The notes under the pieces were generated by a model. That model was given only the letters and a program-made list of their open reading frames with translations. It ran no database searches and was not told the origin of the DNA. This document shows positions 1 through 64,000 of a DNA stretch of 64,000 nucleotides, one piece after another (the first letter of the stretch is position 1; every line of letters begins with the position of its first letter). The DNA is from Moniliella sp. 'wahieum' (lineage: Eukaryota): the NCBI GenBank assembly GCA_003971905.1, contig RSEE01000025.1:434001-498000 (forward strand), read 5' to 3'. Both the position numbers and the translations under genes were made by a program.

Positions 1-2356
1 TTTGGAGGAACGCCCTTCCCCCCCCCCTCGAAAGAGAGGGGAGCAAAAGAGTCAACATGAAGACACAGCAAATGAAAGAGGAGGGGACAGGAATATGAGA
101 AAGAGAGGGATGAATAAGGCTCGCACAACAGCCAACCGCGGTATGCAAGAAGCATTATACAATGCAGGCATGCTGATCCGTGCCTTGGCACCGGCCTCTG
201 GGCATAATTTGAGATGCCCGTCGACAACGGACGATATGATGATTGGCGCCATGGTTCTCACGACCAAACCCAACGCCGGTATTGAGAGCATCTACCTCTT
301 CTTGCCTTTACTTCAAGGCCACAGTGATGATGAGTGGTTCTCCTTTTCTCCCAAAATTACCCAATCGTGCCCGCGCTTTTGCAATGACCCCTCAAAATAT
401 ATCCCAAGGAATACGATGTAAAAGGAGTCAGTCAGACTTCACCCCCTCTACCCGTATTTCCCCGTGGTTCCCCAAATGGCCAGCTCTACGCCGCTTTCTC
501 CCCGTTTCGTTGCTGCCGTTGGCTGGATCTAGGGAGACTTGGTCGGCATTTGTGCTTATTCGCCATGACGCCATCCTCATGAAGTGAACACGCCTTCGAA
601 AAAGTACCGTAACGCCGGAATGAAAAAAGTCACTCCCGCTCAGGCAGCCAAGTCGATAATGGGCGTTGAAGAGGTTGTGTTCAAGCTGCTTAAGCATGAC
701 TTAAAGAAGCGATGTTTTCACAACCCACACCACTCCGTTTTCCTACTTACTACTCAGAAAACATCCGATAGTACTTCTCTCGATCGTGTGTCAGATCTGA
801 GATATGTCGATGAAGCCGAGGCAGCTGGAAGTAAGTCCTGGTGCATTAGTTTATCCGGATCATTGCATGTGTATAGCAGGCCTATGGAATGTATCTATTC
901 CGTTGATTTGCCGAAAAGATCTCAAGATCGACGTAAAACACACATTGAAAGCAGAGTGCCAGGCCGAAGTTGACCTTGTGTCGCGTATATGATAGGGCAG
1001 CGGGCCGTGAGCCACCCGTGTGTCAGACTTTGGCGTTCCTCTTAATTCTTAGTTGGTACCTGTCTTTTTCTTGACGGCTGAGTGGTAGATACGTCTTCGT
1101 CTCCTATAATCGACGTTTAGTTTACAACGGCCCCATCCAGTGGTACTAGTAGAGATATAGGATGGCCAAAACAACTGATTGGAACGTGAATAAGAGAGCT
1201 GTCGCATGTGAGATCTGAGATGCAAGAGTTGGTTGCACATGTGGATTATCCGCCGGATACCATGATGAAGAGACAGGCCACTAATTAAGGCAAAGGGTAG
1301 TGAATATGCTGGGTAACATGTAACAGAGTGAAAGATTGGGGGCTAGGGTGAAGTACTAGACCGGGCGATCAATGGGTGAGCGCGATGAATCGGTCACACC
1401 AGTGAGAGCCCAGAACCGCGGTTGTCCGTTAACTGAGAAGTAGCTACGCTACCAAGCTAAGGACGATTGCACTGTGCAGGGTGGGAACAGTCAGAGAAAG
1501 CTTCTTGTAAGCTCCTGACGCTAGTCCAACCTTCAATGCAACAGGGAGAAGAGGAAGGAGGGGAACGAGGGCGCGACGGTAACCAATCCGGAGCGCGCGA
1601 GTCGCGGAACTCTATAGCCAGTTCCGCTTGCAGCGACATGGCCGACCCAGCCATCACCACCAAGTGGTGCCACATGCCACCACACTCCAACACAGAGGCC
1701 TGTTCACCGCCGCGTTATCGACTATCGATCATGTTCTAGCGGCTAATGTACCCAGCTGGACTCCTCTATGCCCTGATATTTTCGTGAGGGTATAAAGTTG
1801 GAGGTGCATGTGGGACCTGTGGAAAAGAGGCAAAATGGAGATGGGTATCCCAGAAGAACCTGTTACGCTGGCTCACCCGGGGTAGCTAGTAGGTCCGCTT
1901 GGCCAGGGAAGCTGGAGACCATCGCACCAACCCTGCACACCGCCGAGCATACACGTGTGCGCAAGCGTGTGTCACATGTCATGGATGAAATAGTTTGTCA
2001 TTCACGTCATCCGTCATTCATGCGCTGCTGCTTTGATGTGGCGGCATGCAGCTGGATGTGCCGCACAAGAGCACCGCATGCGTCCACGACGCCTGGCTGG
2101 CGTAGCGCCTCTGCCGCAACCACAATGGCATGTGCAGCGGCACTACGCACTAGTCACTAGGTGCTTGCTATATACTCCTACTAGTTACGTGACGCAGGCC
2201 TGCTCGCCACGGCGCCTGTGTCTTGTCTCCCTGCATCGTCTGCCCGAACATGGGAGAGCCTTCTGGTCCGCGTCCGGGGGCAGCCGGTCGGTCAGGTCAG
2301 CCGTATGCCCCGTCGGCACACAGGCGCCCTGCGCGGAGCTGACCCCGCCTGCAGTC

Positions 2357-2418
2357 TTTAAGCTTTAACGTTTAACGTTTAACGTTTAACGTTTAACGTT
2401 TAACGTTTAACGTTTAAC
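2357..2418. repeat. Heptamer tandem array (AACGTT-T)x7, preceded in register by AAGCTT-T
   Basis: Read directly: ttt AAGCTT t AACGTT t AACGTT ... t AAC; about 400 bp upstream of the S53 peptidase ATG. Confidence 0.95.
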
Positions 2419-2817
2419 TGAAACGCAGGCAATGGGGCTGAGCATGATCGACGATTGGCACGCGTCCCCGGCATGGGGTGAGTGAGGAGAGAGAGCACAG
2501 GCGGGAAAGCAGTACGGGGCAGTTGGCGTGTGTTGCTCTCGCCCCCAGCCATGCCCACTCCGTGCTGGCTCGCAAGGGCCAGTGCTGACTAAGCTAGACA
2601 CCTCCGTCCCATGGCACCACCCCTCTCATATATATCCCCCCTCCGCCACGGTCATCCGTCAGCGCATCTCTCCTCTGTCCACCTCCTCCGTCCTTTTCTC
2701 CCCTCTCGCCCCCTCTTCCCCCCTCTTCCTCCTCCTGCCCCGCTCCCTCTCCCACCTTCACGTTCTTTGCCCACCCCCCCCCACGGTTTCTCCTTACATA
2801 TCTCCCCCCGCCCCACC

Positions 2818-4886
2818 ATGCTTACCCGCGGCGTTCTCCTCCTCGCCGCCTCCTCCGCCGCCCTGGGCGCGCGCGTGCTCAGTGGCGCCAAAGTCAACCC
2901 CCACGCGTACCAGTATATCTCCTACCACCGAGGCCCACCACGCGCGCGAGATGGAGTTCACCATCTACCTTCCCTCGGCCGACGATGCTGGCCTGGACAA
3001 AAAGATGCACGAGATCGCTCTCAACCGTGACCTGCCCTGGTTGACCGACGAAGAGTTGGGCGAGTACGTGCGCCCCGAGGCGCACCACATTGCGGCGGTG
3101 CAGAAGCATCTTGAGGCCCATGGTGTCCCGGACCATGCGTTGACCTGGACGCCCCATCAGGACCAGGTCAAAGTCAAAACGACCGCCAAGACCGTCAAGG
3201 CCATGTTCCCTGGCACCGAACTGCACCTCTACAAGTTCCGTGACGCCACCGACATTCTCAAGTCCCACGCCGTCTACATCCCCGACCACCTCGCTGCTGC
3301 CGTGTCTCATATCTCCTACTTGGCCGACTTCCCCGTCCCGCGCGGCTCGGCCGTTCGCGCCCCCGAGCACCTGCAGAACAAGAAACGTGCTGACCTCGCC
3401 GTCCCCGCTCGGCACAGCAAGCACGGCAAACGCTTCAATCGCGCCCACAGTGGTCCCGTCATGGCCCCGATTCAGCTGCAGCCTAATAGCACAGGGGTCA
3501 AACCGGCCAGCCTCTTCAAGGGGGTCCACCTGCCTGAACAACTGACTGGATGCAACGAGGACTTAATTCCGGCTACCTGCCTGCGTCACTACTACGGAAC
3601 GTACGACTACACGCAGAGCCTCGAAAAGAACCACCGCCCTTCTTCTTCCGATCCGCCCGATACCACCATCTTTGGTTACATTGGAGAGAACGCCAACCAG
3701 AAGGACCTGACGACCTACCTCAAAAAGTTCCGTCCCGAGGCGGCCGATTACAAGATTGAGATCCAGGATATTTACGGTGCTTACACCAACGTTTCGAATC
3801 CCACCGGTGAGGCGCAGCTGGACATTCAGATGGGTACGTTGGTATTCCTTGTTTTTGTGCTGGCTGCCATGCACGCAGAATGCTGACTTTGGCCTCCCCT
3901 CTTTTTTCTCACCCTGCTTTCCCCCTGCAGTCGTCGGCCAGTCCTGGCCCCTGGAGGCCAAGTATATCAACCTCGGCACGCCCGACGATCCGCAGGACAT
4001 TTTCCTCCAGACGTTTGACTGGCTGCTGTACGATGATGGGAAGGATCAGCGGCCTGGTGTGGTGTCGATTTCCTACACGTCGGACGAAGATGGCATGTCC
4101 ATTTCAGGTGCGAACGAAATGTGCAACTCGGCCAAGAAATTGACGGCCTTGGGCACGACGATCGCCGTCTCGACCGGGGACAATGGCGTGTCGGGCGCAG
4201 GGGCGCAGGAGAAGGAGTGGTGTGCGGCCGATGGCGGCAAGCACCCCTTTATTCCGCTTTACCCAGTCACCTGCCCCTACATTCTCGCCGTGGGCGCCAA
4301 CCGTGGGTTCAATGGGATTGCCGACGGCGAAGCGATGGTCAATGTTAGCGCGGGCGATGGAGGCGCCTCCAGTGGCTTTTACTCGGGCGCCGGTCGCTCC
4401 AACATTTTCTCCCTGACCCAAGCCCAGTACCAGGAGGACGACGTGCAGCAACTGTACCAGAGCATCGCTGACTCGCCCACCGAACCGTCCTACATGTACA
4501 ACCACACCGGTCGTCTCTACCCGGATCTGACCATGAACGGCTGGTGGGCCGATGTGATTGTGGGCGGTAAGGTGAATGGGATTGGAGGCACGTCCGCCTC
4601 GACACCCACCACGGCGGCCATTTTGGCGTTGGTCAACGATGCGCTGGTACGCAAGGGCAAGTCGCGTCTGGGCTGGATCCACCCGCTGCTCTACTCGTCC
4701 CAAATTCACGAGGAAGCCTTCAATGACATTTCGCTCGGCGGCTCCTTTGGTTGCAACCCCATCACGACCGACAACGATTACGGTGTGATGTATGTCGGCG
4801 CCCAGGCTCGGACCGGATACGACAGTTCGGCGGGCTTGGGCTCGTTCCGGTTCAAGAATCTGGTCCGCGCTTTGGGGGTTTTGTAA
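2818..4886 (+). CDS. Secreted S53 sedolisin-family peptidase (tripeptidyl-peptidase-like)
   Basis: Signal peptide MLTRGVLLLAASSAALG at ATG 2818; frameshift near 2920 into the activation prodomain; catalytic motifs EAQLD, STGDNG and GGTSASTP; C-terminal GYDSSAGLGS Ca-site-like motif; intron 3834-3930 (GTACGT..GCTGAC..CAG) joins the frames. Confidence 0.92.
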
Positions 4887-5720
4887 ACTCTCTCGGTTCA
4901 TCTCCTTGGGCAGATGCTATATGCCAAAGGACTGATGTGGGACTAGGAGCTGTGCTGATGCCCGTTGCGGTGTTGCGATTGGCACACTCTTTCCCGTCGT
5001 CTTGTCATTTCTCATGTGCCTGTATTTACTTGATCCGTCCAGCTTCCTCTTCGCCTGTTCGCCAGAGCGAGGGCTGGGGAAAGGGGATTGGATGGTATGG
5101 TTCGTTTCGTATATATATGTTGGGATTCTCTCTCTGTAGCATGCTGTGTCTAGCACGCTCTCTTCTATGATGGCTAACATGGATGCGCACCTACCGGCTT
5201 TCTTTGTTCTCCTCTTCTCTTTCTGTGTTTGATCCCAATGATTCCTACTCTTCAGTGATTTTGTGTGGCTTGGTTGCCTCGCATGGTCGTTTCTGACGGA
5301 TAGAAGGAGACCGATGGGAAGTCCACCTCTGGTTGGCGTGCGGCCGGGGCGGCGCATGCCAGAGGCAGATTGCCTACGTGGCCGCAGCCAGCAGGGCATC
5401 GGTGCAACGGGTGCAGCCCACGACAACCCGCATCACGCATCCCGTCGGATGCATGATGCATGACAGATCAGGGGCAGGCCCAACCCTACTGCGCACGGCT
5501 TCTTCTTGACGGATGGAACCCATTGCGGCAGACAGCGCCAGTGCCGTTCTGCGGGGGCTGGGCCCTGCGAGGCAGCGCAGCGCAGAGCAGCGCCGTGCTG
5601 CCGCCCTCGCGCGGCCGCCTGCCCGACTGGGCCTGCTTGTTCTCGCTTCCGCGCCCGTTCTTCGATCGGCCCACCACCTGTGTCCCCCTCCCTGTCCCTG
5701 TCCCTGTCCGCGTCTTTACC

Positions 5721-6281
5721 ATGGTCCGTCCCGCCGCTCCCATCCCCCCTCCCTGAGGCATCCGCATTGCGTGCACTACTAACCTCCGATGCCCTTTCCA
5801 GTCTGACGACGAGAAGCACAATGTCGAGTTTGAGTCGGCCAACGCTGGCGCGTCGCTGACGTTCCCCATGCAGTGCTCGGCGCTGCGCAAGAACGGCCAT
5901 GTGGTGATCAAGGGCCGTCCGTGCAAGATTGTGGACATGTCGACGTCCAAGACGGGCAAGCACGGACACGCCAAGGTGCACCTGGTTGCCGTTGATATCT
6001 TTACCGGCAAGAAGCTCGAAGACATTTCCCCCTCGACGCACAACATGGAGGTGCCCAAGGTGACGCGGACTGAGTACCAGCTGGTCAACATTGACGATGG
6101 CTTCCTCAACCTGCTCACCACCGACGGTGACTCGAAGGACGATGTGCGTGTTCCCGAGGGCGAGTTGGGTGACCAGCTGCAGGCCGACTTTGACGATGGT
6201 AAGGACCTGATGGTCACCATCGTCTCGGCCATGGGGGAGGAATCGGCGTTGGCGTTCAAGGAGGCGCCCCAGGGCAAGTAA
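5721..6281 (+). CDS. HYP2: Translation factor eIF5A
   Basis: Hypusine motif [15 protein letters not shown] 5721-5723, then intron 5724-5801 (GTCCGT..TACTAAC..CAG), then [18 protein letters not shown] in frame with the 5868 ORF. Confidence 0.98.
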
Positions 6282-7807
6282 ACTCGCCTTGTCACACGAG
6301 ATTGACTGCGCTTCTTGGTCGCGTCGAAACACATCTCTATGCATGACTAGGTACTTGCTCCTTCTTCGGCGCGCTCTTGGGCGGGGACATGTGGTGCTTG
6401 CAATAGTTCTCCTTGGCAGTCTTCCTTTTGGTTCGCCATCCTGTCTTCTAGTAGCGACTCGAAGCAGATGATTCAAACGCAGGTTGGGCATCCCATAGGA
6501 AGGAGTACGTTCGTGAGAGCTTCGCGGAGAATGAATAGCCAGTTGTACCATCGACCATTCGCAGTGGATGAAGAACATTGAATGCCAACAGTAGCTGGAG
6601 AGCAGAAGACAGCGCTCGACGCCGGCACCGAACAAGATTGGGATCGAGCAACGCTTGAAGTCCTCGTTTCGTATAAGCGGGGTCGACACGCCTCAACGCG
6701 TCAAGGTAGCCCCCATCTGCGCGGGCAGGCACACGCACGTGGAAGTAGCTCGAGCGGAAAAGAAAGGCGCCCGTGTTCAGCAACGCCAAGGGTGTGGGGG
6801 GGAGGGGGTTGAGGAAGGCAGCTGTACCCATCAGGTGGAGGGAGACGACCACCGAGCCGAGAGGAAATGACTCATGGAGCGCTTCTACCTGAAGTCTGTT
6901 TGGGTCAGCGGCTCAACAGCACGGGATCTATAGGTGAGCAACGCCGTACCATTCAGCCCAGAAGACGGGCTATAGACGTCTCGCTGAAACTCAGCTTGGT
7001 CGAGGGGTTCTTTGGTGGGCAGGAGGTGTGCGGCATCGCAGCCTAGTGTCATAGAGATGTGCCTCGAGCATCTTGAGTAAGAGGGCAAATCCGACCGAGG
7101 AAAAGGACTGTAAAAGTGAGTAATTCGCAGCAGTTGGGGGCTTTGAGAGGGAGCGTGAAGGTACAGTTCACTAGGAGACGCTCAGAGAGGGCATGGAGGG
7201 ACAGTGGCTGCGAAGGGGACTCATGAGAAGTAGGCTGGAAAAGGTGGCGTGCGGGGGGGGGATGGGAAGACACGAGAGGGAGGGGGGCGCTCGGCCTAGA
7301 GATGGGGGGTGTGGAGGCGATAGGAGCTGGGAGAAGAGACTCGGGCTTGGTCCATACATACATAGGAAAATGGTGTTGGGGAATGCTGTTCGCAGCGGGC
7401 TAATCGACAAAATGAGGTATGGGTTTGCCCCACACTCTGGTGGACGATCAAGGTGTGGAGGAGAGGATGCGCATGGCGACTCGAAGCAGAAGAGGTCGGG
7501 CGGCGAGGGTGCTGTTTGCCTGGTGCGAGCTCCCACCTGCACATCATGAGATGGGTCCAGTGGCGCCCCAACGGCAGCAAGCGGCGGCCACACAGACACA
7601 TATGGCGGTGGGCTGGGTTGTGCTGGGCGGGGCTGTTCATTTGCGTGTGCAAAATGATCTTTTGCTGATCTTAATGATCGACCATCCGATTGATATTGAC
7701 TCCGCTTTGCCACAGCCCCTGGCTTCTCTGGGCTGGGCTAGATGCGGTGTACTCCACCGTGTTTCCCTGCGCGCTCGCCTCGTTCCCGCGCACCGCACCG
7801 GTGGCAC

Positions 7808-8887
7808 ATGCACCTCCGTATCGCCTTTGATCCCGACGCCCTCGCCGACACGCGCGGTAGCGTTGGTGCCCTGGTCAGCTTTCAGCCGTCCCCGCTGGCT
7901 GCCTGTCCCGCCGCCTCTCTCTCGGCACCTACCGACCTGTCTTCTTCTCTTGCCGAGGGCAGCGTCCTGCCGCCAGCGCACGCTACCCTCGAAGTGGATG
8001 CACGCCAACTACTGCTACGAACTGTCCTGCCTGCGGAAGCATTTAAGAAACTGCTCAACGTAGACCCGTGGCGCACCCTCGTCGACCGACCCTGGTCCCA
8101 CCGCGGCGGCAATGCGTTGGACAATGACGTGACGGGCGATGTGGCGATTGGACAGATCCCCTGTCTTGCCTCGTCTGACGGCACCAGCTACCCCAGCGGA
8201 TACCACATGCACCAGGCCGACGCCAACTTGGCAGACGAAGGGCGTTTCCTCTGGTCCTGGGAGCAGGTGGTGGAACGCATCCAGCGGCATTGGGACCTGA
8301 CCCCCGACTACGCCAGTTTCCTCACTTTCGAGGACAAGCCCACGTCGATGGTGTGGAACCAAGCGTCGTGGGACGCCTGTTGGTCCACGTACCTGCGCTA
8401 CAACACTTCTCCCTCGGGCCACGTACGCTGGCGCCTCCGTACCGCCCGCATCGTGTTTCGTTCGCCTGCCAAGACGCCTGTCGCCCAACCCCGTACCCCG
8501 CGCCCCAGTTCGCTCGACACACATCCACTCCTCGGCCTACCGGGTCCGGACCAACACCGCGGATGAGCGTTGCGACGTCGCACTATTCGCACCACTACCG
8601 CCGGCCAAGGTAACGTATACGTGCTTGGAATGCCTTCCAACCTTGCGTCTGCAGGCGACCATACATGCGCCTATTTTCTGACCCAGCCACTGCCTGATGT
8701 TGTTGTCCTACAGCCCCACTGCGCGCGGGACGGAAGCCAAGCGCGCGACCACCGAGGAAGGCTCTTCCCAGACCAGCAGCAACGTTCTCGGCCCCGGTCC
8801 CTGACCTTTTCTCCCAACGCTGCCGCGCAGCATCGACCAGACGAGACGGACGGGGAGTTGTTTCGATTGGCAGTCGCGCGTCTCTAG
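7808..8887 (+). CDS. Hypothetical protein
   Basis: About 250-aa globular-looking ORF (MHLRIAFDPD...WSWEQVVERIQRHWDL...); possible intron at about 8609 (GTAACG..CTGCAG); no family recognised; 3' end uncertain. Confidence 0.4.
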
Positions 8888-9565
8888 TCTGCAGCTTGAC
8901 TACCTCATCGGGCCCATGCAATGGGCCGGGCACAAGCAAGGCTGGTTCCTGCGCAGGCCGACCGATTCTTCTCCCCCCTCCCCCTTCTCTCTGATGGGGG
9001 CCCCAGTTTGACAGTGCGTAGCACAGCATACCCTACCTTTAGACCTCTTTACTTATTACTGGCCCGTACTCGTACCCATACCCACACCCACTCCTACCTC
9101 GTGTGCGCCTCGCGTTGGTGCGTCTCGATGGTGCCTCTCGTTTCTCTTCCTTGTCTCGATGGGCCAGGCGAATGTACTTGTACGTTATCTAACCCGCGTA
9201 GCTAGGTGGCGCTCCGACCCCGGGACGGATGCAGCTGCTCCCACGACACAAAGGGGAAAGGAAGAAACAGTTACGAAACCAACAAACTCGAACTGGGACT
9301 CGCCCTTGGGCACAACGCCCTCCGAGCGGTACGAGTCCCAAGGCTGGACGAACCAGCAGAACACGAAAACGAGGGCAGGGGGGGGGCAAGGGAGGTGGGG
9401 GAGCGAGGGGATCGGGAGTGGGGATCGGGGGTGGAGGGTGGAGACACAGGGCACAGAAGACAAGAGTCGGCAAGGGAGTCGACCCCTCCCCCCGATCTCC
9501 TTGTTGGTTGGTCCATCCAGCTAGCGCGGGGAGGGCACGCCGAACCCCCCCGGGCTCGCAGAAGC

Positions 9566-12500
9566 TTACGAAGCCGCACCGGTGCTTGGCCGTCCGAACC
9601 GGGCGCGCAGTTCGGCCAGGCGCTCTTCGCTGGCCAAGGAAGAGCGGGGTGTGGCCACGCCATTGCTCACATGGGCCGAGGAGCGAGACCCCACCGTGCC
9701 GGCCGCACGGCCAATCGAGTCGCCTCCCGACGACGGGGCGAACCAAGGTGAGAAGGAGAGTGAGGCGCGGCACTGAACCGTCCGGCACTCGTACCGGACA
9801 TGGCCGAGGGGCGCGGGGTATGGGGGCGGTACAGCTCGGCGGCCGGGTAGAGGCGGTGGTGCGGATCGAGTCGCGGGCCGACATACCATCCATACCGTTC
9901 ACTAAACCAAGCCGTGAGAAAGGGGGGGGGAGGGTTAGTAAGGGCCGCACCCAAGGAGAGAAAGTAAAGGGGGAGGGAGGAAGGAGAGGAGGAGGAGGAG
10001 GAGGAGGAGGAGGAGACGTACCCGCTTCGACGGCCGAGGCTTCTTCGTCTTCGGCTGCATGGTTGGCCAGAGCACGTTTGATGTAGCGTTGGAAGATGGG
10101 GCCGGTGTTTTGAAGCGAGCGTTCGATCGAGGCTTGTTTGTGCGGGTAGCGTTTTTGGAACTCGTACAGTTGCCGGATCGCGAGGCGCGATTGATCTTTC
10201 TGGCTGATGCGCTCAAAGATGGCATGCAGTTCTGCGCTCGCTTCGTCGTCCGGGTCGCGTGCGTGCGTTTGCGGAGTGTGGGAGCGCGGGCCGGGGAGGA
10301 GAGGGTCTGGGCCGGGCGCGCGCCCACCGAGCTGGCCCGCGTCGCAGCCGAGTAGCGCGACTCGTCGTCGTCGGGGGTATTGATCATGCGCATCAAGATG
10401 CGGTAGACCTCCGACTGTTCCGGCTGATCAATCAGGTCCATATGCTGCAACACGTCTTCGCCCATATCGTTGTGGATGTGGGTAAGGATGATCTTGAACG
10501 TTTTGCTGGGCATGTCGCCCATAGGAAGACCATCGGCTGCGCGGGCGCGCCACTCTTCGCGCGGGATGGCCCGGAACTGCTGCTCGATAGCCCAGAGCAG
10601 TCGACTGGGATCAACCAGGTGCTCCTCCAATGCGCTTGGTAACGTCTTGGTCACCTTCCACAAACACTTGACGATCAGCTCGGCGTACTTGCTCCTCCTG
10701 GCCAAAATATCGGGCGCCAGCTCACGGAAATCTTCCGTGGCCTCCAACAGCATGCCAAAGCAAGTTCTACAGACACCACGTTCGTCAGTCCACATCCTTC
10801 TCACATACAACAAACAAGAGGGAGACCAAAACATACTCATACACCCGTTCATGTTGACCGAATGGAACGAACGGAGGACAACACTGTTGACGGTCGGGTG
10901 TACGTGCGGAGCGGATCATTGCATCAACCGAGTTGGCCAACATCAAACGTTGGATCAGCTCAGTCAAAGCCGCCTGGAACGTATCGGTCGAGATGGACCA
11001 GGCGAACGGGTGGCCCTCTGCGCCCCGGTGCTCCGGGGAGAAGAAAGTGCCCACCGTCAGGACAAGCTGGGTGCGCAGTTGGCTCAGTTCCGGAGGCTCG
11101 TCTGCCACCGAGAAGGCCGAGTGTACTTGTTGCGTCAAGACGCCCAGCACCCGATCCGCCATCCGGCTCACCGTTTCGTCGTTCCGCGTAATGGCATCCT
11201 GCACTTCCTTGAGCGCATTCACTGCAGTCAGCGGGTCGGGGCTCAACGCCTGCGTCAGCCAGTGGTCCAGATCCGTCTCGGTGTGCGTAAGAGCCTGGCC
11301 AAAGGAAGAAGGCGGCCGAGCCAGGCTCGAGCCAGGCCGGGCAAGACCAGAGGAAGGACGAGCGAGGCCAGAGCGCGAGCTGGGGCGTGCCAACCCGGAT
11401 CCTGGGCGGGGCAAGCCCGTGGGCGGGCTGGTGCTTCTCCCCACCTCCCGTTCCTCCCCTTCCGAAGAAGGAAGCAAAGGTCTCCGCGCCGCGGCGGAGC
11501 TGGGCCGCGGTAAGGCAGAGGCGCGCGAGCCGGCACGAGGCAGGCCTGACCCCCGGCACCCGGAAGCATCGACGGTCGCGCGAGGCGGGAGGGAGGCGGC
11601 AGCGCAGAGCGAGACGTGCCATTGCTGGTCACGGGGGCCGCGGCCGCACGGGCGACATGGCCACTTTCTCGGCCGGTTTGCTGGGAGCCGGGACGCGCTT
11701 CAGCCGCTCCTCCCCATCCCCCTTTCCTTGGGCGGGAGGTTGGAAGTGTACTTGTAAATCTCATCGCCAAGCACCTTGAAAGCCTCGGCGAGCACGGCGA
11801 GGGCGGCATGCCGGACGGCAGTATCCCGGTCTCCCGTCTGCTTAGCCACAATGGGCAAGTTGCGCGCCGGTGCGACGACATGCGGGCCGTACTTGTTGAC
11901 CAGGTAGGCTACCTCCGTCAGCACTCGCTCCTCGTGCGCGAATTCTTCGAACCCAACCCATCGTCCATGTAGCGTGCCACCAACTTGGACGCCGGGTAGA
12001 CCGCCGGCAGGGCGCGCGCAATCGCACGCACCCGGTCTCGGAACGTCGCCTTGGCATCGCCAAACTTGCCGATCAGAGTGGGCACCAAGATCACCGCCTC
12101 GGCCTCAGACAAGTGCCGGTCCGCCGTCTTTCGCCCATCCACCAACTCATCCAGCAACTCGAGGCACTTGAGTCCCACCGACGTGCCCCCCTCGGCCAGA
12201 CGCAGCGTAGCATACTTGGCGAGCAAGTCCCAGTTGGCCACCAGCCGGCCCAGCAGCTCCTCCCGGTCCAGCACACCCTCCGTCTCGGCCCCAGCGCTGG
12301 TCAGAGGCGCAAAGAGATCAATCAGGGTGGTCAATGCAGCGAGGTAGTCCCGCTCGGGCGAGTGGTCGCGGGAGAACATGGCGTCCAGGATGGCGGGCGT
12401 AAAGTGGGGCTCGCAGAGCGCTTGCAGCGCCGCCGCCGTGTCGGGACGCAACACCAAGTCCGCCCCAATCCACGGATGGGGCAACCGCGCATCCTTCTTT

Positions 12501-15500
12501 TCCCTGGCCAACTTGAACTCATCGGACGTGAGCACAGCCACGTCGCTCGCTCTCCCCTCTTCTTCCGCGGGGGTCGCCGCGCGCGCAGCCGCCGGCACGC
12601 CCGGGCGACGAAGACTCGTGCCGCGCGCAATCCCACTGGCGGCCGAGCCGGGACGAGTGGGGGGCACGCAACGAGCGAGACACGACGCTCGTAGGCGCTT
12701 TCAAGCCGGTCGCCCCAGCTCGCGGGGCGGGAAGCCCGCCTGCGCGCATGGGAGCTGCCACGTTGGTTGTTGCAGAGGGAGCTTGAGCCAAGGGGCTGGC
12801 AGCACGGGCCGTCGCGCTCGGCGGCGCCACTTTGCTCGGGGCACGGGCAAGGCTCGCGGTGGGCTTCTTGGCGGCAGCGGCAGCAGGAGCAGCGGCGGCA
12901 GGGGCAGGGGCCGAAGCAGGAGCACTGGCCTTGGCTTTGGCCCGCGCCTGTTCCAGCAGGGGCAGAACCGTGTTGCGGGACGCAGCTTTGAGCGAGTCGG
13001 TCTGCGCTGACACCATCTTCCACCCGGCCTTGGCAATGACATAGGGCAGCACTGCCTGGGCCGCCTTACGGAGCGGAGCGCTCTTGTCATCCAAGCCCAG
13101 CACGGCAGGGAACGCGAGAGGCCCAAGGTCCAAGCTCCGATCGGAGGCAGGGTCGTGCGCGTCAAACCAAGCGGCCAGGAAGGAGAAGACCTCCTGCTTG
13201 AGCATGGGGTTGGCGCCCTTGGCCTCTACCGCGCCCACCAAGCCGGGAAGGAGATGAGAAATGCCGACCGCTTCGGCGATGGCCATCAGAGCGTCCAGCG
13301 CAGCGGACCGAACCGGGGCCTTGGCATCGCCCAACACGCCCGCCAACGGCTGCACCAACGTCCGTGCCGGCCCGTCAAACCCGGCTCCCAGCCCACGCGC
13401 CAGACGCGCCGTGACATCCACCGCAAGCATCTTGCATTGCAGATTGGCATCGGCGTACGCTGCTTGAGCGCGCCGGTTAGGTCCGACGGCACGTCCCCCT
13501 TGAGTCTTTCGTTTGCTTGCAACGCGCCCACAATGCTCTCCAGTGCTGCCTTGCGCTCCTTCCATGGCCCACTCTCGTTGCTCGCCGTGATGAGCGCGTG
13601 CGGGATGACCTTCTCGACCGCAACACGGGGTACCAAGTCGTCCAGCGGGTCCACCGCGGCTGCGCGGCCCTTGGCGGCCGAACTGCCTCCAGCTGCCGCC
13701 GTGGCCGTTGGCTGGGCCAGCTCGGCACTAAACTTCTCCGGGGCCGGGGCGGGTTGGAAGTAGCCTTTTCCACCTCGGTCTGGATGGTGGCCTGCAACTG
13801 GGGAGTGAGGTCGCCGGTAAAGTTGGTCAAGGCACTACCCACGTACCGTGCCAGCGTACCAAAGCATTTCGTCGCATTCGTCCGCACTACGCGTTGGAGT
13901 TTTTGAGCATGGCGATCAAGTGGGCCACGAGACTCTTAACGTCCACCCCAGCCAGGCCAAAGAGGAGCAGGGTAGCGTCGATCCAAGCCACACTGTCCGC
14001 GATGGCCTTGGGCGCCTTGATCTTGGCCATGGCCGGAATACCTGGGCCAAGACGAAGCCAAAACTCGTCTTTTCCGACAGTGCGACCAACGTCTCGCCCG
14101 CCGGTACCTTGAGCTTGATATCGCCCAGTTTGTCACACAATACTGGGATGGCCAACGCGGCCGAGGCGCGACCAAAGGAAGGACTGTGCTCAGAAAGCGT
14201 GCGAATCGCCTTGTACACTTCGGCCAGCACTTGGAAATTGGACTCTTTCCATCCGGGCCGCTTGCCAAACCCTCGGATCAGGATCTCGGCATCCACTTCC
14301 TCCGCTTCCCGATCCAGCCACGCATTGAGCTGCGTCATGCCTTCCAATCGCTCTTTCCACGCTTTGCTCTCGATCAACTCGCCGATCGAAGCGGGCACCA
14401 GTTCTTGCGCTCGTGCTTCGGCCTCTTCGGCCGGGTAGCGGTACTTGACAGGTTCGGTAGCGGGCGTCACCAAAGATCCCCCGGCCGAGGTAGGAGCCCG
14501 CTTGGCTGCCGCTGCCGAGCTGGGGGCAGAGGCAGATGCAGATGCCGCTGGCTTTTTCGCCAGCAAGCGGGCTGGGGTGCGCGGGGTTTGACAGGCGATG
14601 CGCTGGGCGCGGAAGCAGTCGGAGGCGGGGACGCCGGTGGGGCGGGCTTGGGTTTGGAGGAGGAGAGGACAGGTCGTTTGGCGACGACGGGTTGGCAGCC
14701 GGAGCGACCGGTTTGGGCGGGGCCGGGGCCGAAGCTTTGGCCTTGACTTGGGCCGCGGCGTATTCGTCCTTGACCTTTTCCTTTTTCAGGTCGTCAAGCT
14801 GGTCCAGGTACTGGTTCATCGCCCGTTCGCCCACCAGCTTCATCAGCGTGCCCAGTCCCTTGGCGGCCGCATCGCGACCTCGGGGTTGGCGTCGGCCATG
14901 GCCGCCAGCAGCGCTTCGGCCGTGGCGCCCACATCGGGTTTGCCCGGTACCGTGCGGGTGTTGGCAAGGCAGCGAGCGAGGAAGCGGGCAGACTCGGACT
15001 TGACCGAGGGCGTCTTGTGTTTCATTCCGGTCAAAATGTCGGGCAAAAGTTCTCCGATCGAGCTGGTGGCGGCTACCGCGTCCAGCGCCCCATTCAGCGC
15101 CTCGAGCACATTCGCCTTCTTCTCCTTCAATCGCTCAATCAACGCCGGCTCGGCTTTTTCCCGGTACCGACCGCCAAAGATGCTGCGCAGTCCCGAGGCC
15201 AACAGAGCCAGGCAGCCGGCAGCTTCAATGACAACGATGATGTTGGAGTCTTTGCGCACTCGTTCCGCGCACACCTCCACCAGCGAATCGTACCTTGGAA
15301 GCAGATCACTGCTGTCGCTGAGTTTGGGGGATGTTTTGAGCGCGGTAGCGGCGGCGATCAGCGCGTCTCGACGTTCGGACCATTTCGTGTGAGCAACCTG
15401 TTCATGGAACTTGTCCGGCCAGATTTTCGTGTTAAAGGGGTCCGCAGGGATGGCGATGTCGTACGCGTCCAGCTTTTTTGGCTCGGCCCCGGGACCCTCG

Positions 15501-16310
15501 CCGGCCCCGGGGGAAGCGTCGGCTCCCGAGCCATTGGTACCGGCCGCATCGCTCTCGGCCCCAGCTTGGGCCGGGCGTTGGGATGGGAGGAACCGGGTGG
15601 GCTGGGCGGATCCGTTGGGGAGGGAAGCGAACTGGGCGCGCAGTTCTTTGGCCTGGATGTCCTTGAGCTTGTCGAGCGTCGCGTTGAGCGCATCGCCAAG
15701 GTAAGTGTAGAGGGTAAGGGTAAGTGCCGACGCGTTGGCTCTGACCGTTTTGTCGGAATGACCAAACGCGTCGGGGAGGCGGTCGAGGATAAAGCGGGGT
15801 TCGATCTGGTGCGGGCCAAAGGCAGCCATGAGCAAGTCGAGCGAGGCGACGGCGGCAGCGACGGTTTGGGTTGCTTGGCGGAAAAGCCGGCCAAGACGGC
15901 TTTGACCAGTTCTTCGCATCCCAGTACATCTTCGTTCTCCGCGAGCCAGAGGAGGGTGTTCTGGGCATGGGTGCGCGTGCCGGCGCGGGTGGAAGGGAGC
16001 GCCTTTTCGACCAGCGCAGGTACCAGGACGGGCGGGTTGCTTTGGCGACGCGGGTGCCGCCGAATTCAACCAGGGCACGCACAGCGTCGATCGCCTTCTC
16101 CTGTGCGACGGCGTTCGAGTCGAGGACCCAGGCGCGGACACGGTCGGGGTCGCGGACCCATGGGTCAAACACAGCGTCGGCCGCGTCGGGGGAGCGGGCA
16201 AAGGCGGTGGCAAGGTCGTCGTAGGCGCTGCAGCGTGCCTTCCACACCTTGCTGGCCAGGCGCTCGGGAGGGCTGCGACGCCCAGTCGTCGGGCGGCGGG
16301 GGGCGTCCAT
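9566..16310 (-). CDS. STU2: XMAP215/ch-TOG/Alp14/Stu2 microtubule polymerase with multiple TOG domains
   Basis: TOG signatures ERLASKVWKAR, DSNAVAQEKA, KWSERRDAL, KAWKERLEGM, PGWKESNFQV and PWKERKAAL; C-terminal YAELIVKCLWK and FQRYIKRAL; introns about 10836-10767 and 10021-9902 (TACTAAC branch); many frameshifts. Confidence 0.93.
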
Positions 16311-17079
16311 GGCAGGGCAGGGGGGGAGGAGGGGGGGGAGGGGGGCGATGGGGGGGAGGGGGAGGTGGAGGCGAGGGAGGCCGACGGCGCCTCACGCGAT
16401 GCCTCGTCTCGTCTCGGCTGCCGTCCGGCAGCGTCAACATGCGCCTGCAATTTCAGATTCCTCGTCACGCGCCCCTCACGCATCACCCGCCGCGCTGCAA
16501 TGTTCAATCTCCACTGCGGGCACGGCGCCTGTGCTGCGCCGCGTGCGGGCGGGGTGTGCGCCAACCCTACTGCCCCGCGCGCGGCGCTGCCCCCGTCCGG
16601 CCCAACACCAACACCAAACCAAACCAACACTCCCCCGGTCACGTGCGCATGCGGCGCGTCTCCTACGCCCATTTCAAGTTTGACGAGTGCTACTTCACTC
16701 GGGGCGGATCTCCTACAAAGCACTGCCAGTCTTGGCTCTTCGCACCGCCACACCCTCGCGCTTGCGCACCGCCAGCGCCCTCCCCTGCCTGTGTGGACTG
16801 CGGGGACACACAGCACACACTCACAAACTACAAGCATGGCAGCAGCAAGATGGAATGGAACGCGGCCGGGGCCAGGCCGGCTGGGACCGCTGCCGTGGCC
16901 AAGCCAGCGCGTGCGGCGAGCAAGGGCGCTGGGGCGCAGCGGCGTCGACAGCAGCCAAGAAAAATGCGAGGAATACACGGAAAGGACACAAAAGCACAAT
17001 CACAACCACAAACCAAACAAAACCCACGAGGAGCTTGCACCGCGCTCCTCTTCCCCTCCCTCGCCCGACCAGACGGGAA

Positions 17080-18971
17080 TCAGTGCTGGCGCAGGCGCTT
17101 GTGGCGCAACAGGGCATCTTTGCGCGAAAACACACTGCCACACTCGCATTTCCATTCGTGGTCCACATTGGATGTGGCGGGGTTGACTTCTTTGCCCCAT
17201 ACCAGCGCCTGCTCCATGCTCAACGTGCCCTTTTGCACCGCCCGCGCCTCGTCCGGCCATGCACCGTCTCGCGGTGCCGCACCAGGTCGTACAGACGATG
17301 AAACTGCGTCCCACACACGGCGCCCGTCAGAGGATTCACGTACTCGCACACGCTCATCTTGGTTCCGCCCGCCCGGACGCACCACCACCACCAGCGTCGG
17401 CGCGTGAGGACGGGACAAGTCCCTAGAGCCACGGGAGGACGTTTCGGACGCAGCGGTGGCAGTGGCAGCAGACCGCGGGCTGGGCCGGTACGACGTCGCG
17501 AGGGCGCAGGTGTGCACCTGCACTCGCACCTGCACCCGCACCCGCACCCGCACCCGCACTTGCTTCTTTCCCGGGCGAAGGGGCACGACGACGGGGGCGT
17601 TTGATCCCGACCCCGCGCGGCGGCTGCTCGTACTCGTCGGCCTCTTGCGACGACCCACGTAGCGGCGGAGCAAAGCGCGGGGAAGTGGACACGTGCCGCA
17701 CGGGCCGGCGAGTGGCAAGCGGGGGCGAGGTAGGCGTGGCGGATGTGCGGCCGGGGGGCGCGCGGGCGGGGGGCGAGGCATAGGACACTAGGTGTCGAAG
17801 GCGCAGCGACAGTAGAGGAAGAAGCTGGTTCCTGCGACGCACCTCGGCCGCCTCCTCCTCCATCCCGCCCTCCGCGCGGCGATGCGGTGCGCCGGTCTTT
17901 GTCGCTCGACGAACGTGCTTTGCGCGTGCCCGGTGGCTGGGGTTGGGACTGGGACTGTGGTAGCGGCAGCGGCGGTGGCACCGGCGGCGAGGCAGGCAAC
18001 GGCGTGGTCGCATCCATCTGCGTGCTGCTATCTGGTCTGGGACTGGTGACGTTGCTGGTGCTTGCGCCTCGTTCGGACACTTCGCTGCTGCTGGTCAAGA
18101 GGTGGGTGGATCCCATGAGGGAATCCGATTCGGTTTCGTCCACCGCAGGCACCGAGTGTTTCTGCTCGTACAGATCCAGCGTCAGCTTCTGCAGCGCCGA
18201 CAGCGGGTCGTCATCGTCCTCGTCGTCGTCGGTAGAAAAGGAACGATGGGGCGGCAGCTTGGACTTGGACGAAGACGGAAGGCGAGCGCCCGAGTCGCGC
18301 CAAAACGCAGGGCCAGGGTCGTCCTCATCCAGCGACATGCCACTCTCGGCCGAGCCCGAGATGTAGCCGTAGCCACCGCCGGTGCCCGACATGCGGGGAA
18401 GTGCTCTGGGCCAGGGGCGCATGTCGTCGCGGTGGTCGGCTGCCTGGCTGGAGAGAGAAGGGGTCCTGATCCGGCGGAGAGAGGTCGCCGGTTGGGTCAT
18501 GTCCTCGCTGCTGGAGGGGCGGAGAGAAAGGTGTAGCGCACGCCGGGCTCGGTGCCGGGCGCAGCGAGGTGGGTGGTGGCAGTGGTATCTATATGGGGGT
18601 TGTGCAAGGGCTGGGAGGCAAAGGTGAAGCGTCCGGGGGGGAGGCGGTGGGCGTGGCCGGCGGGAACGGGGGCGGGGGGGGGGGGGGGGTTGGGTGTGGG
18701 AGGAGGAGGGAGGAGGAGGAGGAGGAGGCGGTGCTGCTGCTGCGGCGGGGGAGGGGGCGGGAGAAGGACATGCTGGATGTGGAGGCGGAGGCGGAGGTGG
18801 GGGCGGAGGCGGAGGCCGAGGGGATGGTGGGCAGATAGGCGTGGAGGGAGTGGGGGGCGGAGGCGGGCAGCAGCGGGCGGGGGGGCGAGGGGGGGCGCGG
18901 GGGGGGGGGGCGGCCGAGGAGGGCAGAGAGCCGTGGGAAGGCACGCGGCGCAGCGCGGGGGGTGCGTCCAT
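17080..18971 (-). CDS. C2H2 zinc-finger transcription factor with a long Pro/Ser-rich N-terminus
   Basis: C-terminal fingers CEYVNPLTGAVCGTQFHRLYDLVRHRETVH and WKCECGSVFSRKDALLRHKRLRQH; start uncertain (18971 or about 18500); frameshifts. Confidence 0.8.
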
Positions 18972-19580
18972 GGAGGGGAGGGGGGGGCGATGGGGGGGCG
19001 CTGCGTCGGAGGGCGGCTGGTGGAGTCGGGCGATGCTGTGGGGCGATGCTGACGGTGTGGTACGTCCGATGGCCGGGCTAGTGCATGCGAGGCGGAGGCT
19101 GCGGCAGCCCAGCGCTTATTTAAGTACGCATGCGCCCCCACTGCGCCCGTGTGCCTCGACGCTCGGGCCCTCACCCGCCGACGCATGACGCTCTGCAGCC
19201 TCTCCTGCAATGCAGGCATCACATTGCATCATCCTCCGCTCTCAGATCTCAGACCGCACTCGCCGGCGTGCGTCGCAGCTGAGGCTCAGCGAGCAGAGCA
19301 GCACCACGCCCCCTCCCTCGGCACCATCCGCGCTCCCTCCAGCCGCTGCCACGCCCGCGTCAGCATGACTCATGCCTTGGCCATTCCATCGACATCCCTC
19401 GGCCGCGGCGGTGCGGCGGCTGGGGCTGCCAAATGCACGCCCACCCGCACGCCGCCGACGTCATCATCACCGCCCCCTCGCCTTCCCCAGCTTCCACGCC
19501 GGCCAAATCACCCCTCATCACACCCCCGCCTATCCCCGCGCTTACGAGCGGCCCGCGGGGAGTACGTAAGCAGCCAGCCC

Positions 19581-19604
19581 TCACATGTCACATGTCACAT
19601 GTCA
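19581..19604. repeat. Heptamer array TCA-CATG x3 + TCA
   Basis: tcacatgtcacatgtcacatgtca, upstream of the minus-strand C2H2 gene. Confidence 0.9.
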
Positions 19605-19817
19605 CTGTCACAGGCCTCTATCGACCATCCCGCATCCTACCCCCATCTACACCGCTTGCGCCATGATAAAGGCGGAGCGTGCGCCCTAATCGCAATCGGA
19701 AAAAAGCAAGAAACGTGCGGCGATTGCAGTGGTTCTATGGGGCTGGGATCGAGGATGTCAATGTCAGGTAGTGGTGGTGTGTGGTGTGTGGTGTGCTTGG
19801 TGCTTGGTATGGGAGCT

Positions 19818-21581
19818 TCATGCGAGCACTTGCGGATATTCGCCGTGAGCGTGACCACGAGCAAAGCACGCCCAACCGTGAGGCGATGGCCAAGTGCAGT
19901 GTGGTGCGGCGCGGACGGGGCGGGGGGCTGAGCGTCGGCCGGGCGCGGGGCCGGATGGATGACTCCTCGAGCGGGGCAAAACTGGCCGCCGGGCAACTCG
20001 TCGGCGCGTCGCGCGTGGCGGAACATGCGCCAGTACGACAAGCCGGCAAGATGAACGAGATGGAGGTGGAGCCAACGCTGCCGACAAACCCGAGCGCGAG
20101 GGAAAGTTTCCACCGCGATCGCGATCGCCGTCTGCTCACCACCAAGGCCACTGTCACCCCGGCCACCGGCCAGCGTGCCCAGCTCGGGAGCGACCGGGCT
20201 GGCACCAGCACCGCCACCCGTCTCGTCCGAGGAGACCAACGCTTCCGTCTCGTCGTGGATGCTGGCACTGGTGGTGCTGGTCCCGGAGCGTCCAGCAGGG
20301 CGGAAAGCGGCGTAGATGTTGGCCAGGGACGCGCGGCAAGGGTGGATGGTGAGCGGGTAACTCATCAATGTCAAGGCGACAATGGCCAGGCGTCCACCAC
20401 AGACAAACAGCGAGTCGGCCGGGTAGGAAGCAATCACGTTCGCGCTCACATGGGCGCCAAAGGTGCAGTACCCCAGGATGGCCACCACCTCGTACAGCAC
20501 TCCTGCCAAGCCGATCGACCACCCAATCACCTCGTTCGTCCGCGCCTCGGTGTGGTCTTTGAGCTCGTTGTACACGGACAGCACGTTCTGGAGCCGGGGT
20601 TAGTACTGGGTACGTGCGGAAACAAGAATAGTACGCCAGCGCGTGCTGCCATACTGAGAGGTAGGAACGAGGTCGAAGGAGGACGTACATGAGCACAGGT
20701 AAAGGCAAACACGAACACGGGGGAAACGCTGAGGAACTCGCTCGTCATGTGGAACCAGTGCACGTCACCCTTGGAGGGCGGTTCGGCGAGGGCTTGGAGG
20801 GGGCTGCGTGGGCGAAGAGCAGGAGCAGGAGCAGGAGCAGTAGAAGCAACGTGCGCTTCGGTCGAAAAAGTGGGCGGGACGAAAAGTAGTAGACAACAAT
20901 GACGACGAGGTACACGACCGCCAAGAAGCTGACGTAGGACGTGTGGCGGAGCGAGTCGAGCCGGCGCAAAAACGAGAGCGGGGCCAGGAGCACGGCCCAG
21001 GCGGCAATCCAAAATTCACGCGAGTACAGCACGCTGGGGAACCTTGTGGCGAGCCGGTGAGGATGCGCGCCAAGGACCACGACACTTGGGGCATGAGTTG
21101 GCCGGCAATCATGAGGTAACTGATTGCGACGCCAAAGCACTTGATCGCAATGGCGGCATCAATCGCCTGGCGCGCCGAGGGCCACACGGCCGACGCAATC
21201 GCAAAGAAGGAGGTTTGGTTGCCACCCAGTCGGGCCGCACAGCGCGTCAACAGGTACACGCCCAACGCCGACGTTACCCACACACAACCACCAGAACAAA
21301 CCCAGGCACGATGCCAGCCGCGGCAAAGGAGTAGGGCATGGCACAGATGCCAGCACCAATCAGCACATTCAGCAGGTTGGCCGACGAGATGAACAGGCTG
21401 GCCCGGCCGCTGCCCAGGCCCGGAGACGAAGGCTCGGCAGAAGAGGCGGCACGCATGCTGGGGCGGGGGAGCAGAGGGTCGGGGAGGACGAAGATGGGGT
21501 GGCCTGGTAGGCGGAGTTCGACACGGCTTTCGGCGTCGACTTGCCGGGCGTAAGCGGCGGCGTGCGCTCGGTCGAGCTCAT
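19818..21581 (-). CDS. AAAP/Aa_trans family amino-acid transporter (vacuolar AVT5/6/7-like)
   Basis: NLLNVLIGAGICAMPYSF, IKCFGVAISYL, LRRLDSLRHTS, FAFTCAH|NVLSVYNEL (intron 20688-20588) and GFVGSVGSTSISFILP; frameshifts. Confidence 0.9.
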
Positions 21582-23027
21582 GAAGGTGTCGGGGGAGGGA
21601 GAGGGGGAGGAGGAGGCAAGGCGAGGCGAGGCGGTGCGATGCTGGAATGCGAGGGGATGGGGGGGGTCGCTCGTGGCTCCGCTGCGTGGACGGAGGATGC
21701 GGAGCTGGCGGGACCGCGTCGTGAGACTGACGAGACGCGGCACAGGCACCCCAGCGCTTATCGGCGATCACGCGTGCGTGGATGATTATTGGTGATTCCA
21801 GGCTGATTTGATTCGACGTTTGCAGCGACGCAGTGGCCGACTGGCGCCCACACCGCCCACTGCGGCGCAAGAAGGGCGCTGGGCCACACCGCCGCCAGCA
21901 CGTCACGCCGCCATGGCGACATTTGCCTCCCCACCCTACCTCGCCCGGGCGCACCACACCACCACCTCCTCCTCCTCCACCACCACCACCCACCGTCACG
22001 CCCAAGCACATCCTGTCAGCGGCACATTGAAACAGGCTACTCTGGCACCCCAGTGCCCAGCTGGGCCGACGCCACTCCGGACTCACGTACTCGCCTGAGA
22101 GACTCGGGCCTTCGGCCTCCGGAGGCATCGGGCCTGAGACGTTATAGGCCGCTTCCGCTCCGCCTCGCAGCGGGCGCCCAACACGCCAGACCGCCACCAT
22201 AGCAGGATGCCCCCATGCATGCTTCCACGCTTCTCTCAGATAGGCCCCTTCCTGCAGATGAGCAACCATCCACGACGCTAACCATAACTAGCACACCTCC
22301 CTCCAAACACTCCAGACCACGTAGCACGCCGGCGTGCGCATCGTCCCCGCGTCCATGCATAGGCACCCCGCTGTTGGGACAGAGGGGTGTATTTGATGGG
22401 CACGCAGAGCACCCAGAGGCGCTTGACTGCAGCGCACGATCGAGGGCGGCGCTCATGTGCGGCCAGGCTGCGCAGCTAGCGGGCCAGAGGTCAACCAAGC
22501 ACCCCACGGGCGGGAGCGTGAGGGAGCAACGCTGAGGACGGGTGGGATGCGCCCGCCGAGGAGGGAATGCAACCATCGCGGTGGGATGGCTACATGGCAA
22601 TGTGTCTCGCTGGGAATGGGAGGGCCGGGAGGGCGTGGTGGGGGAAGCACCAAGCACGCAGGGGCAGGGAGCGGGGAGACTGATGATCGATGGTTAGTGA
22701 TTGGGGATGCTCGATGCGTGGAGATGCTGGCCGATGGGATGGAGCGCATCGGCCTGGCTTCCAGCGTGGCGGGCGCTGGCTGCGGATGTTGATCATGGCT
22801 GCTTGCGCTCGGGCCTTCTGCTCGCAGCTCGATCGATGATCGCACGTGCATCGCTCCGTCCACGTGCAACCCCGGCGGGGGGGGCAGTGTGCGGCGATTG
22901 CACCGCACCGTTCAATCAAGCATCGCAGGTCGCATCTGCCCTGTCCCCTTTCGCCCAGGCAGGAGTGTATCGACAGCCCGCAGCCGACGCCTGCTCTTCT
23001 TCCCCCCCCCCACGGCCAACCAACCCA

Positions 23028-23949
23028 ATGCCCAACCGAGCCGACCAGCGCGCCACCGGCCCTGCCCCCGCCGCTTCCCGCCCCGCCTCCGCAAGCGCGA
23101 CTGGTGCTGCTGCCCGCTGCTGGTGCTGCTGCTGGTGCTACTACCGGTGGTGGTGGTGCTACTGCTGGTGGTGGTCGTGGTCGCGGTCGTCTTGGTAACT
23201 TCCGGGCCCCCCGTTGGGTCAGGAACCTTTCATACCGCCGCCGGACGTGTTTGCTTTGCTGTGGGATGCGCGCGCGGGGTGGACGACGCAGGAGATCCGC
23301 CAAAAGTTGACCCAGGTGAACGACCCGGTGCCGCAAGACGTGATGGATGTCGTGCTGGACGCGCTGGACAAGGGGCTGTACCCTGAGCAAATCGAGGAAC
23401 GGTTGCTCCAGTATATGGAAATGGACGCGGACCGGTGGCGGGACTCGATGGAGGCCCCGCCCGAGGTGTACGATATGCTGATCGAGGAGAACGGCCAGTT
23501 GACACACAAAGAAATGATGCTGAAGGTGGAACCCTGGTTCGGCGAAGCACCGAATGCGGTGATGAATATGCTGCTGGACGCGCTGCACGAAGGCTGGCCC
23601 GCCGATGAAATTCGGGAAAAGTTGGAGGAGATAGAAGACGAAGGCTTTTCGACGACGTGGTTGCTGTCCCACCTCCGCCCGACCCTACCCTGCTCCATCA
23701 GCTGCAACACATGGAGGTGCAGCAAGGCGACATGCTGCGTGCACAGTCCGGTCCGAACGTGCCCATCCCGCCCCGAGAGGCGGGTCGATCCCGCCCGAGC
23801 TCACGGACCTGCTCCTCCAGATGCGCGACACCAACATGACCCCCGAAGCATTTGACAGGTTCATGGCGGTCGCATCCGCTATGCTGGGCGAACGCGACAG
23901 TCTACCGGGCGGCAACGCGGGCTCAGGCCCTTCGGGACTCCGGATGTGA
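23028..23949 (+). CDS. Hypothetical protein with an internal helical repeat
   Basis: ATG 23028; low-complexity N-terminus; acidic amphipathic core at 23220-23640 that is internally duplicated; frameshifted tail ending at TGA 23947-23949. Confidence 0.6.
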
Positions 23950-24243
23950 GGCTGAGCCCAAGAGCGCGGTGTCGGCCAAGTTACCAAGTCCGAAAACTGA
24001 GCGTCCCCAGCTAGGCTCACGCGCTCACGCCTCAGGGTGAGCGGGATCCCCTAGGATCGAGGTCGCGATCGCGTCCTGTTTGAAATCTCTGTTCCCTGCT
24101 TCTTCTATCGACACAAGAACTAGAATCTAGAATCCATGAGCCCGTTCCGGAACGAAGGCAGATCCATTGTCCGAGAACAAAGTACAGCGCCTAGGTAGGC
24201 GGATCAGGCCAGGAACGAGAGTGATGGTCGATGAGGCCGAGGC

Positions 24244-25751
24244 CTAAACAAAGACATGACAGGCGAGCAAGAAACAGACCATCGTGAGCCTAGAGAGGCT
24301 GAGGAAACAAGATGAAACAGCGGGTAACGAGAAGGAAGGGAGGCCCAATGCATGGGGGAAAGCAAGATGCGAGCGCAGTGCGCTCAGTGGAGTTAGAAGG
24401 CAGAGAGGTGAGAAAAGTGACAACATCCAAGGAGTAACATGAGTGGATTGGAGCAGGGGGACTAAGACTCGGCTGGGCGTTAGCGCGCGACGGCTGAGAG
24501 CGAGTGGGAGAAGAGGCGGCGAAAGCCAGCACGGAATTTCCCACGTTTCTTGGCCGGCAACGGGGTGGCGGTAGAGGGAGGGAAGAGGTGGTTTCCAGAC
24601 GCGGGCGGGGCTGTGGAACGGTTGGGAGCCGGGGTCGGGGTAGGTGCAGTGGGACGAGAGGTGGAAGGGAACAGGTGGTCCAGGGCCTCCAGGACCACGG
24701 GCGAGAAGGTTAGGCGTAGACCGGCCCCAAGGTAGCGTGGTCCGCGGGACGGAAGAGGCGGCGCAGCTGCCTGGCCCGGTCGCCGCACGCCCATCCTTCG
24801 CCGTTGTTCGTTCAGTGTAGACGCTTCCGAAAGGAGCGAGTCAAACGACGCGCTGCGCTGCAGCTCCTCTTCCTCCTGCACTTGTTCCGCCACTGGAAGC
24901 GGACGCGAAGTGGTAGGGCGCAAACTAAAGCCCAAGAGAGAAGACGTGGAGCGCATGCCTCGGTGCAAGTTCCCCGTACTGCCATAGAACCCAATCGACG
25001 CAGGATTGCGCAATCGGTCGGTAGTCGAACGCGTTCCGGACTGGGTAGGTGGGTAACGCTCTGGATCGGAGCGAGCGGGTGTTCCTCCGATCCCAGATAG
25101 GGGCGGGTGAGAGGATTTCCACGTCGTGCTGGCCCGGGATGGATCGGGTTGCCCGCACGTGCCGCACTTGTGCCAGTCGTGCCTTCTGTGGCGGGGCCAG
25201 TGGAAGGGCGGCGCGTGCTGCGCCGCGCCTCGCTGCGCGGGCGCTGACTAGACCGGCGTTGATGGTAACTTCGCCGAGAGGAGCGCGAGGCGCGCGAGGC
25301 ACGCATGCTCCGCCGTGAATTGGGCAGGGCCGAGGTGAAAGTGTAGCTGGACCCAACCAGGGTCGAGGTGCCATCCCCGTCTTCGTCCGACCAGTCCATC
25401 TCAGCCTCGTTGTCGCTCACGCTTGGACCCACGTCCTCATCCAGCTCGTCCAGAGAAGCGAGCGAGTCAGCTTCCTCGGAGAGACCCGCCAGACTGGGTG
25501 ACTCAGGCGCGCGCAACGCCTCCAGCTGGTCCGCTAGTTCGTCCACTTCTAATGCGGAAGGTGCATCGAGCGACATGCCGACCCCAATCCCGTGTTGCCT
25601 GAGCAGCTCATCAGGGTTCCCTTCATGCGGCGTTGGGCCGAGTAGGGGGATCCGCGCAGGGCGTTGTGCCCCCAGAGGAATAGGAGGAGTGGGAAGCAAT
25701 GGTCCCTCCCGTTCGGGGATGGGAGCAGGAACACCAGATTCGTGGGGGCAT
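24244..25751 (-). CDS. Hypothetical Ser/Arg/acidic low-complexity protein
   Basis: Consecutive protein-like ORFs (acidic LDELDEDVGPSVSDNEAEMDWSDED, basic SRRS tract, QRSASFDSLLSE); boundaries and introns uncertain. Confidence 0.45.
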
Positions 25752-26941
25752 TGCAACAGATGCAGGGACGGGGGGGTCAGGAGAAAGGGCGTATGACTCG
25801 TGCGGGTAGGGTCTTTGGTGCTCAGGAGAGAGGTGGTTGTGGGAGGGGATGGGGCCCTGTTGAAAGCGTAGAAAAGGACTCTGTCGGAGGGGTAGGAAGG
25901 GAGCGCACCGGTCGGTCCGCTGGATAGGCAGTGTCTCCTTGCCCACCAATGGAGGGAGAGGCGGGGTTCCATACCGCGGTTGTTGTCGTGGGGTACTGAT
26001 GCCGGTGTGGTGGGCGCAGTGGAGGGCTGCGGGACAGAAAGAGCTGGCGCTGGACCAGGACCGCGGTTCCCCCGAGACAGGGCGGGAGCGGGCAAGGGAG
26101 GGTTGCGTGCGGTGGAGGTTGAGTACAGGGAGGAGACAGACTCGATGGATGGTCTGGGGCCGCGGATGCTGCGGTCAGACTGAATGCTGGTACTGGTGCT
26201 GGGCCGGCGGGGCGGGGGACCCTCTCGTACAGAGGGAAGGGGGGGCGGGGGGACGGTGGGGACGGGGGCGTAGTGACCGAGATCGGTGCTGGGGCGGGGG
26301 GTGGTCTAGTACAGAGGAGGAGAGGATGGGGGAGCTGTCGGGCTGGGCTGGAAGATGGGTGGGCAAAGCGTGCGTCGTCGTGGGAACGGGCGCGGGCGTG
26401 GGCGCGAGAAGGGCGGCGCGAGCGCCACTGGCACGAACGATGGCAAGGACGTCCTGGTTGGGCAGATGGGTGGTGGCCTGGGCGGTCGGGGGGGAGGGCG
26501 GAGCGAGGGGGAGGCGGGGGGGCCGGCAGAGACGCGGCGAAAGCGGGCGGCGGGGACGACGGCCATGGCAGGCAGCGGGGGCGATGGCGGGGGCGATGGC
26601 GGGATGGCGAGGGTGGTGGTGGGGCGGAGCGGAGGACGCGACCCAGAACGCAACGCAACACTGCCCTCCTCCCCGCGGTGTCCGCAGGCAGTGTGGCGCA
26701 TCCGCCGCCCGCCGCCCGCCCCACACCGCCCCCGTGCTGGGCTCGCCCCGTCACACATCGTGTTCACCGGTGGCGCAGGGGCTGTCTGGCTGCGCAGCTG
26801 CCTGCAGAACAGCACAGCAAACACAGCCCGACACTGCCCCCGCACAGCCGTTCGAGGTGCTGCCTGGTGCTGCTGCTGCCGGCCCGTCGCCTCGGGGTCC
26901 GACGGCCAGTCACGCTGTCACGTGCGGTGATACGCCGTTCG

Positions 26942-26964
26942 TGCATGATGCATGATGCATGATG
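26942..26964. repeat. Heptamer array (ATGCAT-G)x3
   Basis: tgcatgatgcatgatgcatgatg, about 60 bp upstream of the bZIP ATG. Confidence 0.9.
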
Positions 26965-27021
26965 TCCGCCTGCGGCTCCTCTTCTCCAGCCACCACCGCC
27001 CCCCCTCGTGTCTGTCCACCC

Positions 27022-28594
27022 ATGGCGCCCAGACCCAAGCAGTTGACGCCCGAGCAGCTCGAGATGCGCAGGCTGCGGCGCAAGGAGCAGAACCGCCTCG
27101 CCCAGCTCCGTCTCCGCATGCGCCGCCGTGGCCAGGACCCAAGTCTTGCTTCGGCGGCCGATGTGGCAGCCGCAGTCGCCCTGCCCGATCTGCCCGTCGC
27201 CGAGGCGCTGTCGGCTTCCGACGACTCCCCCTCAGCCCATCCCTCCGCCTTCCCCCCGTCCATCCACTCCGCCCCTCCTCCGCTCCCGCTGCGGTCGACC
27301 GCGCCCCCACTGACATCCTCGGCGCCCTCTCCTCCCTCTCTGCCTCCGGCTCTGGCCTCGGCAGCACTTGGTCTCCTCGGCTTGGGCCGCTGGCCTCACT
27401 CCCTCTGACCCTCCCAGGTCCGACTCCCACCCTCCCACCCAATCTCAAGCCCAACCCACAACCCATCCCCCATCCCAGGACCTCTCCTTCCCTTCTCTCC
27501 ATCCCAATTCCAGCCCGGCTTCTCCCCCGATCACCACCCCAGTGTCTCCCCCAACGATTCTGCTCTTCTCACTGCTCCCACTTTCCCCACCGCCCCACTC
27601 TCTCTAGCCACTCTACCCTCTCCACTGCCTCTGTCAACGACCTGTTGGCTGCCATGGAACTTCCCGCGCCCGTGCCGCAACAGGCCCCGCCCCATGCTTC
27701 GGCTAACCCACCTAGCCGTCACCATTGATCCCCTTCGAGTGGCAAATTACGCCGCCCAAACAATGAGACGCCTTCCGTCCAAGCCCCCCCTAACCAACTC
27801 GTGCTCGGTACCGGTGCTGCATCTCCTCGAACCTGGGACTTGTCCCGTCTCTTTGGCAACGTATGGGCCGACCAGCTCCTCATGCCCTCCTTCGACGTTA
27901 CCTTGGTCTTCGACACTTTTGGTCTCCGCATTGGTGTCGACAAAGCTCTCTGGGACGACGACCTCGCCTCTCTCATCTGCCGACGACTATTCCCCAGCGC
28001 CAACTGTGGGACCGGTTGCCGGAGGAGTACGCACCTCCAAACTAGCCGCCGTGGTCCCTCACCACTTCTTATCGACGCCTCGTTTCCCTGGCCAGTGGTG
28101 CGCGAACGCATCCTGCTCGGTATTCAGCGCGGATACTTTTCCGAGCTGGATCTCTGCACTGAGCTCTGGGGGAGGGGAGTCGTCCAACCCATGGGACACG
28201 GCCTATGTCGTTCATGGTGACGACCCCTTTGATCCCGAAGCGTACGAACTCAGCGAAGGATTTGTACCGCTGGGATTTGTTGACAGGTGCGCCCCCCCTC
28301 CTCACCCTTTTTTTTCCTACGTTGACGCTGACCTCGACTGACCCCGTCTGCAGCTCCAATTCTCCGCGCACCAACTGGTGGCGTCGCCAACGCGGGCTTG
28401 CCAACCTGGTTCTACCGAAGAACAGTCTTGGCCTTGCCTCAGTGGGTCCCAAGGCCGCATTACCGAGTTGTCTGTGGAATCCGAGTCGGACCGACCGGTC
28501 AAACGAGCTCGGGAAACGTCACCGCAACTCTTACCAACACCAGTGTAGCTCTTCGTTCTTGTCCTCTCCCCTTCTAGTCACTGCTTACATATAG
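27022..28594 (+). CDS. bZIP-basic-region plus DUF3425 fungal transcription factor
   Basis: N-terminal RRLRRKEQNRLAQLRLR; C-terminal LIDASFPWPVVRERIL, ELDLCTEL, VHGDDPFDPEAYELSEGF and RTNWWRRQRG match the DUF3425 pattern; intron 28287-28353; frameshifts. Confidence 0.85.
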
Positions 28595-30356
28595 CCCCGG
28601 CGGCCAAGACTCTGACTCGTTTTTTTCCCGCCTTTTGCCTGTGTTTGCCCCTCCCCATTGATCACTGTAATGCCACTTTTTGGGTGGGCGCCTCGACATC
28701 ACAGCTGGGTGGTTGTATCATGGATTCTATCACGCTCTGCAGTGACTATAGCGCAACCAGTGTGGCTAGGTCCCCCCCCCCATCTTAGTCGCAGCATCCT
28801 CCGTATGTGAGGCACCGACTCGCCCCGGAAATTGGTCCTGAGTGACCGTAACTAGTAACGCGTAAACTGTGCATCACCGTATATAGTACTCTTGCCCAAA
28901 CGCGCTCCCCACGGCTTACACATGTCCCACCTCTTCTTTCTGTTTGGCCCCGTGGGTCTCTGGTACCCCTACCCAGCTTTTCACTTGACGTCGGTGCACC
29001 AAGCTCGCCAAGGATACTACGGCGAGAGCAAGGTGTTTTGGGCGTGTGATGGAATGAATTAACTGCGATGAGTCTCTCTTTGGAGATGGTTCACCGCCCA
29101 CCTATTATCGACCACGTTCATCCGTATCCACGCACGCTACATCCGGCTTGGGCGCGAATTGCGGACGCAAGTAGATTCTTGAGCTGCTGGCGAATCCTCC
29201 GGTTTCCTAATCGGGTCGGCACCAACAAAAGCTGCACACGCCGGATGAGCGAGAGCCAGTTAGGCGCCGTATTTCTTTGTCCTGACTTCAAACCTGTAGA
29301 TGTGATGTGAATGCAACTGTTGCAGTAGGATATATCTATCCCAAATCATCTCAAGGAGGAAATGATCCAGAATCATGATTCTCCAAAAGGCCACACCGCA
29401 TCACACCAGAGAACACATAAAAGTGGCACTGGCTTCGGGTTACACTCCACGCCCTAACCCCCAGAGCAGGCCATTTTTGGCCCACATCGACTCGGTGCAC
29501 CAACTCTACGCTCGGTACCGCACAGCTTGCAGCTGTCCGTACTAGTTGCGTTCAGGTCCAAGTGCCTGAGTTCCAGACCCCCTGGCGGTTGGATGAGATG
29601 TTGAAGCTTTTTGCGTGAACATAATAACCAGATTTTTCGTCGGCAATGCAGCTGCAGCACTCCAGCGCCGCACCAGGCCGCACCCAAGTTTAAGTGGAGA
29701 AGTTGAGTGGTTGGAGATCCCATGGACAGCTCGATGAGATCGATGACCTTGGAGGCACATCCAGTACTGAGCTCACGCGCCATGAATCATTCATGCTCGC
29801 CTGAGGCCTGATGAAGGAACAAGCAGCTCAGGCTCTACGCGGCGCTTCGCCGTCCCTCGGCACCAGGGGGATGGACGTCTGAAAGAGTACTGTCCCCAGT
29901 GTGTCCACGGAGGGACACTGCAGAGGCTAGTTACTGAGTTCAGTACGTATTAACCCAACGCCAGCGCCCAGGGTCACCGGTGAGTTCTTAGCGCTGGGGG
30001 CTGGGGGACTGAGGCTCAGCGGCTCAATAAGTTGAGTAAGCTCAGCGGCTCCCGAGTACTGAGTCGTCGATGAGCCCACCTCATCCATCTCTCTCGCAAC
30101 GCTCCTCGGGCCCAGGCCTCAGGCTCTCAAGCTCTCAAGTCTCTTGAGACCCTCAGCCACTCAGTACTACACTAGGTACTCAGTCTGAGAGTGAGTACTC
30201 AGTACCTGTCACAGTGACGCCACCACACTAGTCCGCACCGTCATCGATCATTACGCGTTACCTTGTCGCCAGGCCATCCACCCATGTCCCGCCAAAGCGG
30301 GCAAAAGCCGACCACACTGTCGAAATGCATCCTGGCGCATCGCGGGGTGGGCGCAC

Positions 30357-30596
30357 TGTTGGCCTAGGGAGCCGGACGGGCAGAAGGATGAGGAGAAGGT
30401 GATGGATTGGAGCCAGAGTTGGGTCTGGGTACAGAGGCATCTATATAGGAGGCTGGACTAGGCACAGGGACAGTGAGTCACACAGGAGAGAGTGCAGGGC
30501 ACAGGGACAGTGACACGCAGGGACGTCAGCGTGGAAGCCGATGGAACCGAGGCGAACCTGGTCTACCGACTGGGAGCCAGAGGATCACAGTCAACA
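30357..30596. repeat. LTR copy 1 (240 bp)
   Basis: Direct repeat of 31510-31746. Confidence 0.95.
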
Positions 30597-31315
30597 CCCC
30601 GCTGGCCAGGGAACCCGGAGACATCGGTTGTGGGATGAGCTCCTGCCAGTGGATGTAGAGAGGGGAGGACTTGAGTGGCAACCGGGACGAATGGCCTGGA
30701 GTTGTGCATGGCCACACACTGGCCTACACCCCCGCTGTCCAGGATGACACCTGAACGAGCCGAGCGCTTGTGGTTGTGTATTGTGCGACCGCCAGATGCT
30801 TGTAGAAGTCTTAGAAGTAAAAGTAGTAGGGGTTGCGCCCCGAAGCGATTTGGTGGGCAAAAGTAAAAAGCACCAGTTATAGGTGGTGAAAGAAAATTGG
30901 AAACTTGGAGTAAATGCGGTCCAAGGTCGTTTGGCATCAAAATTGGATGCGTTTGGTAGTTGTTTGGTTCCGCATGCCTGGTGCCAGTGGGGTCCATTGG
31001 GCATGGGAAATGAACGGGCGCTATGCGTCAACCGTCTTGATCTGTTTGGGTTCTCTTTGTTGTTGAAAAAGAGGAGTGGAAGAAGTTGGGTGACCACCCC
31101 CCCCCATCCTTTCCCCAGGTGCCCCGGATGAATTGGCAATCCGGGGCGTGTAGCCGTGGGTGGGGCACTTGATGAGCAGCCACCCCCGCTTTCTGCGATT
31201 CGCCTGCGCCGTTTTGTCGTTGGAGGAATTTCGTCTCGTTGACGATACCCGACACGTTTTGTTCCGTCGTGTGTTGTCCCTAAAAATCATTGCCCCATCT
31301 GTGGGGGACGAGTGT

Positions 31316-31390
31316 GCCGATTGTGGCGGTAGTATGCCGATTGTGGCGGTAGTATGCCGATTGTGGCGGTAAGGCGCCGATTGTGGCGGT
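31316..31390. repeat. About 20-bp minisatellite (GCCGATTGTGGCGGTAGTAT) x about 4 inside the LTR element
   Basis: Read directly; the later copies are degenerate. Confidence 0.9.
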
Positions 31391-31509
31391 GGTGTTGTTG
31401 GGCGGGACGGGTGTGTCTTGTGGGCTTGGCGGCTTAGCTTGGGCTTGTAGGCTTGGGGGTGGGCTTGCTTGAAGAGCGCTCCCCTTCCGGGGGGATCAGA
31501 TTGTAGCTC

Positions 31510-31746
31510 TGTTGGCCTAGGGAGCCGGACGGGCAGAAGGATGAGGAGAAGGTATGGATTGGAGCCAGAGTTGGGTCTGGGTACAGAGGCATCTTATAGA
31601 GGCTGGACTAGGCACAGGGACAGTGAGTCACACAGGAGAGAGTGCAGGGCACAGGGACAGTGACACGCAGGGACGTCAGCGTGGAAGCCGATGGAACCGA
31701 GGCGAACCTGGTCTACCGACTGGGAGCCAGAGGATCACAGTCAACA
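31510..31746. repeat. LTR copy 2 (237 bp)
   Basis: By eye, differs from copy 1 only by three single-base deletions. Confidence 0.95.
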
Positions 31747-32095
31747 CGCACGGACCTCCCTGTGCCTACTACAGCCTTAACGTTTAACACGTTTAACTCG
31801 CTCCAAAGGTCCAAGGCCTCTCCCCCAACCGCTAGCACAGGGGGAACGAACTGATTGATTGTTATGCAGCTCATATGCACATGACCGCCCAGACCCTCCG
31901 CCGATTTCACCGTGGAGCAACGGTAACACGTACCGTACCACTTCAGTCCCTGCACGCATCAGATTCATCAGATGATATAACGAGCAAATAAAAGCCCCAC
32001 TTGTGACCTCAGCCATCTGCCGCGCAACCCTCCAACCACCTTGTTCCTCGCATCTCCGACCATCGGCTTTGGCTTTCCAATCATCTCCAACCAGA

Positions 32096-33051
32096 ATGTG
32101 TCAACGGCAGACTTCACTTCGAGCCCCCTGCCTCCAGAGGGAGTGGTGCGCCGTACCGCGCTGGTAACCGGGTCGAGCAGCGGGATCGGTGTGGCGATTG
32201 CGCGTCAGCTGGGTGCGCAGGGGTTCGATGTGGGCTTAACGGTACGGCCAGGGGAAGCGCGAACGACGGTGGAAGAGCTCAAGGAGCAGCTAGAAACAGT
32301 GTATGGTGTGCAAGCCGAAATCTTTGTTACCGAGTTTGCCGTCCCGGCTGTGGCAGCGCCCCGGCTGTTGAATGCACACGTTGCGCGGTTTGGTCGGCTG
32401 GACGTGTTGTGCAACAATGCCGGCTGGGGCGCGTTTGCGCCAACGCCGTTTATGCGGTTGGGCGAGACGGATGCTAAGGGCAGCCAGACGGAAGGGGAGC
32501 AAGAAGAGGTGGATGCGCTGCTGGACAAGTTCCACAAGGGCATGGCAGTCAACTTGATGCCCCCGTGTTGCTTTCGTTTTGGCAGCCAAGCAATTTGAAA
32601 AACAGGCCCCGCCGCAACCTTGGACGCAGGATATGGAGGGCTCCCCAGACCTCGAGGCCAACTTTTACACGTCCCAATGGGGCAAGGGTCGGATCATTAT
32701 GACCAACTCGGTGCATGGGCTGACACCGCTGCCCAACAGCTCAATCTACACGTGCGCCAAGCACGCGTTGCGCGGCTTAACAGTTTACTTGGCTGGGGAG
32801 CTGGGGCCCCGTGGGGTGACGGTCAATGGCGTGGCACCTGGCTTGATTGCTACACCGCAGACAGAGATTGATCCCAAGGAGGTGGAGCGATTGCCCAAGA
32901 AAGGTCTGTTTGTGCCTCGGCCCGGCCGGCCATCGGAAGTAGCGGCGACGGTGGGCTTCTTGACATCGCTGGGAGCACGATACACAACGGCTCAGACGAT
33001 CATTACGGATGGGGGTTCACCACGGCCAACCCACAATTTTTCGGCCTGTAG
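32096..33051 (+). CDS. Short-chain dehydrogenase/reductase, bacterial YohF-like
   Basis: TGSSSGIG, CNNAG, SVHGLTPLP, YTCAK, VNGVAPG and DGG(F)TTANPQF; no intron seen; frameshifts near 32098, 32570 and 33012. Confidence 0.9.
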
Positions 33052-33991
33052 CATGAAAGCTGTACTCCGTCCTCTTGGCAAAACGAACAACAAAGGAAAG
33101 TTGGTGGCTTGGTTGTGGACGGCCTGCCATGTACATACGGACGATTCCTTTGACCATTGAAGTGTTTAGTTGCTACTGGCGATGAATATGATCTAGATTC
33201 AATGATCCCGAAGGTGGTGGCGTAGGCGAGCACCGCTGCTATAGAGAAGAGTCTTTGGTCCGATGGGTCAGAGGGTCATATTCTGATGGTCGCAGTTACC
33301 CATTTTGCCATCAACGTTGCTCGCCGGTACGGGTCGCCAGTACGATTCGTCCGCTTTGCCCAGGCACTGGCTGCGTGCCTTGGTGCATTCTTGCGCTCCC
33401 TCCCCCTTCCCGCTTCAATGGTCCAGCAGCAGTGCGTTGTGCTCCATCCGACTCGTGGCCGCACTTGTCCGTGCACAAGAATTGTCGCTGCTGTACCAGA
33501 TCATGGGATCCGCCACCTCATCGCCATGCACAGCAATGCCATCGTCCTCTTTCTGCTGTTGTTGCCACACGCACGGGGCTTGGGATGTGAGAAAAGCTGC
33601 AGCCAAAACAGGTCACCGGCCCGACACGCTGTGCAACAGGCCAAAGTGCATGTCGCTGCGCTTCTTCTCCCGGTCAGTTTTCTCATGGTGCCCTGGATCC
33701 ATTTTGCCGCCGGTGGGGGGCATGCTGGCGTTCAGCCGGGTAGCGTATCCATCGGCGCCGGCATCATCGTCACCATCCACACCCCCTTGGGTGCCGGAAT
33801 GGACACGCGGCTCACGCCCGCACACAAAGGCCTGGCTCCTGGCTGCGCAAGCCGCGAGGCAGGCGCGGAATTAGGGCGGATCTTCGCAGGCGGCAACACT
33901 GCCGCTCTGCCTCGGCCTCCTTTTCCGAGTTTTTTCGTCCGCTGGCCAACGCCGCCCCACTGCTGCCCGCCTTCTCCCACCACACATCGCC

Positions 33992-35093
33992 ATGGTACGT
34001 TCCCCATCCTGCCTCGTTGCTCCTGCCGCGCCTCCTGCTGACCCGTCCCAAGCGCCCCATTCTCTTCCACGGACACGAGCGGCCGCTGAACCATATTCAG
34101 TTCAACAAGGAGGGCGACATCTTCTTCACCTCCTCGCGTGACAAGGTCGTCAACTGTGTCTTTAGCCACAACGGCGAGCGCATCGGCACCTACGATGGCC
34201 ACAACGGTGCGGTGTGGCGGGTGGACGTCGATTCGGAGACCAAGTTCCTTGTGACCGGATCCGCCGACAACACCATGCGTCTGTGGGAGGTGCAGACGGG
34301 CAAGGAGCTGTTCCAATGGACGTTCCAGACCGCGTGCGCTCGGTGGCGTGGAGCTCGGACAACTCGCAAATCCTCATGTTTACCGATGCGCGTGTCTCGA
34401 TCCCTGCGGTGATCCGGGTATTCGACATCAACCGAACGCTGAACCCACTAAGCAGTCCACCGAGCCCGTGCGTTCCATTGAGCTCCGCGGCCTCGAAGTC
34501 AAGCCCACCCAGGCTGTCTGGGCGGCCCTGGACGAGGCCATCATCACAGCCCATGCGGATGGCACAGTGGCGCGTATCCCGCACGACCGCCAAGCCCCCG
34601 AATCGGGCATGTTGACGATTTGGTAGAGAAGACAGTGTCTCCGCACCCTGGCTCGACCATCACGGATGTGCAGCTGAGCGCGGACCAGACGTACATTGTT
34701 ACTTCGGCTCGTGACAAGGTGGCGAAGCTGGATGCGCGGACGCTGGACACGATCAAAACCTATTCCACCGAGACCCCGTTGAACTCGGCTGCGGTGCACC
34801 CCACCCGGCCGTACATCATCCTCGGTGGTGGTCAGGACGCGATGGACGTGACGACAACAGGGGCGAGCCAGGGCCACTTTGAGACGCGCTTCTGGCACAA
34901 GGTCTTTGAGGAGGAGTGTGGCCGCTTTGCTGGGCACTTTGGTCCGGTAAACACGATTGCCATTCATCCGTTTGGCAAGTGCTTCGCTACGGGGGGTGAG
35001 GATGGCTATGTACGGATCAACTGGTTCGACCCTTCCTTCTTTACTCAGAAGCTGTACGGCAACGAGTTTGAGTTGGGGCCAGAGGACCAGTAA
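33992..35093 (+). CDS. TIF34: Translation initiation factor eIF3 subunit i (WD40)
   Basis: ATG, intron 33995-34052, then RPILFHGHERPL; GGGQDAMDVTTT, GHFGPVNT and GGEDGYVR; frameshifts. Confidence 0.96.
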
Positions 35094-35255
35094 TTCACCC
35101 CTCATGTACCCTATCTCGTGTTGAGGCTTTGCTCAGGTCCTTGCGGCCTGTCCCTCATTACTATGGAGCCCGCGCGTGAAAACGATTGCGAATGCAATAC
35201 CTGTAGCCTCAATTTTGTGTATGTGTGTGTGGGGTGGGTGTTAGCTAGTTTGAGC

Positions 35256-36316
35256 TTAGAATCGGCCGGTCCAGCTAGTCCACAGCACGCGCAGAGGTAG
35301 CCCCACGTTGCCCGCTTCCCGTGACGGGTGGTGAAAAGGGTGGCGCACGTCGAACTGGGCGCGCTGTAACCGGGCCAGGAAGGAAGTAACCCCAGCCGTT
35401 TCGGCCAACACTGGGCGCAACTGTTTCCATCCCTGTGCGTCCAGAAGCGAGGCTGGATCCGGATCGGGTTTCCCGTTTTGGTAGGCCATCCGAGCCGAGA
35501 GGAGGTAATCATTAGCGCGTACCGCCATGTCATACACCACCTCTTGCACCTTAGCTGACCGCTCGGGGGGCAGCGCCGCCTGCTCCTTTCCGCGCGGGGT
35601 GAAATAGCGCAAAATATCGTTCTCAGTCACACCATGTTGAGCGAGCAGGTCGAGGGGAAGAAGAACACGGGCCGGAAGCCCGCCGCCAGAAAGGGTAGCG
35701 CCAGGAAGAGGCCCAAGCTGGCTGCGCGTGCGGTGCCGAGTGCTGCTCCGGGGGCCTCAGCCAGCACACGTGCTATCCCCATCGCTTTGCCAAGATGGGA
35801 GAGGACAACCTCGGCCGGGCCAACATCTTGGCGCGGAAGTGGGTAGGAAGGTACGCCAACCAGGCTCTGGGCAAGATACAGCATTCGGCTTTCGGCCTTC
35901 TCCCCGCCATCTCGATCTCCTCTAGAGTGGCGGGGGTCTGGGAAGCCAGGTCGGCTTCGCGGGCATCAATGAGGGATTGAAAATGGCCTTCGCGCAGCCC
36001 GCCCGCAGGGTTGGCGCGGACAGTCGGGTCATGCACGGCAGCATGGAGCGCCATCAGGATGGGATGGGCGGGCGGACGAGCACCTTGGGCGTAAAGGGTG
36101 CGGATTGCGTCCCGCCACCAGGCCAATTTGATGCGCCCAAGCAACTCGTTGGATACGCTGCTGCGTACCGATTTGAGTTCGGCATCGAATGCGCGCAGGC
36201 TCAGGTAGTGCCCGCGTACCCGCGGGGTAGAGACGCGCACATAACTGGGCCACAGCATCGTTCTTGATGGCACCGAGAACGGCCGCACGGGCACTCGCTG
36301 GGGAAACAGCGGACAT
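35256..36316 (-). CDS. NDUFAF6: Complex I assembly factor 6 (phytoene/squalene synthase-like)
   Basis: YLSLRAFDAEL, GRIKLAWWRDAI, PAHPIL, LIDAREADL, HLGKAMGI and VVYDMAVRANDYL; frameshifts. Confidence 0.85.
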
Positions 36317-36958
36317 GAGGTGGGGGGATGGAGAGGAGCAGAAAGATGGAGGGGGGTGCAGAGGGACTGCAGTGCTTGTTCGTTCCTGTTGCGGTCTGAA
36401 TGGTTGAGGAGGACGCCAGGGAAAGGGATGGCTGAGCTCAAGTTGGGCTGAACCCGACGTTTCTGCCAGTACAAGGGAACGACTACTGTAGCTTCTCGAC
36501 CGATGATGCCGATGATGCAAGCTGTGGGTGGAGAAGGGATTGGCCGCGAAGTAAAAGAAATACTGAAAGTAGTATGCCTCTTGGCCAACGGTTCATTTTG
36601 TCCCCCCGTGCGTCTGTCCCCATTTCTGGGCGATTGCTAACACACTAGCCTCCCGCGTAGGACAATCCGGTCAGCCACGCCTCCCCTTTGGTCATCTTCA
36701 CGAATGGGACTAATCCCAGCCACTGTTCCCGCATTCATGGTTCACAGCACACGAGGTCCAACCGGGGTGATCCAAAGAAGCACTCAGCTATAACAGGCAG
36801 ACAAAAGAAAAAAGCATAGTGCCATGGTGCACGGTTTTAGGTTGCAGATGCCAAAGCCATCCACAGGCATAGAGGTCCAAGTACAGGGATCATCCCAGTT
36901 CAAGGAACGTGTAGAGGAGATCCTCCAATTCAGCCAAAGAGAACTGAGCAAAGAGGAT

Positions 36959-37527
36959 TTACACGCTCTTGAAGTTCTTGCCAACGCCACCGGCGGCACC
37001 CTTCATCTGCTGCTTCGAGATCTTGGGGGCAGCGGCGTTGCCAGCCTTCTTGGCTTCCTTACGAGCCTCAGCGCGAGCCTTCTTCTCCTCCTTCGACTTA
37101 GACTTGGCCGCGTCCCGAGCCGCCGAGCGCACCTCGGGCTTTTGGTTGCGCTTGGCCTGAATGTCAGCCAGCGAGAGACCAACCACGCCGCGCTGGTTGA
37201 CCGTCTTGCGCGAGCGCTTCTTGGCCACCTCCTCCGAAATGCCCTTCTTGTGCATCCGGCGGAAGTACACAGTCCAGGCGATCTTACGCGGGTTCTTGCG
37301 CTGCAGGAACAGCTGCTCGGTCTTGTGCGAGTTGAACCGGTACACCTTGCCATCGCCCGAGCGGACAAAGAGGCGGCCCCGGCTAGGGTAGACCTTGCGC
37401 AGCGAGAACGAGTCCGTCTCAACCTGGATCGACGGTTAGCCTGTTGCCTTACGTCCTGCCTCTCCCCGCGCGGGGGGGGAGGAGAGGCAGAGCAGTTGCA
37501 CCATAGCTCCTGCATACGCACCTTCTT
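36959..37527 (-). CDS. RPL24: 60S ribosomal protein L24 (eL24)
   Basis: (M)K|VETDSFS..KVYPSRG, FLQRKNPRKIAWTVYFRRMHKKG; intron 37521-37424 (GTGCGT..GCTAAC..CAG); the expected ATG reads AAG. Confidence 0.96.
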
Positions 37528-38643
37528 GTTTCCAGTTCGTCGGGTGGGGGCGACGACGTTTGCTCGCGGCTCGGCTCAGTTCGATGAGGGGGGCAGCTCC
37601 CGCAGCAAAGTGTGATGGAACCGCAATAAATTCAAACACGCGTAGGCGGGCAGTTAGAGCTTGCAACCCTACCGTAATTAACTGTAGGTGGACATGGTAG
37701 GGTTAGCGCACCGCGTCCCCCCCCGACCTTCCTTGCCCCCCTTGGCCCTCGCTCTCTTATAATTCTTCTAGTGACGTGTCCTCTCATGTTTCGCAGACCA
37801 CCTGGACCAAAGAACGTTTGGACATGGTACGAACAAGGTGCGGCATGTTGACTGTGGCCTTGTTTTTCTACCGTGACCTGTCTTTTTTGCAAGCAGCAAA
37901 TGCATCTGACGACCCAAACGATGGGCAAGCGCCCTCGAAATCATATAAGCCTGAAAGCTGTTCCACCGACGGAAAGAGATATATTGTTCGAGCAGCCTTA
38001 TAGTTGACCTTTGCTCCCCCTGCACTGTAGTTGAGGTGCCCATAACCCAACCGAGAGGAGCCAGAATGAAGTGACTTCTCACGCCAAGCCAATTACTGCA
38101 ATGAGTTAATGAGGTCTCGGCCATCCTCACGCATTGGTCAATCCAGAACCTGTTGGAACGTGGTACTGGCCAAGCGCCGGTCCAATGCTCGCATCCTGGC
38201 CAAGGCATAAACGTGGCAGAACCGCGGTCAAAGCTGGGATTTGCTAGAGTGGGTATTGGGGACGACCTCCTCATGTACCCTCACTTACATAGCGTGTTGA
38301 TAGAGAGCTGCTTTATGTCGGTGGTAGCGCGGCTGAGGCCATAAGGCAAAATGAAGATCCAAAGCTAGGAGGAGAATGTCCGGCAATTCAAAGAGATCCG
38401 AGGCAAACTGTACAGTATACATGATCTCTCTCCCTTGGACCGTGGAAGAAACAGGGCAGACGACTGACGACTCAGTGCTCATCTAGGGCGCCTGGAGTGA
38501 CCGGAAGCGCGACATCACGGTATAGAGGAATCGATGGCTGCGACTAAAATGGATGGGCAAGACGCAAGCAAGAGGAGAGAGGGAGATGAGCAAATGTGAG
38601 CAGTGATGCATGCGGAGGTAGGTGCAAGGAGAAAGAGCAAGGA

Positions 38644-39506
38644 TCAAGCCGTCAACTTATCGGGTGGTGTGCCGCGTACGGCCCGCCAAAACCGCATCAT
38701 GAGGTTATCCGCTGCGTTGGGGCCGGACGGACATCGAGGTAGAAGGACACCCCGCCCGTCTCGGCGGGCTTACCGGTGTAGTAATCGATCACGTAGCGTA
38801 CCGGCTTGCCGCACCGATCCACAGTCCAGTCGTGCCGATCAAAGGGGGGCGTGTACCCGACGAGGGTAGAGAACCAAGCGCGCCAACTCATCTCCTGGAC
38901 TTTCCCCTCAAACGTGGTGAGTTTCAACCCGTCTTTCAAGATGCATTCGGGGTGGAACTCCTGTTCCCAACCGCGGATCATGGCCCAGGTGCGCTCGTTC
39001 ACGGCGTTGTGCAAGGGAACGACGACGTCCATGTCGGCCACGTCGGCTGGGTTGGAGCTGTGTTTGCGTGCGAGCGCAGCGTAAAACTGTGCCGGGGACG
39101 GGTAGACCCACTTTTCGCCTTCCTCCCCGGCTGCGTTCGCCATGTCGTGGCTGCCGCCCGTGCCGACGTTGGTGGTGCGGGAGCGGGGATGGAGGAGATC
39201 TCCCGGTCCAAAGACAGGCCATGGTGGGCGGCCACATCGGTGTGGGGGGAGCCGGTGCTGGGATGGGAAGCGGAGGGGGAAGCGGAGGAGGAAGAGGAGG
39301 AAGAGGAGGAGAACGAGGGATGGGTCATGCCGCGGAGCGCCAGGAACGCGTGGGCGCGGGCGCTGTCGTTTGCCTGGGACGGGGCGGGGGTGGGGGCGAT
39401 GCGAGAGAGGCATCGCCGTGGTGCTGGGGCCGCCTCGGGCGGCGTGGGCTGGGCCTGGAGGGCGAGCCAGGCGGAGCGGGTGTCGGCCGTCGACGGGGCA
39501 GCTCAT
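38644..39506 (-). CDS. Holocytochrome c/c1 synthase (heme lyase, CYT2/CYC3 family)
   Basis: N-terminal CPV heme motif, REISSIP, WVYPSPAQFY, HNAVNERTW, PFDRHDWTVDRCG, RYVIDYY and FYLDVRP. Confidence 0.93.
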
Positions 39507-39559
39507 GGCGCGGGGCTGGGCGGCGCACGAAGAAGGACGGGCAGAAGGCTCGGCCGTTG

Positions 39560-39590
39560 TCAGGCCTCAGGCTTCAAGCTTCAAGCTTCA
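39560..39590. promoter_or_regulatory. TCA-N4 heptamer array in the very short divergent heme lyase/PAN1 intergenic region
   Basis: TCA GGCC TCA GGCT TCA AGCT TCA AGCT TCA; the regulatory role is inferred from position only. Confidence 0.5.
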
Positions 39591-39634
39591 GCGTGTCCTG
39601 ACAAATGCCCATCCCCGACGAGCCGCGGTCGGAG

Positions 39635-42617
39635 ATGTACGTAGGGACGAGAGGCCGAGCGGGGGCAGTGGAGCGGAGGCCCACGCTGGGGAGGCGCGGG
39701 CTGTGCGCGAGCGAAGAGCACCACACCCCCACCACCACCCCCCCCCAGCAGTACGGCCCGCCGTCGAATGGGTGGCCGCCGCCCCGCGATGGCCCGCAGA
39801 TCACCGGCTTGCGCCCGGCGGCATGCAGCCACAGCAGACCGGCATGCCGCTCCAGCCGCAGAGACGCATGCCCTCCGCCCGCTCCTCCCCCAGCAGACCG
39901 CTGTGCCGGCCGCATCGGCGCCCCCTTTGCGCCCCAGCCCTATCCGCCGCCCGCCCCTTCCGCCCAGCGCCTCATGCCGCCGCTCCAGCCCACCCCCACC
40001 GGCATCATGGCCCAGTCCACCGCCATGGGCACGGGCATGGCCCGCCCGCCCCCGCAGCAGGGCATGCTCGGCCCCCAGATGACCGGCATGCCCCGGCTCG
40101 GCCCACAGCAGACCGGGATGCCCATGATGCCCCAGCAAACCGGGATGCCCATGATGCCCCAGCAAACCGGCATGCCCTCGGCGCGCAGCAAACGGGCATG
40201 ATGGGCCCGATGGATCCGCGGATGCGGATGATGGCGCTGCAGTTCTTGCCCGCGTCGGTGGCTGCGCCGGCAGCCGGTATGTTCAGCAGCGGAGCAGTGC
40301 AGCCGGACCAGTTTGCAGCTGCGCTGGCCGCATCGGCGCCGGCCCTCGGCCCGCAAAAGACCGGGATGGCGCCACGTACCAAGAAAGCCATGTCGTACAA
40401 ATTGGCCAGTGACGAGAAGAAGAGCTACGAGGCCATCTTCCGCTCCTGGGACCCCAAGCGGACTGGCTTCCTCGATGGCTCCTTGGCACGCGAAGTGTTT
40501 GGCCAGTCGGGGCTTTCGAACGATGAACTAATGCAGGTCTGGACCTTGGCCGATACCGATAATCGCGGCAAGCTCAACATTGCCGAGTTCCAGGTCGCCA
40601 TGGGCCTCATTTACCGCGCGCTCAACGGAAACCCCATTCCGGATGAGCTGCCAAGGAGATGGTTCCCAGCTCGTCACGCGACCTCAACGAAAGCGTCGAC
40701 TTTTCAAGGAGCTGCTCACGCGCGACGCCAGTGTCCGTGCCGCCACCGGCATCAATCTGCCCCTGCCCGGCCGGAGCGGGAGTGGACCGGCGGGGTCGGA
40801 AAACAGCTTGTACCAAGACCCGCTCGCTCGATCGTCTGGCGGCACGAGCAAGCCCCCGTCTCGCTCCTTTGGCCAGCGCGTCGTCGGCGAAGCAGCGGCG
40901 TACAAAAACGACGATGCGAACCAGACCCCCGTCTATCGCTCTGCTGCCCGGCACATCAACCGTTCTGCCGTTCGCTTCAAGGGACAGCAACCCCACTCGG
41001 AACTGGACGACCTGCGTAGCCAGCTGGCGCGCACGCAGGCCTTGGTTGACGACACCCGCTCTGGTGCATCCACCGCCTCTGCCACCTCCTTTTCCATCCC
41101 CGAGGAAGGGGATGGGGACCAACAAGAAGTCGACGCGCTGGAGCGTGAAGAGAGCCATCTCGAGCACGAAAAGAGCGAGCTGGAGCAATCGGTGGAGGCG
41201 GACCAGCGTGCGTTAGCCTCGGGTCAGCTTACGCCCGAGGAGCATACCCAAGTTGCGGATCGACGGCGCAAGACGGAGCGACAGCTGATTCGCGTTGCCC
41301 ACCAGCAACTCCCCCTTGTACGGGAGCGGCTTGCGCGCGCACGCGAGCGCACAGCCGCATCCAAGACCAAAGAAGCGCGCGAGCGAGACTTGCGAAACGC
41401 CAAAGACCAGCCGGGTTCACGGTTTGACCGCTCGGACCGCGTGGAGCGTACGAGCTTGTACGACCGGTACGATTCCCGCCCGGCGTCCGAATCGGGACGA
41501 TCGGAGTACTCGGCGCCTTCGGAACGGAGTGCGTCCTACTCGGAGCTGGCGGAGACCAAGCGAGAGCCTAGCAGTGGACGAGCAAGCCGCCCGACGTTCG
41601 TGTCCCCTCCTGCTTCGCGTGCCGCCTCGATCGCCAGCACGTCCACCCGCCCCCCTCGGGCCCGGAGCGCGCTCAATGGCTCCGTGAACAAGCGCAAAAG
41701 AAAGTGCGCGAACGGATGGCTGCCCTCGGATTGGCCCCTTCGGACCCTGCCCCTGCTTCCGCTCCTGCTTCGGTTCCTCCTGCTGCTTCTCCTCCTCCTT
41801 CAGCGTTTGCTTCGGCGCCCTTCGGCTGCTCCGCCTGCCTTCGCCGCCACTCCGCCTGTCGCAGCGCCACCTTCGGCATTTGCCGCGCCCGTCGAACCGA
41901 CGGATGATGTGCCGGACGCCGCTGTGCTGGCCCAGCAACGCGAAGACGCTCGCGCGGCTCGTCGCAATGCCGAATCGACGAAGGACTTGCCTTCGACTAA
42001 TCCGTTTGCCCGTTTGGCCGAGACGGATGCGCCGTCCCCTGCCTTCGCTGCTACGGCATCGGGTCCCACTTCCCCTCCTGCCTCGGTCGCGGTCGCCGAG
42101 CCGGCTCCGTCGTCCGGCTCCCTGGAGCAGGAAGATGACGAAGAGGAACGCGAGTTGGCGCGCCTCGAGGCGGAAATGCAGGCTCGCCGCGCGGCCCGGT
42201 TGGCTAGGGGAGCAGCGTCAACCCCCTCTGGCCCTGGAGCCGCAGCTGAGGCGACGGCACCGGTGTCGGCCCCTGTACCTGCGCCTGTACCTGCGCCTGT
42301 GCCTGTGCCTGCGCCGGGTCCCGAGGTGGGGTCGGCCAGTGCCACCAGTGCCAGAGGCGCTGGAGCTGGAGAGGAACTGGATGAGGAGGAGCAAGAGTTG
42401 GCTCGGTTGGAGGCTGAGATGGAACTGCGCGGGCCGCGCGTTTGGCCAGGCCCCAGCGCCCGAGGAGGAGGAAGACTCGTCGGACGATGACGAGGGACCG
42501 GAACAACTGGACCACCGAACCGGTTCGGGACACGGTTCGGGATGGGGCCAGGACCCGAGCTACGCTGCGTGGAGCGTCCACGAAGGCTCGGCGGCGGACC
42601 GGTTCCCCGAGCTGTGA
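39635..42617 (+). CDS. PAN1: Pan1-like endocytic/actin scaffold (QxTG repeats, EH domain, coiled coil, acidic tail)
   Basis: PQQTG/PQMTG repeats; EH domain (FGQSGLSNDELMQVWTLADTDNRGKLNIAEFQVAMGLI); STNPF motif; EEEEDSSDDDEG; start uncertain; frameshifts. Confidence 0.85.
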
Positions 42618-43409
42618 AGCGAAGTGGGTGCAAGGATCTGGTTTGGGCCTGGACGAATCAGATGGTGCTGCGTGTTTCGGGGTTGGGTACGGTAGCTGGG
42701 TGGTAGGTCGGCGGTTAAGGTAGGCCAAGGAGACGCAGACAGAAAGAGCATGCGCTACATGGTACCGGGCATGAGTCCGACCGGGCAGGGGCACGGTGAG
42801 ACTGAAGAAGCGACGAGCCGACTCTGGAAAGAGAGCAGGTGGAGAGGGACAGACCGAGGATGGGTAACGCGATCGAGGTGGTGCAGAGGCTCTGGTGCGA
42901 GTCCAGAGGTGGAGCACTACGAAACGGAATGTGCCACGGCAAAGGGATGCAGTTGGTTGCATCGGGAAGGGGGTACCCTGGCAACCGTGCGCTCAACCGG
43001 AGGATCTGCCCGCCCTGGGAGTGATGGTCGACGTGCGCGGCATCGCTGGCCTATTCTATGACAACGCCCGCCTGTTGCACGGTGAGGATTGCGCCTTGGT
43101 TCATCGATTCATCCGTCAATTTTCTTGAGGGACTTTGTTGTGGACACGCGGAACCCCTTGTACTCTGGATGACACTGAAGGTCACCAGCCCACAAGCCAG
43201 ACAATGCATAGACTGCCATGCCACTACTTGTTACCTCTGTGAGATGAAGCACTCCTCGTCCCCCGGACAAGGGGGACGACCGGAAGGAGTGAGGCAGGAA
43301 CGTGATGGTAGTACAGAAATGTTTACAGGGACAGCGAGAAGGGGAGTATGGGAGAGGAGAGGAGAGGAGAGGAGAGAGGAGAGGAGGGAGAGGAGGGAGA
43401 GAAGCAAAA

Positions 43410-44160
43410 AAGTCATTACAGACGCGGTGGATCCCACGTGCCGAAGGGGCCACGTCAGGGAGGAGGGTGTGCAAACGGTCCAGGGCAAGAGCCATGTCGG
43501 AGGCGAGGAGAGTGTGCACGCCCAGCTCCCGCATGGCAGGTATGCGGGAGCCCTCAGCAGCGAGAAAGATGTTTCGTGAGGGACGAGGCGGTGTTGCGAC
43601 AGGGCGTGACGGATCAAGGGGGGGAAAGACGGCGACGGGAGACGGGCACCGAGCTGGTAGCCAGAAACACATCCACCTCGTCGCGCAGGGAAGCCAGCGA
43701 GGCGCCCGAGGCGCCGGATACCGACGGGGGCAACGCGTTGCCCACCAGGCCGACGGTGACGCCTGCCTCGCGAAGACGGCGGAGGGTGCGCAATGCAGCG
43801 GTGTGCCAGTGAGCCTGGGCACGGACGAGCGTGTTGAGCACGCGGTCGGGATCTATCCTGCCGGGCACCCAGCTGGGCGGCGGGGGGGGTGCCTGTGCCG
43901 CGGGTGCGGAGATGGGTAAGGTAGGCGCGGCGGACGACGGGGTGGTTGTTGAGTTCGTACTCGAGCAGGGGCAGTGCCAGGGCCGCGTCCAGCTCGCCGC
44001 GCTCGAGCTGGGCCAGGACGCTGGCGTCGCGCTGGGAGGTGAGGGCGACGGAGAGCCAGGGGGGGGAGGGCGAGGGCACGCTCCAGATCGGCGAGCTCGG
44101 CGGGGGGGAGGCGAAGAGGCAGGACAGGTCGAGGAGCACGGCGCGGGGGGCGGCGTGCAT
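43410..44160 (-). CDS. Degenerate HAD-like protein (soluble epoxide hydrolase N-terminal/ACAD10 HAD type)
   Basis: RAVLLDL, QLERGEL, LRRLREAGVTVGLVGN, VDVFLATS and AMRELGVHT follow the family layout; catalytic motifs altered; end uncertain. Confidence 0.6.
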
Positions 44161-44691
44161 GTGGCGGGGGGTGGTGGAGGGCGCTGGGGATGGAGGGTCG
44201 GGGGGGATGGAGGGGAGGAGACAGACAGACTGATATGGAAATAGGGGCAGCGGCCAGGCACAGCGGGGGTGCCGGGGTGGCTGTGTCTGGGATGCGGCGG
44301 GCGCCGAGGAGAGTGTCGTGCGGGAGGAGCACCACTGCCCCGCAGTGCCGCCGCCCGCGAGCCCCTGTCTTTGTCTTTGGCGCCGCAGCAGCCACGCCGT
44401 GCCTGCCAATTCTCAAATGTTCACGCCCCGACAGGGGCTCCTGCAACTTTCACTTCCTCTGTCCATCTCCGGCGGCCCCGCGCCACGTGACCCGCTTCTT
44501 CCGGCGGAATGCCACCGCAAATGTTCAATCCCGCCTTCTTCCGTCGGCGCGGCGGCCGACGGAGATGGCCTTTGCGATGACTCGCGGGTTGCCCTGAGGC
44601 CTCCTGAGCCCAGCACGGGTCTCCGGCGTCGGTCTCGCATCCTCGCCTCGGTTCTTCGTGCTTGGCTCCCCCCAACAACTGCCCTGCTACC

Positions 44692-46567
44692 ATGCTACCT
44701 CCTCGACTACGGCGCCGGCAAGTACGCAGCCTGTCCAATGCCATCCGCAAGCTCGGGTACGACTTTGAGTGGGTCCGTTCCCCGCCGACCTGGACAAGGC
44801 TCCGCCTTGCTCTTCCCTGGCGTCGGCTCCTTTGAGCATGCAATGAACACGCTCCACACACAAGGCTACGTAGCCTCTGCGCGATATGCTGCCTCGGGCC
44901 GCCCCCTGATGGGCATCTGCATCGGCATGCAAGCCTTCTTTGAGGGCTCGGACGAAGGCACAGGCACCGCCCAGGGCCTCGGCTTGATCCCTGGCCGTGT
45001 CCGGCGCTTTGACCCCGCCGACTCGCTCCTGGGCCACAAGACCGTGCCGCACATGGGCTGGAACCGGGCAGTGCCTGTGCCACGGGAGATTGTGGGTCAC
45101 GAGGTGGCGGAGCGGTACGCGCTCAAGGGCGCCAAGGAGGACGGGGAAGACGTGTACTTTGTGCACTCGTACCGTGTCGCGTACGACGCGGCCCAGCATG
45201 CCGACTGGGCCCTGACGTTGACCCGGTACGGAGCGGAAACCTTTGTCTCGTCCGTTGCCAAGGGCAACGTTTTTGGTGTCCAGTTCCACCCCGAAAAGAG
45301 CAGTGCCGCGGGCCTCGCCGTCGTGCGCGCCTGGCTGGACCAAGCTGTCGGACCCCGCGCCCAGCACCTGGCCAAGGCCAACGCCCACCGAGCTGTCCCC
45401 TTTACCCCCATCACCTCGACCGTGGCCAAGCCGGACGAGGTACTGTCGTTGCCGGCGCTCCAATCGGCCGGTTTGACCAAGCGTGTGGTGGCGTGTCTGG
45501 ATGTACGCAGCAACGATGCGGGCGACCTGGTGGTCACCAAGGGCGAGAGCTACGATGTGCGTGAAAAGACCGAAGAAGCCGGGGTGCGCAACCTGGGCAA
45601 GCCAGTGGAACTGGCGCATCGCTATTACCTCGAAGGGGCCGATGAGATTGTCTTCCTCAACATTACCTCCTTCCGCGCCTCGCCGCTCAAAGACCAGCCT
45701 ATGCTCTCCGTCCTCCAACTTGCGGCGTCCGAATGCTTTGTGCCCCTCACCATTGGCGGCGGGATCAAGGACTTTGTCGAGCCCGACTCGGGCACGGTAC
45801 GCAGCGCCAAAGAAGTGGCAGATGCCTACTTCCGTGCCGGGGCAGACAAGGTCTCGATTGGTTCCGAGGCTGTGTTGGCAGTGGAGGAGTTGCTGGAGCG
45901 AGGGGCACAGGCTGGCGTGCAAACCCTCGACCCATTTGAGGTGCCGGCTACCGCACTGACGGGGAAAACGGGCATTGAGCAGATTTCCGATGCATATGGC
46001 GCCCAAGCGGTGGTGGTGAGCGTGGACCCGCGCCGGGTCTACCTCGCTGAAGGAGAGACGACGGCGCACAGTGCGTGTGTGGTGAGTGGTATCCCTGGCA
46101 CCGCCGACGCAGGCAAGAGGTGGTGGTACCGGTGCACCATCAAGGGCGGGCGGGAGGACCGAGACGTGGATGTGGTTCAGTTGGCACGTGGAGTGGCGCG
46201 CTTGGGCGCGGGAGAGTTGTTGGTCAACTCGATCGATCGCGATGGCAGTGCGCAGGGCTTTGACCGGCAACTGATCGACTTGGTCCGCAAGGCAGCTTCC
46301 ATCCCCGTTGTTGCCTCCTCGGGCGCAGGCACGGCGCAGCACTTTGCCGACGTATTCCGCTACCTTCCGTTGAGGGAGGGCGAGCGACCGAGCTCGGTCG
46401 AAGCTGCCCTTGCCGCTGGCATCTTCCACCGCCACGAAGTGGCAATCGAAGAGGTGAAGCAGCTTCTCATCAAGGACGGTTTCCCTATTCGCGAGTCGAG
46501 TGCCACTGAAGGCGCCGCAGGCGTCGTCGAGAAGGCTACCCAAGAGAAGGGGATCGAACTGGCCTAA
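44692..46567 (+). CDS. HIS7: Bifunctional imidazole glycerol phosphate synthase HisHF
   Basis: LDYGAG, FPGVGSF, GICIGMQ, VPHMGWN, YFVHSY, QFHPEKS, ACLDVRSND, GADKVSIGS and EAALAAGIFHR; 5' end frameshifted. Confidence 0.97.
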
Positions 46568-47356
46568 TTGCCGGGACCAGATCGGAGCCAGCATGGTCCA
46601 ACTCAGATTCAGATCGCCCCCCCCCCCAATGCATATCAATTGGTCGCAACCACCGGATTCTATCTATTGACCGCAACCATCGGCACCGCTTCGTTGGGAC
46701 ACGAGTGCGAGTTTGGGGTAGCAGGGTTGGTAGGGGGAAAAAGCCGATAACCTACGTGAGTCATTGTGCGACGAGGCTTGAGAGTTATGTCACGTTTGTG
46801 GTAGTAGTGATCGAGCTGCTGTGTGTGGTTACTGAGTACTGAATAGCCAATGTAGTTATGCCCAGCGGCTCGAGCTCAGCAGCTGAGGGCTTAGCTTAGC
46901 CGCTCAGCCAGTACAGCTCAGCGCGCTCAGCCGAATCAACAAGACCAACACCCTTGCTACGCACCAGCGCGACCGGGCATGGTGGCGTGACGCGTGATAT
47001 CGGATACCTGGTGAATATATGGATCGGTGCCTTCAAGCTTCACTGGCTCTGCTAGGCCGGTAGCTCTGTTGGACTGATATACTGGGCAGAGGGGATGGGG
47101 GGGAGGGGGGGGGGGGCAAGATCGTAGCCACACACCAGTGCAGTGGGATAGAATCGTATGACCCAACGGACTTCCACCGGGAAAAGGGGGCCGGTTATAG
47201 TATTTAGTGAGATAGTCGTTGGGAGGGGGAGGAGGCAACTGTACCGCACAGAAGCGGGTGCCTCTTGCCCCGAGAGCACAACTGGCGAAGATTCCTGCGG
47301 CAGAAAGGAAGAGGAAAGAGGCAACAGAGGGTACGATCACGCGCATCGATCAAACT

Positions 47357-47390
47357 TGAAGCTTGAAGCTTCATGCTCCAAGCTTCAAGC
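47357..47390. repeat. TGA-AGCT/TCA-AGCT heptamer array
   Basis: tgaagcttgaagcttca...caagcttcaagc, about 350 bp upstream of the C2H2 gene. Confidence 0.85.
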
Positions 47391-47721
47391 CGCATCGGCC
47401 GCCGTGCGCTACCGTACCTCGTGCCCCGTTGGAAGAGGTCCAACAGCTGTACTGCCCCCCTATAGCATTGCATATTGGGAAGCCAGGCCTCAGGAGTTAT
47501 AAGGGTGCAAAACCGCCAGAGGCCAGTTATACGTAGAAGTATATATCGTTGTTGCATCATCGATCAGTCGAGGGTCTCCCGAAATACTAAAGCCCCTGAG
47601 CTAAGTTATACGTGGATTGCGACGATTTCTCCCCACCAACTTCTCCGAGCTTGCCACCACCACCACATTCCCATCCACCACCTCTAACGCACCCTTAACG
47701 CCTTTTACGACCCGTACGACC

Positions 47722-48883
47722 ATGCCCCACCAACGGGCTTCCCTTGACCCTGCCTCACTCACCCTTCCATCCTTGGGGGCAACGTATGTTTTTTGTTGCG
47801 TTTTTGAGGAGCGTCCGTGGAACGTGTGCTAATCTTTTACTGTCAACAGCAGCAGGCTTGGTTGGTAGACATGATGGCTCCCCCTTCGATGGAGAGCACT
47901 CCTTTCCTCACCTCGAGCCAAGGAAGCGATTCTTCCTTTAGCCCCGGATCGGACTTGCTCACCAACTCCACTACCACCTCCAGTCCGCTCAATTTGTCCC
48001 CGACCTCGCCCCTGTATTCAGATATGCGCTCCGCGCTTGAATTGCATATGGGGGATGCCTGCGATCCGCTCCTCTTCCCGCCACAAGGAAACGAATGGAT
48101 GGGCTTCGGGATGTACTCCACCCCGCTCTCCGTGGCCCCCACATCGCTCTTCTCTGATCCGGCCCACGTCCGTTCTCAATCGGTCTCCCTGCCCCTTGCC
48201 TCCTCGCATTTCCCCGCGCAAGAGGAAGGGCACAGAATCTTGGCCTCCTTGATTTCCCCCGATGAACACCAGGTGCCCACAGCTACGCTCTGCCCATTCC
48301 CGAATTGCTCCAAGGTATTCCCGAAGAACCGGACCTACAACCTCAAGGCTCACCTCAGGAGTCACATCAACCTCAAACCGTTCGTCTGTCCACGGTGCAA
48401 TCGTACCTTCCCGAGGAAACATGACCTACAGCGTCATGCGCGCAGCCACGTACGCCCCCCCCGTCCATATAAGAGATTGTGTTGCGAAGCGACGGATACT
48501 GATGCCACAATCGACTCCAGACGGGCGACAAACCGTACGTGTGCGAAGCGTGTGGCAAGGCCTTCCCACGCTCTGACGCACTGCGGCGACATTGGAAGTC
48601 TGACCCTACCTGCCGCGACCAGCTGCCCGACCTGAGCAGCATCGCTGCCACCCGCGCTGGCTCAAGCAAGATCAAGAAGTCCAAGAAAGGTGGGAAGGGC
48701 AAGGCTGTGGCGACGAGTGTGCTGGAGGGCAAGGCTGCGGCGCCGAGTGTGGTGCAGGGCGCGACGACCGTCCCCGCGGAGAACCTCACAGCGCCGTCGT
48801 CGGGACCGCTCCCTACGTCAGCGTTGGCACACGCACCTGACCAAGCCACACATCCGCCCGCCCTGCTCGCTGGGCTCGAGTAG
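47722..48883 (+). CDS. Three-finger C2H2 transcription factor
   Basis: CPFPNC..YNLKAHLRSH, KPFVCPRC..RKHDLQRHARSH|TGDKPYVCEAC..RSDALRRH; introns about 47784-47849 and 48450-48520. Confidence 0.9.
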
Positions 48884-49557
48884 CCGTAGGCTCGCTTCGT
48901 CCCTCTTATCCTGCTGCATCGGCCGGCCTGATCAGCTTATCCATTCTCCCCCCTCCCCTTTCCCCCCATTTCATCCGCCCCCATCTCGACCAAAAGCACA
49001 AATATAGTCCCCCCCCATCTCTTCCCAGCCCAAGCTTGGCCGGGCGACTATACCCCGTGTTTCACGTGTCACGATCCTATACCGTCGCCTGTGCTTTCCT
49101 TCCTCTCCCCACCTCCCCCTCCGAACCTTCCCATCTTCCCATCAGGTAGCCGAGCGGTTTGTGTCCCCCTCCGGGGTGAGGACCGCCGCTGGCACCTACG
49201 ACGCTATAACGCCACTTACTACGACCACACACTCGTTTTGCCTTGTTTGGAGAGACGCTTATGCGTCCTCTTCTCTCTCTCGTCGTATTGCCCACCTCCA
49301 TCCACGCTCTCTCGCCGAGCGCACCGTGTGAGGGCGCTGTTTCGGCGCGTCACACTCAGGGCCAAGCTGTAGAGGGTAGGACGGGGGTAGGACGGTTATA
49401 GGTCAGTCCCCGCCGAGTGAAAACACACTGAGTACACTGAGCGCCCCCTGCCTGAGGGCTCAGCCTGAGGCTTCTTCAGGCTTCAGGTAATATCCAACAC
49501 GAAGAGAGGCAGAGCGTAAGAAGACAGCCAGGGGGTACGGGTGCCTCTGTTTGATCA

Positions 49558-49591
49558 GGAAGTCGGATGTATCTGGAAGTCGGATGTATCT
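49558..49591. repeat. 17-bp tandem duplication GGAAGTCGGATGTATCT x2
   Basis: Read directly. Confidence 0.9.
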
Positions 49592-50139
49592 GGCGAGCAA
49601 ACGGTTTGGAGGCGGCGGCGGTGGCCCCAGAGAGGATGGGATAGGGGACGGAAGTGGGCTGTTCGCTGCTTGCGCTTACTCGGGCGCTCCGGGTCACTCT
49701 CAGCCTGGGCGCACCCGCTGTGTTCCGCCCTTGGATACGCGCGAATAAGCGGAGGCGCGCCGCGCACACTGGCGCTGCGCCACTCAGGCACACGCAGGCA
49801 CCGAGGGCAGCGCCACACAGGCGCCGTGGGCTGCTGGCACGCAGCGTACGTAAGCCGTGCCTGGCTGCTCCCGGGCAAGCGAGCTGCTCTGGGCTGCCAG
49901 GCTTCCCGCAACAGGCCGCACTGCGCCCAGCGGACGCACTAGTGGCCTAACCCCGAACCCGAACACCGCAACACCCGCCCCAACGCCGGCCCCACCGCCA
50001 TCCGCATTGCGCTTCTCCCCACCCTCGGCGCCCTTCTCGCTTCCTCCCCCGGAAGCGCCTTTTCTCGCTCACCTGCGCCCCTGCCCCTGCCCCTGCCCTT
50101 GCCCTGCCCTCGGGGTACGCCCCCACCCTGCCTCCCGCC

Positions 50140-51770
50140 ATGCCCGACCCCCTGCCCCTCGCCTGGCCCCTCCCCGGCCCCCTCCCCAGCGACAGCGCCA
50201 TCACCAACCCCGCCGTCACCAGCCCCGGCTTGGACCCCGACACGGCCATCCCAAGCGACCTGGATGCGCTGTTCCAGTCCCTCGACCCGGCCATTGCGTT
50301 GGACGACCTCCCCCTCCTGCCCCCCGACCCCGCTGTGTTTGCTGCGCCAGCAATGTCCGCGCCCGCATCCTCTGCCCCACCTCTGCCGAGTCCGCCACCC
50401 CCACAGCTCCCTTCTCCTTCCCAGCCTCAGCCTCAGCCTCAGCTTCATGCCCATTCCCATTCTCATTCCCATCCTCATCCTCATCCGCATCCGCATCCTC
50501 GTCCCCACCCCTATTCCCAGTCCAACTCCACTCCCCGCTCCCATTCCCATTCCCACTCCCACTCTTTCCCCAATTCTCATCCCCAACCTCAACCCCAACC
50601 TCAAACTCAAACTCAACCTGGCCCTCTCCCGCAACCCCAGACCCTATCTCAGCCTTCCCCACAAGTCGCCTCACACACCCCAATGCAACCCTCCGCGCCA
50701 CCTCTGGATGCATGGGACGGGTGGTGGCCTGTACCAGCACTGTCTTCGGTGCCACTGGTACCTGCCTCTACTGGGCCAAGCAGCCAACCTCTGGCGGCAG
50801 ATACGGACCTCTTCTCCCTTCCTTTCAACCCCCTCTCCCTTCGCCCCTCGGACCAATTTACCCAACTGGACCAAGCCGCTCTTCCCTTCTCCCTGGACAA
50901 CTGGTCCGTCCTTTCCCCTCCGCTGCATGAAACTCTGCCTCCTACCCCAGGCTCGGTGCCTGGCTCGGTACCTGGCTCGGCTCGTAGCCCGGGCCAAATA
51001 TGGAAGACACGGTCTGCCGAACCAGCCCCCTCTTCCTCTGGTACCTCGAGCAGCGTCCGTTCGCACCAATCGGACCCTACAACAGTAAGAGCCCCCCGAC
51101 TCCCGGCCTGTCCTCCCGTCTGCAACGACTGAACCGCGATCGGGGCGGTCCTCCCGTCGGAGGCATATAACCCTCAGTGCCGCTTTGGCTTGCGCCTCCC
51201 CCCTATCCCTCCCCTGCGCTTGCCTCAAGGGTCTTGTACCAAGTATCCCCTGTATCCATTGCTACATTTCTCCTATCCACCCTTTTGCCCTAGTTGTTGG
51301 TACGATTCCCCTTTTTCTGTTGGAGGATTAACAGGAGTTGGGGGGGGCGGGAGAGCACCAAACCAGGACCTTTTTTGGCCCTGATCCAGGTGCAGTCTTT
51401 TCCTCGAACTCCAGCATTGTGGCCTCCGGCCTTCCAGCACCAGCGGTGGTTGAGAATCTCGGTGCTGCCTCTGCCCCCGAGCCTGGTGCTCGTGTTGGAT
51501 CATGTTGTGCCATGAGGCTTGTGTAGCCAGGATAACCCAGGTGGCGGATTAGGTCGGATGGGGTAGCCTGGGGGGTTCGGATGGATGACAGGCGACGCGA
51601 CCCAACGGTGCGGGCCTGGCTTGGGCTGCAACCGGGAGCGTTGGAGCGTTGCAACAAATGACGTGGCTGTGCCTCCTCTCCAAGTCGGTGGGCAAAGGAC
51701 CATGAAGCTAGGAGTCCGTCCGTCACCGGCGTCACCAGCATTCGACAAGGATGAGGAAGAACCTGCCTAG
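50140..51770 (+). CDS. Hypothetical Pro/His/Gln-rich low-complexity protein
   Basis: 330-aa ORF with HS/HP/QP dipeptide tracts; GTAAGA donor near 51085; downstream exons unresolved. Confidence 0.45.
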
Positions 51771-52546
51771 CGTCGCGTTCGTGCGCTCCCTACTACTAAG
51801 CCTGGGACTCGTACATACAGTGTGGTTCAGACAGTTGTGTGCCGCGTCAGCTTGTGATGGCTGATAGTTGGAGAAAACGCGTCAAACACCGGTACTAGCG
51901 ATGCGCATCGTGATCGCCTCGGGTTTCGTCACCAGAGCATTGGATCAAAATGCTGGTGTCGGGGGTCGTGCCAGCCGGTGCCGGACGGAGTATGATGAGA
52001 CGTCCTGTAAAGGAAGTACCATGCACGCGTAGCTGGAAGCCAAGCTCCATCTGCTTTCGACGCTTTGCTCTTTGCTGTTATACCGTATTCACTTGCCGTC
52101 TCGTCTCGTCGTATCATACAGACCGGATCAACAGATGTGAGTTTGTGTCTCCCGTTCATTTCCTTTGGCCCAAACCCACGTATTTGCCAAACCAAGTGGT
52201 GGCAGCGATCCTCAGTCTTTGTCTTCATCAAGTACAGATCAAAAGCTGTAAACACTAGCAAGTGTTTTCCACTTGTTCAGCACAGCGTTCGTGCGAAGTA
52301 GGGGGCGACGACACAGGCAGCGTATTAACATTTCGACGACACAGGTAGGCATATATGAGGACGGGTGTGGTGCAAAAATATACAAAGAAAAATAAGACGA
52401 TGGTGGGGCAGGACCAGCATGCCGCCGAACGACGGTCGCACCTACTATAAACCCAGGGGAAGGCGTGCGTGACAAGAAAAGCCCGAGTCCATGGTGAAAG
52501 GGAAGCAAGTGCGGACTGTACACAGGGAAATAGAGGCATGGAAGCA

Positions 52547-53971
52547 TCAACAGACAGCATGCGTACGTTGGTTCAAATTGGTCGGGATCCAATGACCCAA
52601 GCCAGCTTGGTAGGACCAATAACTTGTTGGATCTTCGGTTTTCCAAGTAAACATGACCCATCCCTGCGTTGTGTTCGTATACGAGCGACTGGGTGTCGAA
52701 CAGTTGTTGTCGGTAGAGCGTATCGTCGACCCGCCCAGGATGGGATCGAAGAGGGCGCGCCTTCGGCCGGGAGGACCGGCGTCCGGCACCGGAAGTGGGC
52801 GGGGTCTGCTTTTTCCCGTTGATTCTTGCGTCTGGCGACACTCCACTCTCCCAGATTGTCTCATGGTGCGATTGGCTTGCTGCGAGCGCCCCTTTCAGTT
52901 GACATACTTGCCGCAAGGCGACATCCGTCACATTGTTGTACGCTGGCGGGTCTGCAGCAGTACCATTGGTCAGTCGTCTCCATTCCCCCCATTACCCATT
53001 ACACCCTCAACAATACGAGTTACTGTTCGGGAAAGCACACGTACTGGCAACACCACTGTTGTACTGGTACATGTTGGCGTAAATGTGTGTATCGACGGAT
53101 CCCTTGCCACCATTAAAGGTGTACCAGGAAGACAGGTTGAGGAACCCATCATGGTACACCGACGTAAACCCCGACTGCAACTGGTTGAGGGCAGTAGTGT
53201 AGTAATTCTTAGTAAAGGCAACGTTGTTGTCCTTGTTCATGTTGAGCAACGGCTCATTGAGCGCCTCAATGTGGGTCACTGTGCTCTGTTTCGAGCTGAA
53301 GGTAGAAGCAATCTGTTTCAACACTGCCTCGGCATTGGCGTTCGACTGAGCATCTTGCCAGTACATACCCCCCTCGGCCGGACGAGCCGTGGCCATTCTG
53401 GGAACCGGGTGCGCCATGCAAACAGATGATGACTTTGATCCCGTGGTTCTCAGCCCAACCGACCGCACGAGATAAGTAGGCCGTTTGGTTGGCGTGCACG
53501 TACGGCTCCCCGGCTGAGGTGTCGTACGCCCAGTACCCAATGGGAATCCTTCATTGCAACTGCGTTAGCTAGCCGGACACGCGCGCCTATCCCTGACAAA
53601 ATGCAGAACAGAGGAACGACATACCGAACATAGTTCAGGCCCACGGCGGCCATCTGGCGGAAATCGTCTTCAGACACAAAGTTCTCCCAGTGTTTGGTCA
53701 GGATTTGGGTGGCGTTGGGGGCATACCCAAACGTCCATTCATCAATGATGGAGTTGTTCCCTGTTGATTGGTAAACGGAAGGTACGAGCCACTGCTCGCT
53801 TACCAACCACCCGCTAACGAAACATCATCCATCCCATGCTCTGCAGTCAGTATACTCAGTTTGGTGCTTCGACAAACGACGTCCGCGGGACATACCCAAG
53901 GTTGACCCCCGGATGGGAGCAGCGCACGCAACGTGGGCCGCAGCAAGAAGCACCAATAGAAAAAGGCGCAT
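52547..53971 (-). CDS. Secreted GH5 exo-beta-1,3-glucanase (EXG1-like)
   Basis: Signal peptide MRLFLLVLLAAAHVACA; IRGVNLG|GWLV (intron 53895-53814); IDEWT; GLNYVR|IPIGYW; LHGAPGSQNG; acid/base LNEP; DTHIY; nucleophile GEW; FTWKTE. Confidence 0.92.
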
Positions 53972-54484
53972 AATGCGGAGCGGGAAAGAATGTGAGGAAG
54001 ACAAGGGCGGTGCGGGAAAAGTTGGAAATTCAAGCAAAGGACGTGAAGGGGGGCGTGCAATATGAAAAGGGTTGGGGTCGGTCGTCAACAGGAGGGCAGG
54101 CGTGGAATTGGTGGGGAGGAGGCGAGGGCGAGGCTAGATGGCCATGCGCTTTGCGGGTAGCCCGGGGGGTGAAGTCGAGAGTTGAGGAGATATGGGAAGC
54201 AATATGACACTGTCTGTAGGCTATAGGAGCGATGAGAAGCGCGCTGAAAGAGGCGCTTTTTGGATCCTCTTCTCTCCCCTCTCTGCGTTGCAGTGCACGC
54301 GCGTGTGTGTGGCGGAAGCGTTTGGGCGGGGATCCGTAGCATGCGCGCTGCGCGATGGCGACGTCCGAGCGTACGGTTGTTTCGGATGGCTGACGGCCCT
54401 GGTCCAACAGCAGTGCAGCTATGTAGAATGTCCACATGCATGTGCATTCTCATGATCATCATGTGCACACGTGTATCTCACATC

Positions 54485-54722
54485 TCACCGGTCACCGGTC
54501 AACACCCGCCTGTCATCGATTGGTCATACGATCACCACCCACATCATCGACTACTTGGCCCTAGACTTGAAGCTTAAAGCTTAAGGCTTGAAGCTTGATG
54601 TATGACGGCGGCCAAGACGAAGAGGACCATCCGACCACATGCCCATACCAGGGCGAGTTCATGGTATGCAGCTGGAGCAGTGGAAGATCGCCTTCCTCTC
54701 CATCGTCACGCGTCACGCGTCA
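54485..54722. repeat. Cluster of three different heptamer arrays (TCA-CCGG, TGA/TAA-AGCT, TCA-CGCG)
   Basis: Arrays at 54485-54501, 54568-54598 and 54706-54722, upstream of the GH5 gene. Confidence 0.9.
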
Positions 54723-55132
54723 TAGAGGCCATCTGCAATACGTCAATTAGCCTTTCGGCAACTGAAGCAGACCGAAGCTTGAGGCTTCTGTTAATGCGAG
54801 GACAAAGGCCTACGGAAAGAAGACACAGAGGGAGGTGATGGATCTATTCCAAGAGAGGAGCCCGTTAGGGGCAGAACATAGAGGAGAGTCGGATAGAACA
54901 GCGCGATGCGTGATGCGTGATCAGCTGCATGCATGATGGCGCTGACAGCTTCAACGTCTCATCGGCGCTCCCGGCCCGAAGCGTTTTCCATTTGCTACTA
55001 GCTATAAAACGGGAAAAGTTCTTCTATTATCGTGCCTGTGTTGGGTATTCAAAAGCGCAGTCTGTGGCCCAGAGAGCCACAGATAATGCTACCGATACAT
55101 GTGTGGGAGTTCAGATCTCTAATAGTTTACTA

Positions 55133-55730
55133 CTGCTGAGCGTGCTGAGCGTGCTGAGCGCTCAGGCTGAGCGCGCTGAGCGGCTGTGAGCATGCGAGCG
55201 CGTGAGCACGCTTCGAGTGGGGAGGATGCATCGGTAAACCCATGCGGCCGAGGCCAAAGTCAGAAAGCCAAAAACGGTGTAGTTGGTTCCAGCAGTTCCA
55301 TCAGCAGTGAGTACTGAGTGCTGAGTAGCTAGTAAGTAACTGAGTACTGAGTAGTGATCAATGATTGATGATCGATGATCGATGATCTGTTAACGTGTGT
55401 TACATGTTCCCACGGTTGCTCGCACGCGCAGTTGCTCGCGCGTTGCCACCAATATGTTCAAGAAGCTACCAGCCGAATGTTGCGTTTTGACATTTCAACT
55501 CAAAGGTCCAACGCCAATGTGTCAGCGCGACGCGTGATCAGGCTTCAAGCTTCAAGCTTCAAGTCGGTCACCGGTCAAGCTTCAAGCTTCAAGCCACATA
55601 GGCCATTTAGTACTTAGTACTCAGTCTGAGTACTTATGCAATGCTAGACTCGGTGAGCATATATGTATCGGCATTTCACAGACACCTAAGGCCGTAGTCA
55701 CTAGTCACGCTAGTCACGGGCTAGTCAGGA
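55133..55730. repeat. Dense cluster of TNA-spacer arrays (GCTGAGC, TGA-GTAC, TGA-TCGA, TCA-AGCT, TCA-CCGG, TTA-GTAC, TCA-CTAG)
   Basis: Read directly at about 55135-55190, 55308-55385, 55538-55591, 55607-55636 and 55698-55727. Confidence 0.9.
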
Positions 55731-58700
55731 GCTATAGGGAGGCCATATAGATGGGCACTTTGGGGCGTCTTCGTAGATATGGATGGGGGGGATATGCATC
55801 TGGCCGATGCTTCAAGGAAGAATGCAAGTCGAGATGTGTGAGGCCATGCGACCCCCGCCACTGCTACAAATGTATCGGGTTTGATTGATGATTCTTTTGA
55901 ATACAGGCCAGGTCCTCTCGCTCGTCCAAACTTCAACAAGTGTGTCGATAAATCAACATGTCAACATGTCATGCCAACAACATTCTCAATCCTCCGTACG
56001 TAAGATGTGGATATACTCTCAAAAAAGTGATAATCAGCCAACCGCATAGCCATATGATGTGGTACAGGAGGCAGGCCGCCAGCTCGATGGCAGTGGCCAA
56101 CATTGATTATAGTAGCTGTGTGTGGGTATATGTCGGATCCTCCTTCTTCTCTGTATAGGCACATCTCGAATACACACTAACGACGGAATTAAACATGATT
56201 GCATGATACCGATCGGAAAGAAAAATATATGTGACAGAGATGGAGATGCACGTTGTCGATCGAAGCTCGAAGGTGAAAAGCAAATGGAGAGATGTCAAAC
56301 AATCATCGTTATTTCTTAGCATCTTTCGGCATCCAGAGGCATGCCCTTGTGTATCATATATCATGCCCCTTTCTGCACACTTTTCGTGTGTCGCGCCACA
56401 AATCATATAATGAACATGCTGTTTGCAAATTTTGGAGGCTTGGTACTGGCTTGTCTGCTTATCTCGTCTTAGCACTTAATAGCCGTGCATCTCTTATCTC
56501 CCCACACTCCACTCGCAAGGATTGGTTCCTCGTCAGGCCTCAGGTCCGTAGATGATGCGGATGACGAGGTAATGAGTTTTTCTGGGCAAAACGATTTTGT
56601 TTCCCCCAACAGTGACACTTGCATACAGAAATAATCAGGGGAAACGGGCAGACAAATGCGATGTTGCACTGAAGGCATACATTCTCTTGATAGTATACCG
56701 TGCCCATATCATTCGATAGACGCAGCTTACGGCTGTTGGGATGGGAAAACTGTGCGCCTAAACCGACTCGCTCATCAGGCCCGTGTTTTGCCTGTTGGTG
56801 CCAAACGCGTTTAGGGAACCAGGGGAATGGACAGCAGATCAGGGCTCTCTGGTGTGCCGCCATCTGTTCCTATACCAGAGGCAGTGCGTGTGTTGGATAC
56901 GGATGAACGTGGTAGACATCCGAGCGGTGAACCATCTCCATATGAGACTCAGTACTCATTATAGCTAATTCGTTCCAGTACCCAAACATCTTGTTCACCC
57001 CGTCTTGATGGCATAGTATACCGTCGAGTCGTCAGAACCAAAAAGGGAAAAAGAGTTCTTGGGTGCGTCCCAGGTACTTGCCTTCGTGTCGCATTACGCT
57101 CTGAAGAAGTCAACGGCCGAGGGAGCTCCTTCTCTCGGCGTTCCAAAGGCGTCGCGGTGCATCGTGTACCCCCTCTCTGGTACACAGCCATATCCCCTCC
57201 TGAGTTCCCGAGTCCCGCAACGTTTGGTCCACCTCCATTATTCCTAATCCTCCGATTGCTCAAAACGTGCCATATCACTCGGCAGCGAGTGTTACGGGCT
57301 GCGGTGGACCCGAGATGGTCCGATCCAAGCTAAGGCCCCCTGCTCCGCACATGCCCAGTAGAGCGCGTGCTCCGCAATCCAACCAAGTGTGATGATGGCT
57401 GGTTAAATTAGGTACCGAGGGCCGAAGGGCCATGCATTCGCACGACAATAGTCGCCCCTCCCGCACAAGTCCAAGTCGGCTGGCCTAAAAAAGGCCACCG
57501 AGAGCTTCCAGTGTCTTGGCGACGACTGTCCCCTCTGTCCCTGTTTCCTTTTCCTTTCTCGATCGCGCCTGCGGCGACCAACCCCTCTTTTGATGTGCCT
57601 TCCTTTTTACACCCCCACTTGTATTTCCTTCCTTTTGATCTAGCCTGTACCCCTGGTTGATGGGGATCCTTTCCCCCACCTTCCATTCTAGTCATCTCTC
57701 GCCTTCAATCTCCCCCCCCGCCTATCCTGTCCGACTCCTGCCCATTTTCGAGCCAATTGATCCAGTACAGGCAGCTTCCTCTCTTCTTTGCTCCCGCTTC
57801 CTCTTCCTACCTCGTCCTCCAGCACTCCATCAGTCCAGTCCGCGCGTGCTGTCCTTCAGCTACGTCGATTTCCAGTCTCTATCCAGTCTCCGTTGAGGCA
57901 GTGTTTGTCTACCTCCGCCTCCTGCCGTCCCTTAGTCCCGGAGGCTTCAGACACGTTACTACAGCCCAGGCCAGTGCAGATGCAGTACAGCCGCCCCACC
58001 AAAGGCCTCTTCTCGTCCCTAGCTCCGCTCGGATCCACCAACTAGTCCAAGCCCGAAATTACCGTCGTGAGTCGACCTACTGTCTCCTAAGGGATCGTAA
58101 CCCCAAACCCCGGGGCGTGCCCCCTGGTTGGGCCCGCTCCGTGACGGCCAGTAGTCAGTCGTCAGTACGCATCGCCTTCCTCCCACGCCCTGCCACGCCT
58201 CGTGCCGTCCTGGCCCTCCACCGTCGGCTGGTTGTGGATGTGGGTTTCGGGGATTGAGCGCATGAGTTGGAGAATGAGCTCCCGCACCGTCTCATGCAAA
58301 CCACCAAACCTGGACTGAGTCCGGGTGCAAGCCATTACGATGCGCTCAAGCGAGGACACGACGCCACACTTATACACATGTATAACAGCCACACACGATC
58401 ACTATTAAAAATCCACTGTGATCGCGAGCGTGGCGCGGATATAAGCCTCTGCCCCTTGTTCTTTTTTGCGCTTATATACCCTCAGATATAGAGAGGCACG
58501 TTCTTGGCGTCTCACAGATCTGTCGAGTTGTCATAAACACGGGGTCTCTCTGTCGACGAGACACGGCATTCAAGCTTCAAGATGTTGTGAAAACGGTGAA
58601 ATTAACGGTGAAACCGAAAAGCGTATGGCGCTCGGTAAGATGTGTACGCTCAGCGCTCACAGCTGTTTTTGAGCCTCTATCATCGTCTAAACATGCTGTC

Positions 58701-59003
58701 TAAAAAGCATGTTTTTGAACGCCCTGATACATATGACAGCTAGCGGACGCCGGAATATCTTCCCTCAATATCAATACCCACTTGCATATGTACGACAAAA
58801 CACTTCTGAGAGGGTTTCCAACAAAGATATCGTCGAAGATTGGTATAATAATCTCGATGTGCAGCACGTGGACACACGCGATAATCGGTGGTCAATCATC
58901 TTGACCATGCACGGCCTGGGGAGTAATTCGATGTGCGTTTGGGTCCTACCAGGTCCTACCACGGCGACAGAGGGGAAGGAGAAGAATGGAGGTAAGACGG
59001 CGG

Positions 59004-59337
59004 TAACCGGTTACTAGTTCTAGTCACGCGAGTCACGAGTCACTCCTGAGTGATGCATGATGTATGATGACTAGGATCGGTGACTGATGTATGCATGATG
59101 CATGATGCATGATTTCCTGTGTGGCTTGCGGAGCCGGGAGAGAGGGAGGGAGCGGGTGGCGGAGTATCTAAGACAGTGCTGCAGCGCCAGGGGCACAGGT
59201 AAGTTACCGGTGACTCGTGACATGTGACATGTGACATGTGTGACATGCGACCAGCCAGTGATTGCGGTACTAGTGTTGAACGTTGAACTTCAACGTTGAA
59301 CGTTGAACGTTGAACGTCGAACGTTTGAACGTTGAAC
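59004..59337. repeat. Cluster of heptamer arrays (TGA-TGCA, TGA-CATG, TGA-ACGT, TAA/TTA-CCGG)
   Basis: Read directly, 380-710 bp upstream of the Ariadne ligase ATG. Confidence 0.92.
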
Positions 59338-59714
59338 AGTCGATTCGATCGGCTGCAATGAGGGGGCGGTAGGGTTAGGGGGTGCAATCGGGGACAAGCA
59401 CCCAGCAGCGACAGGGGCCGTCGCGGTGGCTGCAGGCGGCACCAGGGCAGTGTGTGGGGCGCTGCGGAGGGCGCGGTGGCGGCCGGCTGCGCCTGCAAGG
59501 CATGGCATTTGTTCAACCGCATCCAGCACGGCGCCAGTGTCGTCGCCGTGCCCACCCCTCGCGGCGTTTGGTTAGGTAAGCCACAGCCCCCACGGCCCCC
59601 GACTGACGAGTCACGTCACATTAAGTGCTCACCACACCTCGCACCACCACACCGCCACTCCTCCTCCTGCCACCCCCCACCACCTGCCTCCGCTCGCTTC
59701 CAGCCAACGCAACC

Positions 59715-61516
59715 ATGTCTGCTATCCGCGCTGACGAGCACATCTCGTCCGACGTCGAAATGACATCCTCCGACAACGACTCCGCTGCCGCCTTCGAGGG
59801 CCTGGACGACGACGGCGCACAGTTGTTTTACGCCGACGATGGAGACGGCGAATTTGTCGCCTTTGATGATTCTGACGTCGAAGACGTCAACTTTGATGGC
59901 GCCGAGTCGACGATCGACGAAGATGAACTCGATGATGCCACCCACCCAAAGAAGAAGCCTTGGGAAGTCGAGTATATCTCGCGCAACGAACAGGACATCT
60001 CCAATCTACAGAAGAAGGAGGTGGACCAGATCGCCGCCATGTTCAACGTCAAGGTGTGTACCTCTCCCTTTTCTTATGCTCGATTTCTTGCTAACCCCAT
60101 CGCCTCAAATTAGGACACGGATGCGGCCATCCTACTACGTCACATGAACTGGAACAAGGAGCGTTTGATTGAACGCTACATGGACGCCCCCGATGAGGTC
60201 AAGTACGAGGCTGGCGTCATTGACGACCCCTCCCGCCCCCGCGTAGCAGCAATGACGCCCCACGACAATTTCACATGCGAGATCTGTTTCCAATCGACCG
60301 ATGACTTGCCTCGTCTTACGCCCTCCCAGCAGAGGAAGTTGAATGAGTACGAACGCGCGGTGGCCCGCGCCAAGAGCGCTGGCTCGGCCCAAGTCATCCC
60401 TCTCCCTCCCTCTATCCCGTCACTGTCTACCCTTGCCCTCGCCTGTGGTCACCGGTACTGCACCTCATGCTACACTGAATACCTCAACAACAAGATCAAG
60501 TACGAGGGCGAGTCCCGCCGGGTGCAGTGCATGGAGGAGTCCTGCAAGCCATTATTGACGAGAACACGATTGGCCAACTGGTGGACGCGTCAATGCTGGA
60601 GCGATACCGCACGCTACTCAACCGTGCCTTTGTTTCCGATTCGGGAATGATGGCGTGGTGCCCGGCGCCGGGTGCGAGCTTGCGGTCGAATGCCACGTTT
60701 CGCGCAAGAAGCTGAATACGATCGTGCCTACCGTGCGGTGCGGGAACGGCCATGAGTTTTGCTTTGGTTGCAGCCAAGAAGCGCATGCGCCTTGCATTTG
60801 CCGCATCGTCAAGTTGTGGCTGAAGAAATGCGAGGACGATAGCGAGACGTCCAATTGGATCAAGGCTAATACGCAGGACTGTCCCAACCCGAGCTGCAAC
60901 TCACTGAGGAGAGAACGGAGGGTGCAATCACATGGTCTGCCGCAAGTGCCGGTACGAGTTTTGCTGGATTTGCGAGGGCCCTTGGTCGGAGCATGGAACT
61001 TCGTACTACAACTGCAATCGCTTTGACATGAAAAAGGCACAGGAGAAAGAAAGCCGCAAATCGTCACGGGTGAGCTTGGAGCGCTACCTCCACTACTTCA
61101 ACCGGTACCAGAACCACGAACAGTCAGCTCGTCTGGATGAAAAGTTGATGGTGCAGACGCGCAAGAACATGGACGCGATGCAAGAGGCAGGCGTTCTGTC
61201 GTGGTCAGAGGTGCAGTTTTTGGCCAAAGCAGCGACGGTGGTTAACGAATGCCGGATGACACTCAAGTGGACTATGCAATGGCCTTTTACCTCGAGCGCA
61301 ACAACATGACTGAGATCTTTGAGGACAACCAACGTGATCTCGAGCGCGCGGTGGGAAGAGTTGTCGGAACAGCTTCAGTCGCGATTGACCAAGACGATTA
61401 CCCAGCTGAGGCAGAAAGTGACTGACCTCATGGTCTATGTCCAGCGTCGACGGGAAATCATGCTGGGAGATACACTCCAGGGGTACCCTGAGGGACGATG
61501 GGAGTTTACCGTGTAA
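59715..61516 (+). CDS. ARI1: Ariadne-family RBR E3 ubiquitin ligase
   Basis: Acidic N-terminus; LLRHMNWNKERLIERY; RING1 CEIC..CGHRYC; IBR WCPAPG; WLKKCEDDSETSNWIKANT; RING2 GGCNHMVC; Ariadne domain LERYLHYFNRY; intron 60054-60113. Confidence 0.95.
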
Positions 61517-62040
61517 CGGTCTCGCTTCCGTCTTGTTGTTATTTCATTTCCTCATTCTCATTTTCATTTCCATCCCCCACCCCCGCTCCCATTCCCGTTC
61601 CCATTCACCACCTCCATCGCCCCCAATGACTAATGACTGTTGTGCTTTTCCTCATTTCACCTTCCACCCCGCATCCACGAGGAAGGAGGGAGGAATGGGG
61701 GGGGGTCCCGTCCACTCTGATCCCCCATCCTCTGAGTTCCCAATCCTGTCCTAGGCACTTTTTGTCCCATTGTCGCGCCTTCGTCCTGTACTCTTCCTTC
61801 CCCCGCTCACGCGTCCGCATGTGGTCGCTCGACCTCCGTGCGCTGCCTCCACGCTGATCGTCCCATGCCATCTCGGGTCTCGAGTCATACCCCGTTGCTC
61901 CCTCCCGTGGAACTTGAATACCGCCTTCCGATCTTGTACTGAAAACAATATATGGGAGGTGGGAAACGTATATGTTAGGCCGGAGGAAACCAATGATTGG
62001 GTGGAGACACTCTAAACATGTAGAGGAATGCAGTCGAGGT

Positions 62041-62105
62041 GGGGCGGTGGTGAAGGTCTAAGCCTTTTGCCACACCAAGAGGAGACAGGGGTTCGAACGC
62101 CGGAG
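62041..62105 (+). pseudogene. Degenerate tRNA-like sequence (possible tRNA pseudogene or SINE head)
   Basis: A-box-like GTGGTGAAGG, stem CCTTTT..AAGAGG, GGAGAC, then B-box GGTTCGAAC; acceptor and T stems imperfect. Confidence 0.35.
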
Positions 62106-62444
62106 TAGTATCCACGTGGTGGCTTCGGAGGACAAATCAGGGTCGAAGGTGGGTGTAAAGGGTGATAAGGCGCCTGGCCCTATGCACGGGAACGCGTCCC
62201 AACAGTATAAAGGAGGACATTCAACCTCATCAAGAGGAAACTGGCTTGTATTTAGACCTGCCTTGGTAAGCTTCTCGTGTCAAGTCAACTCTCACTTGAG
62301 GCCTGATGGTTCTAACCATGAGGCATTGAGGCTTGAGAGTTTGAGATCTGAGAAGCTTTAGGGTGATCAACACGTTGAGGCGAGGCAAAATATACATTGA
62401 GTACAGAAAGCAATCATCAACCCCACAAATACCTCCCACCTGGG

Positions 62445-62490
62445 CTCAACATGAGCGGCAGCGACATCTCAACATGAGCGGCAGCGACAT
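62445..62490. repeat. 23-bp tandem duplication CTCAACATGAGCGGCAGCGACAT x2
   Basis: Read directly. Confidence 0.9.
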
Positions 62491-62918
62491 ATCCTGAAGC
62501 GTTTCCAGGGCAGAAAAGGGCGAGGGTACCGACCCTAGGCAGAGTAGGGTGGCAGTGACAGTAAGGGAGGTATAGCAGGCTGTGCAGAAAAGAGCGTCGT
62601 CCAAGAGCACTGGCATAAGAACGAATGCGCAAGGGATCGGGGGGGGGGGGGTTACGGAGTGACCAAGGAAGGTGTGCAGCTGGGAACGAGCGCGGGAGTG
62701 GGTGAGGTGTAAAAAGGAGGGAGGGGGGCAAGACGAGACGAGACGAACTGAAAGGGAACGCCTACTGAACTCGAAGGGCGTGATTGGTGGTTCATGACCG
62801 TGCGGGAATAAGACAGCGGGGGAGAGCCAAAAGAATGTGGGTAGACCGACGCCTGCGTCGGCAAAACCAAGCACCCGCTTTGGTTCAACTCTACCCGCCA
62901 TAGGAACCACGATGTCAA

Positions 62919-64000
62919 TCATGATTTGCGACACGGCATCCGTACCAAGCGTGTCAACCAAAAGACGAAGAATCCACAGAATTTGAAGAAGGCCAGGCCA
63001 AATGTGGTCCACAACAGCACCTAGCGAAAATCACGTCAGTAAGCAAGATGGGAGGAAGGGGAGGTTGATGGGACGAACTTTAAAGTAGTACCCTTGGATC
63101 CTTTGTTCGTCTTGTTTCATCGCCTTTTCAGTGACGTTGTAGTGCAAACCGGCCAAGTTCTGAATGGCGACCGTCAAAGCGCCATTGCACAGGATCCAAA
63201 ATACGACCAAGCGTGTGCGGAAGGTGCGGTTGCTATCGTCCATACTAGGTTTCCTTCTTCTCTTCCACCACAACGGGGGCAACTGCGCGTTGACCACTTC
63301 ACGAAAGTGTGCGTCAATGTCTTCTTGCTCTTGTTCCACTTCCTCGATGGTGCCGTCCGGGGCTTTGGCCTTCTTGGTGTCTACGGAAGGCAGCACGTCG
63401 GCTTTGTCCGATCCCTTGGTGCCCCAACTCACGTCGTGCAGGTTGCAAAAGGCGTAGACGTTGAGAATGTTGGTCATGCTGGGTGCAATAGCGAGGTATT
63501 GAGGAAACGAGGTGATCATGTGCCACGGGTCGAGGTACATGATCGAAGCAAGGAGGTACACCCCAAAGGTGGCGATTAAGCTCGCAATCAGTACCGTCGT
63601 TGATTGTGCATTGGACATGATGACCGACCAAAACGTATCGGACCCTCGATTTGATGGGCCAAGTCGGTAAGCATGTCGACCGTAAGCCAGAGCGAGACGG
63701 TAAGCAAGTACATGCCCATCACAGCAAAGACGAAAAAGGAGAGAATGTAGAGTGGTTTCTCAGCCTTTGGTCGATTTCCCAGTGCCAGAACAAACTGAAG
63801 GATCAAGAAAAAGATGTAGACCCACTCGCAACCTAGGTTGACCCAATGCAGAATCATTTGCACCGTGTCGTTCGAGTTCTCGAGAATGTTGTCGGGAAGG
63901 AACTGGATGATAATCGAGAAGGTAAGCCAAAAGTTGGCCAGAGCAAACCAAGTGACAAAGAGCACAATGAAGTTGTAGAGGGCTTGGATGTGGAAGAAAA
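62919..64000 (-). CDS. Chitin synthase (division 1, class I-III type), C-terminal membrane region; 5' end lies beyond the window
   Basis: WFALANFWLTF, QFVLALGNRPK, LDPWHMITSFPQY, NVYAFCNLHDVSWGTKG and FRTRLV; intron 63078-63021; stop at 62919-62921. Confidence 0.95.

Follow-up and report, generated by a model that had tools for sequence, protein, structure and literature searches.

Long heptanucleotide SSRs of prokaryotes are reportedly the subject of Mrazek et al. 2007. Hairpin-forming microsatellites and palindromic AT-rich repeats are self-complementary, expansion-prone tracts of defined sequence (CAG/CTG, AT-rich palindromes) that can fold back on themselves. Heptanucleotide repeats of the sequence GGGAATC are found in Xanthomonas (Rehm et al. 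2015, PMC4692102), and palindromic (A)n-(T)n microsatellites have been described in Fusarium mitochondrial DNA (PMC7218506). End joining of the SD-MMEJ type yields direct and inverted repeats around the junction (Yu and McVey 2010, PMC2943611). The fillers in footprints of the Ac/Ds transposons are palindromic and derive from hairpinned flanks, and PIF/Harbinger/Tourist elements make 3-bp T-N-A target duplications in which any middle base is accepted (PMC4561436).

Here we analyze a repeat grammar in one 64-kb window, i.e., the whole stretch of DNA under study, to which all window counts below refer. The window is nuclear DNA of a fungus from the Ustilaginomycotina, the group to which the original prediction had pointed; the closest named relative is Tilletiaria, with 62% identity in HIS7. 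The window contains no tRNA genes and no Rfam matches. No description of the grammar was found in the literature outside the subscription journals, including searches with the repeat strings themselves, and the same literature text gives no support for the TGA-TTCG heptamer that the original prediction had ascribed to intergenic DNA of Ustilago maydis.

The repeat unit and its enrichment

The minimal unit consists of T-N-A, a palindromic tetramer and a second T-N-A, with N identical in both copies. The window contains 65 such units at 44 loci, against 1.9 expected (shuffle sd 1.5), so that the strict three-part syntax (direct T-N-A repeat, palindromic spacer, 7-bp period) is about 30-fold enriched. 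When the remaining 60 trinucleotides are pooled in the place of T-N-A, 111 cases are observed versus 78.4 expected, which is the same as the general 1.5-fold excess of tandem repeats. The original prediction, that many dissimilar intergenic repeats share one T-N-A grammar with a 7-bp period and palindromic spacers, holds at 24 of the 24 coordinates named for it and in the relevant counts. With any pair of N, palindromic spacers between two T-N-A copies number 77 versus 6.0 expected, whereas spacers with one mismatched pair (40 vs 39.4) are not enriched and those with two (64 vs 59.1) show no comparable effect. Likewise, there is no effect comparable to T-N-A for the flanking triplets ANT, CNG and GNC, and none comparable to the 4-nt palindromic gap for gaps of 2 to 8 between the T-N-A copies. 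Short repeats are usually ascribed to slippage alone; here, the near-miss forms are all at background.

The same specificity is apparent in tandem arrays. There are 42 perfect period-7 arrays of at least two copies, and in 22 of these the unit is a 6-bp palindrome plus one nucleotide, with A..T as the outer pair in 20 of the 22; these 22 dyad arrays, each of at least 14 bp, comprise two or more head-to-tail copies and hence are tandem repeats proper. In 50 dinucleotide-preserving shuffles of 1-kb blocks, the mean is 5.1 period-7 arrays (maximum 9) and 0.58 dyad arrays (maximum 2). Many of the 20 non-dyad arrays are of low complexity, rich in G or C. No dyad excess is detected at period 5 (23 vs 18.2), period 8 (0 of 7) or period 9 (0 of 11). 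In an autocorrelation, hexamers consisting of a palindromic tetramer between A and T recur at distances of 7, 14, 21 and 28 bp 29, 19, 13 and 9 times, respectively, against a background of about 2, and the C..G, G..C and T..A hexamer classes give no signal. The repeat grammar is real and far beyond chance.

The loci had been taken for short arrays, which applies to only some of them: 13 of the 44 hold 2-8 units with the same N (more than three in a single case), and the other 31 are single units. The single-unit loci have just 10-13 periodic bases and hence are not 14-bp tandem duplications. Three arrays (2358, 28849, 55568) combine different palindromes while N remains constant, as expected if events recur at one T-N-A. 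The loci, in window coordinates, are the following.

1209..1218: TGA-GATC-TGA, single unit
1314..1323: TAA-CATG-TAA, single unit
1972..1981: TCA-CATG-TCA, single unit
2150..2160 (2149 in the original prediction): CTAG-TCA-CTAG, one of only 2 palindrome-TNA-palindrome cases without flanking TNA
2358..2416: 8-unit array, TTA-AGCT then TTA-ACGT x7 (mixed spacers, same N), immediately upstream of a sedolisin ORF
5454..5463 (perfect run 5448-5463): TGA-TGCA-TGA, upstream of eIF5A
19242..19251: TCA-GATC-TCA
19581..19604: 3-unit array of TCA-CATG, flanked by genes for a zinc-finger protein (-) and an amino-acid transporter (-)
26946..26962: 2-unit array of TGA-TGCA
28849..28865: mixed 2-unit array TAA-CTAG-TAA-CGCG-TAA, same N, spacers differing at the inner pair only
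29802..29811: TGA-GGCC-TGA
30241..30260: TCA-TCGA-TCA and TTA-CGCG-TTA, two abutting single units
31777..31786: TTA-ACGT-TTA
39560..39590: TCA-GGCC, TCA-GGCT, TCA-AGCT x2, a stepwise gradient GGCC>GGCT>AGCT, between a heme lyase gene (-) and an EH-domain gene (+)
46833..46842: TGA-GTAC-TGA
46988..46997: TGA-CGCG-TGA
47033..47042: TCA-AGCT-TCA
47357..47373: TGA-AGCT-TGA-AGCT-TCA, the final copy having the complementary N; a C2H2 zinc-finger gene lies downstream
47557..47566: TCA-TCGA-TCA
54485..54501: 2-unit array of TCA-CCGG
54568..54598: array with AGCT/GGCT spacers, N = G, A, A, G, G
54706..54722: 2-unit array of TCA-CGCG
55308..55385: run of about 80 bp with TGA kept in the 7-bp register, spacers GTAC, GTGC, GTAG, ..., GTAC, GTAG, TCAA, TTGA, TCGA, TCGA
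55545..55591: TCA-AGCT x2, then TCA-CCGG-TCA-AGCT-TCA-AGCT-TCA (mixed spacers, same N)
55607..55636: TTA-GTAC x2 then TCA; TGA-GTAC-TTA
55698..55707: TCA-CTAG-TCA
56354..56363: TCA-TATA-TCA, sole all-A/T spacer
56533..56542: TCA-GGCC-TCA
56949..56958: TCA-GTAC-TCA
58570..58579: TCA-AGCT-TCA
58650..58659: TCA-GCGC-TCA
59004..59113: mosaic of units, TAA-CCGG-TTA, CTAG, TCA-CGCG-like, TGA-TGCA (59051; x2 at 59096)
59218..59234: 2-unit array of TGA-CATG
59277..59335: TGA-ACGT units in the order 1, 3 (first N = C) and 1, the N switch being marked by a 19-bp interrupted palindrome; about 400 bp upstream of Ariadne RBR ligase ORFs
62297..62306: TGA-GGCC-TGA
62342..62351: TGA-GATC-TGA

Symmetry, decay and genomic placement

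The 12 palindromic tetramers that contain G or C all serve as spacers and are about evenly used. All 11 that the original prediction named indeed occur, but the count has to be raised by GATC (1209, 19242, 62342), and its statement that all-A/T spacers are absent is contradicted by the single TATA case at 56354. Among the 34 isolated palindromic hexamers flanked by T and A, N is the same on both sides in 27 and complementary in 4, so that the T-N-A copies are direct repeats, which argues against selected hairpins and dimeric sites. Only 2 of the 29 palindrome-TNA-palindrome cases lack an outer T-N-A, indicating that the repeat at the boundaries is T-N-A. A palindrome enclosed by a direct duplication has the anatomy of a target duplication with a filler. 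Isolated palindromic 7-mers centered on T-N-A are at the background level (173 vs 164.5 expected), and palindromes in general show no excess in the window after masking of period-7 runs; thus, palindromy accompanies the event rather than being inherent in the DNA. One-substitution derivatives of the unit are in excess as well (68 vs 44.6 expected, sd 7.1), which shows that units also decay. The excess of intact units (63) is greater than that of one-step derivatives (23), and this surplus could reflect constraint rather than youth.

The predicted folds are hairpins with T-N-A triloops. Among 10 stretches subjected to folding, z ranges from -2.6 to -7.6 in five, whereas for the other five, 24 to 144 of 200 shuffles fold equally well or better; arrays of 2-3 units have no folding advantage over shuffles. 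Together with the prevalence of the same N and the lack of a general palindrome excess, this speaks against the selected hairpin or cruciform elements suggested in the original prediction.

None of the 44 loci lies within the 8,402 Pfam-aligned coding bases of the window, in accord with the intergenic placement originally proposed; the accompanying claim of a bias to the 5' side of genes is plausible within the limits of rough gene models. Most of the loci are in long, AT-richer spacers, 32 of the 44 in DNA with GC of 0.58 or less, a class that accounts for 36% of window positions, and the short spacers of the five compactly spaced genes at 32-39.5 kb contain no unit. The orientation of N is shared over kilobases, with eight consecutive TCA loci from 55545 to 58650 followed by eight TGA loci from 59051 to 62342, a pattern that tentatively suggests a connection to transcription or a functional role.

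The density of units in the window is 0.73 per kb, compared to 0.049 per kb, or one fifteenth, in unrelated metagenome contigs totaling 699 kb. In the metagenomes, heptamer arrays of the type tested show a weak palindrome bias (65 vs 46). In a scan for such arrays that yielded at least 121 loci, none among the matches listed has several kinds of A..T dyad heptamers; one locus that is similar by count proved to be a general ATCA-type low-complexity tract.

Origin of the units

The most likely reading, to which we give about even odds, is that the units are neutral products of a lineage-specific mutational process, as opposed to binding sites or hairpins under selection. In its elementary form, the product comprises two direct copies of T-N-A separated by a self-complementary tetranucleotide xy y'x' containing at least one G:C pair, a gain of 7 bp over a lone T-N-A. 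Under this scenario, a break or nick at T-N-A would be repaired such that both T-N-A copies are retained together with a short self-templated filler, perhaps of the snap-back or P-nucleotide kind, as in synthesis-dependent end joining and hairpin-type transposon footprints. The resulting direct repeat of 3-6 nt would then permit re-copying of the unit, via replication slippage, repeat-spacer-repeat flap duplication or a second hit on a T-N-A copy, giving rise to homogeneous and, rarely, mixed arrays; a slipped strand could adopt a hairpin in which a 5-bp stem is closed by a T-N-A triloop. The last step is partly borne out: 7-bp units with TGA or TAA would not be viable in coding sequence, which would account for their absence from identifiable coding stretches and their concentration in long, AT-richer spacers. 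Such a sharp rule suggests a specific molecular step that could be identified through close relatives or mutation-accumulation lines.

None of the textbook pathways considered cleanly yields a product with the same N and a random palindrome. Zero-loop snap-back or inverted duplication alone predicts complementary N, which is seen in just 4 of 34 cases, and P-nucleotide addition at a T-N-A end would give invariant fillers, versus the 12 kinds of spacers. A 7-bp target duplication centered on T-N-A predicts mostly non-palindromic spacers, which lack enrichment. Exact 14-bp tandem duplication followed by decay would require sparing of the inner 10 bases, given that most single units have 10-13 periodic bases. 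If a 5-bp duplication were combined with two P nucleotides, a mirror class whose repeat is not T-N-A should be just as common, but it is not seen, and duplication of a 4-bp palindromic target that leaves T-N-A as its footprint is at odds with the rarity (2 of 29) of palindrome-TNA-palindrome cases without an outer T-N-A. The scar of a hairpin-forming or template-switching process that figured among the original candidates comes closest to the reading favored here; several concrete transposon-footprint models failed.

Among the alternatives, selected cis-regulatory or chromatin elements, in which a factor or DNA shape reads T-N-A every 7 bp around a symmetric spacer and clusters mark promoters or the boundaries of long spacers, appear unlikely. 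All 44 loci are outside identifiable coding stretches, units are dense in spacers beside gene starts (2358, 5454, 39560, 47357, 59051-59335), intact units exceed decayed ones, and, besides the orientation runs over kilobases, the TGA strand appears to be mostly the sense strand of the nearby gene, in an observation on small numbers. Yet the even use of 12 spacers implies that there is no fixed core, and direct T-N-A copies (27 vs 4 inverted) are a misfit for a symmetric dimer: a dimeric transcription factor site would have one core with inverted half-sites, whereas here 12 cores are flanked by direct ones. A tandem array of half-sites would be enriched whatever the spacer; the lack of enrichment with non-palindromic spacers shows that T-N-A alone is not read, contrary to the simple form of the original proposal of a factor reading T-N-A half-sites. 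The five compact genes devoid of units in their spacers are another difficulty. Should the units nevertheless prove to be under selection, basidiomycete yeasts and smuts would possess a novel type of promoter or spacer element. It is slightly less likely still that the units are ordinary microsatellites filtered by hairpin formation: slippage would produce 7-bp arrays, expansion or persistence would be limited to those whose unit is self-complementary, and each single unit would be an array contracted to its ground state. The 22 perfect arrays, the loci with 2-8 units, the good folding of long arrays (z = -7.6, -3.2, -2.6), the weak palindrome bias in metagenomes and the over-representation of heptamer repeats in bacteria (PMC4692102) are compatible with this explanation. 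Random-phase contraction, however, predicts palindrome-TNA-palindrome and TNA-palindrome-TNA remnants at about 6:10 (our enumeration by hand), against 2 and 31 single units observed. Nor does this explanation account for the A..T pair next to N or for the lack of enrichment at periods 5 and 9, which allow the same symmetry; arrays of 2-3 units do not out-fold shuffles, and the supposed raw material, non-dyad 7-bp duplications, is scarce (20 of 42 arrays, many of low complexity).

In its anatomy, the unit corresponds exactly to a target duplication plus 2+2 terminal bases, with T-N-A, whatever its middle base, directly repeated on either side of a 4-bp palindrome, and 3-bp duplications by PIF/Tourist elements accept several middle bases (PMC4561436). 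Even so, excision footprints of a T-N-A-duplicating transposon family (PIF/Harbinger-like) that leaves two terminal bases of each inverted repeat are a very unlikely source: 12 kinds of spacers demand 12 different element termini, PIF/Tourist excision is precise when the duplications match (PMC4561436), and arrays of up to eight identical units require a second process. Furthermore, no transposase domain was detected among the 270 window ORFs of at least 110 aa scanned against Pfam, and a search of the window for resident elements that have inverted ends and lie between identical palindromic 7-mers recovered nothing but the arrays. Neither chance nor misassembly is a credible source: the assembled sequence contains 65 units versus about 2 in shuffles (sd 1.5), and these units are of diverse sequence, short, and surrounded by unique DNA at each of the 44 loci. 

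Returning to a mutational origin, one may tentatively propose a putative, hitherto undescribed DNA transaction of this fungal lineage, mediated by a nuclease, by an enzyme resembling a transposase or by a variant of end joining, that acts at T-N-A, duplicates it and inserts a self-complementary tetranucleotide of random sequence in the middle. It would leave a legible 7-bp mutational signature and seed a whole class of palindromic heptamer microsatellites in promoters and spacers. Alternatively, this syntax would be a chromatin or promoter code maintained by selection; the two-sided formulation is possible rather than probable.

Comparison with described systems

The Fusarium repeats share with those of the window the designation "palindromic microsatellites" and location in fungal intergenic DNA, but as described in PMC7218506 they are mitochondrial, inverted mononucleotide runs without a 7-bp period or T-N-A. 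In contrast to hairpin-forming microsatellites, the window contains many sequences under one syntax, with one mismatch per 7 nt, and most of its tracts are too short to out-fold shuffles.

Like the units, transposon footprints are scattered in non-coding DNA and have a few palindromic bases enclosed by a short, directly repeated target (T-N-A with any base in the middle). The direct flanking repeat of footprints is present here (same N in 27 of 34), but the filler does not come from element termini or flanks: the known T-N-A duplicators excise precisely and hairpin-derived fillers are fixed by the flank, according to PMC4561436, as opposed to 12 unrelated palindromes here. Besides, the arrays of identical units are not footprint-like, and no element was found in the window. 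SD-MMEJ is similar in its small net insertions, with direct and inverted repeats across the junction, and in priming on very short self-complementary stretches (PMC2943611). The 6-bp palindrome (A-pal4-T) and the direct repeat of 3-6 nt place the unit, in terms of anatomy, among junctions within direct or inverted repeats of at least 4 bp. The differences are that the passages of PMC2943611 on induced breaks in Drosophila report varied junctions and no pathway giving a fixed 3+4+3 design, and that simple snap-back would yield complementary N, versus the same N here.

The prokaryotic heptanucleotide SSRs and the cyanobacterial STRR differ from the fungal repeats in their bacterial hosts, in usually forming long arrays of many copies, with hairpins that come from inverted array pairs, and in following no T-N-A rule and having no random palindromic spacer, whereas the fungal unit is itself dyad-symmetric, is single at 31 of 44 loci and forms unpaired arrays. 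What the two have in common is the intergenic 7-nt unit, hairpin potential and an unexplained over-representation of exactly that period. The grammar described here may help to explain why bacterial genomes are so rich in 7-base repeats, a long-standing puzzle.

Anatomy of the period-7 arrays

The window contains 42 perfect period-7 arrays with two or more copies. Of these, 22 repeat a 6-bp palindrome with a single base added, the palindrome having the form A-xyy'x'-T in 20. The null expectation, from 50 dinucleotide-preserving shuffles in 1-kb blocks, is a mean of 5.1 period-7 arrays and 0.58 symmetric ones (maximum 2). An excess of symmetry is absent at period 5 in the window (23 versus 18.2 expected), and none of the 7 arrays of period 8 or the 11 of period 9 is symmetric. 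A..T palindromic hexamers are paired at distances of 7, 14, 21 and 28 bp in 29, 19, 13 and 9 cases, respectively, against a background of about 2; the C..G, G..C and T..A classes lack periodicity in the window. All coordinates listed in the original prediction hold the unit claimed there, and the comparison of palindromic with other spacers that it proposed bears it out: T-N-A pairs 7 bp apart enclose a palindromic tetramer 77 times versus 6.0 expected, and spacers with one or two mismatched pairs are at background (40 versus 39.4 and 64 versus 59.1). No comparable spacer effect is detected in the window for A-N-T, C-N-G and G-N-C flanks or for other gaps.

The elementary unit is a palindromic tetramer, the spacer, between two T-N-A copies that share the middle base N. 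It occurs 65 times in the window versus 1.9-2.0 in shuffles; of its 44 loci, 31 hold one unit, 10 hold two, 2 hold three and one holds eight. The other 60 flanking trinucleotides pooled give 111 cases versus 78.4, no more than the general tandem-repeat excess. T at -2 and A at +2 are present in 34 of 200 isolated A..T palindromic hexamers, with the same N in 27 and complementary N in 4, so that the T-N-A copies are a direct repeat around the palindrome and not an extension of a longer one. The arrangement palindrome-TNA-palindrome without outer T-N-A accounts for only 2 of 29 cases; thus, T-N-A forms the boundary. As a rule, single units extend by 2-3 additional periodic bases, on one side only; with 10-13 periodic bases in all, they are not 14-bp tandem duplications. 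The prevalence of C or G as N follows composition because it is also seen in 142 of 173 isolated T-N-A-centred palindromic 7-mers. The latter are not enriched (173 versus 164.5 expected), and palindromes of every arm length are at background after period-7 runs (2,234 bases) have been masked. Derivatives one substitution away from the unit show a moderate excess (68 versus 44.6, sd 7.1).

Twelve palindromic tetramers, each with at least one G:C pair, serve as spacers, and an all-A/T spacer is seen once (TATA at 56354). The number of G/C-containing kinds is thus raised from 11, and the complete absence of all-A/T spacers is withdrawn. Three arrays combine different palindromes under one N (AGCT and ACGT at 2358, CTAG and CGCG at 28849, CCGG and AGCT at 55568), and the array at 39560 steps through GGCC, GGCT and AGCT.

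Several neighboring structures can be noted here. Positions 59275-59300, where N changes from G to C within an ACGT array, hold a 19-bp interrupted palindrome, AACGTTGAA-C-TTCAACGTT, possibly the trace of a strand switch. At 55134-55186, a 9-bp array, TGCTGAGCG, akin to the heptamer units but of another period, leads into a perfect 10-bp palindrome, TGAGCGCTCA, followed by irregularly spaced TGAGC words. Arrays of period 8 or 9 at 55953-55971, 59230-59247, 55701-55718 and 31780-31797 resemble heptamer units with one or two added bases, e.g., two copies of TCA-ACATG (ACATGT + CA).

Genomic setting of the units

The window is fungal nuclear DNA (GC about 60%). Its stop-to-stop ORFs match eukaryotic families, namely sedolisin, eIF5A, a TOG-domain protein, an amino-acid transporter, short-chain dehydrogenase, eIF3I, squalene/phytoene synthase, RPL24, cytochrome c heme lyase, an EH-domain protein, fused HIS7, C2H2 zinc fingers and an Ariadne RBR ligase. 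The two top protein matches of the HIS7 product show 80% and 78% identity; Tilletiaria anomala supplies the best named match (62%), and many other Ustilaginomycotina come next, so that the guessed placement of the host in this group is correct at the subphylum level.

On the evidence of one 64-kb window with rough gene models (introns and untranslated regions not defined), the loci occupy the gaps between recognised genes:

Units and their gene context (window positions)
2358: upstream of the sedolisin gene
5454: upstream of the eIF5A gene
19242, 19581: gap between the zinc-finger and transporter genes
28.8-31.8 kb: spacer with units
39560-39590: gap between the divergent heme lyase and EH-domain genes
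46833-47566: gap between the HIS7 and C2H2 genes
54.4-55.8 and 58.5-59.4 kb: dense units in the gene-poor 5.7-kb gap upstream of the Ariadne gene

The claim that the units avoid coding sequence is upheld, with none of the 44 loci within the 8,402 Pfam-aligned bases. GC (±250 bp) is at most 0.58 at 32 of the 44 loci versus 36% of window positions, and the longest overlapping ORF has a median length of 108 codons at the loci versus 271 for the window. No unit lies in the short spacers among the compactly arranged genes at 32-39.5 kb.

About half of all units are found in the 5.7-kb gap (54000-59700), which contains no Pfam-supported gene and has a GC content of about 52%; on its two sides are a minus-strand gene that ends near 53970 and the Ariadne gene. 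A pyrimidine-rich tract within the gap (57500-57900) could belong to an unrecognised transcript, as its promoter or leader. From 55545 to 62351, N is oriented in blocks irrespective of spacer kind, with TCA on the plus strand at eight loci (55545-58650) and then TGA at eight (59051-62342); the blocks, which switch some 0.8 kb upstream of the Ariadne gene, may reflect replication or the direction of transcription. Elsewhere, about 245 bp are directly repeated at 30353-30597 and 31506-31747 (1,150 bp apart, identity 98-100%), with a tandem array of four 20-bp copies in between (31311-31390); the pair could represent the ends of a small element or have arisen by local duplication.

Possible origins of the units

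From the anatomy, specificity and location, which are all that is directly observed, we infer a break, an enzyme and polymerase steps. The anatomy, a direct 3-bp target duplication around a short palindromic filler, most likely reflects a repaired staggered break. An event at T-N-A would retain both copies and insert a self-templated xy·y'x'; the new 3-6-nt direct repeat would then permit re-copying by slippage, flap duplication or a second hit on one copy, yielding homogeneous and now and then mixed arrays; and units would disappear from coding DNA and accumulate in long spacers. This is the likeliest account of the units, and one that may equally prove right or wrong. Among the three initial ideas, it is the scar of a hairpin-forming or template-switching process that fits best.

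Selection of the units as promoter or chromatin elements is doubtful but worth keeping in mind: intact units are in larger excess than decayed ones, units lie near gene starts, N orientation forms the two eight-locus runs, and near genes the TGA strand is mostly the sense strand (small numbers). A factor reading T-N-A half-sites, as originally proposed, would be expected to be indifferent to the spacer, but enrichment is limited to palindromic spacers; furthermore, twelve spacers are in use and direct half-sites misfit a symmetric dimer. A selected hairpin or cruciform, also proposed, would call for complementary N and strong closing pairs, whereas the same N prevails 27 to 4 and the pair beside N is A..T. 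Folding produces T-N-A triloops on 5-bp stems; for 5 of 10 folded stretches 24 to 144 of 200 shuffles fold equally well or better, and only long or composite tracts exceed shuffles (z = -2.6 to -7.6). Plain slippage filtered by hairpin formation, an unlikely origin, would explain the long arrays but not why T-N-A forms the boundary, why the pair beside N is A..T or why the pattern is restricted to period 7. Chance or artefact is ruled out by the counts, which are based on assembled sequence rather than reads, and has a negligible probability.

Cut-and-paste transposons resemble the units in producing a target-site duplication with filler. According to PMC4561436, Ac/Ds footprints are palindromic sequences that derive from flanks converted to hairpins, and the T-N-A duplicated by PIF/Tourist elements can have any of several middle bases. 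Footprints in the strict sense are nevertheless improbable since they fail on the twelve spacer kinds, and neither a transposase domain nor a resident element was found in the window. Synthesis-dependent end joining, as described in PMC2943611, primes on tiny self-complementary stretches and, like the units, gives direct and inverted repeats spanning the junction.

None of the textbook routes tried yields the exact product with the same N and a palindromic spacer. A 7-bp duplication would give non-palindromic spacers, which are not enriched; a 5-bp duplication with P nucleotides would give a mirror class, which is absent; a T-N-A footprint within a duplicated 4-bp palindrome conflicts with the rarity of palindrome-TNA-palindrome cases that lack outer T-N-A; snap-back alone would give complementary N; and PIF-type excision is described as precise in PMC4561436.

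Metagenome controls and known systems

A control scan of metagenomes for T-S-A + WGCW units in runs of three gave at least 121 loci, and such arrays are common in contigs of widely differing GC content. Among the matches listed, homogeneous arrays with palindromic AGCT or TGCA number 65 and those with the non-palindromic pair, at equal prior, 46, a weak bias. Several kinds of A..T symmetric heptamers at one locus were not seen among the matches listed (699 kb of contigs), where the density of units with other spacers is 0.049 per kb versus 0.73 per kb in the window. Given this low density and diversity, the pattern belongs to this organism or lineage and not to DNA generally.

A full-text literature search, provisional in that most subscription journals are outside its scope, found no description of the pattern. 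Mrazek et al. 2007 reportedly described an excess of heptanucleotide repeats in bacteria. Such an excess, which is unexplained, is also described in PMC4692102. The 'palindromic microsatellites' of Fusarium mitochondria, as described in PMC7218506, are (A)n-(T)n runs unrelated to the units. The nearest described systems are bacterial heptanucleotide repeats, transposon footprints, templated end-joining insertions and hairpin-forming microsatellites, from all four of which the units differ in their syntax.
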